A DNA stretch of 64,000 nt from Chrysemys picta bellii (lineage: Eukaryota), in assembly GCF_011386835.1 (NCBI RefSeq), contig NC_088806.1, forward strand, positions 16,492,001 through 16,556,000, in the 5' to 3' direction. A model generated the notes under the pieces. The model was not told the origin of the DNA, ran no database searches, and saw only the letters and a list, made by a program, of their open reading frames with translations. A program made the position numbers and the translations under genes. Below are positions 1-64,000 of the stretch, one piece after another (positions within the stretch are counted from its first letter, which is position 1; each line of letters begins with the position of its first letter).

Positions 1-11340: not shown

Positions 11341-13837
11341 AGAGGTAACATGGGTCAGTGGCTAAGGCACCAGACTGGGAGTCAGGAGACTGGGGATCTG
11401 CCACTGACCTGCTGGGTGACTTTGGGCAAGTCCCTCCCCCTCTCTGTGGCTGTTGGCCCAGAGCCACTCCCACCCTTGGCTATTGCAATGGCAAACTCTC
11501 CAGGGCAGGGACTGTGTCTATACAATCTGTGTCTCTCTACAGCTCCTAGCATATCGGTGTCCTGTTCCCGACTGGGGTTTCTAGGTGCTCCTGTAATGCA
11601 ATGAGGATGAGCCTGACCTCCCTGCTGTGTTGGTGACAATCAAGCTCTTACACACTAATTTCCAAGCCTGCATGGGCACCCGGATAGGGCCACACGTGGC
11701 AGCTGGGCACCTGACAGTTTTCAGAGGTGGCGGTTGCTGGTGCCCAAGGTCTGCACCCCAAGAGGAGCACTTGCCCATTTTTCCAGCACCCCCAGACCTG
11801 CACAAGGGCTGCTCCAGGAGTTAGTCCTCACAGAAGCACACGCTAAGGAGCGCCGGGGAGCAGCTCCTGCCCCCCCTGAACAGCCAAAGCAGGCCCAGGC
11901 CAACACAGGGCAGCAGCTGAGTCCCAGCCACGTGGATCTATTCCCCCGTACTGTACAGTGGGGCTTGTGCAGAGCAACTTGGGGTGAGTTAAAAATTCGG
12001 CAGTTACGCACGCTGTGGAGATGTTCCCACCACCTGATTCCCCTTGAGGGATGGCCTCACCATTTGATCTGGGACGTCTCCAGGGCTCAGCACACCCGAC
12101 AGACACCCCTCAGTGCTCCGGAAGGGCTGCCCAGAGAACTAGCCATCTGCAGCTCAGGTGCTTCACTTCAGCTCTTGTTGCCTTTGATTGGGAATGGCTG
12201 ATGTCCTCAGTGCAGTGCAGTCCTGCTGCCCACCTGGCCAATGGGCACTCACTGAACCCTTGGGGCCCATACAGTGCTGCACAGAGGGGCCACCGGATAG
12301 GTGTACACCCCCACGACTCAGGGAATATCCCCAGCACAAGGGGCCCCTGCACCTGCCGCACAGTTGGCTACACTGGCTCTGTGCCACTTGCACAGCAGCC
12401 CTTGGTCCGGTTCTGGTTGGGGTGAGGAGGGACCAGGCTAAAGCAGGGGGACCATGGACCAGGGTGGAAGGAGACTTTGCTGGGGCAGTCCTAGTAATTC
12501 TGCACCTTTGCAAAGTACCAGCAGGGCCCTAGAAGCAAGGATGGAAGCTAGCTAGCCTGGGCCAGGGGGGAACCATCCCCCACAGCCCCTGAACAGGCAG
12601 GAACAAGAGTCAGGAGTCCAGGAGCGAGCCCTGAGGCAGGTCCATCACTACAGCTGGCAGGGGAATCCATCCTGTTCCACGGATGTTTCCTGGGCCTCCT
12701 CCTGGGGTTAAATAGGGCACCGGGACCAATCAGGGGCCATGAGGGAAGCTGTCAATCTGCCCTGCAGAGGCGGTACTTCCTGTGGTATTTATCTCCACAG
12801 GGTCCACGTGGCAATGCATGCAGCCTTAGCATGGCTGCTGGGTAGCGGCGTGGAGACCTCGGCCTTCCAGACCCAGGTTCCAGTCCCGTCCCAGCAGAAC
12901 CTCCCACCAGGGAGGAGATCTAGCAGGAACAGGCTCTCCCGTGAGATCCTTAGCACACGCTGGCTTGGCCTGGGTGGGAAAGACCAGCAGTATCGACTTG
13001 CTCCCAGTAACCCTGCTTCTGGTCCCATCTGCAGCCAGGAGATGAAGAGATGTTAGCTCGGGGGGCGGTTAATGGGGCTTATCAGTTCTGGCTTCTCTGT
13101 CAGTCTGGGGTGAAGCTTTGGGCCAGTTATTATTCCCTCTGCCCTCCCTTTAAACCATCAGGGATCTCCCCAGGCTGAAGTCAATGGCCAACGGCAGGTA
13201 TCTCACTCTGACAACGTGGCAGGAGCGATAGCCTGTAGCCCACCTGGCACCTTCAGCAGTGCCTCCAGAATGCAACCTGGGCCCTCTCCTTCCTCTCGGA
13301 AAGGCTCAGGTTTCACTCTGCGCCTCGTAGCCCGGGCACGGGGGGAGCGGATTTAAAACAACCGTCCCTCAGCTGCCTTGGCCCGTCAGGAATGAGAACA
13401 ATTAACAGCTGCGGACAGACACCTGGCTGCGCATGGTCGACCCTCCCATGCCCCCAGGAACGCCTCCCCCTGCTCGGCCTAACAAACCTCCTCTGTCCTT
13501 TCTCTGTCAAACGCAGCCACTGTGGTCCTGGATCTCCTACTGCAGGGGGCCAGAAGCAGACGCTGCCCTGTACGCCTCGTGTCCGGCTGCAGCAGAGAGA
13601 AGCAGGCTGCAGATCTGTAAAGAGATTGTGAGCGCACGGGCGAGGATTTGTACATGAAAAACAACAGAGAATGAGCTGGAGCCCATGGCCAATTGAAGTC
13701 CGTGGCATTGCACTGATTCACGCCAGCTGTGGCTCTCACCCAGTGTTTTCCTTTCAACTGGTAGCAAACGAAGGAGGGGAAGGCTAGTGGTGGTGCTAAA
13801 GGGAAACACCCAGGGTTGATCTGCAGCATACTGACGT

Positions 13838-14009
13838 TCATAGAATATCAGGGTTGGAAGGGACCTCAGGAGGTCATCTAGTCCAACCCCCTGCTCAAAG
13901 CAGGACCAAATCCCCAGACAGATTTTTGCCCCAGATCCCTAAATAGCCCCCTCAAGGATTGTACTCACAACCTTGGATTTAGCAAGCCAATGCTTAATCC
14001 ACTGAGCTA
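13838..14009 (-). mobile_element. Tortoise PolIII/SINE (tRNA-derived head, CR1-derived tail)
   Basis: Reverse complement of TAGCTCAGTGG, a GAGTACAATCC B-box-like segment and GGTCCCTTCCAACCCTGATATTCTATGA. Tail-only copies lie near 16845-16930, 18695-18750 and 25048-25132. Confidence 0.88.
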
Positions 14010-15678
14010 AGTTAATGGGAAGACTCCTGAGAGGACCTCAATGGGTGTTGGATCAGGCCTGGAAATCTGGGGGCGTTTCTCTGGCTGGGCCCCAGAATTG
14101 CTGCCTGAACATGGGCAAGTCACATGATCTCTCTGTGCCTCTGTTTCCCTATCTGTACAACGGGGGCATACTGACATACCACACAGCAGGGGGTGGTGGG
14201 AGGATGAACTCATTGGAGTTCTGGCCCATGACTAGGGCTCCTATCAGTTATTATTATTTATTTGTCTGACCGTGGCACCTAGGAGCCCCAGTCATGGTGC
14301 TAGGTGCTGTACAAACATGGAACAAAAAGACAGTCCCTGCCCTGAAGGACTTAGGCACTCTGGTGATACAAATAAACAATCATCATGAACGTCACTTTCA
14401 GATCCCCAGCACCGATGTGACTGGGAGCTGCACCTGCCTAGCTGGGCACCAAGACTTGGCTCCTAGATGGACAGATACTGAGCTGAAAGTGCCCCCAGAT
14501 GTTCAGCGTATGATTAGTGGAAATCAGGCAGGAGGAGCAGCTGTCCTGGAGCCAGAGGCTTAACCAGGCTCTTGCAATAGTGAGGGCTTTACGTAGCTAA
14601 CAGGAGTTTGTGAATCTTAATTTGAGCGCTGGGTTTTTTTTTCCAAGCATGATTCCATTTAAAAAATACCATGTTCTCTAAGTCCCTGATCCTGGGTCCA
14701 GGACAGAGGAGACCAAGTGAGCTCTTTGCTCTGGTATTTACTTCTTCACAAGAGCTTTTCTCGCCCTTTCTCTTACGCTTGTTCTCTGTACTTTTTTCTT
14801 AACCGGCTTTTTTTCATCCTCATTTTTCCACCGGATCTTTTCATTCTGCCCCTTCTTCACTCCATCCATTCCAAGCCAGTCCTGTAACTACTGAGCTGAG
14901 CGACAAGCCCAGCTCGAAGTGAGACGCTCCAAGCAACAGGCGTGTCAGAGATCGGCAGGTTAGGGACAGCTCTGCTGAATCCTCAGAGTCGAGGTGCAGA
15001 GCAGATTTCAGCGGCTGGCAATCTCTAGCTCGTGCCCTGAGGAAGCTCTGCTAGTATGATCCTGTCACAACCGCATCTGGCGCCTTTTCCCTGCGCGAGC
15101 ACGACGTTTGGAGCCGCAAACCTATGAACTCTGCATATTGGACATGGGCCGATGAGCAAATGTTACCCCTTGCCCGAAGAGAGAGAGTTGGTTCTACTAG
15201 GCACATTCACACCCAGCTGTAACACATGGCAGCTAAGTGGCATGCAGAGGACTGTGTAATGATTTCCTACCGTTGAAAACATCAGAGGATTCCCTTCCAG
15301 GCAGCTCCTTAGAGCTGACGGCCCCCGTGATCCATGTAAGAAAGGGGCAAACGCCCCAGTGCCAGGAAGAAGGGGTTGGGGGAAGGTCATTTTTATCCAG
15401 AGTGTTTTTTGCTATTCCCACTGAAAGATCCTGGAGTCCATGATAGGAATAATAAATGCAGCCTCACAGCCCCTTGAGAGGCAGGGCCGTGTCATTATCC
15501 TCCATTTACGGAGAGAGGGAAACTGAGGCACCGAGCCATTGTGGGCCCGATTCAGGTTTGCCTCATGGCCACGCTACACCAGTTACATAGCTGTAGAGTC
15601 GCCCAGGGAATTCCTCCGACACAGCGGGGAGTCCATAGCTAGCTCTTCCTCATCACTCACTCATGCCTCCAGTACAAA

Positions 15679-15916
15679 CAGGGCATGGCTGGCGCCAGGC
15701 ACCAGCGAAGGAAGCAGGTGCGGCACTCCATCCAAAGGGGTGGCACTCCGTCTGTTTTTGGGGTGGCACGTCTGGGTCTTCGGCGGAAATTTGGTGGCGG
15801 GTCCCTCAGTCCCTCTCCTCCTCTTCGGTGGCAGCTCAATCGGGTTTTTCTTTTTTCTCTTTTTTTTTTTTTTTCCCCCGCCACTTGGGGCAGCAAAAAA
15901 GCTGGAGCTGGCCCTG
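15679..15916. mobile_element. Short MITE with CAGGGC...GCCCTG termini
   Basis: Terminal inverted repeats CAGGGCATGGCT / AGCTGGCCCTG; no clear TSD. Confidence 0.6.
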
Positions 15917-16324
15917 CTTGGAGCGTGCCAGGGGATGGGAGCAGGGCCAGGATGTTCCTAATGCACCAGCTGCTCAGGGTGCATACAGGGTGGCGGCAGC
16001 CAGGCATAACGTAGGGGCCAGTCCCTAGCCAGCCCCAGGATAGGGGAGGCAGAAACATGGGATTGAGGCACCTTTGCCCCACCCCCTTGGTTCATCCACT
16101 GAGCTCAGCTCAGGCCTGAATTAGACCCAGATCACTAGGTGTGTCTGTGTAACAGTAACACACCTGCTGAGCACAGCCGGGGGAGTGCTGGCTGTCATAC
16201 AGACCTGTCAGGAAGGGTGTGACCTGCCCCATAAGGGACATAAAACACACACCACCTTAGATGGTGCAAACCCACCGGCTGCTGGGCAACCTGGAGCCTC
16301 CATCCAGGAGAACTTAGATGCGGT

Positions 16325-16400
16325 GGTTGTAGCCCACGAAAGCTTATGCTCTAATAAATCTGTTAGTCTCTAAGGTGCCACAAGTACTCCTGTTCTTTTT
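16325..16400 (+). mobile_element. Penelope-like element 3' tail fragment
   Basis: GAAAGCTTATGCTCTAATAAATCTGTTAGTCTCTAAGGTGCCACAAGTACTCCTG is a common turtle repeat end; the class assignment is from memory. Confidence 0.55.
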
Positions 16401-16517
16401 AAATCCCACTGACTCCAATGGGTCTCATGCTGGAGTGCTTTGGAGAACAGGGACGGCTGAAGCAGGGCCTTCTAGAACAGGGGAGCCTAGCAAAACTAAC
16501 CCGGCCCCATTCTCCTA

Positions 16518-16713
16518 GGCCTTGGCTACACTGGCAATTCACAGCGCTGCACTTGCTGCGCTCAGGGGTGTGAAAAAACACCCCCCCAAGCGCAGCGAGT
16601 GCAGGGCTGTAAAGCACCAGTGTAATCAGCGCCTGCAGCACTGCACGCTCCCTCGCCGCGCTGGCAGCGCGACTACACTCGCGCTTCACGAACCCGCGAG
16701 TGTAGCCAAGGCC
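16518..16713. mobile_element. Harbinger/PIF-like MITE
   Basis: Perfect 15-bp TIRs GGCCTTGGCTACACT / AGTGTAGCCAAGGCC. Confidence 0.75.
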
Positions 16714-19700
16714 CCAGTCTGCCTCTCCAGGAGCAGCTCCCCCTTGTCGTCGCTAATCGGCTCTCAATGCGCCGTTTGGTGTGCTCCAGCTTTTCCCCTT
16801 TCTATTTTCCGCCTTGGAGTCTGGGGCAACGTATGACGTATCATAGAATCATAGAATATCAGGGTTGGAAGGGACCTCAGGAGGTCTCTAGTCCAACCCC
16901 CTGCTCAAAGCAGGACCAATCCCCACTAAATCACGTAGCGAAGCGTAGCATCACACATAGCACGTGATGTGCTGGCTGCTAAAGTAATGCCAGGGCCGCC
17001 CTGGAGCCCACCCTCTCTTGGCACTGCAACTGCTGCCCTCTCAGGACCGACCGTTTCCATTTGCTCTCCCCTCGCTTTCGAATGACCTCATCCCGACCGA
17101 GGAGCCCCAAGAAATCCACCGGGGTCCCTTTCTTCAGAAGCCCCTCCCGTCTCCACTTCCTGCCCTTTGTGAGCAGTTGTTCGGGATTAACAGCCACCCC
17201 TGGTTGCATGAAATGGTTTGCTGTGCGTTACACACACACACACGCTTGTTTGCTAGCCTGTAAATCGGCTGAGATAAGGTGGGGCTAATACAGGGGAAAA
17301 TGCTCATTGTCCGCGAAAGGAAATTCCACACAGCCCCTCCGGAGTGCATGCAGTGGAGATGTTGGCTTTGCTTTTCGATTGCTGGGAGATGGGGGGGGAA
17401 ATCTGGGTTATAGGGGGAGGAGGGGGGGGAAACCTTCTGGAAAGTTCCATCATTTTAGACAGGAAAAAGGCCAGACTCAGAGCTGCACTGACTTGGCACC
17501 AGTTCAGCAGTGAGTTCAGAGGGGCCCTGCTGCTTAAGTGGGAAGAATGCAGCTCTCTGGTCCATGCCGGGGAGGGGGGGCGGATCTCACCCACTCTCCA
17601 GCCACGGGGCTTTTCCTTCCTTCGTTTATTAGAGCTAGTTATGGGGTAGTTACACACATGACATAAGCTCCAGCCTTCCCCCTGCCTGCGCCAGAGAGCT
17701 GCATTTCTTGGCGACCAAGTCCCACAGCTGTTGGCACACAGCAGCTCGCCAGGCCGAGTTCCCTGCACACGGTCGCTTGTCTCCAACAATCATGGGATTA
17801 GAAATAGGGTTTGTCGTTAGTTTGTTTTAGGGGCTGCAGGGCTCATGCCATTAACACCTCGAAGGCCGGCACTAAGGAGGGCGCTGCATTCAGTTGTGTT
17901 AGCAGTCGCGGGTCGGGAGCACTTTACTGGAGGTGACCCATGGACTCCTCAGCTTCAGAAACAGACGTAGGGATTCAGGGGGCAGTTTGCTCTTGTTAGC
18001 CGTCGTGCGCAAAGATGTCCTCAAACGTAACCCGAGAAGCCACAAGGGCCGGTGGTTAGAATCCAGGAAGCAGGAGAGTGGAGTTCTTTTCCCAGCTCTG
18101 CTACTGACATGGAATAAACCTTGGGCAGCTCACTTAACTTCTGTTCAGGTCAGTTAGCCTGGCCCGGATTCTTTGGCTGAAAGGAGCTCCATGCAGCCCC
18201 TGGAGTAGACAGCAGAGCTGGGTATGCAGCACTGGAGCATCTCCTGGCGGCTGGAGGTGGCCAGGGCCTGGGGTTGCCCATGAGTGTGTCTGCCCTGCCG
18301 TCGGGAGGTGTGATTGCAGCACTTGGAGACATACTCAAGCTCACTGGAAGCAAGCTTGGGTAACCGTAGAGGTGAAGCCGCAGCATCAGGGGCAGGGGCC
18401 GCTCAAGCATGTACTCTGGGTCCCCGGTGGGCAAGGCTAGCCCCTGCCCACGGCTTCAGAGCGGCTGTTCTTGGAGGTAGCTAGATCAAAGCTAGCTCAG
18501 GTATGTCTCCCTGTGCTGCAACCACACCTCCCGCCTGCAGTGCAGACAGAGCCCAATTCACCCAGCCTGCACAATTCACCCAATTCTCCACAGCCAGGAG
18601 GCAACAGGGCTACAGTGGCCACACCCACACCCACACCCCAGAAAGCCACTGCATCCATGGCTGTGAAGAGGCCTGTTCTGCTGAGCCTTCGCCACATAGA
18701 ATCATAGACTATCTGGGTTGGAAGGGACCTCAGGAGGTCATCTAGTCCAACCTGACACTGGCGGTATTCCCTGCTGTTCTTGTGGCCCCGTAAGCCCTCA
18801 GAGCTGCATACAGGGGCCACACCAGAAGGCACGATCTGTGAAACGGGGATTATGCTGCACACACCCTACTGAAGCATTCTGATCTCTACCGATGAAGATC
18901 CTAATTCCCACAGCATCGCTCTGGCTTTACACCAGCAAAGCACCAGGGAACTCAACGGTGCCACACTAGCCCTGAACTGGAATCACCCCTTGCTGTCTTG
19001 GGCCCAAAGACACCAGGTCACGCTCAGTTGGATCAGCATCCACAAACTCTCGTTGGACTAAAACATGGCAGCAGCTTGTACTGGGTTCCTGGCCCTTCCC
19101 CACTCACTTCGCAGTCTGTGCATTAGCAAATATTCCCAGAAAATGCATTCTGAACTGGGGACAGTTTGCAGACAGACCCAGGATGGTTTCCTCTTGGCTC
19201 TAGCTTTGTTGCGTCCCTTTCTATCAAGCTGCCATCGAGTGGGTGACGATTCCTCCCGGAGTTGATCCTCTTTCATTGAAGGACACCAGAGCCGGACTGT
19301 CTTTCCCCATGGCCTCTTCCTAAGCCTCACACACTTGGTTGCATTGCAAAGGAATTGAAAATGAAAACAAACCGGAGTCACACCAGATGCTCTTCCTCTG
19401 TAGTCATCTCCTCTACCCTGCTGGGACATGCACACAGTCCAGCTCTGCACTGCCCCTGCCTCCCAGGGATGTCCCAAATTCCCCTCTGCCCCCACCCTGC
19501 TGCACACGGATGTAAACAAATAGAAATCCATTGAAGTCAATGAAGTTGCTCCCATTCCCCGCCTCCACCCCCGGGAGGATCTGGCCCTGTGACTGTAAGT
19601 TGTTGCCATCAGAAACGTTGAATCAAGGCAGTGAGGTTATGGAAAACTTGAACCAAGTCAGACAAACAAGCCCCACCTCGTCTCCGGCTCTCCCTGGCTG

Positions 19701-20853
19701 TGCTCTGGCTTTGGACAAGTCCCCTGCCCCACATCTGGGGAGCAGCAAGGACACGTTCAGCTTGGACGTCACCAGATAAAATATGGGTGGAAGGAGTTCT
19801 GGCAGCTGCTTAGCTGGGCTCCCCCCCCCCCATGGAACCTCTTTCCAAGAACACACTGCTCTCCCTTCGGATACCGGCGCTCTGGTTTCCATTGATCTAG
19901 CTCCCCATCCCCTGCCGTCAATAAAAGGGCACGGGAACAAGGATCAGAGCATGGCGCTGTTCACGTCCATCGAGGTTAGCAAATAGCCCACAGCCGTGAG
20001 TGACGCTGACGAACTGGAGTTGAAATCCGCCCAAGAGCACGCTGACTGTGGTCATGTTTCCCCATTACAATGTGCTCGAGGCCCTCGGCTTGGATTTTTC
20101 CCTCGGCAAGGCAGTGTAAACAGAGTCGGGGACTCGGGTTAACTGCTAGCCATTGTCTAGTGCCAGGCTTCTCTTGCCGATGCCGGTAATAGCCGCAGGT
20201 TCTGGGCATCCGCCATCAATAAGAGGCAATCTGACCCCTGGGACCGAAGCCTTCATAAATTTCCTCTGCAGGCTCCTGGCTTGAGCAGTGCAATGCTGAG
20301 AAATATGGTTTTAATTTTCCCCCTTTAGATCTGGAATAAGCAGCGCACAGCGATCACCCATTTTATTCTGTCAAACACGTCTGTTTCTCGAGCCATGAGT
20401 CATTCTTTTTAGCGCTAGTCCCTTTGGGCCTTTCACAGCTCGTCTGAAAACACATCCTTCCCTCTTGTCTGTTGCTCTTCGGTTCCTCCTCTGATTGCTC
20501 TGGATTCATTAACTCGGTGAAGCATTGTGCGACCCAGTTCCTGTCTCCACAGCAGATAAAGTCATCGTTGATGTTGCTCGGGAGGGAAAGGAACGCCTTC
20601 TGGCCAAGGCACACATCTGGATTCTGTTCCCGACTCCGCTACTGACGCAACCTTGGGCAAATCACTTCACCTCTTCATGCCTTTCTGCCCTATCTGAACA
20701 AGGGGACTAGGAGGCTTAATTTGAAAAGTGCTTTGAGATCCTCAGATAGACGGGCAAAACGTCTTGCGGCATCTGAGGCATCTGCAGGAATGAGGTGAGA
20801 CCTCAAACTTTTCATTCATTCGGAGCAGCGCCTGCATCCCCCAGAGCCAGCGA

Positions 20854-21057
20854 GGGTACGTCTACACAGCGTTTTTAAAACCGGTGGCAGCAAATCTCAC
20901 ACCCCACCTCTGCAGACTCAGGCTCACACTGCGCTCTAAACCAGGCTGCGTAGATGCTCACGTCGACACTGCTGGTTTTAGCGCCGCAGGACCAGCCCCG
21001 AGGCTGTAGATCCAGCTCTGAGACTCGCTGGTTTGAAAACACGGTGTAGACATACCT
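20854..21057. mobile_element. Harbinger/PIF-like MITE
   Basis: TIRs GGGTACGTCTACAC / GTGTAGACATACCT. Related degraded copies lie at about 18350-18550, in intron 2 of A and B, and at about 61370-61720. Confidence 0.75.
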
Positions 21058-22239
21058 TGGCAAGCTGCTCCCGTTCCCATTGGCCGAGCCTCTCTCAGCC
21101 CAGCCATGGCAGGATGAGAAGCTCATTTCACTAGTAACATTGTTCTGAAGTCAGGCTGTCACATTCCAGCAAAATTCCAGGTTTGGCTCTCAGCTCCAGC
21201 AGTGTAAATCCAGAATAGTTCCAGTGAAGTTACTCTGGATTTGTATCAGGGCAGCTAATACTAAAATGGCAGTGTAACCAATGGCTGATTCTCAAAAGGC
21301 TTGGTTAGGAGACGTCGCCAAACCAATTTGGTTTGGAAAATTAGATTTCTGATCACTCCAGTCTGTTACACCAGGTTTACTAACCCTGTTCCCCCCAGGG
21401 GAGACATTGGCACAGCCAAGAATCATCCCCGTGGTTGGAAATCTCCTGGGAAAATCTTTCTGCTCTTTCCTGCTTTGGCATTCCAGTACTCATTCCAGTA
21501 CATTGACGCCTGGTCCTTGCTGGGACCTGGGGGTTCGGAGGGAAAGGATAGCAGCAAACCCAGTGATCTCCATGTTTCCTAATCTGCTACAAGGTTTGGG
21601 CTTCGGTCCCAGATTTGGGCAGACGTTCAGCTCAGTTCGTACTTGATCAGAACTCGAGTGCCGAGTTGTGGCTGCTGGCTCTGAACTGGCACGTCCCAGC
21701 CTGGACCCAATGGAGCTCCGAACTGGTTCAGCCAGCTCTGATCAGTACTCCAACGGCAGCTGAGCTAGCAGCCCTTCTGCCCAGGGGAACGGACGTCCGC
21801 AGGGAGCTCGCTCCACTGCCAGGGGAAATCCGGGAATCTGGCACATGCCATCTTGCATTAGGATGTAACTCCAGCCCAGGGAAAGGAAATCGCCAGCTCC
21901 ATTCCCTTACCGATAGCTCGGTGGCAATCAGACACCCGGCCTGACTCTGATTTTAGTGCCTGACAAATAATAGCTACATTCAGCACAAGTGCACTCTGAC
22001 ACTCAGCCTCGGGCCCCCGAGAGACAGTGGAGAATCTTGCCTTCAGTTGCTCCAGCCCGGTACCCTGGGCGTTGGTGAACAAAAGCAGCAATTCCTGCAT
22101 TCTTGTAATAACTCGCCTAGTCTTGCATACGCTGGTGTCATTTGCAAGAGTGAGGCCACTCAGTTGACTGAGATCCTGCCTTCTAGGCACCATCCATAGT
22201 GAGGGGGAAGGCAGAGTCCCACCCTGCCCCATATAATAA

Positions 22240-22414
22240 TAAATGGAGATATCCCACCTCCTAGAACTGGAAGGGACCTTGAAAGGTCATTGAGTCCAGC
22301 TCCCTGCCTTCACTAGCAGGACCAAGTACTGATTTTGCCCCAGATCCCCAAGGATTGAACTCACAACCCTGGGCTTAGCAGGCCAATGCTCAAACCACTG
22401 AGCTATCCCTCCCC
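22240..22414 (-). mobile_element. Tortoise PolIII/SINE, second subfamily, intact tRNA-like head
   Basis: Minus strand reads GGGAGGGATAGCTCAGTGGTTTGAGCATTGGCCTGCTAAGCCCAGGGTTGTGAGTTCAATCC followed by a CR1-like tail. Confidence 0.88.
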
Positions 22415-25400
22415 TCTTTGAGTCCTCTCTGAGCTCCCCACTGTGCAGCAGTTACCCACATGCTGCCACACCCATTTATAGGGCAGCGGGTGGAGTAAGG
22501 ACTCCATTGCACCGGTCCTGATACAATGGGGATATGGCCCTGCCGCCTCTTCACTGACGTGGGGCAGTGTGCCAGCCTGCAGGGGGTGGGTCTTGCTGGG
22601 AGCTCCTGTAGGGAGCCTGATGTGTAGGTCTTGCTGGGAGCTGTGGGGATGGCTGGGGGAAGGACCCCTGCGCCCCGTTTCAGGGCTAGGCAATACCAGG
22701 GCCATTGAAGCTAATGCAGTGATCCTTGGTTTACACCCATACAGAGAGAGCAGAATCTATCCCCGGAGCTGCAGAATGCAGTAGGAGCATGAACTCCAGG
22801 CCTCCACCAACGCCAGGGAAGGGCTCAGTGCTGGTCTCATACAGAAGGGAACACTGAGGCACAGCGACCCTAAGGACCAACCCCGCAGCCCTGCCCCAGG
22901 CCTGCAATCCTTGCTCCAGGGAGGAGGCACATCGCAGTCCGCAGGGGCTGCTCACCAAGGGCCCGACCCTGCACTTTGACTCAAAGCGGCTAATCCCACA
23001 GAGGATAAGGACATGACATGAGGCATGCGGGATCTAGTACTAAAGTTACCAAGCCCAGATTATGTTGTGAATCGCGTCTGAGCCTGGCTTAGACATCGTA
23101 AATTCCTGGCTCCCAATCCCCTCCTCTGCAAGGCACCCGCCGCCGTGCCTGGGCGTGCCTGCACCACCTTGCACAGCCAGGTGGGTGCTCACTGCTGCGC
23201 CATGTGACTCAGCAGAGCGGGCGCCGGGGCATCACAAAGTGGGCACTATTTAAGCCATAGGATGTGAGAGCCGTGGCAAGCACACTGGCTGGTCTCTGGC
23301 TTTGAGGAACACTGCATGGCCCAGCCTGGCTCTGCCCTAGGAGAGACTCCACGTGCGAGGGACTGACCCCGTCGGGAAGTGCCATGCCAGGGAGGGGTTG
23401 GGACAGACCCGACGGCTTCTGAAAGCCATTCAGAGTTGGCCTTATGGCAGGTGGAAGCGCAGGCAGACAAAATAAGGGATTAGGAGCAGGATGGCTGCTC
23501 CATCAGCCCGGAGGAGCCATGGGCAGCGTTCCCTAGGCAGCACAGCGTGGCACTCAGCAGTATAGGCCTATGCTGTCCCACACCAGGGCATAGCTCAAGA
23601 GCCAGCTGGGGAAGGCCATTGGCAAGAGACATGGAGCTGGGGCTGGTAGGAAGCTGAGCATGGAGACAGTGTGGCCAGTGTCTGGTGCCCAGACCCTCTT
23701 CTGTCATCGGGATGATGGACACTGGCTACTTCCCCACCCTCTTGGCCCTGCTGGAAAGAGGCCAGCATTGGCTGGAAGAGAGGGGGAGGAAGGAGGAGAT
23801 AAAGGGGCCCAAGAAGAAGACACTGACAGCTAGAGATAGAGCAGAGATTAGCCTGCCATCGCCCTCCCCCCTCGCGGCTGCTCCCCGCCTGACCTCAGTG
23901 ATTTAGATCAAAGTGGGGAATCCAGCCCCTCCCTCGGCGCATCTCACAGCACGCGGGGGCCCCGCTGATGGACAAATGAGGCTAAATAACCCTGAGTGAT
24001 GAAACGTGACGCAGGCCTTGGGGCTGGGGGAGGAATTCCCCATCGCTGAGGCGAGCAGGGAGAGCCCCACTCAGAGGAGAGAGGGGAGTGATTCACTCCC
24101 TTCCACGGGCTTGCACCATTCCCGTGCCTCCCTCAGCTCGGCCCCGGAGCCGCCACCACGGCAGAGACGCTTCCTTCATGCCAGAGCGAGGCGTTTCCAC
24201 GGATTCCCAAAGCTTGGGCCTGGGGCCTGTTATCTGCAAGGGCCAGGAGGGCACCAGGAGCTTCCCCCACAGTAGGGCGACCACTGTCCCACGCTGAGGG
24301 GCTAGGCACCCCGCAGGGGTAGGGGCAGGAGAGGAGGCAGAGCCCCTTGAAGGGGTGCAGCAGTGGGCGTGTAGTGCCTTGGGGAGTGTGGTTACAAAGC
24401 CCCACTCTGTGCCTATCGCCAGAGGATGCAATCCCAGCCCGGGCCCAAGCTATAGGAGCTTGTGCTTCTAGCTGTGGAGGGCTGCAGTCCAACCCCCAGT
24501 CTGGCAGCCGTCCCAGCACGGCCCTGCTGGGATGGGGCAGCGCCCCACCGTCCCCAGCCTGAGAGCCACCACACAGCCCCAGCGGGTCAATACACTGCCC
24601 TAGGGAGAGAGAAGACCTTCCGTTCTTGTCAGGGGTGCAGCAGATTCCCGTCCCCCCGCTGAAATATTTGCAAATGGGAGGAGTTGGAGGCGAGAATTTC
24701 TGAGCTGTCCAGGCCCCGGGTAACCTAAACGAAAACAGGTGGAACGAGACTCCTTTCTCCTTTGAGCCAAGCACCTCCGTGAATTAAACCCCTGGGCACG
24801 AGGTGGGAAAATATTATTAGCCCCATTTTACAGATTGGGAAGCACAGTCCCCGGGCCTTGCCTGAGGTCACACAGCCAGTCAGAGGCAGGACTAGAATCC
24901 AGGGCTCACGTTCTCCCCTCGCGCCCACAGGCCTTCGGGGAGCGACCACTCCCGATTGCACAGGAGGTGAAACAAAGGCTCTGCTGCCTCCCTGGGTATT
25001 TGGAGTGACACTGCTCTGCTGTTTACACGGCATCCCAATGATTTAGTTGGGGATTGGTCCTGCTTTGAGCAGGGGGTTGGACTAGATGACCTCCTGAGGT
25101 CCCTTCCAACCCTGATATTCTATGATTCTATGATCCTGCCTCTGAATACGCGTTGCATCATCCCCTTGGTGTGACAGGTCAGGGAATAGCCCAGTCCCTG
25201 CGACTCCCAGGCCAAGCCATGGCTGGGCCTCTCCCCAGACTCCAGTTTCTTCCAGCCCCGCCCATGTGGACACCACTGACCCCATGGCAGAAGAGCTCAC
25301 GTGTTGCCATCCACTGGGATTGTGCTTAGGGAGTCAGTGCTGCTCACGGCAGCCTCCAGACCCACTTGCTGCTTTCGGAGGGAACCTGGCTCCACCCAGA

Positions 25401-27386
25401 GCAACCGGTTCCTGTCCTTAACCATCACTGGGCCCTGCAAAGCAGCTCCAGTCTGTGCAGAGCTGCAACCACATTTCTCTTCTGCGGGACCTTTCAAAGT
25501 CCTTTTCCCTGGGAGGGAAGCATGAGGCTCGGCCTATTGTCTAACTTAGCAGTCTCTCTGCCTGCCTCTCAGAAGGGGCTACTGCCACTGGACGAGGGCA
25601 CATCCAGTGCAGAATGGGGCTCACGCAGCGGTGCATCAAATCATGGTGCCCAGCAGGGAAGGTTAAATATTGCAAGTCAACAGCAGGACAGGAAGCAAAG
25701 AGGAACTCGGTATCCAGCAGGGGGAATTCAGGGAGAGAGGACACAGTCCCCAAGTATCCCATTCCCCTGCGGACAATCCTACCACTGGATCTGCCAGATA
25801 CATGAACAGGGGGCAGCCCTGGCTCTCGCCCCTGTTTAGAAATGTCTCTGTGGTACGCCCAGCCACGATGGAGAATCTCGCAAGGCGCTGAGCCACATTG
25901 ACTCAGCTCCTTCGACAAGGGGACTTTTGCCAGTTATTTCCATAGCGTAGGATCGGGCTTCGAGTCCATGAGGGGCTCAGCGCCCCCGCAGGATCGGGCC
26001 ATGCACAAAGGTTGCTTTCATATCGCCTGGGAGCGGCTGGGGTTTGGAGGCTGCCTGCCGCAGCAGTAAACAAACTCGAGCTTCACCGGGCTCGGCGCTG
26101 ATTTAATAGCAAACAGACCGGGGAGCGCTGAACCGCGGAGCCACCTTGGATGCTGTCCGGCCAGCTGACTGCCGGTTTGCTCTTTGCGCCGCCAGGGAGC
26201 CGAGCTCGGCTCCAAGCATGCAAACCCAGACCCGGTTTCCCAGGTCACCGGCACACAAATATTTCCACTCGCCGTGCAGTCCCCCTGCACCGTGCAGTGG
26301 AAGCGACGGGCGGGGTGTGACCCCATGTCAAATGGCCAAGTCGGAGCGTTTCCAGAGTGGGCGGGGGGCTAGTGGGAAGAGGGAATGGGACGGGGGAGGA
26401 TTCGTGTTTCCAAACATTGCCGTTCCCATGGCCAGTCTTCATGGCAACCCCCTCACTCTTTGCAGAAGAAAAGACCCTCTGGTGGGGAATCTTTATAGAA
26501 AAGCATCAAAACTGGGGGGGGGTCCGAACTCCTGGGAAGGGGTAGGTGCAAAGAGGGAAGCTCTAAGGTGCGCCGGCTTCATACATGGTTCAGGGTCTTC
26601 CGGCTGGTTCCACATTTCACTGGTGGCAAAGAGCAGGAATAGATAGGAAAGTTTGCCAGCAGAGAAATCCGTCGCAGAGCTTCTAATAGCAGGGATTAGG
26701 CAGGTACAGGGGAGCTGCGGCAGCCCTTCAGAAGCAGAGAGAGGGAGTGTGCCTACATCAGGGGCCCACTGCAGCCAGGACTCAGGACTCCTAGGCTAAT
26801 TCCCAGCTCTGCCACCGACTCGCTGCATGTCCTGGGGCACAGCAGACTGTCACCATGCAGATGCGCTACAGGCTGTACCGAGGCATGCAGTAGTTTGGCC
26901 TAGTGGTCAGAGCATAGACCTGGCGATCAGGACGCCTGGGTTCTATTCCAGGCTGTGCGGTGGGTGACTCCACCTTGGGGAGATGTCGCAAAGGACTGCA
27001 GTATCGTGCGTTCATTTTTCCCTTTTACAGGTTGCATTCAAACACACTCTTGTTTTAAGAAAAAAGAGGATGCTTTGGAGGTGGAATTAGTCTGGGTCCC
27101 CCAGCATGGGACTAAATAGGTGCTCATTAGGAAGGTCTGTTATTTGGGTTAAACCCAAGAGCTAGAGGGGAAAGAAAAGCCAAGGTGGGATGCAAGTGTA
27201 ATAACCGACTCGTTCACACCTGGGGACTGAACCTGTGACCTCCAGACCTAAGAAGCAGGAGCCCTTACAGCTTGAGCCAGACATGGGAGGATGCCAGGCC
27301 TAGGGAGCAGCCAAACGCACGCTGATGGGAGGGTTACATAAGCAGGGTGGGACACTGGTGGGCCTGGAAGGTGGATTTGCTGCACT

Positions 27387-28204
27387 TAGGGTTGCCAACC
27401 CTCCCAGTCTCACAGGGAGTCTGCCTGATTCGGGCTGTATCTCCCGGAGGCTACTGAAGCCAAGCTGGGAGATTTTAGGGGGCTAAGGGTCCTGCGGCGC
27501 AGCAGACTAAGGCAGGCTCCCTGCCTACCCTGGCCTCAGGCGGCTCCTGGAAGCAGCTGGCATGTCCCTGCAGCCCCTGGGGTGGGCGCAGGTGGTCGCC
27601 ATGCGCTGCCCCCACCCTAAGCGCCGACTCTGCAGCTCCCATTGGCCAGGAACTGTGGCCAATGGCCGGGAACTGTGGCCAATGGGAGCTGCGGGGGCAG
27701 TGCCTGCAGGCAGGGGCAGTGCGCAGAGCCCTCCCCCCACCCCCCTAGGGGCCGCAGGGATGTGCTGGCCACTTCTGGGAGTGGCGCGGGGCAAGGCCAG
27801 GCAGGGAGCCTGCCTTAGCCCCATTGCACCGCTGACCAGGAGCCGCCTGCAATAAGTGCTGCCTGGCCAGAGCCCGCACCCCCCACCCCCTCCCACACCC
27901 CAACCCCCTGCCCCAGCCCTGAGCCTCCTCCTGGAGCCCGCACCCTGCACCTCCTCCGGCACCCCAACCCCCTGCCCCAGACTCAGCCTGGAGCCCCCTC
28001 CCACACTCTGGATCCCTCAGCCCCAGCCCAGAGCCTGCACCCCCTCACGCACCCCAACCCCCTGCCCCAGCCCAGTGAAAGTGAGTGAGGGTGGGGGAAA
28101 GCGAGCGACGGAGGGAGGGGGGATGGAGCGTGCGGGACAGGGCCTCAGGGAAGGGGCGGGGCAAGGGTGTTTGGGGTTGTGTGATTAGATAGTTGGGAAC
28201 CCTA
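27387..28204. mobile_element. Non-autonomous hAT (Tip100-like) element
   Basis: TIRs TAGGGTTGCCAAC / GTTGGGAACCCTA; 8-bp TSD GCTGCACT / GCTGCAGT (7 of 8 match); C-rich internal repeats. Confidence 0.85.
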
Positions 28205-29021
28205 GCTGCAGTTAGTCAGTGCAGATTTCTGAGAAGCGGGGAGTGGAGGGTAGAGGAGGGGAAGAGATGTGTGAGGTGTTCAAGGATCACCCAGTGTCTA
28301 GAGAGCTCTGCTTTGCTGGGTGTCTGGTTCCAACTGGCTGGGCTGTGCAGCGTAACAGCCAGCGCTTCACAGTGCCACACCCAAATTCTCTGCCTGGGGA
28401 GCTCAGCCCTTAAAGGCAGAGCCCCCAATACCACGATGATGGGGGGCCAATGACTACAGCAGGCTGGAGGCGGGGGGGAGCAGGCGGCTCCTGTGTGGAG
28501 AGGCTGCCGTGCCCCACTCCTCCGCAGCTGCAGGCTCTCCCCACGACAAGGGCCTGGGGCCCCTTTAACAACAGCACAATGGATCTTGCACTAAGCCAGT
28601 CCCGGCCTCTCCTGGGCTGGAGCCAGCCTCTTCCAGGGCCTCTCACTGGCCCGAGTGCGAGTTTACGAGCTGCTGGCTCTCCGGCGTGGCACGTTTGGGC
28701 GTGGAAAGAGGGCCGTTAGCGGGCAGGTGGCTCAGCCGCAACGGTAAATTAAATACCTCAGTTAGCTTTATAGGGTGGCTTTTCCTCCCTGGTTCTTAGG
28801 GGCTGCTTGGAGTTCGTGAAAAGCATCATTTAAAATAACCCCAAATGGGCAATTCGGGAGCTGCCGGGGAAGGGAACATGCTCCCTCGGATCTCACGAGC
28901 CGGACATTCGGAACAGTATTCCATTTGAACGATGCCTCCGGCTGGATAGCACTCAGGGTCTGCCTAGGGCCGCGCTTCCCAGCCAAGGCCATGGGGAGGG
29001 CACCTGCCAGGGTACTAGCAG

Positions 29022-29143
29022 TAGGGTGAGCAGACGTCCCGATTTTACAGGGACAGTCCCAATATTCTGGGCTTTGTCTTACATAGATACCTATTGTCCC
29101 CCACCCCATCCTGATTTTTCACACTTGCTCTCTGGTCACCCCA
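29022..29143. mobile_element. Short hAT MITE
   Basis: TIRs TAGGGTGAGCAGA / TCTGGTCACCCCA. Confidence 0.7.
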
Positions 29144-30361
29144 CTAGTGAGTCCCACTCACATAATACTGGGGTCTCAAAACTAACAGGAGTAGCGAGGG
29201 GGAGGAACGGGGGAGCACCTGGTGCTGCAAGGCCTCTCTGAGCAGGCTTAGCTGCACGTAAAGGCCAGCTGGGAAGGTGAGGGGCTTTGGTTCTCTCTCC
29301 CCCAGAGTTAAAGCCCTCTGAATGGAGCCACAGTTCACAGCAGATGTACATTCGTCACTAGCCACATTGAGCTTTCACTCTCTGGGAAGTGGGAAGGATG
29401 ATAATCCAGCTGTCAGCTAGCCCAAGGGAACCAACAGAAGCTTGAGAGCTGGGAGAATGTCTCCGTAATGGCCCCCCATTTTTAATTCCTTCACTAATTA
29501 ACAGATTTACTAGAACATGCCCAGAAAATTCAATCTTAACTCGCAGATTATGTGCTGCAAGTTTGGGGAAGATCCTCAATATTCTTCGTACAAATCAAAG
29601 ATGTTGAATCCCTCCTTTAAGTGCCAAATAGAACCCATCCCGTATAGAGGGGCATTACCATGTGTCTTTAATTCTATGGTCTCTTCAAGTGATTTTTATG
29701 CGGGCCATTGGTTTTGTGGCTGTTAAATTTCCCTTCCGAGAGGTGGGGTTTAGAATTGGACTGGAACACGGAAGTGGCTCCGAATGAAGCTGGCAGATAC
29801 CGTGTAACCTTGAGCTTGGTACATGAGATCATCGCTGAAGCTTTCCAGAGGGTGTCCCAGTGATCTGCATATCTACCTCAATAGCAAGCTCAGTGCTTTA
29901 AGGAGCTCCTGGAACACGGGAGCGTCAATTTCTTCTTCCACAATTCCTTCCCTTTGTACCAAAGAAAACTGAATGAGGTTTGATGCATTTGGTTTTGAGG
30001 TTTGGGGATGCCATTTATGTCACTTAACGGCACTGTGAACAGAAGGACGCTCCTGCAAGAAGGGCATCGGTAATAGCATTCAGAGCTGGATCAAGAGTGG
30101 GGTTTGGATTTTTTTTTTTTTTTTTTTTGAAACACACTCAAGTGCAGAAGCCTTGGGTTGAGGTTTCCTGTTCCCCTTGTGGTGAAAAGACAGGCCTGTA
30201 GTGAATAGAAAAGGGATCTTTTTAAGGCTGCTGAATAGGGACAGATCCTGTGGTGCCTGCTGGCTCCCAGACTAACACAGCCTGTTCTAGTGTAATCTCA
30301 CATGGCATCTTCCTCAGTCCTGGAACGGAGAGCCTGTAACACCACACAGTTCATCTCTAGT

Positions 30362-30735
30362 ATTCACAGATTCCAAGGCCAGAAGGGACCATTGTGATCA
30401 TCTAGTCTGATCCCCTGTATAACAAAGGCCAAAGAACTGCCTAAAGAACTGCTTCGGCTTCCACCCACTGGATCGTGTTATGCCTTTCTCGGCTAGACCG
30501 AAGAGCCCATTAAGTACTTTTCCCCATGTAGGTACTTACAGACTGCGATCAAGTCACCCCTTAACCTTCTCTTTCTTAAGCTACATAGATTGAGCTCTTT
30601 GAGTCTCTCACTACAAGGGAGGCTTTCTCATCGTTTAATCATTCTCGTGGCTCTTCTCTGAACCTCCCCAGTTTATCAACATCCTTCTTGACTTGTGGGC
30701 AGCACAGCTGGGCACAGGATTCCAGCAGGGGTTGC
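30362..30735 (-). mobile_element. CR1 LINE 3' fragment
   Basis: Reverse-complement CR1 end (GATTCCAAGGCCAGAAGGGACCATTGTGATCATCTAG) followed by ORF2 C-terminal sequence. Confidence 0.8.
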
Positions 30736-33063
30736 ATCAGTGCTTCTGGCAAATGATGTGTCCTGCCCATCCTTTCTCTCTAGAGCCTGCTACTCCAGAA
30801 GTGTATCCTCCCAGAATGCCAAGCGAGGTGGGCTAGTACTCTTCATCCAGACTGCCACAGCAGAGAAGGGGCTTCCCTCCCAGAGGGAAAAGACTTCGCA
30901 GAATAATTTTCAAACAAAGGTTTAAAAGATAATCTCACAATCCTGGGCCTCACTCCTACAGTCAGATCTGTGCCTGTGCCAAACCCCACTAGCTCCAGAT
31001 AGGGACTGGGGGCCGGCCACATGGGTTTGATTGCAAGAGTGGGGCCTTTAGGTCACTTGAAGATATATCCCCCAAAGAAACAGTAGGGTCTGGCCCATGG
31101 TTCCCTCCCCCCATGATTTTTCCTGCTTGTGCAGTTTGCCTCAAAATGGCCATAGTCCAGAGACATCAGAATTGAAGATGGGCCCCATCTCCCCATTAGT
31201 GGGAAATCCTCATCCCCGTGTCTCAATGGGACCTTGGATGGGAAAACATTAAACTCAGCACTAGATGACTGGTTGCTTCCAAGGTCAATCTTGGATCAAG
31301 TCCGCCATCTGCTGGTGAGAAAGAGCCGGCTCCTCGCTGGAATGGTTCCCTGCTAATAGACTCCGGTATCATTCCTGAGGCTTGAAACTGGGTAATGACT
31401 AAAACCCACATGAAAGCTCGAAAAATAATATTTAGGATTGTGACCACAGTCCTGCCCCCGGGCCATAACATCGCAGTCAGCTGGGTTCCCTTTTCGCAAG
31501 AGATAATGAAAACCTCATTGGTATTATCTCCAGTAAGAAATCTTCCGAAAAGCTTGCAGCTGGAAATCCGGGCACAGGATCGCCCAGGACTTTGAATTCT
31601 AAAGCAGCAGAGAGAAGAAATAAACTTCATTATAGAACGTTAAGGGACGTTGGGGTTCTGGAACGAAAACAGCTTGAATGGAGACAGCTGAGCACTGTGA
31701 TGTGCCGCATAAGTCTCTCAGGAGATCGGCCCGTCTTTCCACTCATGAGGAGAGGACTGTCCCTTGGAAAGGGCTCGCTTTCCGATTTGATCCCAGGCCT
31801 GATCTTGTGTTATTGTGGCTTCCGTTTACCTGGGGAGCAATCTCAAGAACATGCAGGGTGGGATGCAAGGCAGAAGGCTTCATGAACAGAACCACGAGTC
31901 ACCTAACACTAGAGCTTTCAAATGGATTTTAAAAAACACAGATGGCTTAAAACTCAGATCTCTCACTATGCTCCCATTAGGGATTCTGGACAGAGATCCC
32001 TCACCCTCCTTCACACATCAAATTCTCACCTCATTTGCGCAATCACTTTCCCATAGCCCCATGCAAAGTCTTCTCAGACCATCTCCCAGTGGCCAGTGCA
32101 AGATTGTCCCCTACAGTCCATAGCATGCTTTGGCCAGTCTAACTTTAAATATTCCAAGTAGCACTGGTCAAACTATTCATTATGAATAAGGCTCTATGTT
32201 AGTCACGGAGGTCACAGAAGTTACGGATTCCATGACGTTCTGGGACCTCCATGACTTCTGCAGCGGCTGGTGCGCCTGGTCTGGGGGCAACCTGAGCAGC
32301 TCGGGAAGCTCTCGGGCCAGGCACACCGGCCGCTGCTGGGGCACTCTTGGGGGGCCCCCTTTTCCCCCCCAGCAGCAGGAGTTTGGGTGTGGAGGGGCTC
32401 AGGGCTGGGGTGCAGAGTGGTGCTTACCTGGATGTGGGACAGGAACTCCCCTCCTTCAGCTAGCTCCACGTGCTGCTTCAGCTCACAGGCACCGACCCTG
32501 CAGCGCCCATTGGCCATGGTAACTGCTTGCAGAGTTTGCCTGAAACACCCCACCCTGTTAGCAGGTGCTGATACTGCTGAATAGCAGAATCCACTTAACC
32601 CTGACTCCCTGTAGCAGATGTCCCAATTCAATATAAGGCAGGGACTCTTTGGGGAGAGAGGACCTAGAGTGTTGGCTGAGCAGGCCTGAGGGAGGAGCCC
32701 TAAGAGTAGCTCAACCTGGGGAGAAAATTTGAGCTGCTCTTGATTGTTTTGGTTGCTAATAAAGCCAAAGCCCAGGAAGGGGGCTGGATTTTGTGAAACA
32801 GGTTGGGACAGGCACCCACTTACATATCAATTAAGAATGTTGCCTTTTTAGCTCCATAAGCATTTGCATATTGATACTAATCTCTTTGAATGTGTTTGCT
32901 GCTCTTAAGTATTTGCCGCTTATAGCTGAGATGAATAATTTTCAGGCTACAAGCTGCTTGGACACTGTTCACTTCTGTGACACCGTATGGAATTAGAGGA
33001 ACACTTTGTGATGTTATTGATATCAATATTATAAAATTGCAAGGAATCGGACCAGATCTGCCG

Positions 33064-34061
33064 TGTAAGGTATCTGCGGAAATGTTATCATTGGCCAAGT
33101 AGGATAATCTTGTTTCTATGTTTGTATCACCTTTGTATTGTGATTTAGAGATATGTAGGGTTTATCTGTATTTCCAAACTTGTGCTGTGTTTCTGGGTGA
33201 CTCCCCCGGACAGATTGGCATCAGCACTGCCTAGCCTGTTCGATGGCCCATCAAGAGTCATCAGCAGTACAATGAACCCATGGAAAGGAGCCAGAGGATA
33301 CACCTTATGAGTCAGCAAGGCACGTGGCATGTCGGTGGACAGAGAACTCTAAGGCTTTTGCATGCCATGTGCTGAGAAGCTTGTGTTTGGGACACAGGAA
33401 GTACAAGCCACATTGCAAAAGACTATAAAAGGCAGCTACATCTTCTCCATTTTGCCTTCATTCCTGCTTTTTACCTCTGGAGTGACTTTTCTACAAACGA
33501 AGCTCTGAACAAAGGACTGAATAACCCATCCAAGCTGCAGATGTTGTCTAGAGGGACTTTCAAGCCAGCAACTCACCAATACTGCTAAAAACCTGATATA
33601 TGAATTTTGAAGTCTCTGTATGTATCTGACTACTTTACCATTTAACAACTCTTCTTCTTCCTTCTTTTTTCTTTATAATAAACCTTTAGTATTAGACACT
33701 AAAGGATTGGCTGGCAGGGTGGGATTTGGGGTAAGATCCAAACTAATACTGACCTGGTAATGTGGCTGACTCTTTGGGGTTCAGAAGAACATGTTGTATA
33801 GTGAACAGAGTTTTTAAATAATTTCTCACTATACTGGACCTAGGTGCTGATTGGGAGCCAGAGGACTGGAATGCAATAAAGGGGGCTGTGTGATTTCTTT
33901 TTTCAGCTTCTTGATAACCAGTGTGGGGGATCAGAAGCACAGTTTATGACTGGTTGGTAAGTTTAACTTCAGTGTTAACCATCAGTTTTGGGAGTATCTG
34001 CGCTCCTTTTTGCAGCCTGTCCTGACCTTGGCATTTTCAGTGAGGGCCACCCCAGGCCACA
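33064..34061 (+). mobile_element. Probable solo LTR
   Basis: Block of about 1 kb from TGTAAGG to CCACA, with internal TATAAAA and AATAAA; no TSD confirmed. Confidence 0.55.
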
Positions 34062-37000
34062 ACTTCCACTACTCCCTAGACATTGTTCTCACTGGGTGGC
34101 TGGTCAACTAAGTCACATGGTCTTGTTTCTGATCTCTGATTGGATGACTGGAATCTTTTCAACTGGAGAACAAATAGTTATAATGCTCTTTCTGCTATGA
34201 CTTTTCAATGCAAGCATCAAGAGTGTCAAAATCTGCAACGTTTTCAGGATTCACAAACACTTTCACAGAGGCCCAGCAGTTGCCTGGGTACGCGTCATAA
34301 CATGGCATCACCAATCAGAACAAGCTGAACGCACTGCTTTTACTTGCAAAGCTGGTTTTCTTTAGCTTTTTGAGCAACTCTCGACCCAAGCAATGGGGCT
34401 TCAACCATTTCCCTTAGGAAACATCACCGCTGCGTGATGGATCCTCCAGGCGGGAAGACAGAATTTTCAGGGGATTGCACTGAGATCAGGTCTGTGGGAT
34501 GGTTATTAAATGCCACAAACTATCAGCCTCTTTCAGGTGCTCCCTAGGGCTTGTGTTTGCAAAAGCCAAGGCAGGAGAAGACTTCAAGCAGGTATGAACC
34601 ATGTCGTCAATGCACGGCCCATCTCCTGACGGGCTCCCTTTGCTCCCACTGCTATCCTAAGAGGCAGCCAGAGTGTAATATTGGGTTGCTCAGGGCGAGT
34701 ATACCAAACCCCTAAGGTGCCAGTAGCGTGCCCACTGTACCTGAAGGCACCTCAGCTGTACCTGGGGATGCATGCCCTCCTGGCCCCAGTAACCACTCAG
34801 ACGCATGGCAAAGGGAAAGGGTTTCCCTGTGGCTGGCAGGAAAAGGGAAGGTGGCAGATACGCTGGGTACAGAGGTGTAGACAGTCACAGTTCAAAGTGA
34901 GCAACAGTGGTTCCTGTTCGGGCCCTGGGGCAGTCCCATCGAGTCAGGGCTCTTCAGACCCAGTGCCAGGGGTGCCCTCTCCAGTCCAGTCTCTATTCCA
35001 GCAAATAGGAGCTTGCAGGTTCCCAGGCCAGGCTGAGTCAGTGTCTCTCACTGGGGTTCCCCTGCACTGGCACCCAACCTAGCCGTTGCTGCTCTCCATA
35101 AGCCCAACAGAGACCTGCACCCAGCTGTAATGACTGGTAGTCACAGCCTGTTCCACACACAGCTCTGTGCACAGTTCCTGACCTTCCATTCTGCATCCGT
35201 TTTCTCTGCAGCTCCTGGCTTGCCATGCGGCCACAACTTCCCACAGAGCCCAGTGGGTCACTGCCTGGTTCAGGACCTTTCCCCCTACCTGGCCGTGAGG
35301 AAGGGGATGCACCATGGGGAGGAGGCTGATGGGAGTTTTAGGCCCCTGCTTAGCAAATCCATCACAAGGCTCAGAGCGAAGGCCCCCGAGCAGATCACAA
35401 GGATCCAACGTGAACCTGCCAAATTGCCTTTAAGAGACAGACACCGTCTATGCATTATGAGCCCTGAAACCTGCCAACAGGACGGAGCCCCTCGCACACG
35501 GCGCAAAGAGCCGCAACCCCCAACCTCTGCCCAGCCCACGCTCAGCTCGGCTCTGCTCCCTGCGCCAGGAGATGGAACACGGCGCTCTGGATCCACCCAC
35601 CAGAGCCCGTCGCGCCCGGCTGGAAGTGACACAGCAGGAGGATGTGCTAGGAGCGTGGGTGACAGCTGGTGGGAGTATGTTTAGCCCTGCAGCAGGGACA
35701 GCGCCGGATCAGACGGAGCTGATTTGTTCGGAGATAGAGACTGCGGCTTGGCACGCGCAAATCATGTTGAAGAATCAAAGCTCTGAAGCGCTGAGTGGAG
35801 CCAACAGCAGGAAATGAATCTGACTGGTCCTGTCTGTGCTGCTCAAGGGCCAAACCCACCCACACAAGCCTTTCAAATCCCTTGGTGTGCGCTCAGCACA
35901 TCACCAGCTGTGCCTGGCCCCCATGCAGCATCCCTCCCCTTGCCAGCACAGACACCCTACAGCCCAGGCTAACGCGAACTCTCAATGCCAACCTTGGCAA
36001 CATCGCTGTTTGCCAGGGGCACATGCCCGGGCTAGGGGTAGGAATGGCGAAAGGTACACGGGGGAAGCCTAACATCAGCCTCCCAGACCAGAACAACGAG
36101 CACTGGAATCCACTCACCCGCATCTGTCATTACGCGCTGCAAAGGGAACGTAGGTGCTTGTTCCAGCCAGGCCAGCACCACGCTACATGGAGTCTGCAGC
36201 ACCACACAAGTGTGGATCACAGTGTCAGTTCTCTGCGTGACGCTCATGCAGGCATCTCTGCCTAACTAGAGACCCTTCCTGCTTATACCAGCTTAGCTTT
36301 CCAGGATTAATGAGAGCCTGCTACCGACCGACTCACTGTTAGAGGCCCCCTGTTAACTGGGGTTGCAGGGATTAGTGTGTTCAGTACAGGAGTTTTGGGT
36401 CCCCACTGATGACTTTGCTGTCTCTATGGTATACGGCCTCTGTTTATTGCACCAGTAAAGCAGAGGTGCCTGGAGCCAGGCTCTCAGACACCAGAGCTGC
36501 CAACTTCCACCAGAGCTGTGCTATGCCCCAGCCTTTAACCAGTCCGTTGGGGGTTCCCCTTCAGCGTGCCAGACCCCCAAGGGGTCCACTCTTCCTCATG
36601 GCCTCAACGCCTCCAAGACCAAGCCTCTGGGCTCCAGCTTCTCACTCTGAGCTCTGCCCAACAAGTCCAATGGAGGTAGACGCCCGGTCACCCTCTCTAG
36701 GGATCAATGCTCCTCAGCAAGTATTTCAGCCTTTTCCAAACACAGGAGGTTTATTAGTCAACAGGAAATCCTTAGGCTAGCCCAGACGGCCCAGACCGGC
36801 CAATGCCAGGGCTCCACCTAGCCAAGCTGCTGTACAGTCCATCCTGGCTTACTCTGACTGTCAGTTCCAGGTGAGAGCTGGACGCCTGACACCTCTCCTC
36901 CATGGCCCTCCTCCAGTAGAGCCATGTTGGATTCACACGATTGGCCTGCCTGCTGGAGTTTCCACTGTTAGGTGTCCAGGGTTCAGGCAATCTCTCTGCT

Positions 37001-38113
37001 CTCCTGCCCGGGAGCAGCACTTTAACCCTTCTGTACCCACTGGGTAGCCCTGCCAAGAGGATTGGTACAGAGCCCGCCCGCTGGCTCATCGAAACGCTAC
37101 TGAGAATTCTCACATTCGTCACAGCATCGCATGGAAATGACACAACGAGCTAATAGGGTGCCTGACAGCCAATGAGAACGAGGCTTTGGACTGCTGCATT
37201 CGAAGCCTGGATTCCTGTCCTAGCTTTGCATCGAATGACCCTGTGCAGCTTCTCCATTACATACGCTATCAAATGGGGGGACGATAGTTGATTCTGCTAG
37301 TTCAGAAGGCTGAGCAGGGCACTACCCTAGGATGGGAAAGAGCTGGGTTTTGTTCCCTGCTCTGCCACAGATGTCCCATGTGCGCCTGGGCAGTCATCTA
37401 GGCTCTCGGTGCCTCCGTTCCCTGCCCATAAAATGGGGCAAGCAGCTCGGTGCTAGTTCACAGGGGGACACTCCGGATAAATACATTAAAACCTCAGGCG
37501 CTCAGACACTCCAGGAATGGGGCCAGGTAGGTCTGATTTCTAGATGAGGTGGGGGACACAGGCAGAGAAAGATTAAGAGCACTCTGGGGAATTGCTGGGA
37601 CTCGCACGCGTGGCCCGGTAGCGTGCAGCACAGCGCACAAGCCCTAGTGCTACAGAGCCCGGTGAAAAGACTGTGCAAATCCCTAGTCCATTTCCCCTGA
37701 GCCCCATGGCGCACCTGCCAAATGCCAGAGCGTCACATGAAACCCAGACTGTGGCCGGTCTGGGGGGCATGTGCGCCCAGAGGAGAGCTACCGAGGGAAG
37801 GGGCGTCGTGAAGGTCAGGACCTGCTCTTACAGCCATGTTTTGTGAATACTATCTGGGCAGGGCCATCCTGGCATCTTCCTTTGTGTCGTCGAGTTAGGG
37901 GGTCCCCTCTCTGGTTCTCCTCTGCTTCCACCTGTAATGTTAGGGGCTGCAATTTCCTTCCTCCTAACTCCCATAAAAGTCCCTTTGGTACAGGGCATGG
38001 CTCTCTGCTTGCGGGTGAGCAATGGGGCTGGTGAGGGCAAACACTCATGGATGCAGACGCGTGCGAGCCTGTGAGCGTGCAGTTTTGGGAACACATTTAT
38101 TAGCTGCACAGAA

Positions 38114-38114
<1 letters not shown>

Positions 38115-38146
<32 letters not shown>
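38115..38146. repeat. Compound (CT)n(CA)n microsatellite at the upstream edge of the A/B homology
   Basis: TCTCTCTCTCTCTCACACACACACACACAC read directly. Confidence 0.9.
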
Positions 38147-38287
38147 GAACCAACAGGCCAACTGAGATCTCCACAGTGACACAGAAACAGGTCTCACCCC
38201 TCATTCCCAGCAGCCGTGGCATTTTGCCACTTCCCCACACACACACGCTTGTGCCTTTGGGGGAGGCAGGGCTGGGGAGTCGCCTGC

Positions 38288-38383
38288 CAGAGCCGCTCAC
38301 CTGGGCAGGGAACGTTCTGCTCCGGGCTGCACGGTGACCATTAGATTGTAATTAGTAATTATCCCAGTCCCCGGGGATATAAA
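38288..38383 (+). promoter_or_regulatory. Gene A proximal promoter: conserved CACCTG-containing element, TAAT-rich tract, TATA box
   Basis: CAGAGCCGCTCACCTGGGCAGGG, then TGACCATTAGATTGTAATTAGTAATTA, then TATAAA at 38378. Homologous blocks lie upstream of B, C and D. Confidence 0.75.
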
Positions 38384-38501
38384 TATGGCTCAGTCCTCCC
38401 CCGGGAGCCAGTGCACCAGGTTTGCAGCCCCTGTGCCGCTCCTCACTCGCCTGACACGACCACACGGCTCCCCCCTCAGCTCGGCAGAGAGAAAACTAAA
38501 G

Positions 38502-40003
38502 ATGAACAAGATGCTGGCTCTGGGTTTGCCAGCCCTGCTCTGCTTGGCAACGGGTAAGTCCCGAAACAAAACCCAACAAGGGGAGATTTCCACCCCTGAT
38601 GGGGCAGAGCCTCAGCTGGTGCCAGTCCACAGTTCTTTACCGAGGGCAATTCAATGATAACCAACTATTCTAGCTCAAGGGCAGCCTGTGCTCTGGTGGA
38701 GGGACAGAACCGCCGCCCCTGGAAAGCCAGACTGGCCTAGCAGTGACCTGCCACAGAGGGTCGGATGAAATGAACCGGAGCAGGACAGCCGTTGGGGTTG
38801 GATGGTTCCTGGGGATGGGGAACGCGCCTGTGCACGGAGCATGGCCGATCCGTGGCTGCTCGTTGCCTACTCTCCGTTTTCTCGCCTCTTCACAGCGGAT
38901 CCTCTCCAGTGCAACGGCTGTTTCAAGCTGTTACAGGACGGCAGCTGTAAGATAGGCCAATACACCTGCACGGCATCTCCAGATGAATCCTGCTTCACCC
39001 GCAAAATCACCGCTGGTGAGTGAGAGTGACTGAGGGCACGTCGAGGCCAGGGCGGGAGGGGAAATGTCCAGCTCGAGGAGATACACCCATCGCTCTGCTC
39101 CAGCTAGCACACTGACAGCAGACGTGTAACCGGAGCGAGCGGTGGGAGGGGCCAGCTGCCCCAGTTCGATCCTGCCCAGGGCACTAGACACCAGTGCAGA
39201 CTGCACTTCTGTGCAGTCCAGTGAGCAAAAGATGCCCCATCTCTGGGGCAGTTAGTGCTGGGAGGGGAGAAGTGATTGCCTTACCCTAGAGTGACTTCTT
39301 CTGGCCACGCCGGCTGTGGCACTGGGGAACTGTGTTCATCCTTTAGGGTACGTCTGCCCTAAGGCGGGGGGGGAGAGACGTTGCAGCTCGGGGGAGACAT
39401 CCCCATGCTAGCTCTGACTGTAGCCACAGCAGCGTGAGACATGAGGGGCTAGCCCCCCCCACTCCCCAAGTCTACATGCCTAGTGTCTTGGATGGCCACT
39501 TACTCGGGGAGGCTGGCCTCACCTGCTGCTCGCTCTGGCATGGCTACCCTCTATTCTTAGTGCACTCGCTGGATCAGAGCGAGGGGAATGTCCTGCCTGA
39601 ATTGTAGCCAGACCCTTAGTCCATGAAGATGACTGGGACACTGGGGCATGGGGAGGGGTGGGGGAGTCCTCTAAGGACAGAGAAGGGTCCTGAGCTACAG
39701 GAAGTGGGGTGACAGAGGAGCCCCGGCTGCTGGGAGTCAACAGAGGGGAGGGCAACTCAGTTGGTGGATTCCCCTGGCCCTGTCACTGGGAGGAGGGGTC
39801 TGGCCCTGGCACCCAGCCCTGGGGGCTCAGGTCTCTTTCCCTCTGTAGGGAACGAGATCCTGCGGGTGGAGCGGGGCTGCACTGTGATCTGCGACGACCT
39901 AGTGCTCAACAACTACGACTACAAGGAGATCACCCAGTGCTGCACGGACAGAGCCTTCTGCAACATACACAACCCCTGGCCCCAAGCCCCCAAGGAGGAT
40001 TAA
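38502..40003 (+). CDS. Gene A: secreted PATE/ACRV1-like three-finger (LU-domain) protein, 108 aa; exons 38502-38553, 38896-39015, 39849-40003
   Basis: Canonical GT-AG introns, both phase 1. Spliced product: MNKMLALGLPALLCLATADPLQCNGCFKLLQDGSCKIGQYTCTASPDESCFTRKITAGNEILRVERGCTVICDDLVLNNYDYKEITQCCTDRAFCNIHNPWPQAPKED. It has a signal peptide, 10 Cys spaced C-x2-C-x8-C-x6-C-x7-C-x17-C-x3-C-x15-CC-x5-CN and a hydrophilic C-terminus. TATAAA at 38378, ATTAAA at 40172. The family name rests on recalled human PATE3/ACRV1 spacing and needs BLAST. Confidence 0.93.
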
Positions 40004-40473
40004 GGGGAGGGTGGGGTCCTGGGGCGGCAAGAAAGTCACATTTGCCCTTCGCCCCAGGCCTGGTTCTGGGTTATTCCCCAACTCGCCTTTCCTCATTGAA
40101 AACCTGGCAGGAACCAAGACCGTCCCCTGGCGTCACCCTCAATATCACACTCCTGACATCAATTAACTATAATTAAATTAGGAAATGAGCTCTGCTCACT
40201 GGCCCCGCCCTGCTTCGCCCCGGCCCCTCCCCTGCTTGGCTGCCCGCCTCCCATCTTGCTGCCCCAGGCCCAGCACCCAAACTCTCTGGTGCTTTGCTGC
40301 TGTTCCATAGTTGAAGGTGCCCGTATCAGGGTGACACACTCCCCCCAGCTGTCATTTCAGAGCCTCTGCTGCTGCCCCGTGAGAGTATTAAGGGGGCAGG
40401 ACTGGATTTAGGAGCAGGTGACCAAGGTGACCACCTGCGGTGCCAGGCTTTGGGGTCACCGGGCTTGGGGGAC

Positions 40474-41007
40474 TGTTTTTATTGTTAGCAACGAAATGGA
40501 AAGTAGAATGTTTGAAGTAACATGTTTCAGGTATTCCGTATGTGATTCATTTTGCATTAACCTCCTAGAACAGTGGTTCCAACCTATTGTGGGCCACATA
40601 CGTGTTATGGCCCTGAGGATGTCACATGGGCTGCAGCTCTGTGTTGATTGGATCGCAAGCAGCCCGCAAGCTGGAGGTTGAGAACCACTGTCCTAGAATG
40701 TTCTGGATCTTTGTAGAATCTCATGGAACTTTCCAGACTTTGAGAACGACACTCTCCACGAACTTCCTAGAACGTTGTCAGCCATGCTCTCGTGGGTATA
40801 TAAGGGGAGGGGCATTGCCACTCAGTGAGATATAAGAACAAACTGAAGCGAAGCAAGAGCCCAGCTGCGATATTGGGAACCTTGCTTTGTTGTGTAATTG
40901 TGAAAGTGTACTTGTGTTTTAAGACTTGAAGAGTGTAAGTAGCGACTAATAAAGGACATATTTAATGAGATGCCAGAGATAGCTATCGAACCTCTATCTA
41001 CGCAACA
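40474..41007 (+). mobile_element. Solo LTR nested in the hAT element
   Basis: TGTT...AACA termini, TATATAA at 40797, AATAAA at 40948. The left boundary is uncertain (40474 or 40483). Confidence 0.6.
40571..40690. mobile_element. 120-bp hAT MITE nested in the LTR
   Basis: TIRs CAGTGGTT / AACCACTG and a perfect 8-bp TSD TCCTAGAA. Confidence 0.9.
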
Positions 41008-41822
41008 GGATAAAAGAAATACTGTTACTTCTTTTGCCATGCTTAACATGTAATGTTTGATGACTTTCTAAGATTGCGGAACACAGACTTTTGCTTTCCC
41101 TAATACTGTCTGTTTTCCCACCTAGAAAATAAAAGATGCCCCCAAAGAAGCCTTCAGGAGCTCAGTACAGGAAGCGAAAAGCTCAATTGCAATCTAGTTT
41201 GCAGCAGGGGGCAAATTTTAACTAAAAGACTAGGGTTAACATCCTAAGGCTGTAACACTATTTAATACTGGACCACCCAGTGTTGGTGCACAGTTCCATT
41301 TCTTGATGTCAGTATATTTCAGTTATTCTTAAAATTAAAAAGTTTCTATACACTTAGAGCAAATCATTTGTTTTTAATTTGCTTATATAGGACATGAATA
41401 AATACAGATCCTAGCGTGCAAATTTATCGGCTTCTATGCCAGGGATAAATCACACATGCAAATCGTGCATCAAAGTCATGAAATGGGCTATAAATGCAAT
41501 AAAAAAATAAGGGATTCAAAAGTTTAACAAAGGGAGGGGAGCACTGAACAGGTTCTTCCCTAGGGGCCATTTGGTCTAGGGCACTGTTAAGGGAGGCCCC
41601 TCTCCCCAGACCTTGCTCTGTGCAGGGTGGGCAGTTTGCCAGCTTCAGAGGCTACAGTGCAGAGGGGACAACTTGCATGGCAACCAGTGGGACCCACTCA
41701 ATTCCCCCTCCGTCCTCCATGCTTCCCTGTACACTGGACCCCAGCAACACCGTGAGCCTGGTGTCTGCTCAGCACAGACCCCTGAAAACTGTAGACAAGC
41801 CCTAAGACGGATACCCAGTCCA

Positions 41823-41825
<3 letters not shown>

Positions 41826-41888
<63 letters not shown>
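41826..41888. repeat. (GA)n microsatellite, about 31 units
   Basis: Uninterrupted GA run; it explains the ERER/SLSL ORFs. Confidence 0.98.
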
Positions 41889-41893
<5 letters not shown>

Positions 41894-42639
41894 GCTGCCA
41901 GCAGGACAGCCTTCTTCTCACCTCCAGAGGTGAGGGTTAGCTGGGTTGACAGGAACTTACAAATGATTGCAAAGAGACATGGTAAGTGAGGGACTCTGGT
42001 GGTGACAGACAAGCTTTCGAGCTAAGCAGAGTTCTTCAGGTCTGGGAAAGGTACACAGAACATCCCAGCTAAATACAATATGGAACAGATTGTTTAACAT
42101 AAGTAGTTAACACATATTCTAAGGGACCATTCAAGGTGAAGTGACCCATTAACACCCCTGCAGTCACAAGACAAAAGATGGAGTTAGTGGATTACAGATT
42201 GTTGTAGTAGGTCTTATAAACAGGTATATCACTGGACAAATGCACCATGAAACCAATGATATACCTGAGACACATCGTGATATTTTCATCCTCTGGACAG
42301 ATGACCTAAACTTCCTCATATATTTCCACTACAACTTCAACCACCACCACCCATCCATCAAACTCTCTCTAGAGCACTCCTGCACCTGTATCAGCTTCTG
42401 GATTCTATTCAAGCTGATTGTAGTGTCCTACAGACAACTATGTACAAGAAACCCATATATCACCACACATACTTTCACAGATCCAATAATCACCCCAAAC
42501 ACCAAGAAATCTGTTATCTACCACCAGGCACTCAGATACCACAGAATATGGTAGAAAGGAGGAGAAAGTCTAGGATACACACTAAAAACTGCCTTTGCCA
42601 AACAAGGACCCCCCAGAGCAGTACATCAGTTACTCCTGG

Positions 42640-43405
42640 GGAAATTCTATGCCACTGCGTGTGCGCAGAATTCATGTCCCCCACAGATTTCTTTGCTTCC
42701 CTGCAGAAAAATGACTTTGACAGGGAAGGAAAGTGGAGCTGCAAGAGCAGTCACGCACCACTCCCTAGCTGCACAGGTACATCGTTTCAGGCAACTGGAG
42801 CACCCGAAGGAGACATAAATCTCTGTGGGGCTGGGGACATCCCAGCCAGTGGCTCCTATCCTGAGCCAGGATCAGCTGCTAGTCCTGGCTGGGCTGGAGG
42901 CAGGAGAGGACAGGACTTCCTCTTCCCCTGCAAGTAGTGGCTGGTGCTGTGTCAGACCCACCCCCAGAAACCTCCCCCAGCTGCAGGAAGCTCAGCATCC
43001 TCCCCTGCTTCCTCCCCACATCGCTCTTCACCTGTGGGGGGAGGGGTCACTGTACCGGGAGCTGTACAGACACAGCTGTGGGGAGTGTGTCTTGCTCCCC
43101 CATGCATCTGGACCTCCCATCCCAGACACCCCTGCCAAGCCTCACCCCGTACCCCCCCCAAGCCCTCCATACCCAAACCCCACCCCACTGAACCTCAACC
43201 CCTGCATCTGGAGCCCCCTGCTTTCAGACCCCCCCAACCCTGCACCCAGACCACCACCCACTGAGCTCCCTGCACTCAAACCCCCATTCTGATGAGCCCC
43301 ACCTCCCCGCACCACCCCGAGCCCCCACATCCAGATCCCCATGCCACTGACTTCCAACTAGCTGCACCCAGGGCACAGAATTTTTAATTTTTTGGTGCAG
43401 AATGA
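42640..43405. mobile_element. DNA-transposon-like insert with C-rich internal repeats
   Basis: GCAGAATT motifs near both ends and CCCCAAGCC-type repeats; it interrupts the Penelope remnant. Confidence 0.5.
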
Positions 43406-43409
43406 ATCC

Positions 43410-43790
43410 TAGAATATCAGGGTTGGAAGGGAGCTCAGCTGGTCATTTGGTCCAACCCCCTGCTCAAAGCAGGACCAACCCCAACTAAATCATCCCAGCC
43501 AGGGCTTTGTCAAGCCTGACCTTAAAAACCTCTAAGGAAGGAGATTCCACCACCTCCCTAGGTAACCCATCACCACCCTCCTACTGAAAAAGTTTTTTCT
43601 AATATCCAACCTAAACCTCCCCCACTCAACTTGAGACCATTACTCCTTGTTCTGTCATCTGCTACCACTGAGAACAGTCTAGATCCAACCTCTTTGGAAC
43701 CCCCCTTTCAGATAGTTGAAAGCAGCTATCAACTCTCCCCTCACTCTTCTCTTCTGCAGACTAAACAATCCCAGTTCCCTCAGCCTCTCC
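43410..43790 (-). mobile_element. CR1 LINE 3' fragment
   Basis: Reverse complement of the CR1 3' end (AGAATATCAGGGTTGGAAGGG) and of FRLDIRK-type coding sequence. Confidence 0.88.
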
Positions 43791-44061
43791 TCTCTTCCCT
43801 CAGGAGTAATCAGTGGAGCCACCCCAATACCCCTAGAGAGCTTGCTTCAATACAATACAAAAGCTTGTCTCTTTCACCAACAGAAGTTGGTCCAATAAAA
43901 GATCTTACCTCACCCACTTTGTCTCTCTAATATCCTGGGACCAACACAGCGACAACACTGCAAACAAAAGTGATTGCGAAGAAAGATTACGGTGGAGGTA
44001 ATGGGAAATACGAGCAGAGAACGTTCTGGTTTTACCCTCCTTGCTCTGAGAGCTATGTACC

Positions 44062-45576
44062 TGTAAGCAGAGTCAGGATGAGCTCTACCCTGACATCTGG
44101 TGGTGAATTATGGCGAGGGTGGAAAAGAACTCCAGGGGCTGATCTTGTTTGCATAGGCACACCCACTCGCCTGGCATGAAACCACAGCAACTCAAAGTGG
44201 TTACTTTGGCTGGTGTGGGATCCCCAGTTTCTCTGTTATTGGGGCAGGAAGAATAAAGTTTTGTTACCCTGATTCTGTGAATCAAGGCCAGTGGAACTGT
44301 TGTATGACAGAAGGACTGAGTGAGTCATTCACCATTACCTAAGTAGCATTTGCTTGTCAAGGGGCATGGGTTACAAAACCCAATGAATTGAGAGAGGATG
44401 GGGACAGGTATTTGTACCTGATGGTGTGGCCCCCTTCCAGAGGGGGTTGAAACACCAATTGCACTACCTCCTCTCTCCAATGTTGAATGTCAGAGCTAAC
44501 TTTGATTCCCTTAGGAGTCTAGTTACAGACTGCTGAGCTGAGTTCACTTTGGGCCAATAGTGCACCAGCACTGGGGCTCCCCTACTACTAGCTGAAATCA
44601 CTAAGAGCTGAAATCACAAAAGAGCTAAAGCTATTTAAGAGCTGAGATCACTGAGGCTGTGTTAACTAGTGGGGGAGCCTGAAGCTATATTGCTAAGCTA
44701 ACTTAGCTTAGCGGGGGTGAGCGGAGCGGAGCGGCTCACAGGTCGGTGAGCGGAGCGGCTGGAGGAGCAGCTAGCAGAGCAGAGCCTTGTGGGAGCGGCC
44801 CAAGGGACGGCTGGAGCGGAGCGGAGCGGAGCGGCTCACAGATCGGTGAGCGGAGCGGCGCAGCTCACAGGTCGGTGAGCGGAGCGGAGCGGCTCACAGG
44901 TCGGTGAGCGGAGCGGAGCAGCGCGGCTCACAGGTCGGGGAGCGGAGCGGAGCGGAGCGGAGCAGCTGCCAGAGCAGTTCGTGGGACTGCGGGTGGAGTG
45001 GAGCAGTTTGTGGTGAAGGCTGCAGTGGAACCCCACGGAGAAGCAGCCGGTTGGCCTCGGATCACGTAAGGTGCCCCTTAACACCCTGCTCACCCCCCCC
45101 TTTGAACTCTGGGGCTGCACTGATCATGGACAGAGACTTTGGGGGGTTGTCGGACTTTTGGGACTTTTGTGATTCTTGGGTTGCTGGACCCAAGAGACTT
45201 TGGGATTGGTGGACTTTTGGGACTTTGGTGATTCTTGGGTCGCTGGTTTCAAGAACCAATGGGAGAGGACACGGCCCAATTTGCTGGGGTGGGTCTTCGC
45301 TCATGGTTTGGTCTAAAAACTCTAGTTGTGGTGTTTTTTCCATTTAATGCTGATGTTGTTTACCTCATGTTATTAAACATTTTCTGTTACACTCAGACTC
45401 CGTGCTTGCGAGAGGGGAAGTATTGCCTCTTAGAGGTGCCCAGGGGGTGGTATGTAATTGTCCCAGGTCACTGGGTGGGGGCTCGAGCCGGTTTTGCATT
45501 GCGTTATTGAAACGGAACCCCTAGATACAGAACCCGGCCCTTGTTGCTGCCAACTTAGATGGGCAGAAGGGTTACA
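44062..45576 (+). mobile_element. Complete solo LTR (Gypsy-like), 1515 bp, with internal (GGAGC)n/31-mer tandem array at about 44715-44965
   Basis: TGTAA...TTACA termini and a perfect 4-bp TSD TACC on both sides. Orientation is not certain. Confidence 0.9.
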
Positions 45577-45899
45577 TACCTTTGGGTGACAGATTAAATA
45601 ATGCTTTGTTTTGAAGATGCTTTTTCTGAGTCATTTTAATCCGTTGCTGGTCACAGGCTCCGGGGGCGGGGGGGGGGGGAAGGGCTTGAAAATGCTCAAC
45701 CCAGTTGGGCCTGCCGATTTAATATGGTTGGTAAAAAAGGGGGCTGTAACCCAAAGACCCACTCTAAGAGTTGTTGGACCCAGAGGTTCTGCCCAGAGGG
45801 GAAGCCCGGCCTGTTACCTGAGGGGTGCACTCAAGAGGGGCAAAAAGGGTCTAAGGTGCAGTTTGCCTGGTAACCGTAACACACGTGATCTTGATTGCT

Positions 45900-46240
45900 T
45901 TGTCTCAGCGATCTGGCCTCTTCATTACTTACCACTCCTCCAGCTTTTGGAACTTCTGCAAACTTCATCAGGAATGATTTCATACTTTCTGCCAGGACAC
46001 TGATAAAAGTGTGACGTAGTGTAGTAGGGCCAAGAACCAGTCCCTGCAGGACCTCACTAGAAACACACCCATTCGACGATGATTCCCCATTTACAAATTA
46101 CATTTAGAGACCTATCATTTAGCCAGTTTTTAACCCATGTAATATGTGCCATGTTGATTTTGTATTGTAGTTGCCTCTTAATCAAAATGCCGCTTGGCAC
46201 CAAGTGAAATGCCTCACTAAAGTCTATGACATCAACACTC
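45900..46240 (-). mobile_element. CR1 RT fragment
   Basis: Reverse complement of DVxxxDFSEAF, GVLQGLVLGP and KFAEVPKAGG-like segments. Confidence 0.75.
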
Positions 46241-46359
46241 TGTGCGTGTGGATGGGCGGCTGGCTGGACGGGCAGGCGGCATATTTGGGAATATATTTAT
46301 TTGCTTCACAGAATTGCATCTGTTGACCATTGACCTTGGCCTGATCTTGGTTTTGAGTA

Positions 46360-47600
46360 AAACACAATCTATTTGCTAAGCATGCATAAAGAAATAACAA
46401 TGAATGTTATTATCGCAACTGTAACAGCCAGTAGAAGAACCAAAACACATGTATTAAAAATAGGCTTAGCTATAGGTTTTAAGCATTAAGGGCTTAGAGT
46501 GAGGCCTAACTGGAGTAAGTATTATGTGCTTAAGCAAAGGTTATGAAGTTTAGCAATATGCATCTTGTGATAGGTTAGCAATGCATTTTGTGATATACGC
46601 GTAAACCACAAACAAGCAGATGGGTACTTTTGCAATAAGTTAACAATGGAGCTATCTGCATTGACGTATCAAAACTATTGGGACATTCATTGACGCAAGT
46701 GCTTGCATTGGTGGTTGGAAGTTGAACTATGGTACCACCATACATGGGCAGGGCTGAAACCTTATCAAATATGGTCCCAGACATGAGAGGGTGAAATAGG
46801 AAAAGGTGTATAAAAATGTGTTTATCCAGTCTGTTGTTGGGGCACCAGGGGATGACATGGGACAGCCTGTCAGGATCCCAACAAGGGCAGTCAGGGCCAA
46901 AGGTCAGAGCAGGGGCAAACCTGAGGTTGGAAGTAGCAGAGGAGTTCATAGTCAGGCTCCAGGCCAGGGTCAATCCAAGTCAGGAGGCAAAATCCAAATC
47001 AAGCTGAGGTCAAAGCCTGAACTTCAGGAGCAAAGAGCAGGAACGGGTCATGGCAGCTACAGGACTGCCCCTTAGGTTTATATAGAGTAGACAGCCAATC
47101 AGGAGCCTTGAGGCTGCTGTCTGTCAAACCCTTGAGATGGAACTTCCCATAGGCTGCGTCCATAGCAGATCATTGGAAGTGGCAAGCAAACTGGCTATAG
47201 CCTGGGTAACAGCCTGGTGATGCTACCTACCTATTAGCTCTACAGACCTGGGTTCTAGACCCTATGGGGGCTCCAGACAATGGATAGAAAGCTTGGCCCT
47301 GTACTCTCCTCCTGCGGTGGGCTCCACTTACACTCTCTTCCATCTTTGTTTCTAATGGTCCAGGAGGTTGTAAGTCCCCACAATGAAATACTTGTAAGTA
47401 TGAACAAAGCAGGCACCACCTTACTTATAATTATGTACATTGATGTTTCTATTACTTCAGATATATTTGTCTGCACCAACTCAAGCTCATAAAGTCTCTG
47501 TGTCCTCCATCAATTGCACCTTCTCACTTAACTGTAACCAGCTACCTGAAAAAGAACTGGTTATTTGTGACAAGTGCATGCTTCACCCCAGGACATTCTT
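46360..47600 (-). mobile_element. Degenerate endogenous retrovirus env-like remnant, interrupted by an LTR-like insert (about 46832-47279)
   Basis: LLVCGLRVYHKMHC*PITRCILLNFI resembles the class I env SU motif FxCGxxxYxxLxxxxxxxCxLxxL. A downstream hydrophobic helix reads VLVLLLAVTVAIITFIVISLC. Stops and frameshifts are present. Confidence 0.45.
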
Positions 47601-47794
47601 TTACCATTGTAATAACTGATCTGATTTTTTTCTTAATAAAATAGAACCCAACAGGCCAATCGAGAGCTCCACAGTGGCTCAGGAACAGGTCTCACCCCTC
47701 ATTCCCAGCAGCCGTGGCACTTTGCCACTTCCCTCCCGCTTGTGCCTTTGGCAAAATGCCCCTGTGGGGGAGGCAGAGCTGGGGAGTCGCCTGC

Positions 47795-47890
47795 CAGAGC
47801 CGCTCACCTGGGCAGGGAACGTTCTGCTCTGGGCGGCACCGTGACCATTAGATTGTAATTAGTAATTACTCCAGTCCCCGGGGGTATAAA
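47795..47890 (+). promoter_or_regulatory. Gene B proximal promoter (near-copy of A promoter)
   Basis: Same element and TAAT tract as A; TATAAA at 47885. Confidence 0.75.
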
Positions 47891-48009
47891 TCCCTCTCTG
47901 TCCTCCCCCTGGGAGCCAGTGCACCAGGTTTGCAGGCCCTGTTCCGCTCCTCACTGGCCTGACACGACCGCACTGCTCCCCCCTCGGCTCGGCAGAGAGA
48001 AAGCCAAAG

Positions 48010-49374
48010 ATGAACAAGATGCTGGCTCTGGGTTTGCCAGTCCTGCTCTGCTTAGCAACGGGTAAGTCCCGAAACAAAACCCAACGAGGGGAGATTTCCA
48101 CCTGATGGGTCAGAGCCTCAGCTGGTGCCAGACCAGTCAGCTGAGGTCTTTACCGAGGGCAATTCAATTACAACCAAGTATTCTAGCTCAAGGGCAGCCT
48201 GTGCTCTGGCGGAGGGACAGAGCTGCCCCTGGAAAGCCATCCACCAATGTGGGGGAGGGGCATGGCTGGTTCCACGCGGCCGGGAAGCTGTTTTGGTGTC
48301 TTTGTCCGGTCACCAGTCTGGGCCCGGCTGCTTGTTTCCTACTCTCTCTTCTCTCTCCTCTCCCACAGCTGCAGCTCTCCAGTGCAACGGCTGTTTCATG
48401 ATGCTACAGGATGGCAGCTGTATGCTAGGCAAACACACCTGCACAGCCGCGCGGGGAGAATCCTGCTTTACCCGTAAAATCACTATAGGTGAGTCTGGGA
48501 GGCCAAGGGCCCCTCAGAATGCAATTTAGGAGCTGCCAGGATGTGAGGGAAGAACACCTTACTCTAGCGTGACCCCTTGTGGCCAAGCTAGCAGCGGTGC
48601 TGGGGAGGGCCTCACAGCCCAACCCTCAGCTGGAGCATCTACACAGCTATTTTTAGTGCCATAGTCTGTCGACCTGGCTCTGAGATTTGCTGCTGCTCGC
48701 TAGGTGGGTGCCACATTCGTCCCTTAATCAAGGACGGTGACTACGGGGATGGCGACAGAGCAATCCGAGGCGTGACTGAAGCACTGTAGACAGGCCAGAG
48801 CTAGCGGTCATCTAGCTAGCTTGACTAACACTAGCAGGGAAGCTGTGGCATCAGGGGTGACAGCGCAGCTAGCCACGGGCGTATGCACCCGGAGTCCCGG
48901 GGGGGCTCGTACGACCTGTGCTGACGTAGCTGCCCTGCTGTTGTTACTGGAGCTCGCTAGATCACCGCTAGCTCCGGCCAGTCTACAGCGCTTCAGTCAC
49001 GGCTCTGACTGCAGTGTAGACAGACCCTGTGACACTGGGACAGGCAGAGGTGGGTGTCCTCTGAGGACAGAGAGAGGGACCAGCAGGTTTCTTCCCCTGG
49101 AGCAGTGGGAAGAGAGTGGCAGGGGAGACAGAGGAGTCCTGGACAGAGGGGAGGGCAGCTCAGCTGGGAGGAGGGGCCTGTCTCTGGCACCTGGCTCTTG
49201 TCTCTCTTTCCCTCTGCAGCGGGCTTTATCAATCGTGTGGAGCGGGGCTGCACATCCATCTGCGAGGATACAGAGATCCCTGAAGACTACTACAAGGACA
49301 CCACCCAGTGCTGCACAGATGGGGACTTCTGCAACATCCACAACCCCTTCCCCAAATTCTCCGATTATGCCTAA
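48010..49374 (+). CDS. Gene B: secreted PATE/ACRV1-like three-finger protein, 108 aa, closest paralog of A; exons 48010-48061, 48369-48488, 49220-49374
   Basis: Spliced product: MNKMLALGLPVLLCLATAAALQCNGCFMMLQDGSCMLGKHTCTAARGESCFTRKITIAGFINRVERGCTSICEDTEIPEDYYKDTTQCCTDGDFCNIHNPFPKFSDYA. Exon sizes (52/120/155) and Cys spacing are the same as A. TATAAA at 47885. Confidence 0.93.
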
Positions 49375-51631
49375 GGGGAGACTGGTGTTCAGGGCTGGCA
49401 GGAGCTCCCTTCACCCCACCCCTGGCTCTGGGTTAGTCTCTCACGCCCCTCGCCTCATGTAAAATCCAGCAGGACCCAAGACCATCCCCTGGTGTCATCC
49501 TCAATCACACGCTCCTGTTAGCTACAAATGATATTTAAATTAGGAAATGAACTCTAATCTCTGGCCCCGCCCCACTCCCCCTGGCCACGCCCTGCTTCCC
49601 CTTGGCCTCTCCCCTTGCCTGGCTGCCCTCCTCCCATCTTGCTGTCCCAGGTCCAGCACCCAAACTGGTGCTTTGCTGCTGTTCCGTAGTTGAAGGTGCC
49701 TGTATCCCCCACAGCTGTCGTTTCAGAGTTGCCGCTGCCCCGTGAGAATATTAAGGGCCCCCCCACCCTTCCCCAGACATCGCTCTGTGCAGGGCAGGCA
49801 GTTTGCCAGCTTGGGAGGCTACAGTGCAGAGGGGACACCTTGCATGCCAACCAGGGGGACCCACTCAATTCTCCCTCCATGTTTCCCTGTACACTGGGCC
49901 CCAGTGACACCCTGAGCCTGGTGTCTGCTCAGTGCAGACACCTGAGACAGAGCAAACACAGCACAACCCACAGCTCTCAGCTCCAGACAGGCTGTAAGAG
50001 GGTCGATACCAGGTTCTTCCCCCGGCAACTAGTTGGCAGAGCCATGCCTGGGACAGGAACCAGGACAGCAGGGCACTCAGGGATTTCCTCCTCTGCAGCG
50101 TGCCCAGCTCCCTGCCTGGCTGGTCCCCCGGAGCTCCCCCTGCCCTCGGAAATGAGTCCTGCCCGTCTCCCTGCCATGATCCAAACCCCACTGTGCCTGG
50201 GGCAGTCCTGATCTCTGAGTGATCCTGGAATGGGGTCACTCTGTACAGATCCCACCATTCCATTCAGCCCCCACACACTCTGAACCGCTGCCTCCCTGCC
50301 ATGCCCAGGGTGGGATCCTGGCTTGCTGTATTTGCAGCTGAGATTCTGCTGATGAAACACCTGCGCTTATCTCCCTCTTTGTCATATTCTGCTCGTTTCT
50401 TTCCTTGCGCAATAAACCCTCTGATTGTCACAGAGCTCTCAGGGCCTTCGTTTCTTCATACACAGTCAGGGGACAATGTATTTTCAGACCCATATTTAGG
50501 ACAGTAGCTTCTATCACCACCCCTACGTGTCCAAAAATGGCAGAGGTTCTGCTAGGACATCTCCCTCTGGTAGGTAAAGCAGAGTGCCTGGCCCTGGGGA
50601 ATTCACCCAAGTTCTTCCCCTTGGTAGGGCGGGTCTAAGTGGAACTCTTAGGCCCCAGTGATGGCAGCAAAAGGTCTGGGTTCAACGTTCTCGGGGTTCC
50701 TTCCTTAGCTGACACCGACTTGATCCCCTCACCAGAAACCAATGAAATGATGTACCCGTCCCTGAGCACCTTTGGTGGGCAATTCTTCCCCATGCACCAG
50801 GACCGAGTCCAGGGGTTAAAACAAAGAGAACTTTATTAGGGTAGGGGAAAAGGGGAGGCAGACAACAGAATGAATTTGGGGAAATCAGTAATTAACGAAT
50901 TCTAAGGAGGTAAAACTCCTGCCCCACAAAGTATCTTAACAGCAGTCCCACCCTCAGTCCTCGGGAATGGTGGACGATATGCTGGCCCTGGCTGGGCTGT
51001 TGGGACCGAACTGGTACTGCTGGACTCCCAGCCACTGCCCGAGGGACACGGAGCACTGCCCTGAGGGGTGTGGGTTACACAGGCCCCAGGCTCAGGGCTG
51101 GCTCCAGGCATTCGTGGGAGCCTGGCGGATGCAGAGGGGATTGAGCGGGGCTGTCTGGTTGGCAGGCACGGTGCCCCATCCCTCAAACACCAAGGGAGGG
51201 CACTGGAGCCTTCCCCACTGGCAAACTGCCTACCCTGTTCAGAGCCCTGCCAGGGGAAAGGGGCCCCTTAATGCTCTCAGGGGGGTAGGGGCTCTGAACG
51301 ATAGCTGGGGGGGGTCACCTTAACCCACAGCACCACAACAAATCCAATATCCAAGGGAGTCATAGTGCTGGGCCTGGGCCAGCGAGACACGGGGAGGGGG
51401 CAGGCAGGCAGGACAGGGGTGAAAGGGGAGGGGGCCATGGGAAGGGGAGGGGCCAGAGGACAGGAGAGGGCAGGCATGGGCCACAGCAGGTCTTGGATTC
51501 TGGTGGGTTTTTCATCAGACTGGGGAAACCAGGAGAGAAACCAGGAGGGACGGGGGAGGGGAGAACGTGGACTTCCTCCAGAAGTGCAGCTGCCCCCAAG
51601 TGAGTGGGAAGGGAGGCGGCGTCCATGGCCC

Positions 51632-53791
51632 CTAGGCATTGCAGAAGTCTTCAGTGCAGCAGCGGAAGTCGTGATGGATGAACGTGCCTCCGACTTGGTC
51701 CTGGCAATCTCTGAAGCAGCCCTGCTGTGCATAGAGAGGGAAGTTCCCTGGAAAAAGAGAGAGAGCCATGAGTCCCCAGGGCTGGGCGGCAGGGACAGAC
51801 GCCTCCTCCCTAGGACTGTGCCAGAGGAATCCAGTGTCTGGTCCGGCCCCCCAGCCAGAGCATCACCAACTGAGCTGCCCCCCCGTCTGTCGATAGCCAG
51901 GAACCATGTCTCCTCTGTCACCCCCCGCCATTCCCTTCCCACTGCTCCAGGGGAAGAGACCTGCTGGTCCCATTCTCTGTCCTCGGGGACTCCCCAACCC
52001 CTGCCCTTCCCTACAGTCACAGTCACTGTTCTGGACTAAGGGATGAACATGGCTCCCTTCCGAGCTCCCCAGTGTCCTGCCAGCTTGGCAGCCATGGGTC
52101 ACTCCAGGCCCAGCAGAGACCCTCCTAGTCCCCACCCTCCCAGCGGCTGAACTTGCTGCCCTCCAAAACCTTGAGCCCCAGAGATGGGGCATCTGTGTTC
52201 ACTGAAAACACCAGCCCGGGGAGCGGGGGGGGGGCGTGCCTGCCACCCGCACCTACCCAGGAGGAGTGTCTGGAGGTAGCAGGATTCCCCCGGAGCTGCC
52301 TTGCACATGCTTTTCCCTGCAATACACGTCTTGTTCGGCTGCTGTCTGACACACACGTGGCACAGGAGGGCGCCCGCTGCGTGACAGGAGAGAGAAGAGA
52401 ATGACACAACTCGCCGGGCGCAGAGGGCCACCGGAGATGGGCAGGGAAATAGAGTCACCCGTCTGATCAGGAGCGTGGTGACAGGGAGCTCTCGTGTCCC
52501 TGTGTTATAGAAAGGCTGAGTGTGAATCGGCATGGGGAGCTGACCAAGCCAAGCCCATGAAATAGAAACTCATCAGGATACACACACTAGCTCTGCCTCT
52601 GACTCTCTAAATAATTGACTTATGAATTCACCACAATTGTTCTAGTGGCTTTTCAGATTTTTAAAAGGTACATCGCTGTGTTTGTAAAGCTTTTTCCTTC
52701 CTCTTTTGTTGTCCCAGGACCCAAAGAAACAGGTGTGGAAACTGACTAATTGACTATACCCAGGAAATACTGTAACTGACTTAACAGAGGGCTTAGAAAC
52801 ACAAAGTAAATTGGGAGGAAATAGGAAAATACCTCTCTCTCTGATCCTTTCAGTTACAATGAGTTTTTAATTTATTAATCTAGTAGTTAAAATATTTCCA
52901 ACAGTGTGATTTCTATGTGGAGGGTGAATCAAACCAATCTGAAGACCCATTCCAGTTTTTCTGTGCTGCTTATGAAAGAGTTAGTGAATATTTTCAAGTG
53001 CGTGGGGGGAAAAAAACCCATTCAGCATGAATCTCAAGGAGGTCAGCAGCCAGTCAGATCTCTCTATTCCGCAATCCCTGTGGCAGCATATAATCTTTCC
53101 TACCCCTATAATTTTATTAAAAATTTAATATAATGTGAAAATCACAGAGTGACTCACGTAAGTGATTGGCACTGGCTTCTGCTCACCATTTTGCAATACA
53201 TGTCACACACTTCTTTGTCTTGGAGAAAAGTACTGGCAACATTCACTGCTCAGGTCAGCTCAAAATCCCCCTCACTTGTGAAACAAAGGGGCTAGGTCTG
53301 TCTCTGCCAACTGCCTGGATTCAGCACAGCTCGACTTAGCGACTGCCAGAGACGTTTCTAACAAGCTCATGGCCCTGCTGTATTTGGCCATGTTTGGGAG
53401 GCATGTCGCTGGTTTGCAGAACTCAACAGCCCTGTCTCAGTCTTACGAACCCGTCCATTTCCCTGTATTGGCTTCAGAACACTGCTGATGTTATCTGTCC
53501 CTCCGCAGGTCCTTCCCTAGGCCAGCCTGGCTTTGCCAAGGCATCTGTCACTAATGCAGAACACAGGCTGCTCTTACACTACAGTGGGTGAATCCCCTCC
53601 CTAACCAACAAAGGCCAGCTCCTTTGCTGCTGTACATCATCCTAGCTAGCTCCACTGACGTCGATGGGCCAGCTCCCCGATGAAGCCGAGAATCTGGCCC
53701 CTTTGGGGACGAATTGGTCAGTTTCGTTTGGGGACTTACCCGTTGCGAAGTACAGCAGGGCTGTGAAAACAGGAACCAGCATCTTGTTCAT
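51632..53791 (-). CDS. Gene C: secreted PATE-like three-finger protein, 95 aa; exons 53740-53791, 52257-52376, 51632-51747
   Basis: Spliced product: MNKMLVPVFTALLYFATAGALLCHVCVRQQPNKTCIAGKSMCKAAPGESCYLQTLLLGNFPLYAQQGCFRDCQDQVGGTFIHHDFRCCTEDFCNA. It has 10 Cys, ends CNA-stop and has GT-AG phase-1 introns. A TATA-like TAATATAA lies at about 53899-53906 (-) and a candidate AATAAA at 50832-50837 (-). Confidence 0.92.
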
Positions 53792-53898
53792 CCTTCGTTT
53801 TCTCTCCTTCAAGCGGAGGCGGAAGTGGCACGGTGTGCTGAGCGAGTGAGAGCCCGGGCAGTGTGCAGAGTATGGCACACCTCAAACACCAGCCGGAG

Positions 53899-54053
53899 TT
53901 ATATTACCCCTAGTGGAGACCTGGCAGCAGCCAATCAACGTCCTTCCTGCGGGAAACACCCAGGTTTTTCTGTTGATTAATAATCATATCCCCAGATTGG
54001 ATCGAATGGTCAGTCCAGGAGCAAAGCGATTCCTGCTCAGGTGACCAGCTCTG
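53899..54053 (-). promoter_or_regulatory. Gene C proximal promoter
   Basis: Minus strand reads CAGAGCTGGTCACCTGAGCAGGA, then TGACCATTCGAT, then GGGGTAATATAA. Confidence 0.6.
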
Positions 54054-55359
54054 GGCAGGCAGCTGCCCACCCTCCCCAAAGGCTGGGGTTGGACTGGGCT
54101 GGTGCCAGTCGCCCAGGGCTCCCATAGGGTCCCTACCAATGTCCACAGAACATAAATGGGCCTTTTTAAGAATTAAACGTTTTACCCCATTACTGTGAAT
54201 AAAACCTTCCAACCAGGCCCGATGCACAGCTGGCCGCTGAGTCTGCGTGGCTGAGACACACCCCGCCACCCCCGGGGAGAGGGGAGCCAGCTGCAATAGA
54301 GGAGGCCCCAGCAGACTGGCAGCCCCTTGCAAGTCCCACTGCTGGGATGTGGAGGGCAGCAGAGCTAGTGGCTCTACTAACAGAGAACGCCCTGGCCACA
54401 GGCAGAGTCCCACCAGCTGTTATGGAGAAAGGCAGCGTGTGTCCCAGTTACCAGCAGGGCAATTGGGAGCTGGGATGGGGGATCAGGACTCTGGTGGGAC
54501 AGTGGGCGAGGGCAGGCAGGACGGGAAGCTCACTAAGAAACCTGGAGCCCCCAATGGCTGTGGGAGTGGGGAGCTGCAGCACCCCCCTCAGCTCATGCGC
54601 TTGGAAAGGTGCAAACTCCTCCAACCACACTGCCTGTGCCCCTCATCCCCAGAGAACAGAACCCCATGGCCTGGGATCGGCCCACCTGAGCCTGACCACT
54701 GCAAAGGCCACCGAGAGAACATGCTGAGAAGGTGGGTGGCAGATTTCCATCAGTATTTTTAGCCCAGCAGCGGGGGCAGCGCAGGATCAGAAGGATCCAA
54801 TTCATTTAGGGACAGAGTCTGCGGCTCGGCCTGTCCCAGGGTCACTCTAAGCCCAGCACAATGGGATGCCCCCTTTGTGGGGTAGTTTGGACTGTCTCAG
54901 CCACACACTATTTAGTCTTGTCACACTGGCTGCTGGAGGCCAATGACCGGGCCCCAGAGGGACCTCACTGGTGTTAGCCAAGGCGTCCAACTCAAGCAAT
55001 GACATTCCACCTCCTGAAACACCTCCTCTCTGGTAGTTTCAGCTGGACAGGGGAGACATCATCAAGTCCTGTCCTAAACCTGGGCTGTGTTGCTGTGCCC
55101 AGTTAAGGAGCTGCCTCGTTCTGCCCTAGTGGTGGCTTCATATTCCAGCCTTAGGTGAAGGGGCTGGTAGCACCACCTATTATTATGGTTGCCCAAGACA
55201 TCCCATTATAGGGCCCTGTTTTCAGCCAAACTTTAGCTAGTTAGACTGACATTTTCCATGACCGGTGTCTGCCTCTGGCTGAATTTTCTTGGAAAGTTTC
55301 AGCCAAAATGGTCCAGCTGTTTCTGAGAACAAGGCTAGGGGAAGTTAGACATAAAGGTA

Positions 55360-55538
55360 GCTCTGGAACAGGCTTCCAAGGGAGGCTGTGGAATCCCCAT
55401 CAGTGGAAGTTTTTAAAAACAGGCTGGACAAACACCTGTCATGGATGGTGTAGGTGTCTGGGTCCTGCCTTAGTGCCGGGGGTGGACTTGGTGACCTTTC
55501 AAGGTTCCTCCCAGCCCTACACTTCTGTGATTCTATGT
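55360..55538 (+). mobile_element. CR1 3' end
   Basis: WNRLPREAVESPS-like segment followed by GTGATTCTATG. Confidence 0.85.
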
Positions 55539-56619
55539 GGGGCTAAGAGGTTTCCCTGAGACTGACTGTAAAACACAGGGGCTAGCTAGGGGATTGATTG
55601 CTTGCAGCTACGTGTGTGTGCCAGCATCAGCACGCAAGACAAGCAGGAGTGAGCATGGCCCTGACAGGAAGCTGAGCGACAGGGCTTCTGTTTGGGCACA
55701 GTGCCGGCTGGAAATGCAGACTTGGGTTTCTGTGCAAAGAAACTGTCTGCTGTTCGGTTCTGCTTTGTATAGGGAAATAGGACTTTGTGGCCAGTCTTTT
55801 TACTAGACAGGATTGCACCAAAGAAATACCTGACTCTAACATCAGTCTCTCCTCCTAATGGAAATGACGCACAAAGTCCCAAATACTGGCTAACCACTTG
55901 GACCAAAAGGGGTAACAGGTTTGCGTTTGGATGGGCTGTAGCATGCAGTGTCCCCCCGTCTGTGCTGGCAGGGGGAGGGGTCCTGCATGGGGGCCAGGGT
56001 GTGTTAGCAAAGAGGGTGATGTGCTGGGTGCTCTGAGATTTTAAAGGCACTTCCTTAGCACGAGACACGTGGGTGAATTTAGCAATGTAACGACACAGAC
56101 AACATCAGTCAGATTTGTTTGCCCCTTGGCCCCACTCAGGACATTAGTGCATTGATGCTTCGGCATGATTTGCACATACAGCACCTGACACAAAGTGGGC
56201 TACTCAGTGTGCTGGGTTCAGCGTGACCCTGGGACGTGCCAAGCCGCAGTCTCTGGCCCCAAACAAATCGGCTCCGTTAGATCCAGCGCTATCCCCGCCA
56301 CAGGGCTAAACATACTCCCACCAGCTGTCACCCACGCTCCCAGCATGTTCCCCCCCGTTGTGTCACTTCCAGCCAGGTGCAACGAGCTCAGGTGGGTGGA
56401 TCCAGAGCGCAGTGTTCTGCTCCCTGGGGCTGTATGGGAGCAGAACCAAGCTAAGCATGGCCTGGCCAGATGTTGCAGGGCAGTGGTGGTGTTTTGTCTC
56501 CCCATGCCGTGGGAGGGGGGGCTCCGTCCCATTTGCATGTTTCAGGGTTCATAGTACTTAGACCATCACATCTCATTAGAGGAGAGTCATTAGGAACTAG
56601 TCAATGCCTCCTCCAGAGA

Positions 56620-57200
56620 CACACAGCTACCAAACCCTTTAAAAAAAATGCAAGAGCTTGCCCAGTTTTCACCACGCCAACCCAACCCAGTAGATCACTC
56701 CAACGGCTGCCCAGTGTCCAACCTCCTATAATAATTGAGAAAGTCGTAACCACGCTGGTCCAACAACAGGCAGCTGCCTCCCAGCAGGGTTCAGACCAGG
56801 GCACAGCAGAGACAGCCCCAGTGGCACTGGAAGCTGACATCCTCGTGGCCATGGACGCAGGTCAGTTCTCTATGAACATGTTGCTGGACCTCTCTGCAGC
56901 CTTTGACACAGTGCACCATAAAGTACTGCTACCCGCCGACACGGTATCACAGGAATAGCTGAGCCAGCGCTGCATTGGCTCTAATCAGCCTTCTGTAGCA
57001 GAACTCAGAACGGCCGTGGGGAACGGCACCTCTCCAAAGGCCCCGCTGTGGGTCCCACAGGGATCCCTCCCATCCCTGCTTTTCTTCAATGGCTGGGAGA
57101 AAGCATGAGATGCCATGGGCTGAGATGCCAGTATGGTGCCCCTGACACTCAACCCTGTCTCTGCCTCTCAGCTCATGCACCCACAGCTACTGCTAACCTA
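56620..57200 (+). mobile_element. L2-clade LINE RT fragment
   Basis: IEKVV, GTAETA, DILVAMDAGQFSMNMLLDLSAAFDTVHH, then VPQGS-like and HGLRCQY-like segments. Confidence 0.88.
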
Positions 57201-57865
57201 TTGGGATGCCTACAGGAAAACAGCTCCTGGTGAACCGCAGCTGGCTCCAGCTGAACCCCATTTCATCCCCTCTCCCGCCCTTTTCACTCTGAACGGTCCT
57301 GATCCTGCAAACCTCTGCAGGGATGCAGCCCCCGTGTCCCTGCGGTGTCCTGCCGAAGTCAGGGGGGGGAAGGGCCACACAAGCAGGTCCCATAGAGCCC
57401 AATCCTGCCAGATGCTCCATGCACTACTAGTAGCAACCCCCGACTAGGCTGGCACGAATGTCTTGTTCTTTTCCATAAAACCCCCACCCTGAGGGGCCTC
57501 TGCAAAGGGATGCCATGTGTCCCTGTCACACATGCACGTGGCCGGTGATGGGAACTTGCTATACACACACTGCTCTGATGTGTGTAATGAACAGCCTTAA
57601 AATAAACCAACTTCACCTCGGTGGGCCAAATGCTGAGCCGATGGGGAGGGACTCTGGACTCACACGGGTGTATCTGAACTCAGGATCTGGGCCACCGAAT
57701 AACTTGGGATCTCCTCTCCATCAGTTACACCAGCCTGTCCTGACAGGCTTCAGCGCTCTCCCATAGTACCCTTCCCCTGGCCAGCAGGACTGCAGCTAGT
57801 TTGCCTCTTCCATCCCTCTGCCCTTCAGCCGAATTTAATCTCTGATTAGCACATTTATGGAGGAG

Positions 57866-57990
57866 GAGCCGCTCATCTGGGCAGGGAGTGTCTTGCCCCC
57901 AATCTGTGATACGACAAGAGTCCAACAAGTAAGCTCCTGGGACTGCATGTTGGTTCCTCCCAGGACTGGCCCTTACCCTGGGGGTATAAA
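57866..57990 (+). promoter_or_regulatory. Gene D proximal promoter
   Basis: GAGCCGCTCATCTGGGCAGGGA at 57866 and GGGGTATAAA ending at 57990. Confidence 0.65.
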
Positions 57991-58089
57991 TCCAGCTCTG
58001 CCCTGCCCAGCAGCCACTGAGCAAGGTTTGCAGTCCCAGGTTCCCCACTCACCCCACACGACCGCAGCTTTACGGCGACGAAGCTAAAG

Positions 58090-60880
58090 ATGAACAAGCT
58101 CTTGGTTCTCGGCTTCTCTGCCCTGCTCTGCTGTGTCTCAGGTGAGTCCCTGAAACAAAACAGGGGGGCTGGGAAGCTAACTGGCGACTGGCAGGAGGCA
58201 GAGCGGGCTATGCGATTTTGCCCTCTCCAGGTTGAAACCAGCTGTGCCCATGACGTTCCTGCCAATGGGATTGGCCCTTTACACTTTCCATGGCCATTCT
58301 GCTGCGCTGGGGCATAAAATCTCCCTGATTCCAGGTTTACTCCACACTCCTTGCAAATTAACACAGGAATCAGAGTCTCAACGTTCCCCCGACACCTCCG
58401 GGAGTGACTGTCCAGCCCCTTCCTTAACAGCAGCAAGTGCCTGCGCTGCAGTGACAGGATTCCTGGCGGGCCCAGGGAATAGGGGTAACTGGATGAAATT
58501 AACTGTCCTGTGCTATACAGGAGGTCAGACTAGATGATCTACGTTCCCTTCTGGTTTTAAAATCTAGTCTCTTATGAACCGGATCTTTCCAAGGTCTGCA
58601 AGCAGCAGATTGCAAACCCACACCCCCGTGCACACTGTGCTAGTTCATTCCATGCAGCGTATCCAAGCTGCCTATCAAGGGCATGGGAACGTCCCTGGAG
58701 ACACGGAACACAACTAACAGAGCGGTCCAGCAGTTACTGTCCTTGTGTTGCATTCATAGCGCATTGCACAAAGAGCTCCTGCACTTCACTGCTGGATGGC
58801 GACTAACAGCATTTGTCTCCTGTGTAACCAAACCCCTGCCAGATGCTGGCAACTGGCTTCCTGTGGGCTCTGGAGACACTGCTTAGCGGTCATGGGGAGA
58901 GCCGTTGGTTGCCAGAGACCCTCTCCACACCACAGCCCCCACTCGTCTTTGTGTTACGTGCCTCTGTCCTTAGGGATTGGAAACCAACTGTTGCCCAGCC
59001 TTGCCTCCTGCATTATAGCCTCTAACAGGCTTGCTTCCCCCTAGTGGAGGGACATTGGCATGGGCTACTGCCAGCCCAGGGAAAGATTTACCTTGATCAC
59101 GAGCTGACTCTTTCGCCTGGCTTGCTTCTCCGCAGGCCTCTTCTTTGGCTCCATCTGCATCCAACCTGCTCTTTGTGGGGCTGTCTTTGTTGTCACCTGG
59201 CACTCTCTCCATGGCAGGTGCATGGGGAATTCTGTGGCCTTCGCCCCTAACTGATTCCTGTCTGGCTCTGTGTGGGTTTTTCTTCCAGCTGAAGCCCTTC
59301 GATGTACCGTTTGCCAAAACAAGATACCCGTCTTCGGCTGCATCAAAGGATTGGGCATCTGCCACCCTGCGCCAGGGCTACCCTGCAAATACATCAGAGT
59401 CTATACCAGTATGTATGTCCTGAAACGGGCACTCACCAGGGGGTGGCTTATAGCAGCTCACTCTGCCGGGCCCCAAATGAGATATCCCTTAGTGAGCCCT
59501 TGTGGCCAAGGAATGAGATGAGTCTCGCCTTCTGGCTGGGTGTCCAGGCAAGGGCTCTTGGAGCTACCTACACAGCATTCTATTTAACCCCTGCTTCCAG
59601 AGCTGTTGGGTCAGGAACTTGGAGTGACAGTAATGGGCTGTGAAGAGCTACTTCCCTCTCTCCAAGGAGGGTCCATCCTAGGGCCAAGACGGGAAGAGGG
59701 CTGGCTTTGGAAAGATGGCTTAACTGCATGCACACCAGGCCAGCAGGAGCCATGAGGATCAATGGAGACACTGAACCCATGGCCAAAGGGGGCCTTATTC
59801 ACCAGTACCAGCCCATGCAGTGCCATAGTGGGTGCGCTGCACCAGCAAACCCAGGCAGAGGACACAGACTAGTACTGGGCTCTTCTTTAGAGCCTCCCAA
59901 GAATCTCAAACAGTGAAATGAATGAATGGAAGCCACAACATGCCTGCGAGGTAGGTGAGAAGACTATATGGGGCATATCACCCAGTTCTGAAAGGCAGTC
60001 ACCTTGGGGAACACAGCAGCTGTTTAAGTGGGGACAGCACTTTAGGGCAGGAAATAAAGAAGAATCTGGTAGCCCAGTGAAATGACATTAGGAACAGTCC
60101 ACTCAAAGGTTGTGTGTGTGGCTGAGACACCAGTGTTTACTCCCCTCTTCCTATCAGAAGGAACATGGGAGCTTCAGTGAGCATCTGGGAGCACTTCAGA
60201 CCTAAATCCCAACTTGATAGTGCTGGGATCCATGCTGAACCCCCCCAGCTATGTAACTGGCTTAGCTTTTTGTCCCCATCTCCAGTGGGTACCCAAACGC
60301 TGAGCTCACAGAGTAGGACTGAAGAACATTGGTTGGTTGCCATGCTATTGTTGGGAGTGGTCCTTTGGAGAAGACTTTAAACCAAGCTCTAGTCTGCTCC
60401 AGCAGAATTTAGCCATTTTCCCCAGCACAGAGTTATGTGGATAACCCCATGGGTCCTGATCTTTAATGATCCATATGTGTTCACACTGTAGAGTGGGGCA
60501 GCAAGAGCAGTTCTTTACCTCCATGTTCTTTTGAGGGTCAGCACTCTCATCTCTTTCTTGGCCCACGTGTCTTGTTGGCCTAAATGTTAGATCTAGCCCG
60601 AAGAGCAGAGTGAGAGGAAATGCGTGCATAAACTATTTCTGGTTAGACACTCCACCTTTGCCACTGAGTTGGACTCAGCAGGCACTTGTGAGAATCTTGG
60701 AAGGAGTCCTCGTTCCTGAGTGCATTGTCCTGATGTGTTTTCCCTCCCTACACAGCAGGCATCCAGTTTCATTCACAGGCAGATTGTGCTGTGCAAGGCG
60801 ACAAATGCAACATCATGGAGCCAACGAAGTCTGGCCACCGCCAAATTTCCTGCTGCAAGACTGACTTCTGCAACAGTTAG
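58090..60880 (+). CDS. Gene D: secreted PATE-like three-finger protein, 98 aa, most divergent paralog; exons 58090-58141, 59289-59408, 60756-60880
   Basis: Spliced product: MNKLLVLGFSALLCCVSAEALRCTVCQNKIPVFGCIKGLGICHPAPGLPCKYIRVYTTGIQFHSQADCAVQGDKCNIMEPTKSGHRQISCCKTDFCNS. It has 10 mature Cys and ends CNS-stop. TATAAA at 57985, AATAAA at 61129. Confidence 0.92.
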
Positions 60881-62534
60881 AACTACCAACAGCACCAATG
60901 TGGATCTCCACCTCATGGAATTGTGGGGCCTGTGTCCATGCTATAGGGATCCCAAGCCCTTCTCTCATCCCCCATCTCAGGCTTCAAGATGCCTCCACAA
61001 TCCAAGACCACCACTTAGGACCTCACTGCCTTTATCGTGCTAATTTGACGCATCCAAAATTATCCTCAGTGTGAAAACTCTTGCCATACATGGCACTAAC
61101 AGGCTCCCTGCCAGACTGACTCAGCCACAATAAAGGCCCTCACAGCTGGGAGCTCATATACCTCTGCCTTACTAAGCAGAGATCCCATTTACCTGCATTC
61201 ACACCCACGTCCCCGCCTCACTGATTATCCTATTTCACCATTCCCTCAGGCAACAGAGAGTAATTTGGGTCAGTGGAGAGAGCACAGGCTAGGAACTCTG
61301 GAGTTCCAATTCTACTAGCTGTATCCTAGGGCAGGTCCCCTCACCGTTGCATGTCTTGTTTATGCTAGGAGATTTGCACTAGTTTACCCAAATCAATTTA
61401 AAATCTATTTAAAACTAATGCAACCTTTAAAATCAGTACATTTAAACCAGTGAAACTCTCACTTAAATCACTTTAATTTGCATCAGTAATTACTGAGGTA
61501 AGCTAAAAAGATGCAAGTGAAACTGATTTAAGTGCATCTACATTAGGGGTTTGCACCAGCTTACCTACACCAATTTAGGTCTTGAATCGATTTATCTGAT
61601 AAGGAATTAACTTCAGTTTGGTTGGTAAAAGCACTCAAACTGAAATAAGAGTGCCTATGCAAGGGAGACTGACATTCAAGCAATCTCCACGTAGCCAAAG
61701 CCAGCAGCTGGTGCAACATTTCAGCGGTCTCTGAAATATTGCTGGTGTACTGAGCGTGTATCCGTTCGCCTACGATATTGTGCTGCTGAACTGTGAACTT
61801 TGCTTCGTTTGGATTTCTCTACTTTTTTCCCCGGGTCTATAAACCCCATTCTTGCTAAATTGAAATCTCAGCAGTTCTGATTTGTTTTGGGGGTCCCCCC
61901 TTGCATATGCCAGGCAGCCTTTTGATGTCTCCAAAGCATTCTAATGCCAAAAAACCCTACAACACTCTTGGCCAGATACAGTCTATTCATTTAAACCACA
62001 GTCGCCGTTTGACCTCTGTTTTGGGAGGCTACATCAGATGGCCAGGGGGCCTGTATCAGGAATATGTAAGCCTTTTCTTTCAAGTTTAGGGCTAAAGCTA
62101 GGAATGAAGAGGTCACAAAACAAAACGTGTCGCTAAACCACTGCTTGAAAACTGGCAGTGTCATACCTGACTTCGGTCATTATGGGAGTGAGCTTTGAAC
62201 TGCTCCTTTACTGCCAGGCCTGCTGGAGCAGCAAGCCTGATTGATTAAAGGACTCGGAGGCATAGCAGGAAACTGAATGCTGAGCCAAAACTGGAACCCC
62301 CTCCCCACCCAATTTGGAAGCCATGAAAAGACTCCCTAACCTTTTTACTGAAATAGACCCAGAAAGGGGGCACTCCTGGATGCTGGGAGGGAGAAGAGCT
62401 GGAAGGTGGTGTGGAATGACACACTGGCTTTATCTGGATCCTTTGCTTTGTTAATAAGGTGGGATCCCTAGAAGGGGCAAACTCTTCTGAAATGGAATTC
62501 TGTCCGGAACACCCCAGAGCAGCCATTTGCTTTC

Positions 62535-64000
62535 TTTCAAATTGAGATTATACTTTATTTTGTAAAAATTTACAAAAGTTTATACAGATTGTGTTTATCT
62601 TCACATCATTGTACATTTGACTGTGATTGGTCAGAAGCAAGTGGTCCTTGTTAATACAAATAAACTATGTACCATTAAAAGAAATAACTGCCCAACGAAG
62701 TCTGAATTTTAGGTACCAAGAAAGGGGTAAGAGAAAGGGGCATTTCTTATTTCCATGAGGCCCTGCTACCCTCCAACAAATTCCCAATATAAGCTGTTGT
62801 ATAGAATAGGTTTGACTTTACCTTCCAATGTAGGAAAAACTACAGAACAGTGAACAAAGGGAAAAGATAGTTAAAAACAAGATAAACGGTACATAAAATG
62901 TTAATACAGTATCTATTCTGCTGCAGACCTCTTAGCCTGCAATGTGTAAAACTACAGGTGAACACCACACTAGAACTAGTGCTTTGGGCCCAACCACTTT
63001 ACTTAATAAAAGGAAAGGCCAAAAAGGTATAATAAATTTAACAAAATTACATGACTAAGACCCACATTGTCTCTAAGCCTCTGCACCCCATGTCATCAAA
63101 TTTTAAATGAAAGGGTAACAGACAAGTTATTGCTCAAATAGATTTAAAATCAGAAGATACAACAATGCAGTAAGGGGGCTGAAACAATTGGGCTGAAACA
63201 ATTTTTTATTAGTTATAGGCTCTTACCCTCCCGCTCCCACAAAAAAACCGTAAGTCTGCGTCAGTCAGTGGCTGCAATAGCCTTGGGGCAGGAGGCATAC
63301 TCTCTGTAAGTCAGTGGAACAGTCAGACTGGCTCCCACAGAAGCACAAAATATCCCAATGAGAGGGTTTGCTGACTGAGCAGAAGAAAAAAACCTCATGC
63401 CAGTAGCTAGCAATAGGAAGGCATGCCACCAGTTAACTTACTACAGTCAGGAACACTTCAATGATCACTATCCCAAATTCATCCAGGAGGCCCTGGAAAT
63501 GTATTTACCAAGCCTATCCTCTGAGGAAATGTCCTGGTGTCAAGACAGATCCCTAAACAAATGGGTTTCCATCGCAAGTGACTCTCAGATACTGGCACCC
63601 ACAACCATTTCTTGATGCAGAATAAAAATAAAAATTGTATCAGTGTAGGAGCATCCAATTCACTACACCTCCCAATGGCAGCTGGATCACGTGGCAGGAA
63701 GCCATACTTTCTGGGTGCTGACAATATCATTCAGTTTCCCCTTAATCTTCAGGAAGTGCCTCTTGAACTCCAACCCATCACCCTAGGTAATAAAAACAAA
63801 ACTATTTTGGGGACTGCATGCATGTGCAAATAGACAGACAAGAAAGGAATGGGAACGCTGTAACACCTGCCTATCTGAGGGACACTGGGACCTACTCTAG
63901 AGATTTTATTTTTTCCTTTACAAGTTTTATGTTAATTGTTCATAATTAGTTCTCAAGAAATGTTGCCGCCTCCTCTATTGTTATATGCATGGTATTGCTT
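62535..64000 (-). other. Probable 3' UTR end of an unidentified minus-strand gene lying beyond the window
   Basis: AT-rich and nearly repeat-free, with AATAAA on the minus strand at 62554-62559 in a UTR-like context. No recognisable coding exon. Confidence 0.45.

Follow-up and report, generated by a model that had tools for sequence, protein, structure and literature searches.

Gene conversion at both gene ends as a probable cause of exon divergence exceeding 5' non-coding divergence in two tandem Ly6/uPAR paralogs of the painted turtle

Why are the mature-peptide exons of two neighbouring genes more diverged than the non-coding DNA directly upstream of them? This question is raised by paralogs A and B, two adjoining genes of the painted turtle (Chrysemys picta bellii), each of which has three exons and encodes a single-domain secreted Ly6/uPAR (three-finger) protein of 108 amino acids. 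They lie in a 64-kb window, i.e., the whole stretch of DNA that was analysed (Table 1). All intron borders of A and B are GT..AG, the spliced models equal RefSeq XP_065426513.1 (A; P0007) and XP_005294786.2 (B; P0023), and both splices of A (38553|38896 in contig 25 and 39015|39849 in contig 27) were found exactly in RNA-like contigs (run X15). The original prediction attributed the pattern to positive selection on exposed loops and named homogenisation of the 5' region by gene conversion as the alternative. Its counts are exact: A and B differ at 2 of 52 nt in exon 1, 26 of 120 in exon 2 and 47 of 155 in exon 3, and at 37 of 108 amino acids, only one of which is in exon 1, with all Cys fixed (11/11). 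In exon 3, with split codon 58 included, 6 codons differ purely synonymously and 24 residues are replaced, as had been counted; the corresponding numbers for exon 2 are 7 and 12. The replacements are concentrated in the tip of loop II, loop III and the C-terminal tail, and in five codons every position differs. The mature peptides of A and B are 60% identical, the signal peptides nearly identical. For the promoter and the 5' part of intron 1, estimated by eye at 85-90%, the measured identities are 91.7% over 349 aligned columns of 5' flank and 5'UTR (87.2% by BLAST with gaps) and ~90% over the first ~176 nt of intron 1; the 3'UTR is 82.6% identical over aligned columns, where ~78% had been estimated. 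The alignment scores of A and B range from 763 to 1378 vs. 25-30 for the shuffled null, a contrast far beyond chance.

In A and B alike, the mature Cys are at positions 23, 26, 35, 42, 50, 68, 72, 88, 89, and 95, the ten-Cys LU spacing, with LQCNGC as the first and QCCTDxxFCN as the last motif of the domain. The three-exon layout is that of the family, with the signal peptide in exon 1, the LU domain across exons 2 and 3, and phase-1 introns. On the Toxin_TOLIP profile (cutoff 21.2) B scores 23.4 bits, above the cutoff, and A 19.6, slightly under it; exon 2 alone reaches 24.2 (A) and 21.7 bits (B) on UPAR_LY6, both under the cutoff of 24.8. The best match by sequence to a solved structure in a PDB profile search is PSCA (9u9n_A), with a marginal E of 0.016. 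An AlphaFold2 model was too poor for a fold search (mean pLDDT 52; 68-78 for residues 50-90); in this low-confidence model two beta hairpins with tips at residues 58-59 and 79-82 match the expected loops II and III. Both proteins are predicted to lack a GPI-anchor signal, with 12-13 hydrophilic tail residues between the CN motif and the stop. Judged from their sequences, A and B classify as members of the secreted subgroup of Ly6/uPAR (LU, three-finger) proteins. The names given to the turtle proteins by the NCBI pipeline are those of mammalian secreted Ly6/uPAR proteins (PATE, SSLP-1, SOLD1, the C-terminal domain of ACRV1/SP-10, and PSCA), with which A and B share the ten-Cys LU domain, the signal peptide, the lack of a GPI signal after CN and the clustering of the family, although similarity to these proteins is marginal (Pfam scores around the cutoffs).

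Table 1. Features of the A/B locus and of paralogs C and D (positions within the window).
Feature	Position	Strand	Remarks
5' high-identity block of A	38146-38729	+	promoter, 5'UTR, exon 1, first 176 nt of intron 1; ~90-97% to B 47643-48239
5' patch	38303-38578	+	A orthologues of other emydid-like organisms 4-7% off Chrysemys A, with B-type letters
Gene A exon 1	38502-38553	+	52 nt, with start codon and signal peptide; donor in phase 1
Old diverged core of A	38730-40204	+	remainder of intron 1 through exon 3, plus first ~200 nt of 3'UTR
Gene A exon 2	38896-39015	+	120 nt; loop I and first strand of loop II of LU domain; UPAR_LY6 24.2 bits
Gene A exon 3, coding part	39849-40003	+	155 nt; loop II tip, loop III, CCxxxxxCN, 12-13-residue tail, TAA
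3' high-identity block of A, part 1	40205-40394	+	~87-96% to B 49566-49757
A-only 1.2-kb stretch splitting the 3' block	40395-41597		insertion in A or deletion in B
3' high-identity block of A, part 2	41598-41785	+	86-90% to B 49766-49945
5' high-identity block of B	47643-48239	+	alignment to A
Gene B exon 1	48010-48061	+	52 nt; spliced model equals XP_005294786.2
Gene B exon 2	48369-48488	+	120 nt; UPAR_LY6 match below cutoff
Gene B exon 3, coding part	49220-49374	+	155 nt; Toxin_TOLIP 23.4 bits (whole B protein), above cutoff
3' high-identity block of B	49566-49945	+	alignment to A
Paralog C	51632-53791	-	exons 53791-53740, 52376-52257, 51747-51632; 95 aa
Paralog D	58090-60880	+	exons 58090-58141, 59289-59408, 60756-60880 (exon 3 acceptor picked by length conservation); 98 aa

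The identity profile of A against B is a mosaic with sharp edges, with 90-97% in a 5' block, ~50% in the core introns, 70-78% in the exons and 87-96% in a 3' block. The 5' block, which in A includes a TATAAAT in the promoter (38378-38384), ends at 38729, with an abrupt fall of identity to ~50% at 38730. In the core, the counterpart of which in B spans about 48240-49565, the introns are ~45-65% identical, which is the level of random sequences, and the exons 70-78%. Most of intron 2 is unalignable between A and B, as is intron 1 in its 3' half; consequently, introns outrun exons within the gene body. The Kimura two-parameter distance (K2P) separating A and B amounts to 0.088 for the 5' flank and to ~0.10 for the 3' block. 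In toxin-type genes introns and flanks would be expected to be uniformly better conserved than the mature exons; here this applies only to the 5' and distal 3' blocks.

The silent sites of the coding region lead to the same division. In exons 2 and 3 dS between A and B is ~0.53 (21.4 differences over 56.5 sites), ~6 times the divergence of the 5' non-coding DNA, although this estimate is based on only 90 codons and is noisy, and maximum likelihood estimates are unstable; in exon 1 dS is 0.15. Orthologues diverge equally (~1.5%) in core and flanks and, therefore, an uneven mutation rate does not explain this gap. Pairwise dN/dS is 0.55 for the whole gene (bootstrap 0.31-0.96), 0.54 for the mature part (NG86; 0.29-1.02), 0.26 for exon 2 and 0.87 for exon 3 (0.38-2.06), the latter not significantly different from 1; hence, the A-B pairwise NG86 comparison yielded no dN/dS above 1 for the mature peptide. 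Diversifying selection on exposed loops, of the kind known from snake three-finger toxin or reproductive genes, by which the mature exons would outpace neutral non-coding DNA, would be in line with the clustering of the replacements in the loops and tail and with the whole-codon changes, and there is a precedent in viperid toxin genes, with introns at >85% and exon segments at 12-50% (PMC2474615). A partition of loops plus tail indeed gives an omega of 1.9 (dN 0.76, dS 0.40), but this value is non-significant (0.69-6.8) and the partition was picked after the data had been seen, while the upper bound of the whole-gene omega is below 1. The silent sites and introns of the core have diverged as much as the replacement sites or more, which selection on the protein cannot bring about.

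The distribution of both proteins among turtles also bears on this. A protein search recovered only two groups, A and B. The A type occurs in emydids, geoemydids, tortoises, Platysternon, one sea turtle, and the pleurodire Emydura, and the B type in 13 species, 5 of which are sea turtles. Of the 36 mature-peptide differences between A and B, 29 are diagnostic between these orthologue groups, and in either group the residues that differ in the loops and tail are fixed, even across the split between sea turtles and testudinoids. Mature A is 100% identical to that of Trachemys; mature B is 100% identical to that of Malaclemys and Terrapene, 92% to that of Caretta, and 92-98% across families. Rapid turnover of the proteins between related species was thus not found, mature A and B being identical between close genera, and among the variants listed for three relatives none falls in exons 2-3. 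These observations argue against selection on the loops, whereas two others could be cited in its favour. Firstly, A evolves several times faster than B, differing by 14% (86% identity) between Chrysemys and Mauremys vs. 2% for B, and an episodic speed-up in A is possible. Secondly, the stem branches between the two groups (0.37 + 0.18) are long relative to the crown depths, which indicates that the proteins changed more rapidly in the period directly following the split. An old burst of loop selection right after the duplication is possible, but as the explanation for the A/B pattern we regard diversifying selection as unlikely. The duplication of A and B before the crown turtles is supported by values of 85/59, and an AU test did not reject a position of Emydura outside A+B (p = 0.335). 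The mature-peptide cores split at least before sea turtles and testudinoids parted and, with moderate support, probably before the crown turtles.

Exchange between A and B can be traced in the 5' region of relatives of Chrysemys, i.e., organisms C-F, the kinship of which was inferred from the share of sequence words in common. The distance of the A orthologue from Chrysemys A in three emydid-like organisms (D, E, and F) is 4.5-6.9% in the 5' region and 0.7-1.8% in the gene body (Fisher tests for the 5' excess, p = 7e-5, 3e-4, and 8.5e-5, respectively). The divergent part is a promoter/5'UTR patch in D and E and the whole 5' module in F. In D and E the promoter is represented by just two contig paths each, both differing from Chrysemys A at no fewer than 12/175 and 12/180 sites, while one long A-anchored contig across the gene body has 27/1805 (D) and 32/1822 (E) differences, and 0/70 sites differ in the segment 38146-38215. 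An RNA contig of F has 18/403 differences in the 5' region vs. 5/673 in exons 2-3 and the 3'UTR. As judged from the variants listed and the contig counts, most of 12 promoter differences are B-type. Site 38428 is A-type in Chrysemys, organism C, sea-turtle A, and Pangshura A, and B-type in D, E, and F; the linked pair 38495/38497 is A-type in Chrysemys, organism C, sea-turtle A, and E, and B-type in D, F, and Pangshura. Because these states run against the species tree, repeated B-to-A patches are needed. In all three organisms orthology is broken within the tract, with orthologues that are unusually different and carry states of the other paralog, and the A-B divergence of the DNA concerned (0.088 and ~0.10) is far below the exon dS. 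The B-type letters and the raised 5' divergence point to a conversion tract in those lineages. Codon 4 is Met in A and B of Chrysemys and organism C, and also in paralog C, and Ile in both genes elsewhere among turtles; Met is the derived state. Turtles have a slow molecular clock, running at about a third of the human one (PMC4054807), so that a flank K of ~0.09 corresponds to roughly 100-150 My. Several A-specific 5'UTR states date back to about the sea-turtle split, and Chrysemys itself may have experienced little or no conversion since about that time.

Could the two blocks instead be alike through purifying selection, acting on regulatory elements common to both genes and on a signal peptide under constraint, with no exchange at all? 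Such selection has been proposed for salamander PMF genes and their UTRs (~98% conserved vs. ~30% amino acid identity; PMC6487043). Conservation is highest in exon 1 and its borders in all four paralogs (67-83% vs. 47-59% for exon 2), the signal peptides of A and B are nearly identical in all turtles sampled, and parts of the 3' block can be made out on the 3' side of paralog C. However, the promoter/5'UTR patch differs by 4-7% between orthologues, three to five times above the introns, and the 3'UTR of the A orthologue (6/397, 1.5%; run X13) diverges like the gene body (1.5%, mostly intron), i.e., neither evolves more slowly than neutral. Furthermore, in neither paralog C nor D is the 5' flank conserved further upstream than about -100, and the spread of linked A- and B-type states against the species tree does not fit constraint. 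We therefore consider this explanation very unlikely.

Gene conversion is a better reading than ongoing positive selection. Of the original interpretation, the alternative has held, as 5' patches were seen directly in relatives and a 3' block can now be added, but its favoured cause has not, given the high dS, core introns that outrun the exons, a dN/dS below 1, and loops that are ancient and fixed. It is probable that A and B are ancient tandem paralogs with ends homogenised by non-allelic gene conversion and cores kept distinct by purifying selection. The mature-peptide cores would have split long ago and purifying selection would then have maintained each as an orthologue group of its own, while non-allelic conversion would have copied both gene ends between A and B, giving the block of promoter, 5'UTR, signal exon and 5' intron and that of 3'UTR and 3' flank a much younger common ancestor than the core. 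What shielded the core from conversion may have been introns too dissimilar to align, or selection that disfavoured mixtures of two specialised proteins. With two ages inside one locus, exon divergence exceeds 5' non-coding divergence and fast protein evolution is not the cause. Alternatively, the whole unit was duplicated ~0.09 substitutions per site ago, after which one 1.5-kb core was swapped a single time for that of a distant third paralog. A single replaced core is a simpler account than separate events at the two flanks, the edges are sharp on both sides, and the 5' and 3' blocks are almost equally diverged (K ~0.09-0.10). Nevertheless, we think such a chimera quite unlikely: the 64-kb window holds no donor with an A- or B-like core, paralogs C and D being far more distant, the protein search yielded only the A and B groups, and the patchy exchange in several lineages is confined to the 5' block, which fits conversion of the flanks. 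This scenario, too, invokes ectopic exchange, the same mechanism in another variant, and not selection.

Read as conversion of the gene ends, the A/B locus would be an unexceptional example of a process already known. Exon divergence exceeds intron divergence in gibbon L/M opsins with dN not above dS, which was explained by conversion together with purifying selection on exons (PMC3213168). Like primate L/M opsins, A and B are tandem paralogs with exons more divergent than the adjoining non-coding DNA and dN not above dS, an old duplication according to exon trees, young-looking non-coding DNA, and tracts outside the functionally diverged exons. However, homogenisation in the turtle genes has reached their ends (promoter to 5' intron 1; distal 3'UTR/flank) but neither intron 2 nor the 3' half of intron 1, and the period involved, 100 My or more, is far longer. 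With snake three-finger toxin genes, known for accelerated evolution (ASSET; PMC2474615), they share the fold family, the three exons with a signal-peptide exon, near-identical signal peptides, loop-clustered differences and some whole-codon replacements. Toxin introns are, however, >85% identical throughout, whereas the core introns of A and B are unalignable, their silent sites are saturating and their orthologues strongly conserved, without sign of ongoing acceleration; moreover, A and B are not venom genes. The plethodontid PMF pheromone genes (PMC6487043) are likewise secreted three-finger paralogs with UTRs much more alike than the coding parts, but there the conserved UTRs have been ascribed to purifying selection and the low coding identity to positive sexual selection, with many young isoforms, while between orthologues the UTR blocks of A and B evolve no more slowly than neutral DNA and their coding parts are old and conserved.

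The 52- and 120-nt exons of A and B recur in paralogs C and D. A weaker copy of the 3' block (part 2) is present 3' of paralog C. The 1.2-kb stretch that occurs only in A is transposon-like by eye.

The neighbouring genes A and B of Chrysemys picta bellii lie 9.5 kb apart on the same strand, and each encodes a predicted secreted Ly6/uPAR (LU, three-finger) protein of 108 amino acids with a signal peptide and ten cysteines in Ly6/uPAR spacing (LQCNGC ... QCCTDxxFCN). As read from the sequence, both proteins end in a 12-residue hydrophilic tail and have no GPI signal. Once spliced, the models match RefSeq XP_065426513.1 (A) and XP_005294786.2 (B) exactly; the full-length searches were made with the identical database proteins P0007 (= A) and P0023 (= B), and the exons were searched separately. 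Both introns of A (splices 38553/38896 and 39015/39849) are precisely removed in contigs of the RNA-like run X15. The proteins are borderline for the LU and snake-toxin-like models of Pfam; B scores above the Toxin_TOLIP cutoff and A slightly below it, and exon 2 alone falls slightly below that of UPAR_LY6. PSCA was the top solved-structure match by profile (E = 0.016). A structure model built from a 22-sequence alignment was poor (pLDDT 52), and the assignment of the loops relied on the cysteine framework together with the two hairpins of this low-confidence predicted model. This turtle Ly6 gene pair is hitherto undescribed.

Positions in the window of the LU genes and of the blocks of high identity that flank the diverged core of A and B
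Feature	Position	Strand	Size	Remarks
Gene A, exons 1-3	38502-38553, 38896-39015, 39849-40003	+	52, 120, 155 coding nt	GT..AG borders
Gene B, exons 1-3	48010-48061, 48369-48488, 49220-49374	+	52, 120, 155 coding nt	GT..AG borders
5' block	A 38146-38729, B 47643-48239			90-97% identity in the sliding profile; abrupt end
3' block	A 40205-40394 + 41598-41785, B 49566-49945			87-96% identity; starts about 40205
Paralog C	53791-51632	-	95 aa	intact three-exon LU gene
Paralog D	58090-60880	+	98 aa	intact three-exon LU gene

The counts on which the original prediction was based were reproduced exactly: A and B differ at 2/52 nucleotides in exon 1, 26/120 in exon 2 and 47/155 in exon 3, and at 37 of the 108 amino acids (one of them in exon 1), with all cysteines conserved, and exon 3 holds six silent-only codon differences against 24 residue replacements. 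A sliding comparison of the two genes bore out the statement that the 5' end is more alike than the exons (91.7% for flank plus 5'UTR over 349 aligned columns; about 90% for the first ~176 nt of intron 1) but not the idea that exons outrun introns. The profile is a three-part mosaic of a 5' block, a core and a 3' block (see Table). In the core, identity is only 45-65% in the remainder of intron 1 and in most of intron 2, no more than random sequence gives when scored in the same way, so that in the gene body it is the introns that outrun the exons (78% for exon 2, 70% for exon 3); the 3'UTR is 65-78% identical over its first ~200 nt. More alike than the exons are the two ends only. A shared transposon as source of the 3' block was rejected because the block has single-copy depth and occurs in the same order 3' of paralog C, a further LU gene of the cluster.

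Positive selection on exposed loops, which had been put forward as the cause of this contrast, is not supported. For the single A/B pair (NG86 with bootstrap), dN is 0.238 and dS 0.436 over the whole gene, giving a dN/dS of 0.55 (0.31-0.96), with 0.26 (0.10-0.60) for exon 2, 0.87 (0.38-2.06) for exon 3 and 0.21 for the mature part without loops and tail; a post hoc partition of the loop II tip, loop III and the tail reached 1.9 (0.69-6.8), which is not significant. Silent sites tell the two parts of the gene apart: dS is 0.53 in the mature part versus a K2P of 0.088 in the 5' flank and a dS of 0.15 in exon 1, and selection on loops is unable to drive change at silent sites. An uneven mutation rate was also rejected, since the divergence between orthologues is ~1.5% in core and flanks alike. 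Given a mature-part dS far above the distance of the 5' flank, and no raised mutation rate in the core, the two ends and the core differ in age. The alternative offered in the original prediction, i.e., gene conversion homogenising the 5' region, is thus the one supported, and it is extended here by the mosaic and by 5' patches in relatives.

These patches also bear on the possibility that the 5' end is alike in A and B through constraint. Contigs from three DNA runs and one RNA-like run of relatives were compared with Chrysemys A over 38146-40400; among the DNA runs, organisms D and E gave clean comparisons. Their gene body is covered by one long A-anchored contig each (38596-40400 in D, 38579-40400 in E) with 27/1805 and 32/1822 mismatches. 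The promoter and 5'UTR (38303-38477) follow exactly two paths in both, the summed depth corresponding to two contigs with none hidden, and both paths show at least 12 differences from Chrysemys A over 175-180 sites. The adjoining contig (38449-38625 in D, 38449-38603 in E) has 7 differences in 155-177 sites, and the D segment 38146-38215 has 0/70; a second contig there carries the upstream flank of B and its six differences. The A-transcript contig of organism F, anchored by the upstream (CA)n of A and an A-type exon 2, shows 18/403 differences in the 5' region versus 5/673 in exon 2, exon 3 and 3'UTR. Fisher tests of 5' region against gene body gave p = 7e-5, 3e-4 and 8.5e-5 for D, E and F. 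A 5' patch whose divergence between orthologues is three to five times that of introns is not under constraint, and point mutation cannot yield 7% in the available time, because the B copy of the same sequence is nearly unchanged. The share of B-type letters (nucleotide states of Chrysemys B; 8/12 among the variants listed in the 5' region) was rejected as direct proof of conversion, since new mutations in Chrysemys A alone would already leave about half of them B-like; the argument for conversion rests, therefore, on the density of differences and on outgroup states.

The latter were taken from Lepidochelys (P0026) and Pangshura (P0005), database models that translate the 5'UTR of A as coding. 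Position 38428 is A-type in Chrysemys, organism C, Pangshura and Lepidochelys, with the B letter in D, E and F, whereas at the linked pair 38495/38497 (Lys-Leu-Lys versus Lys-Pro-Lys when translated) the A-type letters occur in Chrysemys, organism C, E and Lepidochelys and those of B in D, F and Pangshura. Such a pattern conflicts with the species tree and requires at least two B-to-A patches. The tract in D has its 5' limit between 38215 and 38377 and its 3' limit between 38578 and 38593; its length, about 200-380 nt, is ordinary for a conversion tract. At codon 4, Chrysemys and organism C have Met in both A and B, as does paralog C, and elsewhere both genes have Ile; Met-4 is a derived state common to paralogs of one lineage.

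Word-index searches with the exon 3 reading frames and P0007 returned turtle proteins only, which fall into two groups. The A type was found in Chrysemys, Trachemys, Terrapene, two Mauremys, Pangshura, Gopherus, Chelonoidis, Platysternon, Lepidochelys and the pleurodire Emydura, and the B type in 13 species among the matches listed, five of them sea turtles. Diagnostic between the groups are 29 of the 36 mature-peptide differences, including the group-fixed stretches GNEIL versus AGFIN, DLVLNNYD versus DTEI(P/T)EDY and the two tails. The mature A peptide and that of Trachemys agree at 100% of positions, and mature B is 100% identical to those of Malaclemys and Terrapene and 92% to that of Caretta. 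In the tree the groups stand apart on long stems (0.37 and 0.18) with shallow crowns, and the A subtree matches the species tree out to Emydura. The A/B split certainly predates the separation of sea turtles and testudinoids and probably predates crown turtles; for duplication before the pleurodire split, an AU test did not reject the alternative (p = 0.335). The long stems point to an early phase of faster amino-acid change, which, judged from one pair with saturating dS, may be due to relaxed constraint or to selection. Among turtle orthologues A evolves several times faster than B (mature-peptide difference of 14% versus 2% between Chrysemys and Mauremys), and a long branch (0.082) on the stem of tortoises and geoemydids holds much of this excess.

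Several of the 5'UTR states specific to A go back as far as the sea-turtle split. The rate of evolution in turtles is about one third of that in humans (PMC4054807), so that K ~0.09 in both blocks translates into roughly 100-150 My. Homogenisation of the painted-turtle blocks, or a single replacement of the core in one copy, may thus date from about that time; both events are ectopic exchange. Later patches are mainly found in lineages other than Chrysemys. A more far-reaching scenario, which we consider rather unlikely, is that an ancient duplication was followed by a short burst of positive selection on the loop II tip, loop III and tail, producing two functionally distinct secreted LU proteins, after which recurrent short-patch conversion within the cluster left a shared cassette of promoter, 5'UTR and signal peptide exchangeable between the paralogs. 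Paralog C, because it carries the Met-4 codon, may then have been a donor too. If this scenario were true, diverged proteins would have been co-regulated for >100 My.

The contrast between exons and promoter in A/B is an ordinary, well-understood evolutionary pattern. The nearest known parallel is the primate L/M opsin pair, where exons are more divergent than introns with dN not above dS and where conversion combined with purifying selection on exons is the accepted cause (PMC3213168). Snake three-finger toxin genes resemble A/B in predicted fold, gene structure and identical signal peptides, but differ from A/B in having introns that are conserved over their full length (PMC2474615). For the PMF pheromone genes the conservation of UTRs has been ascribed to constraint (PMC6487043), whereas the orthologue data argue against constraint for A/B. 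Paralog exons that are more diverged than their promoter are, by themselves, no sign of positive selection; where gene conversion has homogenised part of a locus only, such a comparison mixes DNA of different ages. For turtle biology, there are two old, conserved secreted Ly6-type genes, with two more in the cluster, and the secretion and regulatory ends of A and B exchange sequence. A warning for annotation and phylogenetics is that trees based on exon 1, UTRs or promoter of this family will mislead.

Paralogs C and D both lie downstream of B, and their first two exons measure 52 and 120 nt as in A/B. They were of no use for polarising the A/B promoter differences, being too diverged. Exon 1 is the best-conserved exon across the four genes (67-83% versus 47-59% for exon 2). 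A and C match at ~80% at the 3' end of intron 2 and in pieces of the 3'UTR, with no match in the exon 3 coding sequence.

In Chrysemys A an upstream ATG at 38385, directly after the TATA box and in frame with the start codon, opens a stop-free stretch of 39 codons (38385-38501); B has no ATG there. The gene model of Lepidochelys kempii (145 aa) translates the 5'UTR of A as an N-terminal extension, as does that of Pangshura tecta (136 aa) from a later ATG. Contig 25 of run X15 (38150-38552, with the exon 1-exon 2 splice) reaches upstream beyond the TATA box into (CA)n and represents either an upstream start or read-through transcript, or a contig path mixing genomic DNA and cDNA. A 1.2-kb stretch of A that is absent from B (40395-41597) interrupts the 3' block; by eye it is transposon-like, with a short ORF beginning MPPKKPSGAQYRKRKAQL near 41135. 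An X15 transcript contig extends at least 245 nt beyond 40400 and, therefore, the 3'UTR of A may read into this stretch. The A unit is bracketed by two microsatellites, (CT)n(CA)n at 38114-38145, immediately upstream of the start of A/B homology, and a 65-nt (GA)n at 41826-41890, just past its end. Intron 2 contains repeat-derived DNA in both A (39060-39600), where many unrelated contigs of other turtles touch briefly, and B (48640-49020), where it includes a long imperfect palindrome.

Follow-up and report, generated by a model that had tools for sequence, protein, structure and literature searches.

A four-gene cluster of PATE/ACRV1-type three-finger proteins beside CHEK1 in the turtle Chrysemys picta bellii

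The PATE genes of mammals (human PATE1-4 and mouse Pate1-14, at 11q24.2 and 9A4) form a tandem array in the CHEK1-HYLS1-DDX25 block. Each has three coding exons and encodes a signal peptide and a single LU domain with ten cysteines that ends in CN and lacks a GPI tail. The related ACRV1 (SP-10) has a long disordered repeat exon before its LU domain, and in human it presumably adjoins CHEK1 in a tail-to-tail arrangement. Seminal-vesicle genes are also among the mammalian family members. In the accessible parts of the published work, the PATE motif is given as C-x2-C-x7/8-C-x6-C-x7/8-C and C-x3-C-x15/16-CC-x4/5-CN (PMC3316536, PMC3192744), the rat Pate genes are placed between Acrv1 and Ddx25 (PMC3316536), and the mouse Pate genes are described as mostly epididymal, with Pate11/12 placental and with impaired sperm migration upon deletion of the cluster (PMC6744855). 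A description of a reptile PATE/ACRV1 cluster was not found in the literature searched; sequences of this kind may yet appear in the supplementary Ly6/uPAR trees of PMC8488580 and PMC10421932.

We analyzed a stretch of 64,000 nucleotides of C. picta bellii, referred to as the window. Rebuilding from the DNA yielded four intact three-exon Ly6/uPAR genes, designated A to D, and confirmed the original prediction of four such genes with 52- and 120-nt exons, ten cysteines, and no GPI tail. In all four, coding exon 1 is 52 nt and exon 2 is 120 nt, the introns are phase-1 and bounded by GT-AG, and the protein starts with MNK. Gene A (plus strand, 108 aa) consists of exon 1 at 38502..38553, which encodes the signal peptide and has a TATAAA 124 nt upstream, exon 2 at 38896..39015 (Cys1-5; PF00021, E 5e-5), and the coding part of exon 3 at 39849..40003 (Cys6-10, a 12-residue tail, and the stop codon), with the joint 39014-39848 present in run X3. 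Gene B (plus strand, 108 aa) comprises 48010..48061 (model and Logan contigs), 48369..48488 (model, Pfam match, and Logan contigs), and the coding part of exon 3 at 49220..49374 (joint 48486-49218 in runs X3 and X10). Gene C lies on the minus strand (95 aa), with the coding part of exon 1 at 53740..53791, exon 2 at 52257..52376, which carries a predicted N-glycosylation site (N32), and the coding part of exon 3 at 51632..51747. Its joint 52376-53740 was seen in all four runs of one check and its joint 51746-52256 in X1 and X2, and a poly-T loose end at 50816 in run X3 places poly(A) addition near that position. Gene D (plus strand, 98 aa) comprises 58090..58141 (TATAAA 105 nt upstream) and 59289..59408, both from the model and Logan contigs, and the coding part of exon 3 at 60756..60880, for which the joint 59408-60756 in X3 fixes the acceptor. 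A scan reaching 600 nt from the starts of A-D turned up no hormone-response palindrome.

The mature part of each protein contains ten cysteines ending in CC-x4/5-CN, the hallmark of LU domains; the signal peptides, called by eye, add 1, 1, 0, and 2 cysteines in A, B, C, and D, respectively. Beyond CN there are 12 residues in A and in B and one each in C and D, none of them hydrophobic (GRAVY A −1.7, B −0.6), so all four lack a GPI tail and share the layout of PATE/ACRV1 genes. In the window, the exon-2 and exon-3 cysteine motifs each occurred four times; neither was present in 30 dinucleotide shuffles or in 40 flanking 10-kb loci. A and B have the same spacing (2,8,6,7,17,3,15,0,5), which fits the published PATE motif and is that of ACRV1 (P0160). 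C (2,8,6,7,17,3,14,0,4) and D (2,8,6,7,17,6,14,0,4) depart from the motif: C has 14 residues, one short of 15, where 15-16 are expected, and D has 14 at that place and six between Cys6 and Cys7, where three are expected. The long repeat exon of ACRV1 is absent from A-D. B (PF00087) and C (PF00021 and PF00087) scored above the Pfam cut-off, of which A and D fell narrowly short.

To confirm the splice junctions, Logan contigs of six out of 24 listed runs were examined, whose RNA type is the tool's guess, no run being on record as RNA. In these RNA-type contigs seven of the eight introns were bridged, as a check on spliced transcripts had called for: four (B2, C1, C2, and D2) with at least 31 letters on each side and three (A2, B1, and D1) with 26-28 letters; A1 was absent among the joints shown for the six runs. 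All four genes were covered in run X3, whose tissue is unlabelled, at a contig depth of ~770-3600, and at depth 0-23 where they were covered in the five other runs, depth being a poor measure of expression. The spliced products are identical to the RefSeq proteins P0047 (A), P0021 (B), and P0040 (C), which bear the label Chrysemys picta bellii, and to the database protein P0028 (D). The expectation that automated annotation already labels such genes PATE-like was borne out: orthologues carry the names ACRV1, PATE3-like, SSLP1-like, or PSCA-like, and RefSeq labels the A or B orthologues of several turtles 'acrosomal protein SP-10'.

CHEK1 and STT3 are the immediate neighbors of the cluster. The last coding exon of CHEK1 (63687..63782, minus strand; matching the Chk1 C-terminus of PDB 5wi2, E 1e-14) stands tail-to-tail with gene D, 2.8 kb away; the kinase exons adjoin the window, and STT3 lies 28-38 kb past its end. 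On the opposite flank are CDON, a DDX19/25-type (DDX25-like) helicase, and HYLS1. The proposed synteny with CHEK1 or HYLS1/PUS3/DDX25 was thus found, and the location, in a CHEK1/STT3A-HYLS1/DDX25/CDON block, is that of the PATE/ACRV1 cluster. Unlike the mammalian arrangement, turtle HYLS1 is separated from gene A by ~540 kb that include CDON, and the human gene order on the HYLS1 side, as we assume it to be, differs from that of the turtle. The motif search and tblastn revealed no further LU genes in the 40 flanking loci, nor did the motif search in 34 more loci, and a crude exon scan over 240 kb on the upstream side of A recognized no coding gene. A family search for EI24 was without match, and EI24 and FEZ1 are not claimed as neighbors. 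A PKNOX-type match was observed 2.5 Mb away. The GPI-tailed LY6 cluster of the turtle is on another contig, C2, at 285.2-285.6 Mb, which excludes A-D from the large LY6 array (LY6E/SLURP/3FTx) and upholds the original family and locus assignment. The LY6E/SLURP/LYNX genes and snake 3FTx share the fold of A-D and, we presume, the exon phases, but nine of ten rebuilt C2 models have the spacing 2,8,5,6, and nine have hydrophobic tails of 27-31 residues.

Word-based protein searches reached almost turtles alone, and other clades were reached only by an HMM search, which returned 188 matches. Of these, 150 were listed, 20 of them named by look-up, and four more were named separately. Among the matches listed, the best outside turtles came from a gecko and is named 'acrosomal protein SP-10' (3e-21); further strong matches with names were from Podarcis (7e-19), Rhineura and Candoia ('PATE14-like', 2e-17 and 7e-16), and platypus ('PATE3', 4e-15). 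The named matches included no PATE-type protein from crocodilians, birds, or amphibians, which is no evidence of absence. In a 73-row tree, A/B grouped with squamate proteins at 99/88 and C with squamate proteins at 95/74 ('squamate' being a guess for unnamed rows). Both groups fell together with a platypus PATE4-like protein at 98/89, and the C2 LY6 genes, which stood in for the LY6 cluster in trees with no named SLURP or 3FTx rows, were set apart at 97/88. With other row sets, support for A/B with squamates dropped to 90/81 and 82/87, and a wide group including A-C appeared at 92 SH-aLRT in a quick tree; other trees did not resolve the union with mammalian PATE/ACRV1. The trees were built on 77-100 columns and the backbone is unresolved. 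AU tests, whose groups were defined after earlier trees had been seen, gave p 0.035 for A, B, and C with the LY6 cluster and p 0.008 for a turtle-only clade. The idea of a turtle radiation therefore fails, since squamate proteins accompany A/B as well as C in the tree. The predicted identity of the A/B spacing with that of ACRV1 stood, but orthology read from spacing did not (A/B with ACRV1, AU p 0.026), and no A-D gene is a supported one-to-one orthologue of ACRV1 or PATE3.

The four genes arose locally in tandem. A tract of A covering promoter, exon 1, and the start of intron 1 (38146..38729, plus strand) is 87% identical to 47643..48239 of B (plus strand). This is likely a gene-conversion tract, in which promoter and signal exon would have been homogenized over divergent mature exons, so A and B likely stay co-expressed. 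The 5′ region of D (57976..58161, plus strand) shows 70% identity over 205 columns to the A promoter and exon 1, indicating that D is a local paralogue. We consider it rather probable that the expressed genes A-D represent the ACRV1/PATE locus in turtles and that their products act as anchorless, soluble modulators co-secreted by a duct epithelium, the male reproductive tract being the likeliest site. They encode three-finger proteins of 8-10 kDa that are likely secreted together and would bind sperm-surface or epithelial receptors, and the diverging mature domains of A and B suggest different binding partners. Secretion, tissue, and target are argued here from homology. Against this proposal counts that the mouse PATE mechanism runs through ADAM3, and that tissue has shifted within the family, which in mammals also has members expressed in placenta or seminal vesicle.

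Gene D, the CHEK1 neighbor, is the least ACRV1-like of the four (10.9 bits). It was unplaced in the trees, between squamate proteins and HEP21/LY6G6C, and AU tests accepted it with either HEP21/LY6G6C (p 0.39) or the LY6 cluster (p 0.27). D shares with HEP21 and the MHC-type LY6G6C/LY6G5B a longer Cys6-Cys7 gap and similar signal peptides. Its profile scored 44.8 and 42.7 bits against the HEP21-type proteins P0103 and P0106, respectively, and 11-21 bits against eutherian PATE/ACRV1, and one tree joined D with HEP21/LY6G6C at 90/84. P0103, which has no name in the database, is taken by us to be HEP21-like. These results could suggest a female role at the same locus, as oviduct or egg-white secretions like chicken HEP21, a secreted reproductive-tract LU protein described as oviduct-expressed in the accessible text of PMC7071030, or in oviductal sperm storage. 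The placental Pate11/12 of mouse (PMC6744855) would fit as well. We regard this role as unlikely: P0103 matches a separate turtle gene on contig C12 at 25.0 Mb (60% identity, E 3e-9) and D only at E 0.27, so D is not the HEP21 orthologue, and the HEP21-like identity of P0103 is itself our assumption. The LY6G6C/LY6G5B genes of the turtle are likewise on C12, and LY6G6C has a 26-residue hydrophobic tail. More speculatively, in a tentative scenario that we hold to be rather unlikely, the PATE/ACRV1 founder may have been an MHC-type LY6G6/HEP21-like gene that, in the amniote ancestor, came to lie by CHEK1 after loss of the GPI tail. D would then be the surviving intermediate, A/B, C, a Chelydra-type paralogue, and D would make up three or four lineages older than the turtle-squamate split, and the family would have arisen as a sperm-duct secretion with internal fertilization on land.

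The charge of D (pI 8.75, net +5), like that of the four named squamate relatives measured (net +3 to +11), is cationic. A defensive or chemosignal role at the same locus, as antimicrobial or pheromone-like products of skin, cloacal, musk, or kidney epithelium, could draw on this, on the killing of E. coli by rat PATE (PMC3316536), and on amphibian secreted three-finger proteins that act as pheromones (PMC13719153), as the accessible parts of these sources describe. It appears improbable, A and B being acidic (pI ~5) and C neutral. The one-to-one retention of A-D across turtles, with 80-82% identity between Emydura and C. picta bellii, is also unlike an arms race, and dN/dS is ~0.5 for A versus B.

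In no tree were the eutherian ACRV1/PATE sequences united with the turtle genes at a supported node, and platypus LY6G5B shares the spacing 2,8,6,7 of the first motif. Both would be expected if LY6G/HEP21-type or LY6 genes had moved to the CHEK1 flank once in sauropsids and once in mammals, the PATE likeness being a coincidence of position and generic LU spacing. Such an independent origin is very improbable, since one intergenic slot would have had to receive genes twice and since, with the A and B profiles, platypus PATE3 and PATE4-like scored 49-56 bits, well above LY6G5B (34-36) and LY6G6C (6-28). The position beside CHEK1, the mammalian ACRV1/PATE site, together with lizard and platypus relatives, indicates that the family likely predates the mammal-reptile split. 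The predicted amniote origin fits these squamate and monotreme relatives, and from the trees we infer that the A/B-type and C-type lineages would be older than the turtle-squamate split and that the locus would have been present in the amniote ancestor.

Only protein A was folded. An initial AlphaFold model built on 14 sequences had low confidence (pLDDT 62.6; no Foldseek match at E 0.001) and was superseded by one with pLDDT 86.5 and a three-finger beta fold, so that an LU fold is predicted with high confidence for A. Its best structural match was GPIHBP1 (Z 9.6, rmsd 2.7, 78 aligned), and the tip of loop II in the predicted model is Gly-Asn. We know of no venom gland in turtles. Toxin-like nicotinic-receptor antagonists akin to snake three-finger toxins are extremely improbable even though toxins are among the structural matches of A (irditoxin, Z 7.1; bucandin, Z 6.8) and the accessible text of PMC4839075 reports some PATE proteins as nAChR modulators, because non-toxin LU domains outrank toxins, A and B are acidic, loop II of A ends in Gly-Asn, and snake toxins stem, in the available part of PMC10421932, from a TOP1MT-linked LY6 cluster and not from the CHEK1 locus.

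The turtle set, probably a male-tract member of the ACRV1/PATE locus, soundly extends a known family into sauropsids, with a putative function drawn from homology; it reveals neither a new kind of protein nor a toxin. It comprises just four genes kept one-to-one across turtles, unlike the mammalian arrays, and squamate expansions are apparently larger. The automatic names ACRV1, PATE3, and PSCA are applied inconsistently to reptile genes. Redundancy within the family makes mouse genetics difficult, and the turtle set, small and slowly evolving, would provide a simpler model. The literature consulted treats PATE/ACRV1 as mammalian, and a syntenic, expressed, and conserved set of four turtle genes would date the cluster to the amniote ancestor.

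We rebuilt the gene models from the DNA and recovered the four three-exon Ly6/uPAR (LU) genes at their predicted positions: A (38502-38553, 38896-39015 and 39849-40003), B (48010-48061, 48369-48488 and 49220-49374) and D (58090-58141, 59289-59408 and 60756-60880) on the plus strand, and C (53791-53740, 52376-52257 and 51747-51632) on the minus strand. They encode 108, 108, 98 and 95 amino acids, respectively. In each gene, the first two coding exons measure 52 and 120 nt, the introns are GT-AG and phase-1, and the mature part contains ten cysteines; 12 residues follow the CN in A and B, and one in C and D. The cysteine motifs occurred four plus four times in the window versus zero in 30 shuffles and zero in 40 flanking loci. 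The spliced products matched the database proteins P0047 (A), P0021 (B), P0040 (C) and P0028 (D) at 100%. RefSeq labels among the four are "secreted protein of Ly-6 domain 1-like", "prostate stem cell antigen" and "protein PIP-1-like", P0028 having no name; those of orthologues in other turtles include "acrosomal protein SP-10", "prostate and testis expressed protein 3(-like)" and "secreted seminal-vesicle Ly-6 protein 1-like". Because RefSeq already uses ACRV1 and PATE names, the turtle genes are a well-supported addition to a known family, not a new one.

The window (G000:C16:16492001-16556000) also contains the last coding exon of CHEK1 (63782-63687, minus strand); 2.8 kb separates it from the stop codon of D. 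Past it lie kinase exons, then STT3, with SRPRA 200 kb further; the opposite flank holds no recognised coding exon for approximately 325 kb, followed by CDON, a DDX19/25-type helicase and HYLS1. The order at G000:C16:15.95-16.76 Mb is HYLS1, DDX25-like, CDON, gap, A-D, CHEK1, STT3 and SRPRA. In human, ACRV1 is adjoined by CHEK1 and STT3A, in a block whose gene order is unlike that of the turtle, which suggests that the cluster-CHEK1-STT3 segment has been inverted. Two BRICHOS-domain genes (L013:4582-4698, L015:4061-4189 and L015:7363-7479) lie between STT3 and SRPRA and are not known from the human block; an exon of one of them resembles the surfactant protein C propeptide. A ribosomal protein S3a-like sequence (L011:6738-7325) is probably a processed pseudogene. 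In rat, the Pate genes are flanked by Acrv1 and Ddx25 (PMC3316536), and human ACRV1 and PATE1-4 map to 11q24.2 (PMC4839075, PMC6600238). The main turtle LY6 array is on another contig, C2, where nine of ten rebuilt models had the spacing 2,8,5,6 and nine of ten had long hydrophobic tails. Therefore, the LY6-locus flanks that would have spoken against the original prediction do not apply to A-D. The locus is very probably the ACRV1/PATE position.

A profile was built from 14 turtle sequences and matched 188 proteins at E ≤ 0.001. The top named matches after turtles were squamate (Paroedura "SP-10", Podarcis, and Rhineura and Candoia "PATE14-like") and platypus ("PATE3", "PATE4-like"), with unnamed proteins interspersed; eutherian ACRV1, PATE1, PATE3 and PATE4 ranked below them. 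Three of the Podarcis matches come from contigs of one and the same length, 44,568,424. In a mixture-model tree of 73 of 143 rows, from which long and redundant rows had been removed, A/B grouped with squamate proteins (99/88), C with other squamate proteins (95/74), and both groups with platypus PATE4-like in one clade (98/89) apart from the C2 LY6 genes; support was lower in trees from smaller row sets. AU tests, whose groups were named after earlier trees had been inspected, rejected three groupings: one of turtle genes alone (p 0.008), one joining A-C to the LY6 array (p 0.035) and one joining A/B to ACRV1 (p 0.026). Identity to the pleurodire Emydura was 82% for A and 80% for C. These groupings, rejections and identities argue for A-C being old lineages kept one-to-one and not direct orthologues of ACRV1 or PATE3; the proposed turtle radiation, and a reading of A/B as ACRV1/PATE3 orthologues from cysteine spacing, were thus not borne out. 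C, Podarcis P0061 and Candoia P0066 have a predicted N32 glycosylation site in common. Chelydra has an extra C-like paralogue (P0054, P0192; 49% to C) that is missing from this genome and shares a GPY(T/N)WH stretch with Podarcis P0115. The P0056-P0118 group consists of a large number of cationic proteins with PATE spacing, of which the named ones are squamate and some are predicted as fused tandem domains; the squamate PATE-type expansion is apparently larger than the turtle set and undescribed.

D failed the PATE motif, with six residues between Cys6 and Cys7. Two unnamed proteins topped its profile scores (53.8, 48.8), followed by one from Sceloporus (45.0) and by HEP21-type proteins (44.8, 42.7), and placements with the squamate group (p 0.44), HEP21/LY6G6C (p 0.39) and the LY6 array (p 0.27) were all compatible. 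D is nevertheless a local paralogue: its promoter and first exon align to those of A and B with 68-70% identity across 205 columns (E 1e-22), a much stronger match than the best of 26 other loci (E 3e-4). D is not the HEP21 orthologue, as that of the turtle sits on contig C12 (25003278-25007218; L061, L062), ending at CN without a tail. Another gene, at C12:3.03 Mb, is of LY6G6C type and does carry a hydrophobic tail.

A and B share 87% identity over the 5' 600 nt, 96% in exon 1 and 152/162 positions at the start of intron 1; their mature exons differ by a dS of 0.55 and a dN of 0.28, and the alignment of intron 2 reaches 54% (Fisher p 4e-8). Residue 4 is Met in both, and Ile in the A and B genes of the ten other pairs. 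Gene conversion is the likely source of this 5' homogeneity; alternatively, a regulatory element common to both genes is under strong selection. A TGACCATT...TAATTA/ATTAAT element, a candidate shared tissue-specific site, is conserved upstream of A (38333-38360), B (47841-47868) and C (~54010-53975), and none was seen upstream of D. Between A and B, a repeat insertion (43800-45600) with GGAGC-rich 29/34/58-nt tandem arrays was covered by many contigs in all four runs compared; further repeats occupy 41900-43800.

Splicing was read from contigs of six of the 24 listed sequencing runs, whose RNA origin is a guess. Contigs bridged seven of the eight introns, with at least 31 letters on each side in four and 26-28 in three; among the joints shown from these runs, none bridged intron 1 of A. 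All four genes were present in run X3 at contig depths of ~770-3600, with a poly(A) end of C at 50816. X14, of the same organism and study and compared with A and B only, gave zero on A exons and ~20 on the B 3' end; depths in X1, X2, X5 and X10 were 0-8. The pattern hints at joint expression of A-D in one tissue, but contig depth is a weak measure. Low-depth spliced contigs with CT..AC joints in X1, X3 and X10 run antisense to D exons 1-2 and reach C exon 1 (59384-59091, 58148-58052 and 53945-53740, minus strand); they represent either 5' UTR sequence of C that lies upstream or CHEK1 read-through.

An AlphaFold model of A from 78 sequences (pLDDT 86.5) had an all-beta core. Among 48,161 chains, the closest structure was GPIHBP1 (Z 9.6, rmsd 2.7, 78 aligned), followed by CD177, TEX101 and LYPD6B; a common fold is no proof of function. 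A and B are acidic, C neutral and D basic. The proteins would most likely be secreted by a duct epithelium and, in soluble and disulfide-stabilised form, bind surface proteins of sperm or epithelia, in the manner of mammalian PATE proteins in the epididymis (PMC3192744, PMC6744855). We regard such a male-duct role as moderately likely. Oviduct secretion is a rival, as are a defence or chemosignal role and an independent origin of the cluster. Toxin-like receptor block comes last, toxins ranking below the structural matches to A named above (Z ≤ 7.1). No description of a reptile PATE/ACRV1 cluster was found in the literature searched. The turtle set is of value for the age of the family, for its unplaced gene D and for the homogenised promoters.
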